From Cirrosporium novae-zelandiae (Eukaryota), in the NCBI GenBank assembly GCA_026023565.1, contig JAPETS010000003.1, positions 248,001-312,000 of the forward strand: a stretch of 64,000 bases of DNA, written 5' to 3'. Positions 1-64,000 of the stretch are shown piece after piece. A program made the translations under genes and the position numbers. Under the pieces are notes generated by a model. The model was not told the DNA's origin, ran no database searches, and worked only from the letters and a program-made list of their open reading frames with translations. The first letter of the stretch is position 1; every line of letters begins with the position of its first letter.

Positions 1-180
1 GTTGCGTTTACATGTGCGCGAACGAACCCACATCCCGAAATTTTGTGGATGGGGCCTGTTGATATAAGATGATGGATGTATAATGTTAAAAGTCCAGTTT
101 CTTCTTCGGCCATATGAGAGTCGGTTTTGACGTTGTATTTTCTATATCATTTTGAGATTGTTAAATTCTATTCTCTAATA

Positions 181-1255
181 ATGGATACCGTCAAAGAGTC
201 TGCAGTAGTCGAACATACGGAGAACGAGTTAGCCATCCAGGATGGTTCTGGTAGCTCTCTTACCATGTCATTGAATAGCGAAGGTGGCGGCCACAGATTC
301 GAAAACGGAAGAAGATACCATACCTACCACGCTGGACAATACGACATGCCAAATGACGACAAGGAACAGGAACGTTTGGATCTTCAACACGATATCATGG
401 TTGAAGCCCTAGGTGGCAAGCTACAGGCTGCCCCGATCCCCGAAGATCTTCAAGAGGTACTTGATGTTGCTACAGGAACCGGGAAATGGTGCACTCAATT
501 CGTACGTGATACTGCTCCTCGATGAATATTTCAAGAAAAACTTGTTAAAAGTAACACACAGGCCGATAAACACCCTTCAGCACGTGTCACTGGCGTTGAC
601 CTGAGCAATATGCAGCCTGGTTGGTAAGCCTATTCTTGTTCTAAGTTCCATGTTAAATCTGTTGACAGTGATTGGCCGTAGGGTACCTCCGAACTGTTTT
701 TTCGAAGTCGACGATTGTGAATGCGACTGGCTTTATAAACGTAAATTTGATTTGATTCATGCTCGAGCTCTCTCGGCAGGATGGAAAGACTGGGATAAGC
801 TATGTCGGCAAGCTTTCGCGTTCTGTAAACCGGGAGGCTTTTTTGAGCTTCAAGAAATATGTCTGATCCGATGCGATTGCCCTTCTGGCAGCCACCCAAT
901 TCCACCTTTTGTCGAGTATTGCAACTACATAGGCCAAGCAGCTACGCAAAAAGGCATTATCTGGGTGGATCCAGAAACAAATGTAGAACGAATGAAAAAA
1001 ATTGGTTTCGTCAATATTCACGTTTTGTCATACAAAGCATATATTGTTGATCCACTAATGAAAAAGGATTTGCTGAATGGTTTGGAAGGATTTGGACTCT
1101 CATTATTGACAAATGTGCTTGGATGGAGCCGCAATCAATTCGAAGTCTATTTGACGGAGGTTAGAAGGTCGATCAAGGAAGGAAAAACAAAGCATTTGTA
1201 CATGCCAATCGTTACTATATACGGCGAGAAGCCCAAAGAGTCAGAAGAGTTTTAG
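181..1255 (+). CDS. Class I SAM-dependent methyltransferase, LaeA-like/Methyltransf_23 fungal family; 3 exons (181-501, 562-623, 682-1255)
   Basis: ENGRRYH, YDMPND..EQERLDLQH, VLDVATGTGKW, GVDLS..QP.WVPPNC.FEVDD, FDLIHAR and KPGG motifs. GT-AG introns at 502-561 and 624-681 join the ORFs in frame. Confidence 0.9.
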
Positions 1256-1824
1256 GCAACAAGATAATGTATTTTAAAAAGTTATGAGAGGATGTTAATG
1301 CATGGCGAGTATTAGCCTAGTAGACGCCGGAAGCATTATCCACAACAATTTCCGTAATATTCAGGAATTTTGATTACGGTTTCAATAATTTTCGGTTTTT
1401 GATAATAATATTAATACGGTGGATGATTGGGGGTTAGTTGAGGAGAAGAGTGTATACATGGATTTCTATATCGTATTTACTAGTCGTAAGCCTATCAAGT
1501 ATACGCACATTATATACGGTACATACATGAATATAAGCCACCCCTTGAGCATAGGCGAATAAGTCGCGTTACACAATTAGCTAAGCCTTCCTTACTTTCG
1601 ATGGTGGCTATGCAAAATCAGCCTCGAAATATAAACCCATAGCCTTTTAAGATAAGAAACTATACTTTTCTCTTTTACCGCCATTTAATCTCATCATCTC
1701 CTATTTTCATCTCCAGCGAACCGACTTATAAACGAAGGAAGCATTTCACCCCCTTCCCGCAGTATTATACTTATCACTACAGCTAAAGGGCTTGTTTTCC
1801 AGCGTCGACACAGAGGCAGCAGCA

Positions 1825-2220
1825 CTGTCTTTTGGGTTCTCTGTCGGGATATTATTGCAGTTGGCTCTCTAGTAGCTGAAATTATTGGCTGCCTCCGCGA
1901 AGCTGGCGGCTCGAAATCGGAATACCAAGAACTGGTCGGAGAGCTGGAGTCTCTCAAGAAGGCGCTTAGCGATCTCGACAAGCTACCGCCCGGAGATTCG
2001 CGCTCAGTAAACCTTGACTCGATTAACCATGCCACCAAAAGGTGCAAAGACCAACTCGAAGAATTCCTCGGCAAAATTAAAAGATATGATAAGTCTCTTG
2101 GTATAGGCTAGAATGAAAGTAACCCACTGAAGAGCGCATTGGACAAAGTATGGTGGGAACTTGGACAGAAGAAACGACCTGAAAGCATAAATGAAATCAT
2201 TGTACAGCATCCCCACACCG
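1825..2220 (+). pseudogene. Relic of a fungal STAND/NLR N-terminal HeLo-like domain
   Basis: Manual translation gives (M)SFGFSV/DIIAVGSLVAEIIGCLREAGGSKSEYQELVGELESLKKALSDLDKL...CKDQLEEFLGKIKRYDKSLG. The start codon reads CTG, there is a 1-nt frameshift near 1846 and an in-frame TAG at 2109-2111. Confidence 0.7.
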
Positions 2221-2259
2221 TGAAGTTGTTATCTCGCGGGTGGTGATGACAGATAGGAT

Positions 2260-3110
2260 TTGTGCTGATGTATTTATTTGTGAATACATGCCGAATAGAC
2301 AGACGATTTACCAGGAGCCTGTAGATAGAGCAAAAAACAAAGAATATATGTCGAGTGAAAGTAAGAGTTTAGTAGAGATGTGGACTAAAGGTGACTTTGT
2401 ATGTGGATTCTTTATTGCAGAGTCTGGTGTTGTTGCGGTATTGATTTAGATTACTACCGTTATATAGTTTAGACCAATTGATCATGCGTTTGGTAGATCT
2501 GGTGCGCCGTTAATATAATATTTAGACTTTGTTTCATTCCGCAATAAAGGTTCTATCGTCACGTTAAATATCGGTGGCATTGCAAACCTGCAGCTGGCAA
2601 ATGTAGACCGAAGTAAAATAATGGTATTCGATACAGGTCCTGGTAATATTATGATTGACTATGTTGTCAGGGCAAGAACTGAACGCGGATACGACAAAAA
2701 TGGAGAGTTGGCGGCCAAAAAGATTTTCATCAAACCGCTATTAGAGTATCTGAATAATCATGTATTCTTTACCCGACCCTCCCTCGATCAGCATGGAGGC
2801 TGGATTTCGGGTCTGATTTTGCGGACCATATTCTAAAAAAATATAATTTAATATCGACCGAAGATCTACTAGCAACGCTTATTATATTTACCATATAATT
2901 GATCGAACGATCACTGGTAGATTTTATCTTATCAAAAACTTCTGTCACCAAGGTCATTGTCAGTAAAAAAGATACGCGAAATACAACTCTGATGAAAATT
3001 TTAAACCAGACGCTCACGGTATATGGAGTGAAGATATACTTAAGTGATAAATTTAGTCTTCCGGCGGCTTACAAGGAAACAATCAAATTTGCAACATTGG
3101 TCGAAGGTTT
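2260..3110 (+). pseudogene. Anhydro-N-acetylmuramic acid kinase (AnmK)/levoglucosan kinase family pseudogene
   Basis: Motifs in order: QTIYQEP, ESGVVA, FRPIDHAFGRSGAPL, LNIGGIANL, FDTGPGNIMIDY, GYDKNGELAA, DLLATL, YKETIKFATL. They are interrupted by stops and frameshifts, with no N-terminus and no introns. Confidence 0.8.
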
Positions 3111-3143
3111 TCTCCACACAAAGTTCTTTATTATGTTATCATA

Positions 3144-3274
3144 CTTTTCACAGGTAGAAATGAAAGCGACCAGACCAAAAGGTAGAACTAGACATATGAA
3201 CTCAGGGAGACCTTTGAATGGAATTTTTATTCAGAGGTCTCCCCAAGGTCATTTTCATTTATACCCGTCGAAAG
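3144..3274. mobile_element. MITE-like element, TIR type A (short form), TA on both flanks
   Basis: TA|CTTTTCACAGGTAGAAATGAAA ... TTTCATTTATACCCGTCGAAAG|TA, with internal GGGAGACCTTTGAA / TTCAGAGGTCTCCCC. Confidence 0.8.
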
Positions 3275-3508
3275 TAGAATCTATAAAGTACATATAAATA
3301 CAGAGAGGCATAATATCTTCCCCCCCCTTTTCGAACATCTAACTCACTACTTAAATAGATGGTCATATTTCATTGTAGATTTCCTTGATATGTAGTTGTA
3401 TGAGTGTTTGTCTCCTATGGATATCAAAACTTCATAGTAACTATCCTATGTAATCACGTCACCCACCCCTCCCCAGTTTCTAAAGCGCTTATCGGTCCAT
3501 TTCCCGCC

Positions 3509-6500
3509 TTAGTAGGTATACTTGATAACGAACGGATCGCTATACCAGCTCTCATAATCACTCCCTTCACTCGCATCCCCAAAGATCTTTAGTGCTCGAA
3601 CGAGGAACTTGTATGTCCCTGCCGGAACGTACGTCCCATCAGCTAATGTGCCGTACCACTCGCTCGCCCAGGCATTCGAGCGTGGAAGATAAGTTAGAGG
3701 ATAATCATCAATAGGGCCATAGGCGTTGACGCCGAGAATTTCGGTCGTGTTACTATATGTGGAACCAGTCCCATTGACTGGGACGACATCTACGCGGACG
3801 AGCGCGGAACCCATCGCAAGATTGACGATTAGTTCCGGGACGGCAGCCGAGCTGGAGGTGGAATTTGATTTAGAGATTGTAAAGACTTGGCCGGAGGGCA
3901 TGTCTGAGGACGTGGTGCTGAGGACTACATAGGGGTATCCATTCGCTGTGTCTAGGATTGTGGCATTGATCATGGCAAAATCAACGCCTGCGTATGGCAG
4001 GCTGAGGCTGTCGCCGTTGGTGCCGTTTATAGCGATAAAACCACTGTATACGGGTATGCGATCGGTCTCAATATCGGCGGGAGGTGTGAGGGTTACAGAG
4101 ACATTGGCGGAGGAACCAGCAACGATTGTCACGGGGTTGGAACTGAATGAGAGAGTTGCGTAGGAGGTTACCATATCTGGAGGGAAGACCTGCGGAGTCG
4201 TGTCAAGTGCGCTATCTAACGTGTATGCTGTAGCAGCACCCTTGTTTGAGAAGCTGTATGAGACAGAGGTGCTGTCCGTGTTTTTGATGCTGAAGGATAC
4301 TGTACCAAGAAAGTATTCCGTGTCGTTGAATGAAATATGCGGAGTGCTGAGAATTGAAGTTGTATGGGCGGCAGTGTAAGCATCGATGAGACCACCGCCT
4401 TGTTGTGCAACAGGAGCCACGTAGTCGTATGTGTCTGAGCCATCGTTGAAAGCAAGGGCAGAACCCGTTGTGCCTAGTAGGGCATTAATTGTCTCGGGAG
4501 TGATAGAGGAGCCACGGATTTGTTTCAAGAGGGCTACTACACCAGCGACATAGGGTGTTGCCATGGAGGTTCCGGAAAGAACGGCATAACCTCCATCTAC
4601 AAGTGGATAGGTTGAAAGGATGTTGGCACCCGGAGCCGAAATATAAGGTTTGATGTAGTTCTCAAATGTTGGGCCCCACGTAGAGTAGGTGCTCATGTAA
4701 CCACCAGTTTCGGTATTCTCTTCGATTTCGTAGTAGAGTCCAGCATATGCCGTTTCGGTCACTGTGAGCTCAACGTCATAGCCAGCCTTCAGTAGAGCTA
4801 TCCACTCTACGCCTTGGTCCTCAGTTACCATCCCAGCTGCGGTGATGTTCACACTAATGCTTGGGGTAGTTACACCAGTTGCGACATTCTATTCAATGGT
4901 TAGTTAATATACCCCCGAATGGATAGCTAAAGTGGATTTCTTCTTACATTGTAGAATAGAACATATTCGGCACCGTATTCCTTTGCATATGTGATCTTAC
5001 TGTCAAATGTGCAGGTACCTCTCTTAATGAGAACCACTTTACCAGATAGGTCGGGCGTGTCGGTGGGATATGAAGAGCAGCCGTCTGCAGTTACACTCGT
5101 GTTATAGTTGAGTGCCCAAAGTGGTAGAGTTGCATTTGGGAAATCGCCTGTCCCTAACTCATACCCAAATTCTATTTCAGAGGAATTGGACGAGTTCGTG
5201 GTATAGTATCCGACGTTGAGTAGCAAAGGGCTTGTGACACTATCAATGCTTCCAACAGCCGTGACACCATGTCCAGTGGCGGCAGCGCTGGCATAGTATA
5301 AACCCATATCGCCATCATTTCCATTCGCAAGCATGCAAGGCGTTCCTGCGGCAACAATCCTTGAAACGGCGACAGACCAGGCCTCTGCAACTTGGATTAG
5401 CATTGAACATTGCTTTCAACGAGTAGAAATGAAAGCGACTAGACCCAAAGATGGAACTAGAAATGTGATCCTGGGGAGGCCTTTAAAAATCAGTTTTCAA
5501 CAAGAATTTGTTTTGAAGGCTTCCCTAAAGCCTTAAAGACAAATTAATTATCAATATATAGAAATTGATTTTGTTTGAAGGCCTCCTTAAGGTCATTTTT
5601 CTGGGTTCGTTTTTTGGGGTCTGGTCGCTTTCATTTCTACCTGTCAAACGTAGGTTATATGTTAAAAGCCTTACCCTCGCCCCAACCGCTTGCGCCTCCG
5701 ATGGATGCCGTAATGACGTCGGCGCCAGCTTCATAAGCCATCATGAAAGCATCGATCAGCACGTCATCCCCGGCGCTGTCATAGCATCCAAAGACTCTGT
5801 ACATTCCTAATGTTGCATTTGGAACAACTCCCGTGAAGCTATATTCGTTGGGATTTGCACCTACGATACCAGCAACATGTGTGCCGTGACCTTCGCATTC
5901 GGAATAGGGATCGGAGTCTGGTACAGGAGTGTTGGATCCATCATAGTCATCACCGACCAAATCATATCCGTAAGCAATTTTATATCCAGATCCGAATCCA
6001 CCTCCAAGGGCCGGATGATTATAGTCCACCCCAGTATCGACAATGGCAACAAATAAACCTTCGCCAGTATAGCCTTCTGCTCGAAGTTTGTCCACGCCCC
6101 CCATTACATGAGGAGCATAAGTATCATTGGTCAAGTCTTCGTTAATTATATCTGTAGAAGTCGTGGATGCCTTGGTGACCACAGTTGCAGGACGTTTATA
6201 CAAACGAATAGGCCAGATGTCTTTGACCATTGCCATGGATGAAATACGAGAGACAGTGCCCTTCTCATCCTCGAGGTTGTTTAGACTGAAAGAGACACCG
6301 TGAAAAAGAGGATATGAGATGTTGGTGCGAGCAGTTGCTGCAATGCCATGATTGGAGAGACTAGAGTAGAAAGACTGAGATTATCAGTAATTGCTATTCA
6401 GAAGTTTGTTATCAGGACTGAATCCAAGTACACTTGAGCTTTGAGCAGTTTCAAATTCCACAATATAGCCTCCTTTAAGGTGACTCGCTGTTGAATTTAC

Positions 6501-6590
6501 TTCAACAGAACGAACAAGTAATGGAAAGAGTGCAAAGAATGTCAGAAAGAGAGCGACCCTCAATTGGGCAAGAGAGATAACGACAGACAT
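3509..6590 (-). CDS. Secreted subtilisin-like S8 serine protease with PA and Fn3-like domains; 4 exons
   Basis: Signal peptide; catalytic triad IVDTG / HGTHVAG / GTSMATP; PA-domain LIKRGTCTF. Introns at 6375-6431, 5385-5674 and about 4890-4948 restore a single frame. Confidence 0.93.
5413..5650. mobile_element. MITE-like element, TIR type A (long form), inside subtilase intron 2
   Basis: CTTTCAACGAGTAGAAATGAAAGCGACTAGACCC ... GGGTCTGGTCGCTTTCATTTCTACCTGTCAAACG|TA. It aligns in reverse complement with 57504-57753. Confidence 0.88.
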
Positions 6591-7464
6591 GTTGAGTTGG
6601 TAGCAAAGGATTTGGCTAAATTCCGGTAGTGCTGTTCTAGCAGCAAAAAGAAGGCTCTGTATTTATAGCCATGTTCATGACTGTAGCATTGCAGATCGCC
6701 CGAGTCCGCTTTTTACATCTCCTTGTGATCAATGTCGATAGCAAGTGCTATATGTAGCTGACGCGACTACAACGTAACGGTATTAATTATTTTCTGCTTT
6801 CCGGAGATGATTTGACTAGGGTTCAACGATAGTATATCAATTGCCATGAAATATAGGTAGATTATTGGCTGTCGGCAGTCAGTTTCAATTTAATCCATGT
6901 AATGCAGGTCCTGGAAGTGGTTGATCACTGGCGATGCTTATCTTTACAGCGGCCATGTATCTCCAGACCTTGGTCATAGCTTCCGGTAAAGTTGTAACGG
7001 CCCCTAAAAAGGGAGGTAACAGCTTCAGTGTGGAGTATTGTCATTATCAATTGATCCAATAATGGTGCTGAAACAATGTTGATATATATTACCAATTCCT
7101 AAAAGGAGTATTAGATACGTGATAGATGAAAGTGGTTGAGGACTTGGTTAGGACTTGGATAGGATTACGGGTGCCTTGCATTAGTGCATAACTATCTGCT
7201 CGGGTTCCCCACATTGAGTTACTGTACAGTCCACCGAGGGGCTTCTTCACATGTATTTTATTCTTTTGTGCAAATGGTAACTTCACTCTATGGCCAAGAA
7301 ATATAAATTCGAGGTACTGGATAAGCCCACCAGGACCGCCATAGGGCATAACCCCTAAGTGGCCCTTGCGCCCGCTGAGGTGGTTGCTCTGCTGAGCTAC
7401 CCGACTGTCGTGCATCCCACTGATCATCCCTGAACCTGAGGCCTTCGCTTCACACCCTCAAGTT

Positions 7465-7540
7465 AGTTTGTTATTGAACACTGGTTTAGTTTGAAGGCCT
7501 CTCCAAGGTCACTTTTTGGTTCTATCATTTTGAACCTGGG
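7465..7540. mobile_element. Partial MITE (shared core only)
   Basis: GTTTGAAGGCCTCTCCAAGGTCACTTTT matches the core of the other copies; no intact TIR pair. Confidence 0.55.
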
Positions 7541-8384
7541 TAATCTAGGGCATAACTTTAAGAAGGAGCCAGATTGGTTTTAGAATAGTAGGATTAGCAA
7601 AGAATATAATTTTCTAATTACCGGATCCCCGCGGTGCTAAGGAGAGGAGAAGAAAAGCCATCGTCTATGAGAAAAGACGTAGATCAGTACGTAGGCGCCC
7701 ATTGTTCTATTTTATAGAATCAGGCACGTAACTTATACTTTCTAGTACCTGAAAATCCCCTGCCCCAATTATGAGTCCGTCCCTGCTTTTCCCATCATCT
7801 GTTCACGAATGCCAACCTCAAGTAGGGAAACCTTCATCCAATGCGCCATCTTGAATTGTCCCTGTGATATCACTAATTCTTCCGGTGCCCTGTTCTTCAT
7901 TACTTTTTGGCTATCCCTCATATTCATCCATAAAACCTTTTTAGGAAAAGTCGATTGCATCTGGCGAACGATAGTGATGGCATCGCGCATCATAAAGTTT
8001 AGGTCTTGACCCTGATGGAGAGTCATTGGGCGGCTAGCATGGTTGAAGGAGACTATAAAGCTTGGGATCGAGGAGGACGGAGATGATGTCCTAGCTGCCG
8101 AGTGGTTTGGAGAAGAGGCATTTCGTGGTTCTCCACATGTACCCTCTCTCGATTCGATGACTGGTCCCGCGGGTCGCTCAATTAATTCTTCAGGGTGTGG
8201 GAAGCCAGACCAAGACAAGAAATCTTGAAAGAGCCACGCTTCTTGGCTCCGAGAGTTTGGGAAATGTGGAATGGATGGCCAGCGCATGGTGTCTCGGCGT
8301 GGCTAATAATTATTTTATATAGGGGTCTAATAGTTTCCATGGTGAAAGTAGGGACTAGGAGGATATAGATATATTATGTGCTCA

Positions 8385-8706
8385 TGTAACAATCCAGTCC
8401 CTTTCAACCTTAAGGGGACCGAGGAGAGGTTCTCGGCGAAACCTTGGTGAAAGGTGCTTAGCTGGATCAGTGCCAAGCCCGATATGGGAGGGGGGGGGAA
8501 GCTTTGAGATGAGATGGTTTGTTTGTTAACCTTATCAGTTCAATATCTACTTGTCGTACACAGTTGTAGCAGTTAAAAGTTTCTTATTTAACTGCTTCTT
8601 GAGACTATTTTTTTTATATCAAATTAATCATTAGTTGTGGAAATTACTTCTGCTATATTGTTGTGATTGTTATTGGGTCAGTGAGCACATGCCCTAGGTG
8701 GTTACA
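8385..8706 (-). mobile_element. Possible LTR of a decayed retrotransposon
   Basis: TGTAAC...GTTACA termini, 322 bp, AT-rich TATA/polyA-like segment. No target-site duplication; an unexplained ORF (7769-8287, minus) lies next to it. Confidence 0.4.
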
Positions 8707-9332
8707 GTAAATCCTTTCTACTTGTACTCGAGTACTTGTCCACCGTATAAGATTCCATCCTCGGCCTTTAATTCAATAATAGTACACAACCTTGATCCGA
8801 CCGTGCCGATGGTGCTTCCAAGGTTTTCCATCATACTTTCGAAAGTAACTGATTGGAGATTTCAATTTCATATCATGGTACCTTTTACCTGTTTCGGGAT
8901 TAGTTAGTAGAGCGAACAAAAACAAGCAAGGAATCCAAGCTTTTTCCTCGTGGATACTCGAGTAGCCCATCGGTTGTCAGTAGTGTTAGCCCGACAAGAA
9001 TAGGGAAAAAGCCAAGACTTTACTACTAATCCCCCCCCCCCCCCAAAGATCCATTGCCTGTCGTGTGTACAGTATTCGTCCCAATACTCCATTTTCAATC
9101 CCCCCATTACCAACACCTTCACCCGTACAACATCAATTGAGGATTCACCGTTAAACTGCATATGATCTATCTCATGGACCAGCGTCCACATCTGCATCTT
9201 ATAGCTTTGCGATAAGAAGCTCATCGGGTAAAATAAGGGGGAAAGTAATGGCATTTGTCATTTTACATCACGGTTCCGACACTTATATCCACCTGTCATC
9301 CTTCGAGTCTAAATCGGCTTGCTGTGGCTAGA

Positions 9333-11842
9333 ATGTTTGGAGAACCTGAGAACTACGTTGATAAACGCCAGTTATGGGCCCTCTTTCCATCATCCACTAC
9401 CTCTGTCATTGAAGGTCACTGTACACCTTTCACCCTACCTAGCAATGGTACAACCTATTCACATCCTCATCCTCCAGCCTTGACACTTATAATTATATAG
9501 GAGTCCTTTCAATGGGCCCTTCATCATCCATTACCCTTACAACTGATGTTGTCTTTACACCCGAGTGTACCGGTGACGTTGATGACGCTTCCCTCGCTAC
9601 CGCACAAGCTGTCACAAACAATCGCGATCCCTTCTCCGCGTCCGAATCGCCTCAGATATACACCCTTGCTGCGACCACTGTTGTTGCATACACGCTGGTC
9701 ATCATGTTGTTTATAACCCCGCGTACCTTTTTTCTGGGGGGTGCGGGTGGCGGATCATTCTTGGGGGGACGAGGTCTTCTCGGGGGATCTTACGGCTCCA
9801 CTGTTCTCGGCATAGGAGGACGGCCTTGGCTACAGAAAGTTGCTGCGTTGACCGTGGCAATATCATTGACCATTGCATCTGCAGACACCTTTAAGGTTGC
9901 TGAAGCGCAATATGATATGGGATACGTCGATGCGACAAGCCTTACCAGCGCTGTTGTGGGGGGGACGGAACTTTGCGTAATCCGAGTTATTTCGACAACC
10001 TTTTTATGGCTAGCGCAAGTGCAGACACTTGTACGATTATTCCCCCGGCATAAGGAAAAAGTCATTATAAAATGGGCTGGATTTGCCTTGATTGTTCTCG
10101 ATGTCATCTTTGCTAGCCTTGATAATTTTGTCGCTGACACCAAGACGTCTTCTCAGCCGCGGAGTTTTGTCGATGCGATACCTGCCTTGAGTTATTTGTT
10201 CGAGCTTTCACTCAATTTACTATACGCCGCTTGGGTTATTTATTATTCTTTTTGCAAGCGACGTTATGCATTCTTCCACGCGAAGATGCAGAATATTTTC
10301 CTAATTGCTATGTTATCCTTAGCAGCCGTTTTGATACCAGTTGTTTTCTTTGTTCTTGATATTTCAAAACCTAATGCTGCTGGCTGGGGAGACTATGTGC
10401 GGTGGGTCGGATCTGCTGCTGGCAGTGTGATTGTATGGGAATGGGTGGAAAGAATCGAAACACTTGAAAGGGATGAAAGAAAGGATGGAATTCTTGGAAG
10501 GGAGGTTTTTGATGGAGAGGAGATGCTGGAGATTGGGCAATTAGAAGAGATTGACTGGCCTAATCATCCCCATCATAGACCTCCTGGAGATTTCCAGTCC
10601 TTTGGTCAAAGACCGGATGACCGAAACCGTGCCAGAAATTCCCAATCTCACGGAGGATTACCTAGATATCGCATCTCACAGCCCCAGGGATCTTATAGGG
10701 CTCGGGACCAACAGCAGCTACAAGTCTCGTTTGATGGTTTAATGCCAAATTCGCAACAACCAACCCGACCTTCGGCAATTCATCCACCGCAAACGGCATC
10801 ACCTGTTAGTCGAACTGATACCCAAAGTGCAGAGAGCACAATCTACAATGTTCGCTATCACCCAGTTGTCGAACCATCTCCGTCAGTCCCCGAAGGGACA
10901 TCACTTGAAAATACTATAAGAGTAGATGACCCAAATATTCATAGGGCTGTCGATCCGCCGTTGAATACTACCTCTATCCAACCAGAAGGACCTTCAAATG
11001 TCGAGGTTTCTGGTGAAGCTAGCTCTAGTCAAGAACGGGCAAAAAAGGCCAGATGGAATGCAGTGCCTAATCCATTCAAGCGACGTCGAATGTCTCCACC
11101 ACCCGAAGTAGCGACAGTGCAAGAAGGCGGTGAGAACCGTGAACGTGCAGTTCGTGATAGAAATAGCCGTTGGAATCTTCGGTCCAAATTGAATACGCTG
11201 GCCTCAGATCGAAGACCCCATTGGCGAAGGAAAAGTGAGGATACGTCCGTTAATGTACCTCTTCCAATTACCGTAATTCCAGCTCAACCCCGTGGAAGGA
11301 CTTGGTCCCCTTCTGATGGGCCCCTCTCCGCCACACAGGCTGGTGAAAGTCAGAATCCTGCCATTGAGTCTGGTGCCTCTAGACCGCCAGTAGACGAAGA
11401 TCAGCAAGCTGGTGAATCGCAAGTAGGACCATCGACACCTGGTCCACTCCTGCGCAGTCATTCTTCCGGGATGCCGCAATCCTTGGAGGATAGCCCTCAT
11501 ATGTCTCGAAGAGGTACTCTACGCATATCAGAACCACCATCTAGGCGGAGACTGACCATGGAGAATGAAGTAATTCCAGACCAACAAACATCCAATTCAT
11601 GGAATATACCTCACACATCATCTTCAATTCATGGAGAAAGTGGCGGATTGCAACAACCTACTGTTGACGAGGTAGTAACAGCTAATTCGGCGTCTTCAGA
11701 ACCAAATGATGATCCAAGTGGTGAGAATGCTCACTTGTCTGATCATAATATGGTCGATAATTCGACAATCCCGCAGAATGGGTCAAACTACAACAGCTCC
11801 CAAGATATAGTGGAGAGCAGTGGGACTGATCATAGGCGATGA
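9333..11842 (+). CDS. palH: PalH/Rim21 seven-transmembrane ambient pH sensor; exons 9333-9447 and 9501-11842
   Basis: CTPFTLPSNG N-terminus, RDPF.AS..PQ, GGRPWLQKVAAL, WLAQVQTLVRLFPRHKEK, VWEWVERIE..ER.E.KDGILGREVF and a long disordered tail. Confidence 0.93.
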
Positions 11843-12843
11843 CAAAAAATAGTCCGGAGCCATGACCAGGGAGGCTACCGGGCTTTTATACGGCTACTCC
11901 GTATGATCACGCTTAATGCTCATGAGATCAGGAACAAGAAATGCTAGCAAGGAGTTTGGGCGTGAAAGTGTCAGACAATGGTAATCGTGGGCTGGAAAAA
12001 CACGGAGGCGTTTTTTATGGCAGTAGCTTCAAGCCCCAAGGAATTGCCATGTTTATGTTAGTAGAAAAAGGAACGGGAAATCCATTAGGGTAATTCGTGG
12101 TTAAAATATTCCTAACAAGGAAATCCGGCTAATGAAGCCTTTTCCGGACCGTACGGAAATGAGGGGCATCGGGAGATAAAAACATCAAGGGGGGGTTTTG
12201 GCATTGGAAAAATTACAGCTGGATCATGAAACCCTGGGAGGTACTTGGGCACTGGGATTGTTGGAAAATTTTGGATTGACATGGGGGAGCTATGAAGAAT
12301 CCTCTGTTATGAGAAATATCCCCAGATATCCCCGGATCTCGTGCTTTATCCGTGGGGGTCGCTTTTAACGACGATAGCCTTTGTAGCAATGTATAATATT
12401 TTTAGATGTATAAATATACATAGATGCAACTCGGAAGAATTATAATGGATCAAACATCCATCAGCTTTTATCCGAGATACTGGAAGGCTGTTGTTTTGTT
12501 AATAAGCTGAAAGTAATTGTTTACGCAGTAATACTTGTGGTAATTGAACTTGGGGGATGGAAAAACTTGGATAACCCCCCGCACTAATTGGGATGATAGC
12601 CGTGCCATGTCCAAGACGCCTAGAACTGGGCCCCGCAGAGCACGGGTCATTTCCCGGGTGCTGTTGTTGCGATTGTGTACAGTACCAAGCACCGGATTAT
12701 TCACAAGAACGAATTCCTCGAAAACTACAAGAATATGCCCGTTCCCACTCTAACTAACTCTTCTTTCTCTTCTCTTTCCTCGGCCTCTTGTTACACCATT
12801 CAATCTCCCGATACCTTGATCAATTCGCTCCCATTCTCTCAAA

Positions 12844-14808
12844 ATGTCTAGTAAGTCGACCCCCTCATCTGCATCTCCTTATATGGTATTGCAGCACACT
12901 CCGACCGGATCCTGGTTTTCTAACCCCTCATTTTAGCCAAACATTTCGTCAATGATCCAACCAAATTGGTTCTGGATTCTCTCCGCTCCCTGACCCTGAC
13001 CAATCCCTCCCTCGCATTCGACTCACAACACAAGATCGTCTATCTGCGCCATTCTGCTCTCAGCAAACCACAAGTATCCATCATCTCCGGCGGAGGCTCC
13101 GGTCATGAGCCTGCTTATGCCGGCTATGTCGGCCGTGGCTTCCTATCCGGCTCTGTGGCTGGTACCATCTTTGCTTCTCCTTCCGCCGAACAAGTATACC
13201 GTGCCATTGTGGATCGAGTGGATAATAGCAAGGGTGTTATTGTCGTCACCATGAACTATACGGGCGATGTCTTGAATTTCGGATTAGCTGTTGAGAGAGC
13301 GAAAGCCAAAGGTGTAAAAGCTGAGCTGGTGGTCATGGCGGATGATGTCGGTGTTGGGCGAAAAAGGGGAGGAAAGGTTGGCAGAAGAGGAATTGCTGGT
13401 GGTATATTGACCTTGAAGATTGCCTGTGCATTGGCTGCCAAGGGGTATGTATAGGCTCCTCTCCTTGGGTGGATGAAAGTAAGGAATACTGATTGAATGA
13501 TCCTCAGGGGCTCCTTTGACGATATCATAAAGCTGGCCAGACAAGTATCAGCAAACACTGTTTCCCTAGGTGCTTCTCTCGAACGAGTACATGTCCCCGG
13601 CCGCGCTCCCCCTGACCCAAATTCGGTCGAGGCGCTCGGATCTAACGAGATTGAACTGGGAATGGGTATTCACAACGAAGCTGGCTCAACACGCGTGACG
13701 CTCACCCTAGACAAACTGATTACCAGAATGCTCTCCGAACTGCTAGACATGACAGACACAGATCGAGCCTTCCTCAAAGTAGACAGTACCGACGAGGTCG
13801 TCCTTGTTGTGAACAACCTTGGTGGCGTTAGTATACTAGAAATGGGTGCTATTGTTGCAGAAGCCGCAAGTCAATTAGAAAAAGACTACGGACTGAAGCC
13901 GGTGAGAGTGTATCAAGGAAACTTCATTACCAGTCTCAACGGGTTGGGCTTTAGCTTGAGTTTGTGCAAATTAGAGGATACAGGGCTGGGGAAAACGAAC
14001 TCGATGTTGGGGCTGCTGGATACCGATACCGAAGTAACCGCCTGGCCGGGTCATGTCAGGGCAGAGACATGGAGTGACAGGGCCGAGGATGCTCAAGAAG
14101 AAATGTTGGCCGAAGAGAAGCCTAAGCCCAGTGGGCTAAAGAGTAAGCCAGCCCTTATATTATACACAGCTATGAAACTAATCCTTTGCAGTTGATCCCA
14201 TAGCGTTTAAGAAAGTTCTCTCCTCCGGCCTTCACAAGGTAATCGCCGCTGAACCTGAAGTAACCAAATACGATACTATTGTTGGAGATGGTGACTGTGG
14301 TATTGGCCTTAAGCGTGGTGCAGAGGCTATTCTTGAAATGCTTGACAAGACGCAGCTCAGCGACGACGCTCTCCTCACCATGTGGCAGATAATACCTGTG
14401 GTGGAAAACAGCATGGATGGAACTTCTGGTGCTCTTTATGCCATATTCCTCAATGCTCTTGCACATGGACTACGCATCCAAGACACAGGAAAAGAAACCG
14501 CAGTAACACCTCAGATATGGGCCGCAGCCCTAAAGACCTCACTGACAAGTCTGGGCAAATATACCCCAGCACAGCCAGGAGATCGAACTCTGATGGACGC
14601 ATTATACCCATACATTCAAACATTTTCTGAAACTGGAGACTTGAAGAAGGCTGCCGTCGCAGGAAGGAAAGGAGCAGATTCCACCCAGGGAATGCGGGCT
14701 AGTTTAGGCAGAACAGTATATGTTGGTGGCGAAGATTGGCAAAAGATTCCAGACCCAGGAGCATATGGACTGGCAGAATTTTTGGAAGGGCTGGCGGACT
14801 CGAACTAA
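12844..14808 (+). CDS. dak1: Dihydroxyacetone kinase (Dak1+Dak2 domains); 4 exons
   Basis: ISGGGSGHEP, NYTGD, GRRGIAG, ELGMGIHNE, GDGDCG, MDGTSGALY, GDRTLMDAL, PDPGA. Introns at 12851-12936, 13445-13507 and 14143-14191. Confidence 0.95.
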
Positions 14809-14969
14809 TCTAATTTATATTATGAAAATTAAGCGATGATAATTTCTCACTGGGTTTGGTTAAACATGCCATTCAATTCATGCCATTTAATTCTTTTATG
14901 AAACTCCTAGACCTAAATATGTCCTTATCATGAAGCCGCAAAGAAACAGTTCCCGTTGTTATAGCAAGT

Positions 14970-15532
14970 TTAGCTCAGCAAAACCAATATCACAGAATCA
15001 CCTCTAAGGAACCTGCTGACGTGTGAGTAAGAGACCAACCATGTTTCAAAGCTTGCATCAAACGTAGAAACAACTCACATCTTGCTAATAAACCGATCCT
15101 TATTTACTGGCCTTCCCTTCTTTCCATTGCTTAATCTGGGTGTCTCTGTCCACATTTCCTTGACATTCTCCAGAACCATATTGCAGTGCCTATCAAACGC
15201 CTTCACCCGTGCCAAGAGTTTCCTGTTGTTTCGGCAAGATATCAGGACTTGAGTGTGGGAGCGCACGGCAGTTTGAAGGATGGATAGCGGGCCGGATGAC
15301 AATTCATGCTCCTCGACCAGGGAGACTTCATATTCACTGTTGCCTAGAGAGTTAGTGGATTTCAAACCAGGAGGTTGTGGGCGGGAGGAAATGTGATGGA
15401 AAGATGGCCATACGTGAGCTCGTTGCGCGGCTTGGCTAAGAGATCTCTGCGAAAAAGTTAGTAATAATGGGGGGATAAGATGGGGTAGAATGATATGGAT
15501 GAGTCATACTGTATTTTTGCAGTGTCAGCCAT
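14970..15532 (-). CDS. smd2: Small nuclear ribonucleoprotein Sm D2; multi-exon
   Basis: [48 protein letters not shown]...KDRFISKM / [13 protein letters not shown]. Confidence 0.96.
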
Positions 15533-15760
15533 GGTGTGTAGATATAAAAGCAAAGGTTTCGCTGTTTTGTTGTGCTGGATGTTCTCAGCTTCTCTATCTT
15601 GTGAGCATTCTTTTTCGACTGAGGTTCGGGTAATTAGACTAAATCCAAATCGGGAGTTAGCGGCTAAATATCTTGGAACGTGTTGATTGGAGGGCCTTAA
15701 CAGTTGAGCCGCTTACACAATTGATTCTCCGCGACTTGGTCCGTGCTCCGTGCACTCACG

Positions 15761-15791
15761 ACGCGAACATCGGGTTGAATATCCAACGCGT
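15761..15791. promoter_or_regulatory. Candidate MCB (MBF-binding) boxes in the smd2/ams2 divergent promoter
   Basis: ACGCGA at 15761 and ACGCGT at 15786, about 310-340 bp upstream of the Ams2-like gene. Confidence 0.4.
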
Positions 15792-16097
15792 TGAATCTCC
15801 ATAACCCCTTCGTCTCGTCACGAAGCCATCACCACCAATTCCACGGTGGCTGGTGTTGAAACATTTGATGACTTGTTACGTATATGAAATCTCATCACTT
15901 CTAGTTCAATTAATTCATCTCTCTACCATGTAATCTCAAAACCCTATTTTATACACGTCAAATTTGAGTACCTACTTCACGTCAACAAGACCCGTGAAGA
16001 GGTTCCCATAGCCTCTACGACAACGATTTGCTCAATTTCGTCCAAACTGGATTCATTTTCACCTCAATTCCTTATCTCTCTCTGTTAAGAGTATGCA

Positions 16098-19000
16098 ATG
16101 CTCCCTACCTTCCCGACATCCCAATACATTATTTCGCCAATTTCTCCCAGTAACAACTCACCTAACACTGTCGACGCGATGGAAGAAGGCGTCAGTAGTC
16201 GGCCTATGAAATGTAGGTGCTTTTTTTATTCTTCATATCTTTTGAGCATTTCAATTGATCAAAAACTAGTGAAAATATTATACACCTTTGATCAGGATAG
16301 CAAGGTCAATTGTCTCGCAAGATGTAGCCAAGTTTTAGATGTCCGCACAGCCTTTCTCGACGAACGAACTCAGATTGGCGTTGTCGACCTGAAGACATGC
16401 ATCCAAACTGTTCTGAATGCTAGGTACGGTCCAATATCTATTAGATTCGCTATAGGTTCTACGAATAATTTGGGAGGCACCTCGATCTAACTTTTCCTAG
16501 CCCTGAACTTGTTGCCGACCTGGGCAATGATTATACTGTTTATGCATATGACTATTCAGAGGAAGACACTCCTCTTGTCGGACAAGGAATGCTTTCTCGA
16601 ATCCTCGCCTCAACCGATTGCTCATCAACAGGTCAACTGATCACCGGTCGTGTATCAAAAAATGCGCTAGGGGGGCTGTTGTCAAAAGGCACCCAGGAAA
16701 CCCTAGAAGTAAAATTACGTCTCACTCCGGTTCCTTCAACTTTCCAATATGATTTCCTTGACAACATGAGAAAATATCGGGAATTCGGCAAATTTATTCC
16801 GGGAGAGTATGATGCGGGTGCATGGTCAGCATTTCTAGAAGCCAACCCCAGCTTGGGGCAACAAAACACAACAATGGCTCCGTCGACTTCGAATTTTCAG
16901 CCTCAAAGAACTGGGAGCGGAATGGAGATGGTTCAGCAAATCCTTAGTGAAGCCTCTACTCCGATGGACTTCAATGACGCAGATCATATCATGTCCGGTC
17001 TTGACACAGCCGTACGTCCCTATTCACCATATACTGGGAGCCATCCAAGTCGCACTGCAAGTCCTGCCTTCAACCTCCAACAGACCCTTAATTCTTTCAA
17101 TAACAAAAACCCTACGTATTATCAGCCATCATCGCCTGCGCCAAATCATATACCAACAAATGATATCAACGACGATGGATTCGAAGAGGGTCCTTCGAAG
17201 AAACGGGCAAAGCTTGTGAAAGCAGATTGGCCTGTACAAGGCACTATTGCTCATCAGCCGGAATCCCTCAGGGTTGTTGCAAGCACTGCTGCTTCCATTA
17301 GAGTCCATCGACCTACCCCGGTTCGGCCCGGAGGATTAGGCAACCTTGAGGAGCCACCACGCGCTCCCACACCTATCCCAAAACCCTCAAATGATATGCA
17401 ACGACGGACCTGCACATCTGCCGTCAGCAATCTACGGCAGGAGTCATCTGAAACAACTCCCCCAACACCCTACCATACACCATATCTGCCTATCCCAGAA
17501 ACTAGGCTACCAGAGTCTGCAATGACATCGCCTGAAAATTCTCGATCGGGGAGCAATCATGCAACGCCTACAAATATCCCTTCGTCTCCGCCAGTAATGC
17601 GTACGTCTCCGTGTCCTTCTAGCCCAGCACTGCCTACACTGCCTCCCGATTCAGGCTTCATGAGTGGCACCTTGGATGACCTTTTCAACGACGATGATGA
17701 GGAAAGGCCGATAGATGACGATGATCTAGAGGTTGCTTCTCATTATAGAAGAAGGGCTAATCTGCCCACATGTTCTAAATCACAGCGAATGGATGAAATA
17801 TTCCCAGGTGTTGAAAACCCGTCAGGCGACATGCAACCAAAACAAGCCCAGCAGGCAAGTGCAGTGTCAGATAACCAGTCAGGAAGACCAGCTTGCAATG
17901 TGACGAAGCTGATGAGTGACGCACCGTCTCATCCTGTTGATACTAGGCCTATACAGAAGGTTCGTCCATTCGCCAGGACCCAATCTACGAGCTGCCTTCC
18001 TTCTGTTGTAGCCAGCGACCCTATTGGCCCCCGCTCCACTGCCCTTCGTCGGGCCCAATCTACTATTGGCGAAATGGCCCCGCATCCAATGTCAGATATT
18101 GGGACACCAACCTTCAATTCATTAGAACGGTCTAGACAACCCCGCAGCGGCTCCGGATCTAAGCGTAGGCAAAGAATTGAAGAAAACCTGAAACAAGCAA
18201 TCAGCGCCGGTGAAATGCCTCAATTTTGTAGCAACTGCGGAACATTAGATCCACCAACATGGAGGAAAGCATTTGAGAGATTGCATAGCGGATCAATGGA
18301 GCAAGTCAAGGTTTCCAACAATGATCCATGTGGAATCAAGGCTTGTCAGGTTCTTGAACGAGATGAGAAAGGAGATGTTAAAATTTTCAAGATTATCAAG
18401 AAACAGTTGTATCCTGGAGAAACGGGCTTCACGCAAATTCATTTATGTAATCCATGTGGACTTTGGCTGCAAAAGACGAACACAATGAGACCGCAGGAGA
18501 AGTGGAACCGAAGGAAAAAGGAACCTGATGATAAGAAGAAACGCAAGAGGGGTGGTAGCGGGAAGAACAACGATGCAAACGGAAGTGCTATGAACAATAG
18601 GAGTAGGAGACCATCGACTATTTCGAGAGGAGATGGTTCATCCCCCAGCGAGATGGAAGTGCAGACGAGCCCCGAGAAGGGAGACCAGCAAGATGAGAAT
18701 CAGCAATGGGAACCCCGCTCTCGCTCACAGCCCACCCAAAAGCGTCCTACAAACAGCCCAAGCACCGAAAACGATCGTGTTGGCAAGTCTAATGCCAACA
18801 CCCATCAATCTACCAACAACCGTGACCTTAACGCTACGAGCATACAAATTGTAGCCCAATCCAGTCCCATTCGTGCACCTAGTTCCAGCGGCGTAGGCTC
18901 CTCGGAGCACGACCCGATCGAAATCGATGATCACGATCTAACACCGAGACCCACGAGAAGGTTACTTTTCCCTAGTCCAAGACAGGACGGAGGAATGAAG

Positions 19001-19765
19001 ACATTGGAGTATAAGAGTTCTAGCCTAAATGGAGGTTCAAGCTCCAATTCTACTCCTAGGACATCAACAATGAACGGGTCGCTTGCTATTGCCGATCCTC
19101 CTACGCCTTTGCGCCGTAGTCCTAGACTCAACAAAAACAACGACCTGGACTCAATTATAGATAAAGAAAATATGCCACCCCCTCAACTCCATAGCCTCTC
19201 AGCTTTTGAGGTCGAACATCCAAATTCGGACCTCTCTTACCTCTTCGAGGGGTCCCCTTTGATTTCTAGTCCTAGCAGAAACACCCACCCCCCTCGCCCG
19301 ACAACCCCCACACCTACAAAGTCTACCTTAAATGGCACTATCTTAAAAACTCCCATCTCAAAATCTAAATCCCCGTCCAAATCCAAATCCAAATCCACGC
19401 ACTCCAAAAAGCCCCCACGTACTCCCAAAAACAAACTCTCAAAATCTCCTAGCAAGACGCCCCGCTCCGCAGCTGGGGAACTCACCCCCTTCACTGCGGA
19501 ACTAGGAAGGCTTCTTGCGCAAGCAAATTCCCAGAGCAGTCCCATGGGCGCACTGTTCTCGGATGTTGATTTCGACCTTGGGGCTGTTGTTGGAGGGGTA
19601 GACCTGTTTGGAGGGGAGTTGATTAGAGCTGACGATGATGGGGAAAAGGAGAATGGAAGTGGGAAGTGGTGGGGAAGTCCTGATGCTATTGCGGGGGGTA
19701 AGGTGGAAGAGGGCATATTAAAGGAGGTTGATGGGAATGGGAGTGCAAATGCAAATGCGAAGTAG
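16098..19765 (+). CDS. ams2: Ams2/Spt21-like GATA-type transcription factor; 3 exons
   Basis: N-terminal VKILYTFD..CLAR..IGVVDLKTCI..SPELV..DYTVYAYDYSEEDTPLVGQGMLS. Split GATA finger CSNCGT..PPTWRK...LCNPCGLWL; Ser/Pro-rich remainder. Confidence 0.85.
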
Positions 19766-19860
19766 ATGGGAAGGGGAGGGGTAGTTCACTGAACTACTAT
19801 TTGATGATTGATTGATTTAAATACTTAATACCCCAATTCTTGATTCCTGATGAGAACGAT

Positions 19861-19992
19861 GGCATGGCATGGCACCGGTGTTTATTGACCGAGAGGCAAA
19901 GGGAAAAGAATCCAGAATCACATTTACACAGGAACGACAGGAATGGGTTATGGGATTTAGCATGGTATGGTATGGTATGGTATGGTATGGCA
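19861..19992. repeat. Pentanucleotide microsatellites (GGCAT)n and (GGTAT)n
   Basis: GGCATGGCATGGCA at 19861 and ATGGTATGGTATGGTATGGTATGGTATGG at about 19962-19990. Confidence 0.8.
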
Positions 19993-20762
19993 TTAAGCGT
20001 AATGAATGAGTTTAAGCAAGCGAGTGATTTAATGTGTTGGATTAGGATAGATTAGAATTTAGTTTTGGATTGAAATAAAACGCAAATGAACTGAAAGAAG
20101 AAAAAAAAACATTTCAAGATAGTTGAGTGATTGGAGTAGATATTTGTTTCGTTTTAATGGGGGTTTATTTGGTTTGGGTAGAGTTAGAAAGTATAAAAAA
20201 ATAAAGTTGGATAATTATCACTTTGTTTGTATTAGGAAAGGATCAGGATTAATTAGTCCTTTTCTTCATGCAATATGCAAATACGTGATAGAAGACAAAG
20301 AAACCATGTACTGCACTTAGATATATAACAAAAAGAAGCTCTAACTTTCAAGAACCAAAACCCAAAACCCAAAAATTAAGGGTATCTATTCCCTATTTTA
20401 TAATAACTTGTAACTTGATATGTTAGTTAACACTTGCACACTTACTTTGCTTAGTTATTCTAATTAAGATTTTTATTAAATCTGATCTGATTTGATCGCG
20501 TTTGTTTTTTTCTTTTTTTTTTACTTAGTAGGCTAGGTAGAGGGTAGAAGTAAGTGGATCGATCGACAGATATAGATAGATATGAGCAGATAGACATGGA
20601 CAGACTAGTTAGTTTAGTTGGTTGCGCAAAGGAAGGAAGAGGTCATTTAGTAAATGAATGAATATTCAATCAATCCATCCATCTATTCATTCATTCAGCA
20701 ACCCCTCCCACTCAGCCCCCATCCCTATCCCATCTCTATCCCTAGATCTCTCCGATCCAACC

Positions 20763-21484
20763 CTAATACCCTATGCTCCCGCCCAAGCCCCCGCCCATGC
20801 CCCCACCTATACCCCCACCCATACCCATTTCCCCTTCCTCCGTATCCGCATAGAATATCTCTTTGCATCGGTGGTTCACGTCTATTAGGGCGTCGATGGC
20901 TGCGAAGTCTAAAAAGTGGGGGAGAAGGGGGGGATGTTAGTTATGGTCTGTGGTTGATGTTGGTGGGAGGAGGTAGGAGGGGAGGTGAAGGGGTTGGAGT
21001 GTATAAGGAGGGGGAGTAGAGATGGTTAAATGAGGAGGGGGGGAGGTATCCAACACACGCATACCAATATCATTCCCCCAATTAGTAGCCTGAAAAACCT
21101 TAATACTTAAATCCTGTTGGACCTTTCCCACAATCTCTACTGCAGAACCCATGCTAATATGCGCGTCCTATTTTTTTTTAAAAAAAACCCCCAATGGGGG
21201 TAAGAATATGTTAGACTCTCCATTTACCATTCATTGTCTCATTTTAGTTTGTTTGTGTGTGTGTGTGTGAAATGTATATTTCTCTTCTTCTCCAGAAAAA
21301 AAAAACATACACACGCAGGTTCTGACGACGAACTCACCCGATTCAAATGGACAGTTACACTTCCCCCGGCATCAATGGTAGCTTCTTCCCCGCGGAGATC
21401 CGTCACTTTTCCGACGAGACGGACGGTTTGGAGGGAGAAGTCCTGGAGATAGGAGGCATTTATTCGTGGGGTTACTTCTGTCAT
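20763..21484 (-). CDS. ssb3: Replication protein A 14 kDa subunit (RPA3/Ssb3); 3 exons, Gly/Met-rich C-terminal extension
   Basis: MTEVTPRINASYLQDFSLQTVRLVGKVTDLRGEEATIDAGG / DAHISMGSAVEIVGKVQQDLSIKVFQATNWG / DFAAIDALIDVNHRCKEIFY. Confidence 0.9.
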
Positions 21485-21711
21485 TTTTTTTGAGGTTGGT
21501 GGTTGCAGTAGTAGTAGTAGTAGTAGTAACAGTAGTAGAGAGAGACGGGTAGCGAGATGTTGGCTGGCTGGCTGTTGCAAACAATGTTGGGTTAAGGTGG
21601 TGAGGGTGGGGGGGGATAAGGTTGAAAGATAGTGGTCGTGGTGGAGAGAGCTTTGGGACTTTACTGTGTAGCTAGGTAGATAATAGAATAAGCTGTGGGG
21701 TAGCCAGCAGG

Positions 21712-21717
21712 ACGCGT
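21712..21717. promoter_or_regulatory. Candidate MCB box upstream of RPA3
   Basis: Exact ACGCGT about 230 bp upstream of the ATG at 21484. Confidence 0.4.
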
Positions 21718-22102
21718 TAAGGTTTGAAAGCGGTGTCACGTGGTTGGGTTAATTACATCATTTCCCTGGATTAGCTGTGTTTAGCTAGCTCCCGTTAATT
21801 AGTCTATATATTTCCTCGAATTACATGTAGGGCTAAGGAATGTGACCTTGGGGAGGTCATTGGAAAAATCAGAATAATTCTCCATGGCTGGTTTTGCATG
21901 GTTTATATTTGGTATTTCAGCCCCTATTAATAGATATATATAGATATATATATAAGACATACCGCCTTGAGCTCTCTCTCTTGCACAAAATAAGATTCTA
22001 AAACATGTCTACAAATGAATAGCTTCAACTAGTAGACTTCGGGACGGAAACCAACTTTACAGCATAGCAACAACATGTCGAACAATCTCTCAGCCCGCTA
22101 TA

Positions 22103-22251
22103 CTTTCGACGGGTAGAAATGAAAGCGGCCAGACCTCCAAAATAAAACTAGAATAATGACACTAAAGAGGCCCTCAAACAACATCAATTTTCAATAATAA
22201 TTCAATTGAAGGCCTCCCTAAGACCACTTTCATTTCTTCCCTCGTCAAAAG
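22103..22251. mobile_element. MITE-like element, TIR type A (short form), TA on both flanks
   Basis: TA|CTTTCGACGGGTAGAAATGAAAG ... CTTTCATTTCTTCCCTCGTCAAAAG|TA, with internal GAGGCCCTCAAAC / TTGAAGGCCTCCC. Confidence 0.85.
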
Positions 22252-22574
22252 TATACATAATGAAACACGATGGAGGGCTAGACACATACACATACCTAGT
22301 ACCTAGTATCTAGGTAGGTAAATAACGAAATCACATTCCAGTATTCTAAATAAAGAAATATAAAAACCTCCTTAATGACAGCTTCGCATTCTCATTCTCG
22401 CTTAATTTCATAATGTCACTCGGCTCGGGAAGGGGCCAACGACAATCCCGATGTGCCTTATCACCACCTCACCTCACTCTATCAACCCTATTTACGGAGA
22501 TATTCACTCATAGTTTATTCTACTAGACATTCTATCTAGCTTCTGTCGAAAAAAAAACTACTACAAATTCGAGT

Positions 22575-25500
22575 ATGTCAGCAAAGTTTCCAAATGACTG
22601 TCCGTCGGCCGCTTGCTGCTCAATTGAGAGTGGTCATTCAACCCCAAAGTATCGGAAGAGATGCTGTAATACAGATGATGAACCGACCAAGGGTTGCTGT
22701 GATAAAGAGGAAAAGGAGATAAAAACTTGTCCTAGATGTGACTTTGAGCATAGAAGGGAAGGAGCTGCTTGCTGTGACGGTAGAATTAGTCGTGTCGTTA
22801 TAATGAATATATACTGATTTTTAATAGAATCCTGCCTCAAAAGGTTAGCAATTAGAGAATGCAGGGAAAACTGCAGTGAAAGCTGCCGGTCGCAAGTTGC
22901 CCAGCAAAGTAAATCCAATCGCTACGTACGATGAGGTAGAAAATTGCTAACTTCTATGTAGTGAAACCCTCGGCTGGTTCCAGATCCTCCCTTCAGAAGG
23001 AAGACGCGGATTCAGTAGCATGCAGTTATCATATAAACAAGACTCGCAAGCAATATGCGCCTTCATTGGAAGCTCTTGGGTGCATTTGCAAGGCTTTGTT
23101 AGCACGCAACCTGGAGTCTTGTTGTTCTATTCTACCACGAGGATATCTTGAGGCAGCCAAGCGTGAATCAAATGTTAGTCTTTCGCGCTCCCCGTCAATG
23201 CGATCCGGACAAACACAGACATCTTGTGCGGGGAAATCTGGCTCGGATTGTTGCAGTAACGGGAATGATGCACGTGCAATAATTCCGAAGAAGCGGTGCA
23301 ATTCTAGGAGAGACTCTTGTAGCACGCATGAAAGGTCATGTTCAGGCCAGGGCTGTTGCAGCCGGTTTGAAGGGAAGCGAACACCTGCCAAAGTTTCTGC
23401 CGAGAACAATTGTTCTAACCATGGGTATTGTGCGTCATCCGAAAGCCAAAAAGATCGATATAGATCGAAGCTGGAACAGATATCCAAGGGGACAGAACCT
23501 GCAACAAGCGTTAGCGACGTCGAAAAGGGCCCATCCACGTTTGAACATGTTATTCTTAGCATCCAAGGAATGACCTGTACGGGCTGTGAAACGAAGCTTT
23601 TCAATACTCTTTCCAGCACTCGGTCGATTGCGAATCTCCAAACTAGTCTTGTGCTCTCTCGAGCTGAGTTTGATATCGATATTAGCGTGGTTTCTATCAA
23701 TGATGTTGTTGCTCAACTTGAGAGGATGACCGACTTCAGTTGTGAAATAATCACCAACAAGGGTCAGGTGTTGGATGTCTTGATCGTAGGCGATCCAAAT
23801 GCATTTCTCAACCAAGCACTACCGCCTGGAGTCACTCATATGACCTTGGTAAACGACAAAACCGTGCGCATATACTACGATGCAAAGTCTATTGGTGCAA
23901 GAGACCTCCTAGAACAAAGTTTTAACTCTCCTCTTCAACTTGCACCTCCCCATCCCCATCCTTCTGTTGCGGCTGGGAAGACATACCTCCGCAAGGTCAA
24001 GTTCATGACGCTTCTTTCAGCGATTTTAACAATTCCTGTCCTTATTCTTTCTTGGGCACCACTTCCAGAACGTGATATTCTTTATGGTTCTGTGTCGCTT
24101 GCGTTGGCGACAGCGATTCAGGTTATTATTGCTGGACCCTTTTACCCGAGTGCCCTTAAAAGTTTGTTGTTTGCTCGAGTGATTGAAATGGATCTTCTGA
24201 TCGTGCTGAGCACAAGTACAGCATATATCTTCTCAGTCGTTGCATTTGGATGTCTGGTAAAAGGTTATCCGCTTTCAACTGGTGAATTCTTTGAAACAAG
24301 CACCCTGCTTGTAACATTGATCATGGTTGGTCGATTTGTCAGTGCTTTGGCGCGTCAGAAGGCCGTTGAATCAGTCTCGATCAGGGCTTTACAACCTACC
24401 ACCGCTCTTGTTATCAACGACCAGGGCGAGAAGGAGATCGATGCACGTCTGCTGCAGTATGGGGATATTTTAAAAATTGTTCCAGAGTCTCGAGTCACGA
24501 CTGATGGAACAGTCATTTCAGGGACATCTGAAATGGATGAGTCAATGGTGACAGGCGAAGCAAGACCCATCGAAAAGGCCGTCGGATCTTCCGTGATTGC
24601 CGGCTCTGTAAATGGCTCAGGGTCTCTAGGTGTTCGAGTCACTCGTTTGCCTGGGGATAATACAATTAGCACAATCGCAGGCATGGTCGATGAAGCTAGG
24701 CTATCGAAACCGAAGACTCAAGAAATCGCTGATCGTGTGGCTGGATATTTTGTTCCTGTTGTTGTCACGCTTACTATCATCACATTCGTCACCTGGATTG
24801 CGATTAGTATTGTAATTCGCAATCAGACTACGTCGGATGCTGCAGTTCAAGCCCTCACCTTTGCTATTGCCGTACTAATTGTATCCTGCCCTTGTGCTAT
24901 TGGTCTGGCCGTACCTATGGTGATTGTTGTCGCTGGGGGTGTTGCTGCGGAACGAGGTGTTATTTGTAAAACGGCTGAAGCTATTGAAATCGCCAGGAAA
25001 GTATCCCATGTTGTATTTGATAAAACGGGGACTCTTACTCAAGGCAAGCTTGTTGTTTCTGCAGAGGAGTATCTGAAAGGTTCTAAAAGTGAAACGGATG
25101 CCCTCCTGTTAGGCCTCGTTTCGAGCATCAAGCATCCCGTTTCTATTGCCATGGCGCATCACCTGAAGAAACAAGGCGTAAGACCGGCTAACCTTGATAA
25201 TATCAAGACTGTAGCTGGTAAAGGAATTGAGGGGGTGGTGAATGGAATTACCATCCGTGCTGGAAATTCTCGGTGGTTAGGTATTGAATTCCTACCCCAA
25301 GTTCAATGTCTCTACTCTAAAGGATTCACCGTTTTCTGTGTCTTGGTCGACAATGAAGTGCACGCCATCTTTAGCCTCGAAGACTCTCTTCGTCCCGAAG
25401 CTATTTCTGTTGTTTCCTCATTAATCTCGACGGGCATTACCGTCTCCATCGTGAGCGGTGATGATGACGGTGCCGTGCAGTCGATCGCCAAAGCACTTTG

Positions 25501-25933
25501 CGTTCCACAAACCAATGTCAAATCCCGCTGTTCCCCTGGCGACAAGCAAAAGTATGTCCAAGAACTCATCAGTGATAGTGAGGACGTGATTATATTCTGC
25601 GGGGACGGTACAAACGATGCTGTCGCCCTCGCCCAAGCCAGTGTGGGCGTGCATATGAATCAAGGTTCTGATGTGGCGCAGAATGCTGCCAATGTTGTCC
25701 TCGTTCGCCCTTCCCTCACTGGAGTACTCACCCTGATACACATTTCGCGCGCATCCTACATCCGCATCGTTTTCAACTTCCTGTGGGCGTTCGTCTACAA
25801 CATCTTTGCTATCTTACTTGCCGCCGGAGCTTTTGTTGATTTTCGCATTCCACCCAAGTATGCGGGGTTGGGCGAGATTGTCAGCGTGCTTCCAGTTATT
25901 GCGATTGCATTACAGCTCAAGTATGCTAAATAA
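22575..25933 (+). CDS. P1B-type heavy-metal (Cu/Cd) exporting ATPase, CrpA/Pca1-like; 3 exons
   Basis: Cys-Cys-rich N-terminus, HMA GMTCTGC, TGE, SCPCA, DKTGTLT, HP, GDGTND and YN motifs. Confidence 0.95.
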
Positions 25934-26256
25934 GCTTGATGGGAAATGAGAGCTGGTGCGTGGGAGTGTTTGATTGTTCAGGGGGGTTGGTGGGAGGATA
26001 AGGAAAAGTCTAGTTAGGTACTGCACAGCACAGTACATGTAGTAAGTGATTTATTTGATAGGTGTCACAGTCACAAAGACCATAACCATCCAACCCTAAC
26101 ATGACCCGTGCATCACGCACGCCCTTACAAAGTACTTAACCTCAAGATAATTAGAAAGCCCGAGACCCTTCGGCCTAAGTAGGCAAGCGCTCTTACCTTA
26201 CAGTAAAACCTTCCAAAGAAAAAATTTCAGCTTTTTTCAAATAAACCACTTACCTA

Positions 26257-26466
26257 CCATGCAGGTCCCAAAATAAAGAGGACTCATAAATTCCTTTCCC
26301 TGAGCCAGCCTACGTGCCTACCCAACACTACGCCCACCCTCCAAAAAAAGATCCTAGGGAGGCCTTCAAACACAATCAACTCTGAATTTCAATAATAATT
26401 CAATTTGAAGGCCTCCCCAAAGTCCTAGAATATTGTGAGTCCCGTTTATTTTGGGACCCGCGTGCC
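26257..26466. mobile_element. MITE-like element, TIR type B
   Basis: TA|CCATGCAGGTCCCAAAATAAAGAGGACTCA ... TGAGTCCCGTTTATTTTGGGACCCGCGTGCC|TA, with internal GGGAGGCCTTCAAAC / TTTGAAGGCCTCCCC. Confidence 0.82.
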
Positions 26467-27157
26467 TACCTAGGTACCTACCTATCTAGGTTACTTAGTA
26501 ACAATTTAAGTTAAAGAACATCAGCATCTTTTCCTGAAGTTTAATTTCTTTTGTCTCGGGGTTTTGGCGGGGTTTTTAGGAGGGGTTTTATGGTCCGATC
26601 GCTTTTATGTCTACATTTCTACATTTCTATATTTCTTATAGTTGCTGGAGGAAAGGTGGGGTAAGATAAGGTAAGGTAAGGTAAGGCTATTTCTTGTCTA
26701 ATTAGTGCTTGGATAAAGAAAAAAAAACAGAAAAAAAAGAAAGGATTAAATGATTATCATAACTAATTATCCCACTCTCATTCTACACCTAATTAAATAA
26801 AAAAAAAGACAACCAAAGCAAATCCACTCTTCAAAACACCTTTCGCTAATGTAAAATTATCAATCTATCGGGGTATCTAGGTCGGATAAAAAATCGCTAT
26901 TGCTTCGAATTCATGGTGGGTTTGGTTGGTTCTAAAAAGTCCCCTTTTACCCCGGTTAGTTCCATCATAAGTAGTTAATGAAAGTTGGGTGACTTGGGAT
27001 TTGGACTTACCAGAGGGAAGACTCCGAGTCCCGAGGATAGATAGGGTGGGGTACAGCAAATGAGAGATGATTGCTTTGTACAACGGAAAAGACCGAGGGA
27101 GGCTGGCTTTCATTGTGTGTTGATACAGGTCAGGAATCAGGTATCAGTCATTATTGA

Positions 27158-28969
27158 CTACCTCATGTCCTTCTTCCGCACCCATGGACTCCCTCCACCA
27201 CCACCATTTCTGTTGCCACCCTTGCTCTTGTGGGGATTCTTGTCCGGGTACTTTTTCCAGCAGCGGTTTTGAGTATGGCCCTGCTTGCTACAGTAATAGC
27301 ACGTTATCGGTGCCTTCTGTTGTTGTTGGGTGGCGGTGGTGGTGGTGGTGCCGTATGCTGCAGTCTGCTGTGATGTTTGCGACACCAGGGGCGACGGTGT
27401 CTCGGCCGTCGATGGAGCAATATCCCCTGATCTCTGTGACTGCCGCTGCTGCTGCTGCTCCTCTGGACAAGGATTCGTAACCCCCCAGACATTCCAGGTG
27501 GACACTCGTCCATCATCAGGCCCCAAAACATCCTCCACCAACTCATCCAAGGTCTTGAACTCTGTGACACTACTTAAAAACTCTATAGTATTACTATAAT
27601 ACTTGATAAGGAACTCCACATGTACCTCCTCAAACTTGCAGTTTTCGCACTTTGCTGTACCCTCAGCTGACCAATGAGCCACCTGTTTCTTGGCAAATGC
27701 AAACCCGAACGACGTACCACAACAATCCATGATTCGGAATTCATTTGGAGTCTGGATCGAAGGGAGGCGACCGTAGGTTGAAGTATTCTCGAGATTCTTT
27801 TTAACCTCATGAAGGCTGGTATTATCTTCCCTGTAACACCAGGCTTGGTGCTGCTTTCCAGTCTTTTCTCCGTTATAGTTCCTCGGGCGTATTGGCGTTG
27901 GCAGAGCAGGCATGACTGGCCTTGTGGACTGTTCAAATCTGAGGTAAAGGCGTTCAAGAATGGGCAAAATAGGAGCATAGGGATGCATCCTTATAATCTT
28001 GTCCCATGCTTCTTTCTTGCTTGGGTGCAAAATGGTTTCCATAAGGCCTCCATCCACCTCAAGTCGAATCCTCCACAAGCAGGCATTTAAATCTACCCCC
28101 TGTAGACCATCTAACTCGTCGCAGAGGTCATCTGAGTCGGGGTCATAGTGATAGCCATCATCTACGACAGTCGGAAAGACCATGCCGCCAAATTGCAACA
28201 TAAATGTCCGTAACTCATCCAGCGTGAAATGATTGCCCGGGTTTCCCCAATGATTTAACCTTGGTAGAAATTGATAACTCCAGGCCGATCTTTCCTCTAC
28301 CAAACGTGCGAGTTTAGGGTAGATTTTAAACAGGTCACCGCATGTTACTAGGAACCCGAAAGCCATCCTTGCCGGGTTTATTTGACTAACATCTCCGTTA
28401 GGCACTTCGAATCTCACATCGAAAGTAGGCATCCCTTTTACAGCCCAAAAGTTCTGCTCGTAATGATTGAAGACATCTTCATAATTGATGAGACGATTGT
28501 TGAAAATATCAACGTGGAGGATGTTTGGGAGACTTGCGAGGATAAGTCTAACTAGCGGCATATTTAACCGCGGAATACCTTCCAGCTTCAGGTAGCGCAA
28601 GCAACCTGCTTCGCTCGTCAACGTTCGCAGGGCCCTCGCATCTTGAATGGGGTGGTCGGAACAATCCCCGAAGACTGTCAGGAAAGTAGATTTTCCTGTT
28701 GAGTCCCGAGGCTCTAAATCGTCTTCCTCGGGGCGACGGTAATAATAATTGCCAGGGCAGGCTTCGTTCGTCACGCACAGTACCTTTCCTGGGTATTTTT
28801 CGACTAATTCCGACATGTAAATATAACCATTCCAGGCTTCTACCCTTTTGTAGAGGGCACGGGAAAGGTGCGCGAGGATATTTCGCTCGTCAGAGGATAT
28901 CCTCTTCAGGATATCTTCTAAAATCTCGGCTGGAAGCCTTTCCAAATTACTTACGCGACGAGTCGACAT
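27158..28969 (-). CDS. Intronless 603-aa protein with an N-terminal F-box-like motif, LRR-like segments and a C-terminal CCHC zinc knuckle
   Basis: LERLPAEILEDILKRI; LRYLKLEGIPRL and LPNILHVDIFNN; CYYCSKQGHTQNRC followed by a Gly/Lys tail. Confidence 0.7.
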   Translation of the reverse strand: MSTRRVSNLERLPAEILEDILKRISSDERNILAHLSRALYKRVEAWNGYIYMSELVEKYPGKVLCVTNEACPGNYYYRRPEEDDLEPRDSTGKSTFLTVFGDCSDHPIQDARALRTLTSEAGCLRYLKLEGIPRLNMPLVRLILASLPNILHVDIFNNRLINYEDVFNHYEQNFWAVKGMPTFDVRFEVPNGDVSQINPARMAFGFLVTCGDLFKIYPKLARLVEERSAWSYQFLPRLNHWGNPGNHFTLDELRTFMLQFGGMVFPTVVDDGYHYDPDSDDLCDELDGLQGVDLNACLWRIRLEVDGGLMETILHPSKKEAWDKIIRMHPYAPILPILERLYLRFEQSTRPVMPALPTPIRPRNYNGEKTGKQHQAWCYREDNTSLHEVKKNLENTSTYGRLPSIQTPNEFRIMDCCGTSFGFAFAKKQVAHWSAEGTAKCENCKFEEVHVEFLIKYYSNTIEFLSSVTEFKTLDELVEDVLGPDDGRVSTWNVWGVTNPCPEEQQQQRQSQRSGDIAPSTAETPSPLVSQTSQQTAAYGTTTTTATQQQQKAPITCYYCSKQGHTQNRCWKKYPDKNPHKSKGGNRNGGGGGSPWVRKKDMR

Positions 28970-30229
28970 AGTGATGGTAATATTAATGTGAGTGATTATA
29001 ATTAGAAGAGAGGTCTAAGTTGTCTGAGACTTAAGGTGGAGGCGTAGATGGAAAAGGCTTAAAGAGAGACGTATAAATAGAATATAGATTAGGTGAAAGA
29101 AGGAGGAGATCTTGAGTTGAAAAGTGGTGTAGAGAGAAGCCTTGAAGATAAGAATGTTGATGAGATCTAGAGATTCTGGGAGGGGAGAGGTGATATATAT
29201 AGGATGTAAGGGAGCCCAGAAGCAGTAAGTGCAATAAAAGTGATGGGATCGGTGACCTTAGAATTGGGCAGCTGTGATGGATGGGGATCACTGCCTTCCC
29301 AACCGTGAAATATTGTCACAGCGTCGGGTGTAATTGGATGGCTTTCTAGCAAACTCTGGGTTTGTTTCAACATTTTCTTAGTATATCACAGCTCTAATTC
29401 ACATATAGAATCAAGTTTGGTCCAGATTACACTATTGCAAACTTTGCATCAGGGCGTCAGGGCGTCGGACAACACACAAATGAGACATTTGACAGACAGA
29501 AGAAGTCGGGGATTTGCTGTTAAATTAGGTATTCGCAGGACCAAAGCTGGAGAGGACCTACAAACTTTGATAGTTACCTTTTCTCTTATAGAGAGGCGAA
29601 AGTGTCATTCTCCAATCACCGCATCGCCGAGACCACAGATCTAATCTGAAATGACTGTATCGATGGATAAACCACCTACTGTAAATGGACAGCATTTAAA
29701 ACTTCAGTCCAGCCCCGTAAGAAATCATATGAAACTCAAAAGCAATGTTGATATATGTTGTCTTTAAACAGCAGTTGAAGATTACGGGTTATATAAAGAC
29801 ATATGATGCATGATAAGAAAAAACGGCACAATGAGTGCAAGGAGCATAGCTGGTTACAGAAATAAGGGATATTTTTTTTTCTAAGATAAGGGTTGAATAA
29901 CATTCATATCGTATATATATATGTATATTATAGGTATATATATGTGTGTGTACATGTACATATGTTGCAGACAAAGTGGGCGCTTGGCAATGTCCAATAC
30001 TAGCGCCCAGGCTTCCTAGGGCTCCTGGCTCCTGGACCTCTCTGGGGTCAAGCCAAGCCAAGATCTTACCCCAACATAACCTACACGTGCCACCTACTAA
30101 CCCTACTAACCCCGGACTTTTAGCCACATTGTTCCTGCAGAACCCCGAGAACCGATAGACTATCATTTCCCCCCAGCCCGCGTGAGTTCCCAATGGTTTA
30201 ATTATCGACCAGGATGGACACCAACCATG

Positions 30230-30493
30230 GGCCGAGGGTGGTTCGCATATTTGATGGTGCATTATATCTTTCGATAAAAATGAAAATGAAGGCGACCAGA
30301 TCCAGAAAAATGACCTTGGGGAGGCCTTCAAACAAAACCGATTTTTAATGAAATTTCGATTTCAAGGGCTCCCCAAAGTCTTAAAGGGCAAAAATTAGTT
30401 GCGGATAAATCTATATGAAAACTGATTTTGTTTGAAGGCCTCCCCAAGGTCTTTAAGCGACTGCACCTTTAAACATGCGAGCCACCCTCGGGC
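30230..30493. mobile_element. MITE-like element, TIR type C enclosing a type-A interior
   Basis: GGCCGAGGGTGGTTCGCATATTTGATGGTGCA ... TGCACCTTTAAACATGCGAGCCACCCTCGGGC|TA. The interior AAATGAAGGCGACCAGA..GGGGAGGCCTTCAAAC..GTTTGAAGGCCTCCCC parallels the long A copies. Confidence 0.85.
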
Positions 30494-30753
30494 TATGAAG
30501 GAAAATGACCCACTGAAATCATCTGAGCCAGCTAGAGACAACACCCATTCGTATTACATCTTGATCACTACGCGCCAAAACCAACCTCGTGTTACTGGAT
30601 TGATGATGCAATCGTATTATTGTTTCTTATTATTTTGGTCTTCCTAATTAATCTTATAGATATCCTACCTTCTCCACTCTCCTAGTTGAACATCTCCATT
30701 GAACCTCGTTTCGCTTTGGATTCCATAGATATACCTTTCTTTGGTCCTCAAAA

Positions 30754-33059
30754 ATGGTCAAGAGAACAATCACAAGAAGCTTGATGCTTCTACTTTCAAA
30801 TGTACAATTTATTCTTCCGTCCTTCTGTCATCAGGATTCACAAAAACCGTTGAGAGACCCGCCATGTAAGTAATTCTGAGACATCTAGGATTGCTAGCTC
30901 ATTCAGCCAGTGCTGCCGTTTGTTTTCAAGCCACTTCCGCTCGGTTCAATCAAGCCACAGGCATGGCTTGAGGATGAGATGCAATTGATGGCGGATGGGT
31001 TGGCGGGACATATGTACGACTTCTATCATTATGTTAAAAACAACCCATGGCTGGGCGGAAACCAGGAGTATAGTTCTCTGAACGAAGCATTCCCCTATTG
31101 GTATAATGGTCTAGTGCAGCTAGCATACGGATTAGATGATCAACGATTGAAAGATCAGGTTTTCAATTCCACCAGCTACATTATTAGCCATCAAGGCAGT
31201 GATGGCTGGATTGGTCCTGAAACAGATCCTAGGAAGAAAAACTTTTGGGCTAGATATCCCGTTTTCTTAGGACTCACCGCCTTGCTTGAGGCAGATTTTC
31301 CCACGTATAATTTCACGCTTGGCCCTATGCATTCATTTATCGTTTTGATGCACGAAATGCTGGCAAACAACTATACAGGTTACGTTAAGCATGACGGAGA
31401 TGATTTCGACGATCAATGGGGTCGGACACGGATGCAAGATATGATAATCTCGCTGCAATGGCTTTATGAACACCACCCAAGTGGGAATGGGCAACTGATG
31501 TTAGATAATATGAAGTGGCTTAATGAAATGTCCCATGATTGGTCGTCCTGGTTTCAACAAGATGTTTTCCCTTTTGCGGATCTAGACACCTTCAGTGCTG
31601 ATTGGCTGGATTCCTATTTTCCGTGGCTGCATGGCGTCAATGTTGGACAGGGTAATTCTTTTAGGCTATGTCGTACAGCTAAATACTAACTCTACGTTTT
31701 AGGTCTCAAGGCTCCCGCTGTTGTTCGAAGATTTACTTCCGACGACACACTGGTGGAATCTGCGCGAAACGGGGTCAACTGGACACTCGCATATCATGGA
31801 AATGCTGCTGGCGGTATTATTGGTGACGAGAGAGAATCCGGACTTAGTCCAAGAAGAGGGTAGGTTGTCTCTTCACTTTAGATGCCGACTCTCTTAACTG
31901 ACCATTTAGAACTGAATTATGCACCACGGTGGAAACGATGTTTTCCCTTAGTTACTTATACCATGCCATTGGTGACAACGACTTTGCCGATAAATGTGAA
32001 CTTAACGCCTTTAACGCAATGCCAACCATGGTAGCTCCGGATTGGTGGACCCATTCATACATTACATCTCCCAATGAACCATTTGCTCATGTTCAACCAG
32101 ATGCAGGAAAATTGTTCTGGAACGTTGGACGATGGGGCCAGACATTCGGACTAGAACCTAACTATCCTTGCTGTACCGTGAACCATCCTCAGGGGTTCCC
32201 CAAATATCTCTCTGCCTCATTTGTAGCGGTTGGCGACAACGGAATTGGACATGCGCTGCTTGGCCCGGGAAAAGTTTCCATAACTTTGGTCAATGGCAAC
32301 CATATTTCTGTCAGCTGTTCGACACAGTATCCGTTTGAAGAGCTCTTGAGATATGTTATTTATGCGGATCAAGCATTTGATTTCTATGTGAGAGTTCCAG
32401 GATGGGCGAATTGGAACAAGTCCTGGGTGGTTATTGGTGTAGGCGATTATCAACCACTTTCTCCGGACGAGACCACAGGCATGCACAAAATCTCAGTCAG
32501 TGCTGGACAGAATGTTGTCGTTTATAACCTTGGAGCTGACATCTGGACGGAACCGAGAGTCAATGATGCAGTCGCAATCCATAGAGGAGCTTTACTCTAT
32601 GCACTAGACATGGGAGAAACTTTTATCCAACAAGATGCGGTTGATACTGCAGGAAATGCAATACCGAGCGACTCTATTCCTTCACAAATCCACACCTATT
32701 TCATCAACAACACCCTGCCTTGGAACATAGCAATTGATCCTTCGACCCTAGAATTCGATGCATCTCCAGCTTTAAACCAGGCTAATGTTGCGAGTCTTGC
32801 AAGTTCACCGTTTAGCAATGGGCCTGTTGGGATAACGGTTACTGGTTGCAAGATAAACTGGTCGCTAGACTCGGGGCTACCGGCGAATCCTCCAACCAAG
32901 GATCAACGGACATGCCTTGGCGATCCGTTTCAGATGCGACTACTTCCATACGGGTCGATCAAGGTACACATGGCAGAGCTGCCAACAGTAAAGGTGTCAA
33001 ATACAACACAGAGAGGATTGTGGAGACAGGGCAAAGAAGAATGGATGGGAAAGAACTAA
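30754..33059 (+). CDS. Secreted glycoside hydrolase, GH127/GH146-like (beta-L-arabinofuranosidase family); 4 exons
   Basis: Signal peptide, PLPLGSIKPQ.WL, E..PYWYNG, HGVNVGQ, GDE, ELCTTVETM, NYPCCTVN and RVPGW motifs. Confidence 0.85.
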
Positions 33060-33175
33060 TTAGATAGTGTTGTTTTTTGCATCTTTTTTTCCCGGGTGGA
33101 ATTTTGTTGGGGGGATTGGAAATGTACTACCTAAGGAATTAGAAAGATAATTTGTCCATGGGATCAGTGTTACTA

Positions 33176-33207
33176 TCCGTAAGCTCCGTAAGCTCCGTAA
33201 GCTCCGT
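33176..33207. repeat. Tandem 9-mer (TCCGTAAGC) x ~3.5
   Basis: TCCGTAAGCTCCGTAAGCTCCGTAAGCTCCGT read directly from the sequence. Confidence 0.85.
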
Positions 33208-33664
33208 CATCTCTCGGTCAGATGATTTCATATGCAAGTTTCTTCCTCACAAAAAGACGCGGATAGCTCGTATAAGTTATACACAGTATACAAAGTACAG
33301 TAATTGCATAATTCGCAAGAACTAAAGAAAAAGGGGGGGCCTGAAAAAGTTATTAATTCTTTAGTTAAAGGCTGAAATGCCCCTTTGCCTTGTGGATCGG
33401 CTTTTAGATTGCATTTAATTGTTAGCGTTGTTTCCAAAAAGGACCCCCTTCGCTTTGGACTTTCGTGGGTACCGCCGCCGTCGGTCTGGTCTCTGGTCTG
33501 GTCTGTCTGTCTGTCCATAACTCCTCCATAATTAAATTATTACTTTGGCCCTTTGGCCTTTAACTTAACCCAACTCTTTTCTCCTTCGTCCTATCACTCC
33601 AAAAAAATTCTTCCCCAAAGACCATTCTTCCCCAATTTCACCTTAAATTCACTGTACCCAAACA

Positions 33665-35123
33665 ATGACTGTCACAATCGAAGCTCCCCCGACTCGGTCA
33701 GCCATCAATGGCCATGTTGAACCTGAGAAGAAACTCCGACGAAGAAGAGCTTCTAGCGGGTTGGGCGCTGACATCAGAGGTGACACTTCTGCGCCCGCTG
33801 TGTCAACCTCGGGTTGGGATCATCCTATGTCGGTACGTTGCTCTTCATAAATATTATTTCCAACTCATAACTTAGCACTAATTATCTACTGTTATCGTTA
33901 TAGCCCTCGCCGTCTCCCCACAGAAGCTTCAGATCACTTTCCAAACGAAGAAAAGCGAAGAAACTCTTGCGACGATGGAAGGCCTTTTCTTTCAAATACA
34001 CTTGGGTCAATCCTCTTGTTATAGTCATTGCTGTTCTCCTCGCATATGCCTGTAATCCCACGACCGACAATCCACTCCATGCCGCAATCTTCATCTCGTA
34101 CCCCTTGGCCCCCGATCCGGGAGCCGACCCTTCCGCGCCCATACAATATGGCAAAGGAAAGTTAGACATTGCATTTGTGGCATTCTATACAATTGTATTG
34201 TCCTTTACTAGGGAGTTTATGATGCAAGCTTTCATCCGTCCCATGGCAATCCGTGCTGGGTTCCGCAGCCGAAACAAGCAGTCGCGTGTCATGGAGCAGG
34301 TCTACACAGCCATGTATTTTTCAATTTTCGCACCCTATGGACTCTATGTGATGAGCAGATCACCGATTTGGTATTTCAATACGACCGCCATGTTCGAAGG
34401 ATACCCGCATAAAACACATGAAGGCATGTTCAAGACTTATTACCTCTTGCAGGCAAGTTATTGGGCGCAACAAGCCATTGTATTGATGCTTCAATTGGAA
34501 AAGCCCAGAAAGGACTTCAAGGAGTTGGTTGGTCATCATATTGTGACGGTTTCCCTCATTGCATTGAGCTACCGTTTCCACTTCACCTACGTTGGTATAG
34601 CGGTCTACATTACCCATGACGTCAGCGACTTCTTCCTTGCAGTAAGCACCTCTTTCTTTTTTCTGTAAATTTGGTCATTAATTATTTTTAGACATCCAAA
34701 ACTCTCAATTACCTTGATTCCTCCTTGGTTGGTCCATATTTTGCACTTTTCTCCTGTGTCTGGGCTTATGGCCGCCATTATCTCAACCTCCGCATTCTCT
34801 GGGCCATTCTGACCGAATTCCGCACCGTTGGTCCCTATGAGCTCAACTGGGAAGCTGGACAATATAAATGCTTGCTTTCGCAAGTCATTACCTTTACTTT
34901 GCTTGCATGCCTTCAAGCCGTCAACCTTTTCTGGTTCTACTTGATTCTTAGAATCGCTAAGAATTATGTATTTGATAACCACCTCGAAGACAATAGGAGT
35001 GATGATGAGGAAGAGGAAGAGACTGATACACGAAAGGTGAACGGCCATAGAATTCATGCCAATGGCTATACGATTGAGGCCAATGGTGACTTGAAGAAAC
35101 GGCTAAGCACCACAACGGAGTAA
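33665..35123 (+). CDS. lac1: Ceramide synthase (Lag1/Lac1, TLC domain); 3 exons
   Basis: YGKG..D.AFV.FY, EQ.Y, EKPRKDFKELVGHHIVT, THDVSDFFLA.SK.LNY and an acidic D.RSDDEEE tail. Confidence 0.93.
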
Positions 35124-36281
35124 ATATGGACCCATGCACTCGCTTTTCTCAGGGTCTACAACAATAATTCGCGAGCGCGGATAATTGCCGCAGTCCGTTG
35201 CTCTACACCGTAGGTACACCTTCAACCAGGTTTTAGGTTCCCGACCATATACATTCGCTTCTTGAGGTGTGTTACCACCATCGTTGAACCTCTATCGACA
35301 ACAGGAAAATCGAGCCTGGCCCGACTCCTGGTTTTATTTGAGCCATGATTCGTGGATCTACACTCGCTTAATAGTTTTGATCGGTTCTCTACCAGGCAAT
35401 ATACGGAAGGGTCTAACCATTCCAAGCCTCATTAAAGTCCCAATTGATTCGGAATTCTGATTCATCTTTTGGATCCGGATAAACCAAGTTGGGTCTATGA
35501 GAATAAGAACTTTATAATATTGTGAAGCGGATAGGATTTCGCATTCACATTGCATATAATTGTGGAAGATTTTGGAGAAGGGGGTACTAAGTAACAAAAG
35601 GATGGGTCATCTGGGAGGTGGAGGCTTTTTTTTGCGGGACTATTGTTCCGTTTTGTTTAATCATGGATGGAGTGGACGTATTAAGATGAAATGGGTGATG
35701 AGATTTGTATAGGAAGGAGAACGAGGAAAGGCTGACTTCCATAAGTTGGGATTTCCTATCTTCTTGTCTTGTAAGAAGTGAGCTGAGTTGACTGGATGAA
35801 ACGTCATCATTCATCATCACGCGCTCTTTCTAGAGCAGGGCAGGATATGGATAGTGGCTATGATAATTATTAATGTTAATGAATCAATTGAATGTTTTAA
35901 AAATTAAAAATTACGTTTATATTCTTTCTCATTCTAGCTCGTAGTAAAAACAAAAAAGTGACGCTTAGGAAACATCCTCGCTTGGCATTACCCCGAATCA
36001 CCATAGATGACGGAATTTACCCATCGAGGCCTCGTGAAAGCAGGCAAAAGAGGAAATAGAAATGTTGGGATTCTCGAGCAGGGAAACTAGATACACTGTC
36101 ATGAAGTCACAAGCAAATATCGCTTGCGGGCAGGAGAAGCACCGTAGGGCCAAGGCAGGCGAGACTAAATCCCCCCCCCTCCCCCCTCTCTATCTCTATC
36201 TCTATCCTGTAGAATTTCCAATCCATCAATCAACATGGCAGACAAAATAACCCTATCCATCCCTCTTCCTTCCCCTCCCTT

Positions 36282-36591
36282 TTAGAAAACCCCCGGCATA
36301 AAATCCACAACCTGAGCTTTCGCCAGAACCCGCCCCGCCACCTGCTTGAACTCCTGATGCGCCGGATCCCTATCGAGGTAATAATCCCGGTCTTCCTCGT
36401 TATCAAACTCGACTACGAAGCCGTGCGTAATACCACTCTGTTTGTTACACACACCCCCCCGAGCCCCGAGGGGATAAGGGAGGTTTGATGGTTAGCAAGC
36501 AAACAAGCAAACAACTAAAACTCACATGGTCACTCCCGTGATTCTTTCAATCGATATCGAATCATAGCTAGAGAACGAGAGAGAGAGAGAG

Positions 36592-36622
<31 letters not shown>

Positions 36623-37005
36623 TAGGTTTGGGATGTATAGGTTGTAAGTGAATAGTAGAGTAGGTACATGTAGGACAAAACAAACCTGCAAGCCCTCGGG
36701 ACTATTATCTCGTCCTCCCGTTCCGGATCGGATGTAGGGTTTTTTGGTTGTGGGGTGCAGGCATTGGGATTTTAGTGAGATCATGCGGTTGCAGATCTAT
36801 GGTGTACCGTGTGACAAAAAACGGTACAAGTAATAAGTAAGTGAGTTACTTTTTTTTTTTTTTTTTTTTTGCTTTTGGAGGGGGGGGGATTCTGTGATGG
36901 ATGGAATGGATGGAATGGAGGGGAGGGGGGTATATGTACTTCTTGAACTGCTTCTGGGCTGGCATCAGCCTTGAATTCGAAGAGAACGATATGGGTGATG
37001 GGCAT
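36282..37005 (-). CDS. Stress-responsive A/B barrel (Dabb) protein; 3 exons
   Basis: MPITHIVLFEFK / MISLKSQCLHPTTKKPYIRS..GGRDNSPEGLQ / GITHGFVVEFDNEEDRDYYLDRDPAHQEFK...VVDFMPGVF*. Confidence 0.9.
36576..36621. repeat. Compound (GA)n(GT)n microsatellite in a Dabb intron
   Basis: Read directly from the sequence. Confidence 0.9.
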
Positions 37006-37010
37006 TTTTG

Positions 37011-37043
<33 letters not shown>

Positions 37044-37612
37044 TAATTTGGATTGTGGGTTGGTTTGGTTTGGTTTGGGGGATTGGATTGATTAATTGAT
37101 AGCAGATCTGAGTACCTAGCTAGGAACGTAGTGAATGGAATTAATAATATGCCTACCTAGGTATTTACTAAGCAGAAGAAAAGAAAGTCGCGAAACAATA
37201 ATTACTATCCATCCATCCATCCATCCATACTCTCTAACCATGTTAAGAGGTCCGTCCCATTTACTAATTATCTCTTTTTTCAACATAGATATAAGCACCA
37301 AAAAGCTCACTCACTCACACCTTTCAAATCCCATTTGTTAGAAATTCCACATGTTTAAAGAATTTTAGTTTTATTTTATTTATTTACTAGACTATATTAT
37401 GAAATTATATAAAGATAGACTCTAGTTTATGTGAAGATAGTTGATTACTACTATGCATTTTTTGGTACTGTAGTTGAAATAACAAACGTTTTGATTGATA
37501 TATCTATAGTACTCTAGCGTTGCGCCATTTTCCTTTTTACCCGGCTGCCCCTGGAGCTATATATCTAATACGTAGACCAAGTTAATTGTGGTTTCTCCAA
37601 AGATTATCGCCA

Positions 37613-37921
37613 GTCCGAGGGGGGTGGTTCGCATGTTTGGAGGCCTCCCCAGGATCTTTTTTGGGGGGTAGGCAGGTAAGCTGGCTCAGGGAAAGGAATT
37701 TATGAGTCCTCTTGATTTTGGGACCCGCGTGCGTGTTTAAATAGTTGCTACAATGTTCTACATTGATCTTGGTCCCTGAAAATAATACTTTCCGCTCCTG
37801 ATAAAGCAGCCAATCATGACCATCTAAAGGAGGTGGGCACGTTTGATGGTACTGTACATGTACATTACACAGACGCAGCATTAAGCAACCGTACCTTTAA
37901 ACACGCGACCCCTCCTTGATC
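37613..37921. mobile_element. Chimeric MITE-like locus: C-type left end, core, B-type right end (37732), then a degenerate C-type right end (about 37880-37921)
   Basis: GTCCGAGGGGGGTGGTTCGCATGTTTGGAGGCCTCCCC ... ATGAGTCCTCTTGATTTTGGGACCCGCGTGC, then TTAAGCAACCGTACCTTTAAACACGCGACCCCTCC. Confidence 0.75.
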
Positions 37922-37949
37922 TCTCTCCTCTCTCCTCTTTAAACCATGA

Positions 37950-38928
37950 ATCTCGCATCTAGGGTATACCATTATCGCAACTCCTTCACTCACAGCAGCC
38001 CCCCTAGCCCCGCCATATTTTCCTTCTTCCTCGGCCTCACCTCCCAGAAATAAGGAATGCTCTTCCCACTCAATATGAAGACGATTTATGGTCGCAACCT
38101 GGTTCCTGGAGCGCGCAGCGGTTCGCTATTTGTAGAGATTTTCAGGTTTTGGGGTGGCTTTGTTGTGTGGGATTTGGAAGGATGATTGGGAGGAAATAAA
38201 GGAATGACGGCGTATGCGCTGGGGGGTGTACTGCTCGTAGATCTTGTTTGGGAGTTTATTCTTGTTGGTTGGAGTTTTGCCATGGGTTGTAATATCTACC
38301 TGGTGACATTTGGATGGAGTTTTGTTTGCTAGAAATCTTGATCGACTTGCGGTCTCATGGGATTCATTTTTGGGGGGGCATTTGCTTTTGTAGACTTGTT
38401 AGCTTGACTGACTGACTTACCTGCGCTTTTCTTCTTCTAGTCTGGATTGACCAGGATGATCGCCTGGAACTCGGAGCATGTTGGACTATCACACTGTCGA
38501 TACCTTTACGTAGTTTTGGCATATAGTATCTCATCTTTGACCAGTGAGCAGACAACCTGTACTACCTCTGTTCTCATCCATGTTATCTCCAAAACCTTCA
38601 CCGTCATCAGAGTCCTCGACTTTCTTTACAACCTTGTCGTTGGTTTTTTCCAAAGATCAGTCCGTCATTATCCTCGTGAAAGTGGGCACGAGATTTAGAT
38701 TTAGAGTAGAGAGTGTGGAGAGCGATTGGATTTTCGAAGGGTTTTTGGTTTATGATTTAGTGGCGTTGGTAGTTGGGCAAGTTGGTATTGGAGGGAAAGG
38801 GTGGGGCATATTGGCAGAGGCGTGTGTGGTGGGGGTGTACGGGTGGTTGTGGGGTTGTGAATTGGTTGAAGTAGGTCATGATCATCTGCATGGATGAATT
38901 GCTTGGTAGGTGAACTGAAGACGGCCAT
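37950..38928 (-). pseudogene. Possible degraded protein-coding gene of unknown family
   Basis: Chain of short minus-strand ORFs with a GTAAGT..CAG intron-like segment near 38395-38420 and many stops. No recognisable domain. Confidence 0.25.
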
Positions 38929-40194
38929 TTCAGGCCGCCATATGGAAAGAAAATGGAATGCGAAGAATATTATTATTGAATGATATTGGCGCCGAAGATA
39001 GGGATGTACTCGAGTAATGCTTGGCTTTAGATTTGTGATTGTTATTAGGTTAGACTATTGGTTGCATTTGTGTCCTCGACGGCTAGAGAAGGGAGTTGGA
39101 TAAAGTTCAAGGGAAAAGAATTCTTGTCAGGCGCTTTCTACCAGTTGAAGAGAAAAGATTAATCGCTGTAGACTTTTTCTTTTCAATTTCTTCATCTTTC
39201 ATTCATTCACAACAAAGAAATGGTTGAAACTGAGCAAGTCGGGAAGTTATGGGATCGGGGTGCATCGGGGTGCATCGGGGTCTATTCATAGGCGTTTGAG
39301 CTGAGAGGAATACTTCCCTTGGCCGAAGTTCCTTATCAATAACTTAACAACAACAAACCTTTTTCATTTCCCAACTTGGTAATCATCCTTATTTTCCTTA
39401 TCTCTGATTTCCCCCCCCCCCCTCCCAACTTCCACACAAAAGCCTCAAAATCCCAAAACATGTTGCACACGACCATAAAAAAAAGGCTGGGGACTTGAAT
39501 AATAAGAAAAGAGAAAGATTACTGGGTCACCACGAGTGGTCATATTAATCATTCCTTGGTTTAATATTTCTTACCTAATCCTTGTCATCTGCTTCATTTT
39601 CGGATTACTTGCTCCTTGGCCGTCGCTATACGATACCGTTGCCGCATGACTGGCACTTACTCTCCACTATGACTAGACTTCCCTCCTGACTTTCTCTCTT
39701 TCTTAGTTGTCTTTTTTGACTCGCCAATGCTTATACTGGCTTTTTGATTTCAACATTTCCCCAGACATATAGATATCTATCTATTGTACCTCTATTCTTT
39801 ATAGAGAACTCTCTCTCTCTATTCGTTTCCTGAAGCCATTCTCTTCATCTAGACCCATCTTTTTTAATTCATGCATACCTAATCTAACAGTTACACGACT
39901 CAACCTCTGGTCGCATCTTTATCCCTCGTTGCCAACCCCTCACGGACCGTTGAATCCATCTGGCGATCTTATCCGAGCATCATAGTGGAGAGAGATCAAG
40001 GTGGCTTGCTGAAGCTGTAATCCCCGAAGTCTGAATCGAGACCTGAGAACAAAAACCAGGTGGCTTCTCTCACCTGCCACCCCTCTGATTTCCATCTTTA
40101 TACATCTTCGAGACACATGCTGAAAGAGAACCAATGAGCGAATATCTTCCGAAATCAACACGTCTATCGTCATAATTTCGAATTATCATACATC

Positions 40195-41586
40195 ATGGCT
40201 CCTTGGTCCTCTCTCGATACCCTTGCGTTGCCAGATCATTGCACACCTACGAGCCCCTTCTTAGAGCATCTATCGACACGCCTCAATACATGCATCCCGA
40301 CTCCTCTAGCTCTCATTTCATCCATCCTTGGTACAATGAGTATTGTCTCGTGGCTCTTTGCACAGTTACCTCAGATATACAAAAACTACACCATCCAATC
40401 GACCGCTGGTCTGTCATTCTACTTTCTATTAGATTGGTTTCTCGGAGATTCAACGAACTTGTTAGGAGCGATATTCACAAGGCAGGCTGGATGGCAGATA
40501 GTGGTAGCAGGATATTACTGCTTCGTCGATATGTGTCTGGTTAGCCAATACTTGTGGTACTCGCACATTAGACACTGGAAAAATCGACGATGGAATTCCA
40601 ACGACCAAGACACATCTCGTTACGATGAAGATGGAGCTGGTGTTATTGACGGCATCAGTCCAGTTGATGGCCCTAGTGACGGACCAAATTCGTTTTACGC
40701 TCAGAGTTCCAGGAAAGACGACAGAAGTGGGTCACAGTCAAAGTCAAAACTTAATGATGCTTCCCTAGCTTCCGAATTAGCATCTTCTTTCCGGGAAAAG
40801 ACAAATAAGGTCTCAGGTCCCCGCTCTATTCGACATAGTGGAGGTACCTCCAACTTCCCCCTCGCTCCCTCACCCCGCTCTGTATTTTTCGTGTCACTCC
40901 TATGTGCCGTGCTATCCAACGCCGCCCCAATATCCCCCCATCCTGTCGCCTCAACTTCGTATACTACTTCTACAACCTCCAGCTCATCTGTAGAACTTGC
41001 TGGCCGTATCCTCTCTTGGTCCTCTACTCTTCTCTACCTAAGTAGTCGTCTCCCCCAACTCTACAAAAATCATATTCGACGCAGCACCGCAGGGCTTAGC
41101 CCCATTCTGTTCATTGCTGCCTTCTTCGGGAATCTTTTCTACAGCACATCCATCCTCACAAATCCATGTGCCTGGAACAGCTATCCCCCATATGGCGGTC
41201 ATGGCTGGGCCGGTAGTGAAGGAAGTGACAGATGGACGTGGGTGAGCCTGGCGGCTCCATTCTGGCTCGGTGCTGCTGGAGTACTGGCCATGGATGGGGC
41301 AGTGGGGGTGCAGTTTTGGCTGTTCAAGGTTGTGGAAGAAGAGAAAGGTGACGAGCCGCTTCCATCGCCACTATCTGCGCCAATTATCAAGGTTCAGGAT
41401 ATGAAAGGAAGGAGCCATTGGAGGAAGGTTAGTGGGTGGATGAGAGGGTGGGTGCCTAGCGTAACACCAGGGATGGGAACACCGATCGAGAGCGAAGGAT
41501 TGCTCTCTAGACGGTTACGCGAAGAGGAAAGAGAAGAGGAGAGAGAAAGAGAAAACGGTGAAGCTAGAAGATACGGGACTCTCTAA
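40195..41586 (+). CDS. PQ-loop vacuolar amino-acid transporter (Ypq/PQLC2 family)
   Basis: Two PQ-loop repeats: AQLPQIYKNY..STAGLS..WFLGD..NLLG and SRLPQLYKNH.RRSTAGLS...GNLFY; C-terminal YGTL. Confidence 0.92.
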   Translation: MAPWSSLDTLALPDHCTPTSPFLEHLSTRLNTCIPTPLALISSILGTMSIVSWLFAQLPQIYKNYTIQSTAGLSFYFLLDWFLGDSTNLLGAIFTRQAGWQIVVAGYYCFVDMCLVSQYLWYSHIRHWKNRRWNSNDQDTSRYDEDGAGVIDGISPVDGPSDGPNSFYAQSSRKDDRSGSQSKSKLNDASLASELASSFREKTNKVSGPRSIRHSGGTSNFPLAPSPRSVFFVSLLCAVLSNAAPISPHPVASTSYTTSTTSSSSVELAGRILSWSSTLLYLSSRLPQLYKNHIRRSTAGLSPILFIAAFFGNLFYSTSILTNPCAWNSYPPYGGHGWAGSEGSDRWTWVSLAAPFWLGAAGVLAMDGAVGVQFWLFKVVEEEKGDEPLPSPLSAPIIKVQDMKGRSHWRKVSGWMRGWVPSVTPGMGTPIESEGLLSRRLREEEREEERERENGEARRYGTL

Positions 41587-42877
41587 ACGGAGAAGGGAAG
41601 GGAAGGGCATGCTTCATTGCGGCTATGGTATGACTTAATAACGGCGTTTGTGTCTGAATTACAGATGCCAATGCATCTACATCAACTACCGGATTATCCC
41701 CAGCTCGGATTCTGAACCGAGACTGGCGTTTGGTATATCCCATGTATATCCCATGTATATCCTTTATTCATTCCCGGTTGGGTTTTTATTTATTTTTTTC
41801 GGATACTTCTTTCTTGCCTGGGTAGGCATTATAGCATGGGCACGGTTTCGCATGGCGAACAGGGAGACCTTGCATTTACAGTTAAATTTGCATCTGGGAC
41901 ACGGATTCCTAAATCGTGGGCGTATAATATTACTCTATATACCGATTCCAGCACATGTATTTTTTTTTCCCTTCTTCTTTCTTCTTTCTTCTAGATAGTT
42001 ATATGGTACGGCACTACTTAGTTGGCTACATTAGACACGACACGACACGACGCAACAGACCAGCGAACCGGACTCATCCATCCCATTTACTTACGAGATT
42101 GACTGCATTTATAAAGCTAGAATTAAATTTTATATGAATATGGATATATATATATATAACTTAGAATCGGAATTAGGATTAGAATTTTTAGAAAAGGGGT
42201 TAGGTATCGAGGAAGTCAGTCGTACTATACTACGCGTTTTTGGTATGTTGGTGTAACCGTGTGTTGTAGATATGGATTGGGGGGATAAGGGATAAGGATA
42301 CTAAAGGGCTCCTGGATGTTGGTGTTACATACCGTACCCTCCAGCAAACCAGCAAGCAAGACAACCAGGCAAACCAACCAGGCAAATAACTCTATCCAGC
42401 AAGCAAAGCAGGTAAGATGTAGTTGCAGATGTAGAAGGGTATAATAATTCATGAAATAGAAGGTCGATTGCTACTAAGGAGGACGGCGGACGACTAAGTA
42501 GGCATTAAGTCTTAACGCGGCTTGGAAAAACTAGGATCTGTAAGCTGAGGGTTACAATTGATCTGACTTTCTTACTTTCTTACATGAAAAGCAGCAGAAT
42601 ACAGTTGACAGGATTTAGAATGGTCTTGTGAATAGACTGACTGCCAAGGTACAGCTACACGCCTTCAATTGGTATCGATTTCGGCCCTGTCAAGCCTTCG
42701 CCATATTACATACACGCATACAGTATATATAACTTGAATCCCTGTCCTGAGCACGTATTGATATCCACTTCGTAAACGGTTAAGCAGACATATTGTAGAC
42801 GCTTAACCTTCGTTCCTCCGTATTATCTAAGCCTAAAGTGGCCGTGAGTGTAGGGTATACACTAGTATTACCCTACA

Positions 42878-44334
42878 CTACGACCATCCTATATCTGGCT
42901 TCCGGCCATAGACGACATAACTAAAACAATGTTTAGAATTCTTAGCTGTACTCCTTGCTAGTTTGGAAGCTTGTCAAAAACTTACGCCCACTGGTACGAG
43001 TTGAATCTTGTGCTATGCAGTGCAAGTCTAACATACGCACAGAACACATCGATCTGTATCTGATTCCACTTTTAAGCATTGCGAGTCAGCTGTGTTATAT
43101 CTAAAGCGATGGATGTTGAATAAGAGACACAACTCACCTTCATCTTCTGGCTCAATAGCCAGGACGACATATCGCTTACACCTGTATCCAACCTCAACAG
43201 ATTCAACTGTCCAATAATACGCTCTTTCAGATCATCAGACCAACCCCCAATCGGCCGAAGAACCTTGCGTTCCACGACATCGATGAATCCAGTATCTTCC
43301 ATCCATCCCTTTATTTTATGTGCCATGTCGTAATCCATTCCATTTCTGAGGGACGCCTCTTGCAAGAGAGGCCCCCATTGAGTGAGAGCCGGACTACTAG
43401 CTTCATCTATGCTAAAAATCTTAGCTTGGGATTCGGCATGTTCGAACCAACCACCGGGATTGAGGGACCTGTTCATCCCTGGGGTTAGAATTCATCCCCC
43501 AGAGTCACATAATAGCAGAAGGAAAAGAAAACTGGGTCGAACTTGTAGATATCCTCGTATAGAGTGGGCCAGTTTGGAACAGAGCCGAAGAGTTCTCGAG
43601 CATGGATAAAGTCATATCTGGGTGGTGTGTCAACCCATGCAGCATTGTAATCATCCATCTCAAAGGTGACATTAGGTGGGGCGCAGGAAAGCTGGATAGG
43701 CGAAATGTCGATTCCTTTGACTTCTGCCAAAGGGAAGTCATTTCCCACATCTCTAGGGATTAAGAATCCGGGCGTTAGCTAGCCAAATATCCTGCTTGAA
43801 TATAAACGTAACTGCACTTACGTAGCCCAAAGTCCAGTTCCAGTTCCTAAGTCCAATATCTTTTGGGGATTTTTCACTGGAGCTAAGAAATATTTGCCAT
43901 CCAATTCGACGGTCCAGAGATGATGACTTTCCACATAATTAGTTAGCCTCTAGAGGATATTATCGGATGATGATTGATCATTCAAGAAAGTGCATAAAGG
44001 TTTAAATATCGATTGCCAGCGGTATATGAGACACGTTCGTTACCTAATAACCTGTAGCTCCTGAGCGTGCTCATCATTCGGAAAAAAGTAATTATGCATC
44101 CCTATTACCAGTACCGAGCATGAGCATTGACAGGCGCCCATCCGCTAGGGTTTGCAGACCATCCTTACCATAAGAATGATATCTTCTTCCATTTACCATT
44201 CGAAAGTAAAAAGCTGATCCTGAAGAAGTTGTCTCGCTTTCGTCTGGCAGAGGATAGGCTGTTTCTCCATCATTGAAGTCTCCATTCACTCCATTATCTC
44301 CCGCAGGTTGTGGGGCCTGTTCTGTATTAGACAT
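42878..44334 (-). CDS. Class I SAM-dependent methyltransferase, LaeA-like family; multi-exon
   Basis: NGRRYHSY, YFFPNDE, ILDLGTGTGLWA, GIDISPIQ..PPNVTFEMDD, YDFIHARE, LNPGGWFE and YVVYGRKP. Confidence 0.88.
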
Positions 44335-44713
44335 TCGAATGAAAATTGAAATGGGAATCAGGTCCAACCTCTTCCGAAGGCATGGTAGGGGGAAATAAGA
44401 GGTAGACAACCACCTGAAATAGAAAGCCAAAAAGTCTCAAAAACTGGAACCAAGAATAAGAATGGAGAAAATCAAATTCAACCCATGGAGCTGCTCTAAT
44501 ATTAATAGGTTTTCGAACGAAACGATGAAGAAGGAGCATCTAATAATATCCTTTCCCGGAAGGTATTCTTCAATTAACCAAAGCAGATGCTATGTCCAAT
44601 CAAGAAAGAAAGTATCAATGCTACTATACCCATAGCCAACCGGACTATACTTATGCAAATATTTTCTCACCGTAATCCTTTTTGAGAGATGTCTCGCTTG
44701 CATTGCTCAGAGA

Positions 44714-44823
44714 ACTGAGAGGTGGTTCGCATGTTTGAAGACCTCCCCAAGGTCACTTTTCTAGATTTAGTCGTTTTTATTTTTAAGCGACTGCACCTTT
44801 TAGCATGCGACTCTCCTTTGGAC
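44714..44823. mobile_element. MITE-like element, TIR type C (short form)
   Basis: GAGAGGTGGTTCGCATGTTTGAAGACCTCCCCAAGG ... TTTAAGCGACTGCACCTTTTAGCATGCGACTCTCC. It is the reverse-complement counterpart of 51979-52087. Confidence 0.75.
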
Positions 44824-44962
44824 CATCTATTGCTACCGTTAATCACCACTTACGAGCTATAGTTAATTAATACAATTTATTATCATTATCACCCAAGTCT
44901 TTGTGATGATCTATGAATTAACCATAAATGGGATACCCATAGTCCTCCAACCCCACTGCCTA

Positions 44963-46867
44963 TCAAGCATGTGAAGTTTCCAGCCTTCCTAGGAACTCTA
45001 CACCAACCTCTTTGATAAGTGGCTCATTCGCCAAAGCTTCTATTTTCCCCTTCTCTATTACCATTCCAGCCGTGTCCATTACCTTTAAAAGATCCAAGAC
45101 TTCCCCGCCTATAGGAGCGCAATAAGCCAATAAGCCAACCGTCAACAAGAGTCCATGGAACGTTTCGACGCTAGATTCCTCGGCCCTCAGAGCTTCCAGC
45201 AAGGATGCTATTAGTTCAACCTGTGCACCCTCTGGGAACACTTCCTTTTCCTCCTCTATTCTCATCTTGTGAATGTACGCAGCAATATTGAACGCTACCG
45301 AGCTTGCTGAAACACGGACATTCGCATGCTTTTGATCCAGGAAGCTTGAAGTCAATATCTTCAGCATTTCGTCTCCTAATTCTAGATTGGTACATAACTG
45401 ATGTGCAAATAGTGAGGAAGTGAATAGGTTGGATGCCAAGTGAAGAGTGACAACCCGGAGGTTATACGGACAGTCTGCGAGTTGTGCTACATGTGTAAAC
45501 ACTGCGTTGACGGTCTTCTGCTCTTTCTCACCAGCAAAATAACCACTAGCTCGAGGGTCAGCAACTGTCATGCGAAAGAGATCCACTACTGTAAACAAGG
45601 CCTCCTGGGGGAGCTTCTTCAAGCAAGATACGATAAAAACCCCAAATGCACGAAGATCTGGAAGTGTTGCCAAGTTCGATCCAGAGGCCTCCCGAGTTGA
45701 AATGTAGTTTAGCATACTAGTCACTGATTTGTCTTTCCCTTCGGGTCCCATTTTTGACACTAGTTTTTGAAGCGGAGGGATTTTGTCATAGATGACAGGT
45801 TTATAGTTCGTTCGCTGCAAACTAAGAAGTCGGAAATTTAGATGTGGATGTTGCGGCCAAGCCATTTGAACAAGCAAGAGTATATTTCCTCGCAGCTGGG
45901 CTTCATTAGCCCCCACCCATTCATTTTCCTTATTTCCTTTCAAAAAGGTCATCAAAGTAGGGGTTGCTCGAACTTGATACTTTGCCCCTACATCATATGC
46001 GTGGTTGAGGTCGACCTTTATGAGAGTGGCCTTCCCAGAAAATTCAGCGGCAAGTTCATCGTATGCCGGATAGATGATCTTGCATGGAGAACAGGTAGAG
46101 GATGTAAAGAATATGACTGCACAAGAGCCATTAGCTGCTGAAAGTAGAGTCTCAAGTTCTCGCAGATTCGTAACATTATGAACCTTGCCAGGCGCGTTAG
46201 ATCCATTAATTGACAAGCTACCGTGAACGTTTAGCTGGCTAGATTGCCCTGGTTGGTGACTTGGGGCTTGCGGAGCCTGTGTTAAAGCATCAAATTGAGG
46301 TCGGATCATTTGGCCCAGTGGGGTATTCAAGAAAGTGTTTGGGACATCTAGGATTTTCTGGGGTATCCCTGATCCAACGAGGAATGTGCAAAGGTCATTG
46401 GAGAAGATATTGCAATTCTTGAAGAAAAGATCATATGTCTAGATGCGTCAGATGGGGACTTAGGAAAACACTCTAACAAAGCGATTTCTCACCTCTGAAG
46501 TGTAGACTTGCTTTAATGAGTCTAAGTATTCATATATCAAATCCAGAGGCAACTCTGTCCGTCCCATATCGAGGACTTCGATTGGTTGCCCATGATGACT
46601 TGATCCAGGATCGCAAGTTTGAATACCTTGTCCAAAATAGAATTCGGTATTGTCAAAGACTACAGATGTATGATAGATAGCATCAATCTGAGTTCCGATA
46701 AATGCAAGAGAATGCTATTATGTTTAATGTCTGCTTCATATAAATTATATGCGTAACTTACCGTTCTTGCTAGGCCCTAAATAATATTAGAATATGCCGA
46801 TGTCACAAGTAGAGCAATATTCGTAACTTACCCGAGATAAATCATACACGTAAAGCTTAACATCCAT
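44963..46867 (-). CDS. PPPDE (deSUMOylating isopeptidase)-thioredoxin-PUL domain protein; includes a ~15-nt microexon (GLART)
   Basis: MDVKLYVYDLS, AIYHTSVV, YDLFFKNCNIFS (catalytic His/Cys), thioredoxin-like CSPC..VRATPT and a PUL-like helical C-terminus. Confidence 0.9.
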
Positions 46868-47380
46868 GGATGCTGCTTTGTTGTGAGCCTAAGGACTTCG
46901 AGCTGGAATAATGTATTTTAAAGAATTCTTTAAGATAGAGAATGATCTTTAGGACAGGAAACCAGCAAGTATTTATATTTGATCCTTTACCTTCTAGTAC
47001 CTAGGAACTCATTTCAAGACACGCAACTGCAGATGCCTAGGATGACACAAGAAGTGAGTGTTGTTAATTAGCGCCATACGCTATGCTACTTTTGGATTCT
47101 CACGAACCTCTCACTTCAACATTTAGAGTACTCGCTGTCTGTTATCGACCTGCATGTAATTATTAACACCTCTATAGCTTGATGCTTGCTTGCCCCTTGC
47201 TATAATATAATTAACTGACCAGTCAGCCCCCTGTTACATCATGTGACCGACAGTCTAGTCTATTCCTTTCCCTACACGGCAGCACTCAAATAGCATTGTC
47301 GGCATCAGTATTTGTAGCAGCTTTCGATATATCGTTATCAGGGTTTCTAAGAGTCCAGTGATAGCCGTTGAAGAGAGCTA

Positions 47381-47539
47381 GCCACGCGGGACTCACATTT
47401 ATTTTTATCTTTTGGACTTTAAAGAGGCCTTAAAATTAAATTGTTACAGAAAACTGATTTTGTTTGAAGGCCTCTCTAGAAACATTTTTCCGATTCATCT
47501 TTTGGGTGATGAGTCCTGTTTATTTTGGGACCCGCGTGC
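47381..47539. mobile_element. MITE-like element, TIR type B, TA on both flanks
   Basis: TA|GCCACGCGGGACTCAC ... GAGGCCTTAAAA .. GTTTGAAGGCCTCTC ... TGAGTCCTGTTTATTTTGGGACCCGCGTGC|TA. Confidence 0.8.
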
Positions 47540-47765
47540 TAGCTATGCTCTTATTTTATTCGACGTAGTCGCTCTCGTCCAAAGGAGTGTGGTTTGTTGT
47601 ACAACATGTACAGCCTTAGCCTGATGCGGGGTAGACTCATATACTATAACTTCACAATTCAACGTATAATAATAACACGAACAAAAAAAACACGACGACC
47701 AAGTATTTACTCCCTCTGAAAGCTTGAACAAACAGAACACGCTAGCAACTAGCTTTAGAATTTTG

Positions 47766-50700
47766 ATGCAAGATGTGAGATCTAGGTTCATCCATCAGAA
47801 GCGATTTACTAGGAAGCTAATTATGTACTGTACAATAGGGCTGAGGACAAGCTGACCACAGCTCTGAATGCGTTTCAAACAAATCTGACTCCAGACCAAA
47901 AGATTCAGTTTGATAAATTCGTGGTTGATATGCCCACTGCTGATAAAGTCATTCGCTTCACCCATGAAATCAACGAGAAGAGTTCTAGCCGTAAAAGCCG
48001 GAGGCTTGCAACTCATATGAATGGAGTTTTGATCTCTGTTCAACAATACTGCTCAGCTGTCGACATTCCTGTTCAAGGGAACGAGACAGCCATGCTTGTT
48101 TGGGGCACCGTGAAGCTTGTCATTCTGGTACTTATCACTGGTTTTGGCATCGGAGGTGTTATTGATAGGTCTTACAATAGGCAGCCTCAAATTTCTCAGA
48201 TTATTTCGAAAAGCTGTCAGCCCAGTTTGCTCAGCTAGGAAGTTATTTTCCTCGATTCAATGAGTATGATAGACTCTTCGCTAATTCCACGCGGCTTCAA
48301 CGTGCACTAGCCGACTTTTACGCCGTCGTTGTTATATTCTGTTCCAGAGCATTAGGGGTTATCCAGGAAAAAGGTACAAAGTAGAGCAGAAGCTGGTTGA
48401 GACTAAATGCTAATACCTACGGGCTATCATAGGTATCAAGCAGTTTGCTAATTCTATTTGGAAAACCTTCAAGCACGACTTTGGAAGTTTGCAAGATAAC
48501 CTAAGCGTAGCGAAAGACGAAGTAGATGAAGAAATCAAACTTGCGTCTGAACAAAGCGCACATAACATGCGAGAGCTACAGCAAATTGAATTCAGAGAAA
48601 ATCACATTTATCGATCACAACAACTTACTGAAATTGAAGAAAATAAAGTCTTCCGTTCCCAACAAAAAATAGCATTGGCAGAAACTAAGGAGCTTGGGGT
48701 GCAAAAGCTTGCCAAGGACGATGGTAATAATATCACTTCTATTAAGGGGGAACCTGAGTTAACATCTTATGTTACTACTTTGGAGCGTCGGAAAGTTCGG
48801 TTACTACAAAAGGTATCAAATTACGACTATACTGCAAGTCTACGCCAGACACAAAGAAAGCGTTGTCAAAACACAGGTCTCTGGTTCTTTGAATGTGTAC
48901 AATTCAAAAGATGGATTGAGGGGGATTTGTCGAAGTGTCTCTCATGTTCTGGAACTAGTAAGGGGCTTCATCTTTTCAATATACTATTGCTATGTATCTT
49001 ACTAATCTAGGCTCACTAAAGCTGGCTGTGGAAAAACAATCTTAACGTAAGAAAGCATTCCTATTTATGATTTCAGAATTGAATTCCAGGTACTGACAGG
49101 ATTAAATACTAGGGGACATGTGATCGACTACTTGAAGAAGATTTTAGCTAGCAAACAAGAGGCAACGATTGTTTACTACTTCTTCGATTTCACCCGAAAG
49201 GAATCACTGTCAATACTCACCTTCCTACGGAGTATTCTACAACAAATGATCCGACTCGAACATATCTCTCCAGAACTTGAACAAAAGCTAAAAGAAGTGT
49301 TCATCGGCCGTTATGGCAACCCAAGGGAACCGGATGTCTAAGAGTTGCAATCAATTATTACTACGTTGTGTAGTACACTGAAAAATACCTTCATTATTAT
49401 TGATGGTGCTGATGAAACGGAAAATGATAACTTTAAGTTTATCCTACAATTTTTGAACGGGTTACAACAATACCAAGCAGGCGTCAAACTTTTTATTGCC
49501 AGTACTCTTGATATCGATGCGGCAAAAATGCTTGATAACTGTCAGACTATTCATATCAAGCCTAGTCATCTCCAAACAGACATAGAGACATTCATCAATT
49601 CCAAATTACAGGAGGAAAGTGTTTCGAAAATGATCTCTACATGTGACCCGGCCTTACTCGACAATATTAAACAATTTCTGCGATCAGGGGCTCAAGGAAT
49701 GTACGATTAATATATTTCATTACATACTGGCACTTTCTAGATTAATGCTAATCCATGATTTTAGGTTTCTCTGGGTGGATTTGATAATAAAAGCGATATG
49801 CGACTCTTGTGAAGACGACCAGTCACTTGGTCGGATTCCGGAATTACTTTCACAGCTTCCAAAAGATGTCATGGGGCTATATTCTCGTGCATTGAAAAAA
49901 GTGCTAGGTACAGGAGACCAAAAAGAAATTGAAGTAGCTAAAAAAGCATTTCAGTGGATCATTTTTGCAAGACGGCCAATGTCCATTGGAGAATTAGAGG
50001 AAGCAGCTGCAATTACGACTGACCAAAGGTCTTGGAAAGAGCTGTCAGTTAGGTTCCCAAGCCCTTCGAGACTTAGCAAAATATGCGGCAATCTTGTCAC
50101 ATTTGATGAAGCTGAGAAGACGGTTTCCTTAGCACACCACACCGTCCAATCATTCTTTTCGGACTATGCTCATATGCCACCGATATCTAAATTTCACTTT
50201 CAACCAGATGAAATTGATTCTTATTTTGGAGATACGTGCATTACCTGAATTTCACAGACTTTGAAAAGTCGCCTACGACGACTTCTAATACGGGAAACGT
50301 TCAATGTTTAAACCAGCCTATAAATATAGTAGCGTTAAACCCTACATTTGGCTGGCTACGGTGCTTGCATGGTCAAGGACGGAAGTTTGGTAGGACGCCT
50401 GAGATCGGCATTGAGAACCATATTCGAAATATCATGAGTGCAATCAACTCTTCGAAGAACAATCCCTGTTTTCAACTTTTGGAATATTGCCAAACCAATT
50501 GGCATTATCATTATAGAAATGTTTCTATGCATGATAATACAAGGGTTTCGGGGTTAACGAAGCTTATGCTAAAAGCAAATCTACCTTTTCAGTGGCAACC
50601 TTGGGATCCCTCAAACGATTTAGATCCATTCCCTCACTGGTCCATGTTTAATTGGGCAGTTCGTCAAGGTCATGGCCTAATATTTCAGACTTGGAAAGAT

Positions 50701-51553
50701 ATTACAAGTGAAAGCGACGTTAATGGCTCCTGGGAATTGCTTTTGTCCAGCGATGGAGACCATTTGTTCTGTTCAGCTTCCACCATGCGAAATGTTGAGC
50801 AGCTTAATATTCTTCTTCAAGGTCGTGCCGCATTGAAATCCTCTAAAATGATAGATATGAAAGGGGCCTCTGTTGGGATAGTAGTTGCTGGTGCTTTAGG
50901 ACATATAGAAATGGTTGAGCAATTACTCCAGGAGGATGTTAACGCCAATAGTGTTGGGACCTATTACCCCTATAATAAGACTGCGCTACAAGCTGCAGCC
51001 GAAAATGGCCATCTCGCTGTGGTTGAATATTTGGTTCAAAAAGGCGCTGATATTGAAGGTAATTGTTGTGAAATATCAATTCCACTTATATGGTCGGGGA
51101 AGAAAAGGGTGCGTAACAAGTAGTTGTATTTCCTTGAGGAACTACTAAGTACAGGTGTCCCCTTTTGTGGTGCGGACTTACTAAAGGATTAGTAAGTCAG
51201 CCCTAGCCCTAGTCTAGGTGCCTGAGGCACACATGCGGCCTCTCTACGATCGGCCTACTACTAAGTGGACCTCCTAGGATATTATTTACAACAGTAATAC
51301 TCAATATGGACAACAAACAACATTACAATTTGCCGCCGAAAATGGCCATCTCGCTGTAGTTGAATATTTGGTTCAAAAAGGCGCTAAGATTGAATCTGGT
51401 CCTAGATATGGAAAACGAACAGCACTTACTATAGCACAAGAAGGGGGTCATCAAGATATAGTAGAGGTACTCAGCGAAGCAATGAGGGAAAAGGATATAA
51501 ACCAGGCAAACCAAGCTCAACGCCTAGATGACTGTTGGCCATACAGTAGATAG
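47766..51553 (+). pseudogene. Fungal NLR-like STAND gene (N-terminal helical domain, NACHT, ankyrin repeats), disabled
   Basis: LVWGTVKLVI N-terminal motif, Walker A G.KAGCGKT, YYFFDF, Walker B IIIDGADE, GMFLWV, W...ARRP, C.NLV..D and ankyrin TALQAAAENGH. Lesions: TAA at 49339-49341, frameshift near 50245, LTR insertion at 51064-51293. Confidence 0.88.
51064..51293. mobile_element. Solo LTR (230 bp) with a 5-bp target-site duplication
   Basis: GTAAT|TGTTGTGAAATA ... TATTTACAACA|GTAAT. Removing the element and one TSD copy restores the ankyrin reading frame. Confidence 0.9.
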
Positions 51554-51978
51554 AAGGGAAGCACGGAAGATGTTGTTGCTTGCATGGATTCTAAAAACAT
51601 GGCAGATATACTTACAGTGTTCGTATCGGTAAAGCCAGATATGACCTTTAACTTCAGCTCTACCTTTATTAATAAAACGAATTTTTCAGATTACCCGGAA
51701 CGTGAAAAGGCTGACAGGTTTATCAAAATGGTTAGAATATTCGATGATGTCGGGTGCTACAGAGGATGTAAGTCTAAACAAAAATACTCTGGATGAATCA
51801 AAATTTCTGCCTACATGATAGGGACTCGGGTGAAGTTTGCAGAGGATCTACAGAATGGACTATTGCGCAATTACGATGGCCTCGGTATAATGTCACAGGT
51901 AACTTGAAATAAATATTAATATTATTAGATACAACAGTCACTAACATTATTTATCAGACAAGCCCATAATTCGACATG

Positions 51979-52087
51979 GCTCGAGGGTGGTTCGCATGTT
52001 TAAAGGTGCAGTGACTTAAAAATGAAAGCGATTATATCTAGAAAAGTGACCTTGGGGAGGCCTTCAAACATACGAACCACCCTTGGC
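51979..52087. mobile_element. MITE-like element, TIR type C (short form)
   Basis: GCTCGAGGGTGGTTCGCATGTTTAAAGG ... GGGGAGGCCTTCAAACATACGAACCACCCTTGGC. Confidence 0.82.
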
Positions 52088-53977
52088 TTGAGGAATAGGA
52101 CAGAAGCATTCTCCGATTACCCTGCCACTTTTTTGGCGACACATGTCATGTACTTAGCTCAAGTGGTTGGCTTTGAGTGAGATTTAAAGATTCCTGAAAA
52201 AATGGTATTGAAGAATGAGACAAGAAATTTAGATGTTAGGGAAAATCATGGATTAGAGGTTAAAAGAGTGAAAGATGCAAAAAAAATGAAGTAGCTAACT
52301 TGTTTGGAAGCTTTGTCAAGGTCATTTCTGCTTCTCGAAAGTGTCAAGTGACTCCAAGTCAATTCGCATAGAGTAGCGTAAGTCGGAGGCACTAGACTTC
52401 CCTGTTCACTACTTCCGGAAATATTGAAATCTACACTCTGCAGCTCTCCTACTGTATTTGACAACTTCATCGATTCATCGATGATTTGTTAAATCCTTAC
52501 CTTTCTATTACTCTACCGATTAATATCGTCTTCTTCGCTTTTTGGCTTCCATGGCACCCTGCCATTTCGAAGTCTAGGCAGCACACTGGAAAACCACTCT
52601 TCACTTGATTCTCTACTCGTCCCTTGTCAATTGAAAAAAGAGTTATGGATCAGTGGAGTACTCCACCTCTAATCTACTTGAGCAATAGTCATAAAGGCAA
52701 CTACTTGTTGTGTAGATATGCCATATATGCCATATAATTATCACCTAGAAGTTACGTGAATTGGTAAAATTCTAAGGCTTTGGAGGCCTGGCATTAAATT
52801 ATGCATAATACACACAGTACGAGTAGTTACTGTACACAGTAAATATGAATTTATTCTCAATAGCCGGAGTTGTGCCGTTTGCCGTTTGCCGATGGATTTG
52901 GACGGTTATCGGCTCGACATCGGCTATTGTTCTCCAACCTCCAACCCCCCCACTGGCCCCCACCAAAATGTATCGGAGAATCGGAGAAACCCCAGTTTGT
53001 TTCCCCGAGTTGTTTGTTTCTCTCACCCGGGTCCCCAAAGGTGTGCCCCTGTGGCCCCCGATTTTCCCCATCACCTCCCCCCTGTAGCCCCCAACCATCC
53101 CCTCAACTGGGCAAAAGATAAATAAGCGTTTTTCCGACTTTTAGCCGAACGTTACGATACCGTGGAGCTATAGGGCAAGATCAACATTCTCAGATTAAAG
53201 GAACTTCAACATTACATCACGGATACAAAATCACACTGGAACCAATGATTAAAAAAAAACCTCTCGGATCAAAACAGATGAGGAAAATGATGGGTAGATG
53301 GGTGGATGGAACCCTTGGGGTTCCGCCGAGAGAGTACCATTGAATGCTACTGTGGGTCAACCATGCCCCATTGTTCCCGGGTGTGCTCCAAATATACCCC
53401 ATCTCATCTACTATCTAGAAGCTTGTTCCTGACAGACAACCCTGCTCTGTCTATGTTCCTTGCAGCTTTGCATCTTTCCACCGGTTTACCGGGGAGAGAC
53501 AATGGACTCTCCAGATGATCTAGGCATCGCGAACATCGAATGTTCCCGATGATAAATCACCTCAACTCTGACCAACTCCAATGAGCTTTAGATTCTTGAC
53601 ATACCGTGTATTGTACACCATGTACACGCTGACTGACCGACATACCGGGCAAAATACCTTTGAGATGGGGTGGGAAGATGGAGTGAAGCGGACCTAGGTG
53701 GGTCTACAAAACATAATGATTGGCAATATCTACCCAAACCATCACATGATCTGTCGCTGGTATTATCACAGAAATCTTGATCAGACCCGGGCCGTTGCTT
53801 CCTGGTTCTTCATCTGCCCCACCTATCCAATATCATGATTCTACGTCACGTTCTGTTCGTCGGGATGAGCAGAGATTGCCAGGAGTTAAGTGGAGGTGAT
53901 GGAATACATAAATTCAAGCCACCTCCTCCATTCTTTCAACCAGCTTCAGCTCGATCGTTTTTGTTGGTCTCCTAAAC

Positions 53978-56900
53978 ATGAAATTCGCAGCTGAACCAGC
54001 CGTAGCCTTGCTAGGCAGCTTGAGCTTGAGCGTCACCCTTGCTCAGGCAAGCAGTCCGGTATGTTTTACCCCATTAGCAGAACATGAAGATGACATAAAA
54101 CTAATTTTCAATTTGTACCTTGACAGTTTCCAGGAACTACATACTCCAAATATGTGGACTCTATAGCTGCCGCTGGCGCTCGGGCAAACCAGTCGAGTCC
54201 GCCATCATACCCATCGCCATGGGGGTCCGGCACGGGAGATTGGGCTGAGGCCTACGAAAAAGCGAGAGCTTTTGTCAAGCAGATGACCTTGGTTGAGAAA
54301 GTCAATTTGACGACAGGCACAGGGTAAATTATTCATGCATTGCTATATGAACACCCATTGCACTTTTCTTGGCTCTAATGCGTTTCATAGTTGGGAACAA
54401 GAAGCTTGTGTTGGTCAAACGGGATCAGTACCGAGACTTGGGCTCCGAGGGCTTTGTTTGCAAGGTATAACCACCAAGAATGGCCACATGAATTGATCAG
54501 CTAAAACCATGAAGATAGTCCTTTGGGAGTCAGAGACACCGATTGGCAATCGGCATTTCCTGCTGGCGTGACAGTTGGTTCGACATTTGACCGGAAGCTC
54601 ATGTATGAACGCGGTTATGCTATGGGCGCAGAACACAAGGCGAAAGGCGTCACAGTGGTCCTCGGACCTGTTGCTGGGCCCTTGGGAAGAACAGCGGAAG
54701 GTGCACGTAACTGGTGAGTTTTACGAATTGAATTATATACTCTCTTGCGACTAACGTCTTGCGCAGGGAAGGATTTGGTTCTGATCCAGTACTTGCGGGC
54801 ATTGCCATGGAACAAACAGTCAAGGGAATTCAAGATGCCGGGGTTGTTGCTTGTGCCAAGCATTTCATTGGCAATGAGCAGGATCATTTCCGTCTCGTCT
54901 CAGAAACCGTAGACTACGGCTGGAATATTAGTGAGAGTTTTAGTGCCAATATCGACGACGCTACGATGCACGAGGTGTATCTTTGGTATTTATACTCTAT
55001 TCTCCACAACATGAATCTTGCTAAATCAGTCATAGGCCATTTGCCGATGCAGTGCGTGCTGGCGTTGGTTCGGTTATGTGCTCTTATAACCAAGTTAACA
55101 ATAGCTACAGCTGTCAGAATTCCTATCTCATGAATCACCTCCTGAAGGGCGAGCTTGGCTTTGAAGGGTTTGTAGTGAGTGACTGGCCAGCACAACATGC
55201 CGGTGTCAGCAGTGCATTGGCCGGACTCGATATGACAATGCCTGGGGACTATGATTGGGATAATCTTGGAAAGACATTCTTTGGTTCCAATCTTACATTA
55301 TCTGTTCTCAACGGGACTGTTCCAGAATGGCGCATCGACGATATGGCTACTCGAATAATGGCTGCATTTTTCAAGGTCGGGCTTACGGTTGAACAACCGC
55401 CGATTAATTTCAACTCATTCAATCTTGACACCTACGGAGCATTGCATTATGCGGCCGGAGAAGAATACGGATACGGGCAAATCAACTGGCATGTCGATGT
55501 TAGAGGGAACCACAGTAACATTATCAGAGAAGTGGCAGCCAAAGGAACTGTCCTTCTGAAGAATGTTAACAATGCCTTGCCGCTGAAGAAGCCAAGATTT
55601 TTAGCTATTGTTGGTGAGGACGCTGGTCCGGCCAAGTATGGGCCAAATGGATGTTCCGACCGTGGCTGCGATGATGGTACTCTGGGTATGGGATGGGGCA
55701 GTGGGACTGCAGCCTACCCGTACATGGTTACGCCGCAATACGCAATTGAGGCCCATGCCATTGCCGATGGTACCATTGCTCAGACAATTACTGATAATTA
55801 TGCCTATGATGAGATCACCACTCTTGTCAGCCAAGTTGATGCCACATTGGTCTTTGTGAATGCCGATGCAGGCGAGTGGTACATTGTGGTCGACGAGAAT
55901 TATGGTGACCGGAATAATCTGACACTTTGGGGAGGCGGGGAAGAGCTTATTAAGAACGTCACGGCAAGTTGTAATAACACGATTGTCATTATGCACACTC
56001 CTGGGTAAGTCTTTCTGCTATGGATCATGATGCCTCCTATAAGAATGAGAAGACGGTTAATGGACACTTTACTGACTGACAACAGCCCCGTTCTCGTATC
56101 AGACTGGTACGAAAATCCCAACGTAACTGCCATTCTTTGGGCTGCCCTTCCCGGCCAGGAATCAGGAAATTCAATTGTCGATATTCTTTACGGTGATATC
56201 AACCCAGCTGGAAGAACCCCATTTACTTGGGGCAAAACGCGCAGTGACTACGGCACAGACGTCCTATACGAACTCAACTGCCAGGCTCCATGCGCACCAC
56301 AAATCAATTTCCAAGAGGGTAAATTCATCGATTACAAGGCTTTTGATAAGGTTGATGTGGATCCAATTTACGAGTTTGGATTCGGCCTCTCTTATACCAC
56401 CTTTGCGTACTCTGATCTAAACATCGAGAAGCTCTCCGTAGCAGACTACACCCCAACAACCGCCAACAGTACTGCCGCACCGGTGCTAGGAAATTATAGC
56501 ACGAATCTTGCCGACTACCAATTCCCCCAAAACCTGACTAGAGTTGCTGGGTTCCTCTACCCGTGGCTCAACTCCACCAACGCCTCACTTGCCTCCGAAG
56601 ATTCTACATATAACGATGGAAATAACGAGTATATACCCACAGGCGCATTGGATGGCTCATCACAACCGATTAATCCGGCGGGTGGTGCACCAGGTGGCAA
56701 TCCAGCATTGTGGGACGTCATGTATATTGTCAATGCCACAATCACAAACAATGGTACACTTGATGGCGACGAAGTACCACAGTTGGTAAGTAATTTGATT
56801 TTCATCAGCTCCATCGAAGCGGAATGCTAATCTTTCTTAATTTATAGTACGTGAGCCTCGGTGGTCCCGATGACGCCAAGGTAGCCCTGCGAAACTTTGA

Positions 56901-57072
56901 CCGTTTAACAATCGCAGCGGGAGAATCTGCAACCTTCTCCGCTAACCTGACACGTCGTGATCTATCCAACTGGGATACGGCATCGCAGAACTGGGTCATT
57001 TCAAACTATACCAAGACTGTCTATGTCGGGAGCTCTTCTAGGAAGCTGCATCTTTCGCAGACGCTGGCTTGA
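53978..57072 (+). CDS. Secreted GH3 beta-glucosidase (BglA-like); multi-exon
   Basis: Signal peptide, [52 protein letters not shown] nucleophile, [15 protein letters not shown] and a C-terminal Fn3-like domain. Confidence 0.96.
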
Positions 57073-57503
57073 ACGAGATGATCACTTGAGAGAGATTTAA
57101 GGGGGAGGAGACTACCCCTTTTTAGAAATCTGGACTCATTTTGTCTAAATATTTATTGTATAATGATTTTGATCAATGGAAAGGCATTATGAATACAACG
57201 TTTAACAAAACTACGTTCATCTAATAGAATTTAAAAACAGGTCCACTTTTCATTACCCTTTTCATCCACAGAGAAAAGGACTCCGTTCTCCCTCAAGGTA
57301 GGATCTGAGGGTCACGCAAACCAAAGCAGTGACCTACGGATACAAACCAAGATCAAGTTTTTCTAGACATCCCACGTAGAAACTACCCATGGATAGCATG
57401 ATACTCACCAGCTTTCTCTTGTTCCTTCCTACTCCAACCTTATGATAGATAACTCATGCCCCAAAATCCATATTCTTGCTGGAATGAATCTCTCTCGTCC
57501 ATA

Positions 57504-57753
57504 CTTTCAACGTGTAGAAATGAAAGCGGCTAGACCCTAAAAAAAACGAACCTAGAAAAGTGACCTTAAGGAGGCCTTCAAAACAAAATGAATTTTTATA
57601 TATTCACAACTAATTTGTCTTTAAAGCATTGGAGAAACCTTCAAAACGAATTGTTGTTAAAAAATGATTGTGTTTTTAAAAAAAAAATCTTCCCAAGATT
57701 ATATTCTAGTTCCATTTTTGGGTCTGGTCGCTTTGATTTCAACCTGTCAAAAG
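57504..57753. mobile_element. MITE-like element, TIR type A (long form), TA on both flanks
   Basis: TA|CTTTCAACGTGTAGAAATGAAAGCGGCTAGACCC ... GGGTCTGGTCGCTTTGATTTCAACCTGTCAAAAG|TA. Confidence 0.88.
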
Positions 57754-58178
57754 TAGGTACAGTCCGTATCAGACGAAACAGTGGTGTAATGACAAAGAGC
57801 CTTTTATGGTGTCGATATTTGTAGAGAGTGGATTTCGGAGTTTTGATGGTGTGTGAGCTGGTCTTTTTTTTTCAACGGGTTTAGGTTTTTATTTAGGTCG
57901 GTGCTAATTAGAAAAGGAATGGGATTAGATAGACCACCTAGGTAATTAATTAATTAATCCATTTATGCGAAGTTGGTTGATCAGACCTACTTACTCACTC
58001 CTTAAATATAACCCGCCTATCGTAATATAACAGTTCAACTGATCGGTCATAAAGTTTTTTTCTTTTATTCTGTGGCCGACGAGACTGAGCCTCCGTTTTT
58101 TTTGATAAATCAATCAGACTCAACAAAGGGTTGATCTAGCCCGGCCTGGCCTATTCCTCAACGCTACTGCTGCTGCTC

Positions 58179-59615
58179 TTATTTGGCTTTGGACGATATT
58201 AACCCTTGTCGCAACCAGATAATCTCTTGTTTCCTTGTGCGTTCCTCGACGCTCAGTGTGTATCTCCTATGGGAGAAAACTACTTTGTAGCTAAATAACA
58301 CCTTTTCTGCCCTGTTAAGGAGGTTTTGGTTTTAGTTAAGGATACTAATGTTTTTCTTGTCGTTTTTGTTGTTGGAGGAGGAAAGGGGTTATAAGACTTA
58401 CGTTTCTGTGCCGATCTCAAGGTCTTTCATTCTTTCGTGGTCCCAGATTGCATAACCCCATCGTCTTAAACGCTCTATAATCCTATCGGGCGAGAAAGTT
58501 GCGAACGGTTTTGGGGGCCTTAAATCTTTCATTGCCCATAGCCAACCGTAATTGTACTTTTCAGCATCATCATGAAACCCCACTTCAGGATGACTAGTCT
58601 CTGGCCATTCGTATATGGGCCGGCCGTGGTATGCCGGAATTGTCCTTAGAGCTTCGCTCAAAACATTCTCCGGGGGCTCCCTGCTTCCGAGAAGATCAAA
58701 CCTATTTTCCGAGGTATCTGCTGCCAGCATCGCTTTGATTGTGCTTAGGCCACGTGTTAAGCAACCTTCTAGCCACCCATCTTGGAAATAGATACGACTG
58801 TCACGAGAGAAGAACCAGTCGTCGTTGTTCCATCTACTCTGGGAGCCACCTGGATCGATTGGATGTGGCCCATGCTCTAAAAAGTCCTGCATAAAATCAT
58901 CCTCAACTTGGTTGACATAATCCGTCAGTCTTTCTATAAGGTAACTTCGTACGCAAAGGAATTCTTCAAGCTCCCAATCTTCAAGGCGTTGCAAAAAAGC
59001 TTTCGACTGCTCTTCCAAAGCGATCTCGTCCTGGGGTGATTCAGGAGTATAAAAAATTTGTCCGTAGAGCTCCATACGATAAAATGCTCTTACTAGTCGA
59101 GAATGTTCCGTCTGCGATAAAACAAAGGCGCTTTTTGCATCTGCTGCTCCGGAGGAGTACTTAGACGACGACCGACAGGTTTTAAGACGAATATCGTTCT
59201 CAATATTAGCAAGGCGGGTGATAGCAAAGTCAGAAATAAGATATTCGACGATTTCATGGAACTGAACAAGAGCCTTTAAGATTTCTAGGGAGAATTTGTA
59301 AGGTATCTTAGGTGATTTCTGTCGAAAGTCTTCTAGAGATGCGAGCACGGCTGTACCATCGCGTCGTGGTCCTCTCTGCTTGCGCTGCTCAAGTGCATCC
59401 ACAGCAAGCGGTAAAGCGGCGGAAGTAATATAGTTTTGCGCTATGTGCGATAAGATAGCTGCCTTGGACAACCTATAAACTTGGAAATAGCGGGGAGAAG
59501 CATTGAGCAAGGCGTATAGTGATTTTATATTTGGGATTTGTTTTAGTATCTGAAATTGTATCTCGGGTGGCAGGAGTTCGAGACTCGTGGCATCGCAAGA
59601 ATTATTGCGACTCAT
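58179..59615 (-). CDS. F-box-like fungal hypothetical protein; 2 exons
   Basis: LELLPPEIQFQILKQIPNIKSLYALLNASP, EHSRLVRAFYR.ELY, WELEE..CV and LRRWGYAIWDHERM. A predicted intron at about 58313-58401 adds a short last exon. Confidence 0.8.
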
Positions 59616-59927
59616 GGCGAATACCTATCTTCGGATTCGAGGTTGCTGCAATCAAGTTTGGAGGATGTTGAGGCAATACCTAGAGGTGGAAATAGTACGC
59701 TAGTCTATAGATTGTATAGCGTACGTACTTTATTTTCGTTAGCCCTACCACGTCGTCTTGTAGTTTCAAGCCGAGGGACCAAACAGACTTATTTATCAAT
59801 ATTGAAAATTAATGGATGATCATTTTTCTTGGGGGAGGGGAACGGATGTTGGGGATGTGGGCGGGGTATATTGAGGTCTTTCGCCTCGACTAGCCTCTGT
59901 AGTTTATCGTTGATGGAGCGGAGTACC

Positions 59928-60785
59928 CAGCGAAGGGAATGAACTAGACCAGCCTTTTTTATAGACGGACCAGACTTTGATTGCCCAAAATAAGGTGTTG
60001 TAAATCGAGACGTAAAATGTGTTATACGACTGTATGATGTGACCAACCAGACCGAACCCCTTGGTCTAGTCGGTCTGGTCTATTCCCTTCCCTAAACTGT
60101 TTATGTGACTATATACCCCGCGAGGAAACCACACAGCAGTTCCATAACACTATCTACGATTGACAGGACCACCTTCTTTGCGATCTTGTTCTTTGAGGCC
60201 ATGGTTGTTTGTGTACTTGGTATGTTTTAGAAAGGAAAGAGGGAACGACGGTGGAAAGAAGGTTGTACTGTACATGCACCTTCATACCATATTATCTCCC
60301 AAAAATGGAGGAAAGATCTTCCAGAGCTCTTTTCTAGTCCACCAATTTCTAGGTGCTGTGGCTTCCTAAGTCGGTTACCTTAAATAAACACATGCCGTTG
60401 CTGATTTCAGAAGCAGAAGCGGAAAATTGTCGGGGTCTGGGAACCCCGATATCGGTCCATGCCAACGTTGTATGGCTTCCGTGGTGTTGACGTTCGTAGA
60501 AGCCTCAGTGCATGAGAAACGGTGATCAGGGGCACAACGGGTGTGTATTCGGGGCCATATTGGGGGCGCGGGGGGACCTTTTTGGCTTTAGATTAAACTC
60601 AAAATTCCAAAACTCCGAACTCCGACATCCCCCAAAACCTCAACACCACAAAAATCTTCCCCCCACCATATAATTCGTATTTATATAGACCGGATAGACC
60701 TTGGGCAATCAAAGTCTGGTTGGTCTACGGTCTATAGACGGTCTAAGGTAGACCGTCTATTTGGTCTAGTCTATTCCTTTCACTG
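59928..60785. mobile_element. Second non-autonomous TIR family (type D) with CAG...CTG ends and AGACC/GGTCT-rich subterminal repeats
   Basis: CAGCGAAGGGAATGAACTAGACC matches the reverse complement of GGTCTAGTCTATTCCTTTCACTG. There is a perfect 20-bp inverted match 59969-59988 / 60701-60720 and an extra right-end copy at about 60063-60093. Confidence 0.65.
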
Positions 60786-62146
60786 CTCTGAATGTCATAC
60801 TGAGCCCCCACTCCCCTATCAAACACCGAGACTCTTAATGAAAGCATCGGTTGAAGCCTCTACAAGACGGTCCGCAGAAAGAAAATATCACATCAGCTGT
60901 CCTACTAAATATAAAACAGGTTATCCCAGTTGGAATTCTGCTGCTGCTGTTAGTAAGACAAGATTTGGAAGCCTGGTGGAAGTTATCATCAAAGCCTTTG
61001 CTGCTAAGATTCTGGTTTATGTATTGTATGACTATTGGCGGACCGACGCCAAAACTCCCGTTCAATTATGCGACTAGCGACCTAACGGGATGGATCAGAT
61101 TAAGACTTTGGGCTTATAAGATTCATCAGACGTGATCGGCCAGACGTTACCCTTTAGCTATGATTCTGCCACGTTCTCGAATGATTTAGTTATGTCCACC
61201 TAAGGTGGCCCTGGTTGCAGAACAAACTCGCTGACAGTTAGATCTGCCTACCATGGGTAGGAGTAATGGGCTTCTAGGAATAAACCTTGAGATTGGCCCA
61301 CAAATATAACTTGTTTAGGATCACCACCGATATTATGTTGGTTCGGACCCATTCTAGAGCTGGCCGTTGGCCTAGGAATTCAGCATTCTGTAGCAGTCAT
61401 GGAGCACTCGAGAATCCAAAAATTTTGACACCGAGGCTTTGTTCGTCAGTATATCATCACATGGAGCAGTAGCTCGTCTTAACGCCAATGATTATCTTGA
61501 GGAACAAGGGGGGAAAGGTTCATTACTTGGCTATAATGACAATAGAATTATGCGCATCCCGAAAGTATGCACCATTGTAGTAAGGGCTCTTTGTCATGCC
61601 AGCGGCAAAGCCTTATATTCACTGATCAATAGTTTATCGAGGCCATCTATTAAGCCCTTTCAAACGTACCGTATCGCCCCCCTATGAATAAACCAGAACA
61701 GATTTGTTGGTTCTGTTTCAGCTTCGAGCAGTTTTCGCTCATGCTATCCCCTCTGTTAGGCTGCATGAGGTTTAACTCCCGAGGAGCATGGGTGTACTCT
61801 TCTCCAGGAACTGTCCTAAATAAGTTTAATATGTATAGCCAATCCCTTTGTCTATCAGCAAATTCCCTCCTAAGAAATATATGTCAATAGTCAAGTTAAG
61901 CATATTTATAAGCGGGCGCACAATGACTTACCTAGGTAGTCAAGTGTCGGTCCACAATCACGATTCAATTCCTTGAGATAGCCCAACTCACAAATCGAGA
62001 GGCATGAATGGTTTTATTGCTGGGATATAGCTGAGGTACCGCAAATCTTAGCTCTCCATTCAAGGTTGCACATATGAAAGCCTAAGATATTCAGGCACAA
62101 CAGGCCTCCCCATAGCTAAGATAGCCAAGCAAATAGCCGCTCTCTA

Positions 62147-62325
62147 CTTTCGAGGGGTAGAAATGAAAGCGACCAGACCCCAAAAATGAACCCAGAAAAG
62201 TGACCTTCAGGAGGCCTCCAAATTAAATTTTTATTGAAAACAGATTTTTTTTGAAGGCCTTCCTAGGATCACTTTTCTGGGATCACTTTTGGGGGTCTAG
62301 TCGCTTTCATTTCTACCGTCAAAAG
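62147..62325. mobile_element. MITE-like element, TIR type A, nearly fully palindromic, TA on both flanks
   Basis: TA|CTTTCGAGGGGTAGAAATGAAAGCGACCAGACCCC ... GGGGTCTAGTCGCTTTCATTTCTACCGTCAAAAG|TA. Confidence 0.9.
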
Positions 62326-63190
62326 TACAGCCCGATGAATACGAGAGACGACAGACGAGGATGATTGTATGGCCAACCATAGTGGCAAGGATCCTCGACA
62401 CTGCTAGGGATGAAATTCAAGATATCACGGTATTAACAATTTCCGATATAGATTCTAAGGTTTTGGAAAAAAGAAGAAAAGATTGAGGAGATAAACTCTT
62501 CAGCTGTCCAGGTCCAGACTTTAAGGCTGATTCAGGCAGCTTTCGGACCAATAAGGAGGCAGCGTATACGGTCGTATAGAATTGAGCTCTAAGCCTTATC
62601 TAAACGGGATCCGGAACTTAAAAAACTCTCCCAATGTATAGGTACGATACGCGGATAACACTAGAGTAGTTAGACGTTCGTTGACTGGTAATTAGATACT
62701 AAGTACACGTACGGCAGTAGATATTAAACGAAGAAATTTGGTGGCTTGAAGTTCTCGCATGCATAACTGCGATGGGCTTAGTCTCCGACTACCATTTTTA
62801 AACTTTATCACCACAGCCGCATTTACCTCCACTGTACTTTAACTATCTACATGCTGAGCTACTCCTACTCCAGTAAGAATACAGCCATGTCGCTCCTTCT
62901 CTTGTTCTATGACCTAGTGTATTCCAGCTCTTGACAACTAGGCTGAGCATGCCTTCAATCAAACCCTTGTCGTTTGAGATCAATATTATCATCATCATGG
63001 CTTATCGTTGTCCTCTCAACTTTTTGCTCCCCCTCATATATTTGGGGGCAATCCCTTCTCTGATGATGTCCTTTCTGTGGCAGCATCAACATTTTTTTGG
63101 TTTTCTCTTTTTTCACGACCATTGATCAAGATATCCTTTTTTTTTCGTTGTTACCGGCACCCAACAGCTCGATAACTCATTTTTACAAAC

Positions 63191-64000
63191 ATGACGACGT
63201 CCTCAAGCTCTGATTCCAGCTGCCCGGCACTACCAACCTCAGATCCCAAGCCCGTCATCAATGGCATGACCTTTCAGCACGTCGCTGCGATCGCTAGCTT
63301 GGCATGTACTGTCTGGACAACACTGGTTTTTTTCTTCCTCCTTAACAGACACCTTCTTCGATATGCTGTAGGCGACGAACAAAGGCAGATTGTCCGCATC
63401 ATAGCGACTCCAGTCATATTCAGCTTGATAAGCCTCCTTATGATCCTCTTTTATTCATCTGCCCTCTATATCGACCCGATTCGTGATACATATGAGGCAA
63501 TCGCTCTTGTTAGCTTGTTCCTGCTCTATGTCAACTACCTTGTGCCCCGGGGAGAGGACCGCCTGAAGTGCTTCTACAATTTCGATCGTAAAAATAAAGC
63601 TGGAGAAATCATTCCTGGAGGAAGTCTTAAATGGTTCAAGGTATGGCTTCTCGCATGCATTACACCATACGAAATATATCTCACAAAATGTCAATGGCAA
63701 TTAGAAAACATGGGTCTGTGTTTTCCAGTATATTATTAGTAAGATTATTTTGATGGCTGCCCAAATGATCACTGAGGCGGCTGGGATCTATTGCGAGACA
63801 TCGAATAAGATCCGGTATGGGCATATCTGGGTGAGCTCCACGATACCTGATTTGGTAACCGACTGCGGATCTTCTAACTTCTATCGATAGATCAAAGTTA
63901 TAGGGATATTGGTGACTATAATAGCCGTCATGTCAGTTGTACGATTCTATTCGCAGCTCAAGGCAGAGTTGGCCGGTCATAGGCCGCTATTAAAACTCAT
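63191..64000 (+). CDS. TMEM184/OST-alpha (Solute_trans_a) family membrane protein, truncated by the window end
   Basis: HLLRY....EQRQIVRII..PVIFSL.S, YIDPIRDTYEAIALVSLFLL, GIYC and QLKAELAGHRPLLKL; GT-AG introns. Confidence 0.85.

Follow-up and report, generated by a model that had tools for sequence, protein, structure and literature searches.

One hairpin interior shared by three MITE families with different target footprints in a Pezizomycotina genome

Three MITE families, here called A, B and C, share one interior, and this middle most likely reflects one family landing in the other two, with the composites then multiplying. We consider it probable that a few nested insertions and subsequent deletion gave three separately mobilised cut-and-paste families their common interior; the corresponding history of the end types, which is equally probable, is a single capture on the C side, one or two on the B side, and amplification thereafter. 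The observations behind this account are the target footprints, the core-less forms, an A end nested in C, nestings flanked by duplications, and cores that cluster by the ends that bear them. The case is an unusually clear example of a known process, and involves no new swapping machinery.

Results

The window, i.e. the whole 64-kb stretch of DNA analysed, contains 11 elements and two relics (Table 1). All copies listed in the first-pass annotation were recovered, at positions that were exact or off by 1–3 bases, and the core described there is present in them: a 15-mer matches 15 times at ≤2 mismatches, compared with 0.14 matches expected (0/100 shuffles), the copy at 3144 carrying a more decayed version only. 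Genome-wide, the core motif has 324 matches against 41 in the control; the first 100 of the 324, and 100 of the 121 type A end matches, were listed. The window holds 15 of the 324 in 0.2% of the genome, where ~0.7 would be expected. The density of one element per 5–6 kb noted earlier thus describes the window, a local hot spot, but not the genome in general.

Table 1. Elements, relics and an associated putative intron in the window
Feature	Position	Strand	Length	Flanks or duplication	Remarks
Type A MITE, short deleted copy	3144..3274	.	131 bp	TA/TA	
Putative GT..AG intron, subtilase (S8/PA/Fn3) gene	5385..5674	-			phase 1, fits both exons
Type A MITE, long form	5413..5650	.	238 bp	TG/TA	three core motifs; intronic
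Relic	7459..7531	.			A-type inner arm and one core motif, without TIR
Relic	21836..21872	.			inner arm and core, decayed
Type A MITE	22103..22251	.	149 bp	TA/TA	RPA3 gene on one side, heavy-metal ATPase gene on the other
Type B composite	26258..26464	.	207 bp	CCTAC	perfect 5-bp duplication
Type C composite	30233..30490	.	258 bp	GGC/GGC	three core motifs
Hybrid	37616..37731	.			C end, one core motif, B arm, B end, in this order
Short C composite	44716..44820	.	105 bp		ends decayed; relative of 51982, inverted
Type B composite	47383..47538	.	156 bp	CTAGC	perfect 5-bp duplication
Short C composite	51982..52085	.	104 bp	GCT/GCT	
Type A MITE, long form	57504..57753	.	250 bp	TA/TA	
Type A MITE, short form	62147..62325	.	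179 bp	TA/TA	

Several junctions can be read directly. In the B composite at 47383, the inner TIR of B abuts the A arm, and in the short C composite at 51982, of which a third copy lies at G000:C40:488810, the core is joined to the C end by a deletion at a common CCTTCAAACA. The C composite at 30233 folds with a z of -10.5, and the 190-aa frame overlapping it, the sole such frame, has no Pfam match. The type A copy at 5413 has its closest match, 89% identical, at G000:C107:495587, i.e. on a different contig, and local hopping was rejected for it. The same copy lies in the putative subtilase intron, which would measure 290 nt with the element and ~50 nt without it, the in-frame donor and acceptor falling 24 and 28 nt beyond the element's ends. 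We rejected an introner origin, since the element appears to sit inside an older intron whose predicted splice sites are outside it.

A, B and C differ in footprint and represent separate MITE families. All are short (typically 52–417 bp), carry TIRs, are dispersed in many copies and are non-coding; each end type shows several size classes, and identity within the seven groups is 61–87%. Their ends match 121, 62 and 64 times genome-wide (controls 0, 1 and 0, respectively). Type A is flanked by TA/TA in 22 of 29 two-ended copies, a pattern that a duplication or a fixed terminus fits equally well; in the window, four of five copies have TA/TA and one TG/TA. Type B has TIRs of 36–40 bp and termini CAC..GTG (C 0.96, A 0.97, C 0.88 over 75 ends). 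Among 23 copies, the duplicated 5 bp match exactly in 10 (control 0.5; 0/20000 shuffles), in 11 once the start is shifted by one base, and in 14 at ≤1 mismatch. This duplication is variable, 62% GC, with the consensus CCWGG. Type C, with termini CG..CG, has an exact 3-bp duplication (GCC/GGC) in 15 of 22 copies (control 7.2, p 5e-5). Duplications of 6–10 bp and other offsets were tested and found unsupported, and no strong CpA bias was seen that would point to RIP as the driver of MITE divergence. The three footprints imply three enzymes.

Several discrepancies were found between these data and the first-pass annotation, which had proposed a single TA-type Tc1/mariner system with three unrelated ends. 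First, the TA duplication assumed for all types flanks A only, and the duplication lengths of B and C contradict a single system of that kind; B and C, with 5 and 3 bp duplicated, were likewise rejected as Tc1/mariner MITEs. Second, the leading G/C assigned to the B TIR and the GCC/GGC preceding the C TIR are target duplication and lie outside the TIRs. Third, C and A are not unrelated internally: an A terminus with its arm is nested in the composite at 30233, at ~30270–30334.

The footprints also bear on whether the hairpins are transposons at all. A role as host regulatory or structural elements might be suggested by their mostly intergenic position and by the hot spot, but is scarcely credible, given that variable duplications match on both sides and that copies are inserted in an intron and in other repeats, at no fixed position relative to genes.

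By its TA footprint, A would be Tc1/mariner-like. B has Transib-like ends, and a Transib-type transposase may be supposed for it from CAC..GTG and the GC-rich 5-bp duplication. The TIR length also fits the ~38 bp given for Transib in the available text of PMC1131882; the conserved A pair described there at positions 34–35 is absent, B having a run of A at 31–33. Thus, B resembles non-autonomous Transib elements, as far as these are covered in the parts available of PMC1131882 and bioRxiv 10.64898/2026.08.26.747230, in its CAC start, its 36–40 bp TIR and its GC-rich 5-bp duplication, and both prefer palindromic targets (CCWGG in B; CASTG and CAWTG in Transib). It differs in that the A pair is out of register (PMC1131882) and that no transposase was found for it. 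The form of the Transib TIR is described as labile in the accessible part of the bioRxiv paper. One survey scored fungi as lacking Transib (PMC5751038), while another study reported 20 Transib-like proteins in fungi (PMC9435367). B was rejected as a hAT5 element: the termini of the latter have G at position 3 (PMC1131882, legend), where B has C, and the one hAT relic detected has no B end in the 3.2 kb fetched.

C is unclassified, its 3-bp G[GC]C footprint fitting no group checked. PIF/Harbinger elements duplicate TWA. The 3 bp of C would fit that superfamily, but the sequence is G[GC]C and PF13359 was not found, so that this assignment was rejected; the PIF/Harbinger element EFT-8m duplicates TWY in the portion available of PMC3227409. 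The CMCT clade (EnSpm etc.), with termini mostly CA..TG (PMC12730594), was rejected because C ends in CG..CG.

Profile searches of the genome, whose counts are lower bounds, found no transposase bounded by A, B or C ends. They detected relics of at least four DDE_1, at least two DDE_3 and at least one hAT; the DDE_1 and DDE_3 relics have no A ends, no relic has A, B or C ends in the flanks fetched, and no B end lies near the single hAT relic in the 3.2 kb fetched. DDE_Tnp_4 (PF13359) had no match in the genome. The RAG1-like PF12940 had none either, in a search whose positive control failed, a true Transib transposase likewise giving no domain match. Twenty single ends traced inward for 6.5 kb each, one of them to the contig end, led to no partner end and no long repeated body. 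The long B pattern had no match in metagenomes; the short B pattern had four outside matches, without wider similarity and taken as chance; the C pattern had none in viral contigs. A search for orthologous empty sites in related strains found none: of the sequencing runs covered, only the probable source run contains the stretch, X2 and X3 lack it, and no RNA run was listed as containing it. It is highly improbable that all types are deletions of one autonomous element with nested sub-termini. Such a parent would account for A nested in C and for the C hairpin nested in long B, but not for three distinct duplication lengths, nor for C in B breaking the core instead of flanking A, nor for C and B cores from different A subfamilies; and nothing long with these ends came from the six DDE_1/DDE_3 relics, the hAT relic or the 20 single ends.

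Among the matches listed, the cassette is present in 64/78 A, 30/48 B and 23/49 C copies, bearing out the expectation that the core accompanies all three ends genome-wide. Core-less forms also occur (nine empty C of 52–88 bp, four B and two A), and those of B and C left target duplications, i.e. they transposed; the earlier idea of the core as a transposase-binding module is thus unlikely. In structure, the core is the inner arm plus the middle of A. The consensus order of C composites is C arm, TATA-C, a complete A terminus, arm and core; B composites contain the A arm without an A TIR. Nesting is common in this genome. A C composite is nested in a B arm at C71:41671, flanked by GGC/GGC, where uninterrupted B arms carry a single GGC; a mini-C is nested in a core motif at C40:296708 (flanks GCT/GCC); and in long B copies, of which C46:94004 is uninterrupted, a C hairpin breaks the first core. 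A core-less 815-bp A contains another repeat.

That 815-bp copy agrees with core-bearing A over exactly positions 1–31, and A and the B lineages meet the interior at one common CCCAAA boundary. These two facts, together with the interior being itself an inverted repeat, would suit an older fourth foldback element (CCCAAA arm plus cores) that A and B captured separately and C obtained via A. We hold this to be unlikely: none of 39 core-only clusters, among the matches listed, showed its own ends or a duplication, the B cassettes fall within the diversity of A, and, starting from a whole A insertion, deletion across the TA-C and GA-C microhomologies yields the identical B junction.

The cassettes themselves cluster by end type. 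A tree of 61 long cassettes, built on 120 columns and with unsettled bootstrap, needs three end-label changes, with a minimum of two and a shuffled mean of 26.3 (0/200 as low). It followed a first tree of 64 rows, with 10 label changes for A, six for B and two for C, after which the labels of 10 rows were reassigned manually according to their arms and three rows removed. One of the latter, C55:19373, is a C–B hybrid, so exchange via the core does occur. C cassettes and five A copies share a branch (support 99/96; 48/68 for the C group). Monophyly of A is rejected (p-AU 0.044) and that of B is not (0.29). B cassettes form two groups, which could reflect a second exchange, and C and B cores derive from different A subfamilies.

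Four hybrids with mismatched ends cross in the core (37616 in the window, C39:210926, C55:19272 and C81:47471), each without duplication and single-copy, in the DNA fetched in the case of 37616. These copies show the core to be a passive recombination substrate, and the suggestion that it is a recombination site holds to this extent. These hybrids would also fit ongoing module swapping by gene conversion or gap repair, with the core as preferred exchange point or transposition enhancer, as would the two B core groups, the excess of core-bearing over core-less B, and the lower divergence of core columns than of the remaining interior in 5/5 groups (0.04 versus 0.10 at G/C columns of short B), a test biased by the way in which copies were detected and by repair from a hairpin template. 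An internal enhancer is known from a rice Stowaway MITE, as cited in the accessible part of PMC3227409. Nevertheless, such swapping is distinctly unlikely: of the 62 cassettes typed at both arms, 60 agree between arms, one of the two exceptions being a truncated C composite, spacer haplotypes are specific to the end type, core-less B and C moved, and there are three footprints. Sequence did cross between end-sets, as had been claimed, but not routinely. A broader version, in which B is Transib-derived, C represents an undescribed G[GC]C group, and both expanded by capturing the palindromic A core as a portable hairpin enhancer and landing pad, the three superfamilies thus evolving as one exchanging network, strikes us as rather improbable.

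Discussion

We propose the following route to composites by nested insertion. A, B and C would each be non-autonomous and mobilised in trans by their own transposase. First, an A of one subfamily would have entered an empty C at a TA of the hairpin loop; with one inner A end deleted and the other mutated, the composite would have spread by its C ends. Second, an A of another subfamily would have entered a core-less B, lost both TIRs, either by insertion and microhomology deletion or by gap repair copied from an A element, and multiplied as a B-ended composite. Since no A TIR is left in B, this A-to-B step is indirect. Third, in one B lineage, which would then have multiplied, an empty C would have entered the GGC of the first core motif. 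Fourth, the core and the run shared by core and C arm would allow occasional deletions, such as the short C form, and the same homologies ectopic crossovers, giving hybrid-ended single copies as dead ends. Loss of inner A ends may have stabilised the composites.

In a genome whose long parents RIP has wrecked, readable junctions and duplications show interiors traded stepwise between superfamilies and new families founded. Clustering by overall similarity would lump three superfamilies together as one, and the core copies provide dispersed homology for rearrangement. The most notable by-product is the B ends, which may point to Transib in ascomycetes, a group that one survey listed without it.

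Nested MITEs are known from rice: MITEs target other MITEs, and composites amplify after nesting into a family. In the literature searched, mostly non-subscription journals, we found no precedent for MITEs of different superfamilies having one interior in common. The closest fungal set is EFT-3m to EFT-30m of Epichloe festucae, which, in the available text of PMC3227409, span 80–520 bp, belong to several superfamilies by TIR and duplication, and have identities of 49–90% (61–87% here); as here, parents are mostly missing or RIP-damaged, and one nested copy and recombination chimeras occur. Unlike the present case, EFT-27m combines the same TIR with a different interior, the opposite direction, and that text describes no cross-superfamily interior and neither a 5-bp nor a G[GC]C class. 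Anopheles P-MITEs, in the accessible part of PMC1562414, also have interiors unrelated to their parent, ascribed to gap repair off ectopic templates, and AgaP2-P12MITE joins the ends of two subfamilies in one element, paralleling our hybrids; however, both of its ends belong to one superfamily and it amplified, whereas the hybrids here are single and without duplications. The grapevine Pack-MITE mPifvine-4.1, as covered in the portion available of PMC2817404, took the interior of a Mila repeat without its ends and then amplified, much as proposed here, but with one donor and one recipient, whereas here one donor has two recipients, with distinct footprints and with nesting among the recipients.

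Results

The elements reported by the first-pass annotation are present, all 11 of those listed in the window and both relics having been confirmed. The 15-mer core has 15 matches in the window against 0.14 expected, and 324 genome-wide against 41 for a reversed control; its density in the window, about 20 times the genome mean, marks a hot spot. Searched across the genome, the A end motif gave 121 matches (control 0), that of B 62 (control 1) and that of C 64 (control 0). DNA around the listed matches was fetched and merged into 179 segments (598 kb). This set takes in every listed B and C end, 100 of 121 for A and, for the core, the first 100 of 324 matches; the counts are accordingly lower bounds. 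Contig C47 was left out of this set because, at the sites looked at, it is a duplicate of C35; with matches at identical coordinates, the two look like a single sequence filed twice. Regional clusters of elements were seen on C52 (~243–339 kb) and C107 (411–537 kb).

The window (G000:C52:248001-312000 of a 31.4 Mb assembly) is gene-dense fungal DNA encoding a subtilase, PalH, a heavy-metal ATPase, a GH3 protein and others. The named PalH relatives among the matches listed are from lichen-forming and Eurotiomycete fungi, and because no listed relative exceeds 56% identity, the sequence points to a host from a taxonomically isolated Pezizomycotina (ascomycete) lineage. One A copy (5413-5650) lies inside an inferred ~50-nt intron of the subtilase gene, with donor and acceptor outside the element. 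Two long single frames on the minus strand (27158-29014 and 58398-59624; 603 and 405 aa counted from ATG) had no match in a Pfam scan and form singleton clusters; their N-termini look like candidate F-box motifs.

Coordinates of features in the window and elsewhere in the assembly
Feature	Location	Strand	Description
PalH/RIM21 gene	9443-11842	+	
Foldback element	59928-60785		~860 bp, nested inverted arms
Foldback arm pairs	59928-59951/60762-60785; 59962-59988/60701-60727		
Pogo/Fot1-type relics, four	L221-L224		~1.85 kb, 54-67 bp TIRs, in-frame TAG/TAA stops
Core-less A	G000:C45:353546-354360 (L227)		815 bp, 151-bp arms
Hybrid C/B	37616		by eye
Hybrid B/C	C39:210926		by eye
Hybrid C/B	C55:19272		by eye; dropped from second tree
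Hybrid C/A	C81:47471		by eye

The single TA system proposed for all types fails. A footprint scan over duplication lengths of 1–10 and seven offsets gave a single best solution for each type. Two-ended A copies have TA flanks in 22 of 29 cases among the matches listed. B starts with CAC, one base inside the boundary given by the annotation, and carries a variable 5-bp duplication (consensus CCWGG, 62% GC), exact in 10/23 copies and within one mismatch in 14/23, against 0.5 and 1.6 with shuffled flanks (0 of 20,000 as high); one more copy is exact once its start, mis-set by a base, is corrected. C opens with CGAGGG, and its duplication spans 3 bp (G[GC]C); the 15/22 copies that match exactly (versus 7.2; p = 5e-5) include the one at 51982 with an off-consensus GCT/GCT. 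A 1-bp duplication within a fixed G–C context is a weaker explanation for C. The transposase sets the duplication length, and since the lengths differ by type, three enzymes are implied. Neither genome domain searches nor following single ends inward turned up a transposase with ends of type A, B or C.

How, then, did one interior come to lie within three sets of ends? The inner portion of a long arm constitutes the core in A elements. From one end to the other, the C composite consists of empty-C arm, TATA-C, full A terminus with two changes, A's arm, three core motifs, A's other arm minus ~13 outer bases, and empty-C arm. Judging from this order, the C composite is an A element inserted in a C loop. 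B composites have lost both A TIRs: one side still has A's arm, starting at position 32, and the other runs straight into the arm of core-less B. A first tree, built from 64 long cassettes labelled automatically, required 2 changes for C and 6 for B. The labels of 10 rows were then reassigned according to their arms and 3 rows were removed; a second tree, of the remaining 61, had 3 end-label changes (least possible 2, shuffled 26.3). There, C cores join five A copies (99/96) and B cores form two groups amid other A copies; a single clade was rejected for A (p-AU 0.044) and not for B (0.29). With 120 alignment columns and the majority of forks weak, the tree shows clustering of cores, not exact order. 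We consider it likely that a core-bearing interior was captured by historic nesting and subsequently amplified.

The core is common yet dispensable, since core-less forms of all types exist and the cassette was found in only part of the elements: 64/78 A, 30/48 B and 23/49 C among the matches listed, although the profile missed single core motifs held by some elements scored as lacking it. Empty C hairpins measure 52–88 bp (9 aligned), the four core-less B aligned include two whose 5-bp duplications are perfect, and A without a core occurs at 815 and 295 bp. The 815-bp copy contains a nested ~355-bp repeat with >12 matches elsewhere, and adjoins an extremely AT-rich stretch (7–28% GC) holding a 957-bp foldback. 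All but chance matches among 39 listed core clusters without an end motif looked like degenerate copies of one of the three types.

Nesting is also seen directly. At C71:41671 an entire C composite, flanked by GGC at both sides, lies within a B arm, and at C40:296708 a mini-C lies within a core motif (GCT/GCC). A C hairpin splits the first core motif in 13/16 long-B-type copies examined; that of C46:94004 is uninterrupted. The core centre AGGCCT matches the preferred C target, 5-mers of that kind being common anyway. The core and the C arm have CCTTCAAACA in common, and the short C form (44716, 51982 and C40:488810) is a product of deletion between them.

Both arms could be typed in 62/140 cassettes among the matches listed (27 AA, 22 BB and 11 CC); the other 2 were mixed, and a truncated C composite accounts for one of them. 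By eye, four true hybrids were recognized. Three were searched by BLAST, each being single-copy in the fetched DNA, and no target duplication was seen at the hybrids. The proposed recombination module is thus borne out in so far as the core serves as homology for exchange; its role is passive and its products are dead ends. In 5/5 groups the core columns show somewhat more conservation than the rest of the interior, and in 4/5 less than the TIRs, a pattern that ascertainment and hairpin-templated repair can explain. An enhancer role for the core is a less likely possibility.

The stops of the pogo-type relics and the low GC beside the 815-bp A fit RIP. No strong CpA bias was detected in the MITEs, which are mostly shorter than ~420 bp; RIP is weak below a certain size, near 420 bp. 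One relic (L224) is broken by an insertion akin to one in a DDE_3 relic (L225). The separate foldback in the window did not match A, B or C elements; it has repeated GACC-rich words, similar to ones at L247:906-972.

Discussion

Of the Transib marks given in PMC1131882, B has two, a 5-bp duplication rich in GC and ends in CAC, and misses the conserved A pair at 34–35. Genome searches found no transposase for B. B is therefore called Transib-like without being assigned to Transib, membership of which we rate at slightly better than even. In PMC5751038 fungi are scored as lacking Transib; PMC9435367 gives 20 Transib-like proteins from fungi, an Erysiphe species included. C does not fit PIF/Harbinger, and breaks the CA..TG terminus rule of the CMCT clade as stated in PMC12730594.

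Our literature search, with most subscription journals outside it, found no description of an interior common to MITEs of three footprints. Grapevine composite and Pack-MITEs (PMC2817404) and Anopheles composite MITEs (PMC1562414) work in the same way as the A/B/C composites, and Epichloe MITEs (PMC3227409) form a population resembling these elements. Nested capture followed by amplification is a known process, of which the three-footprint case is a variant.
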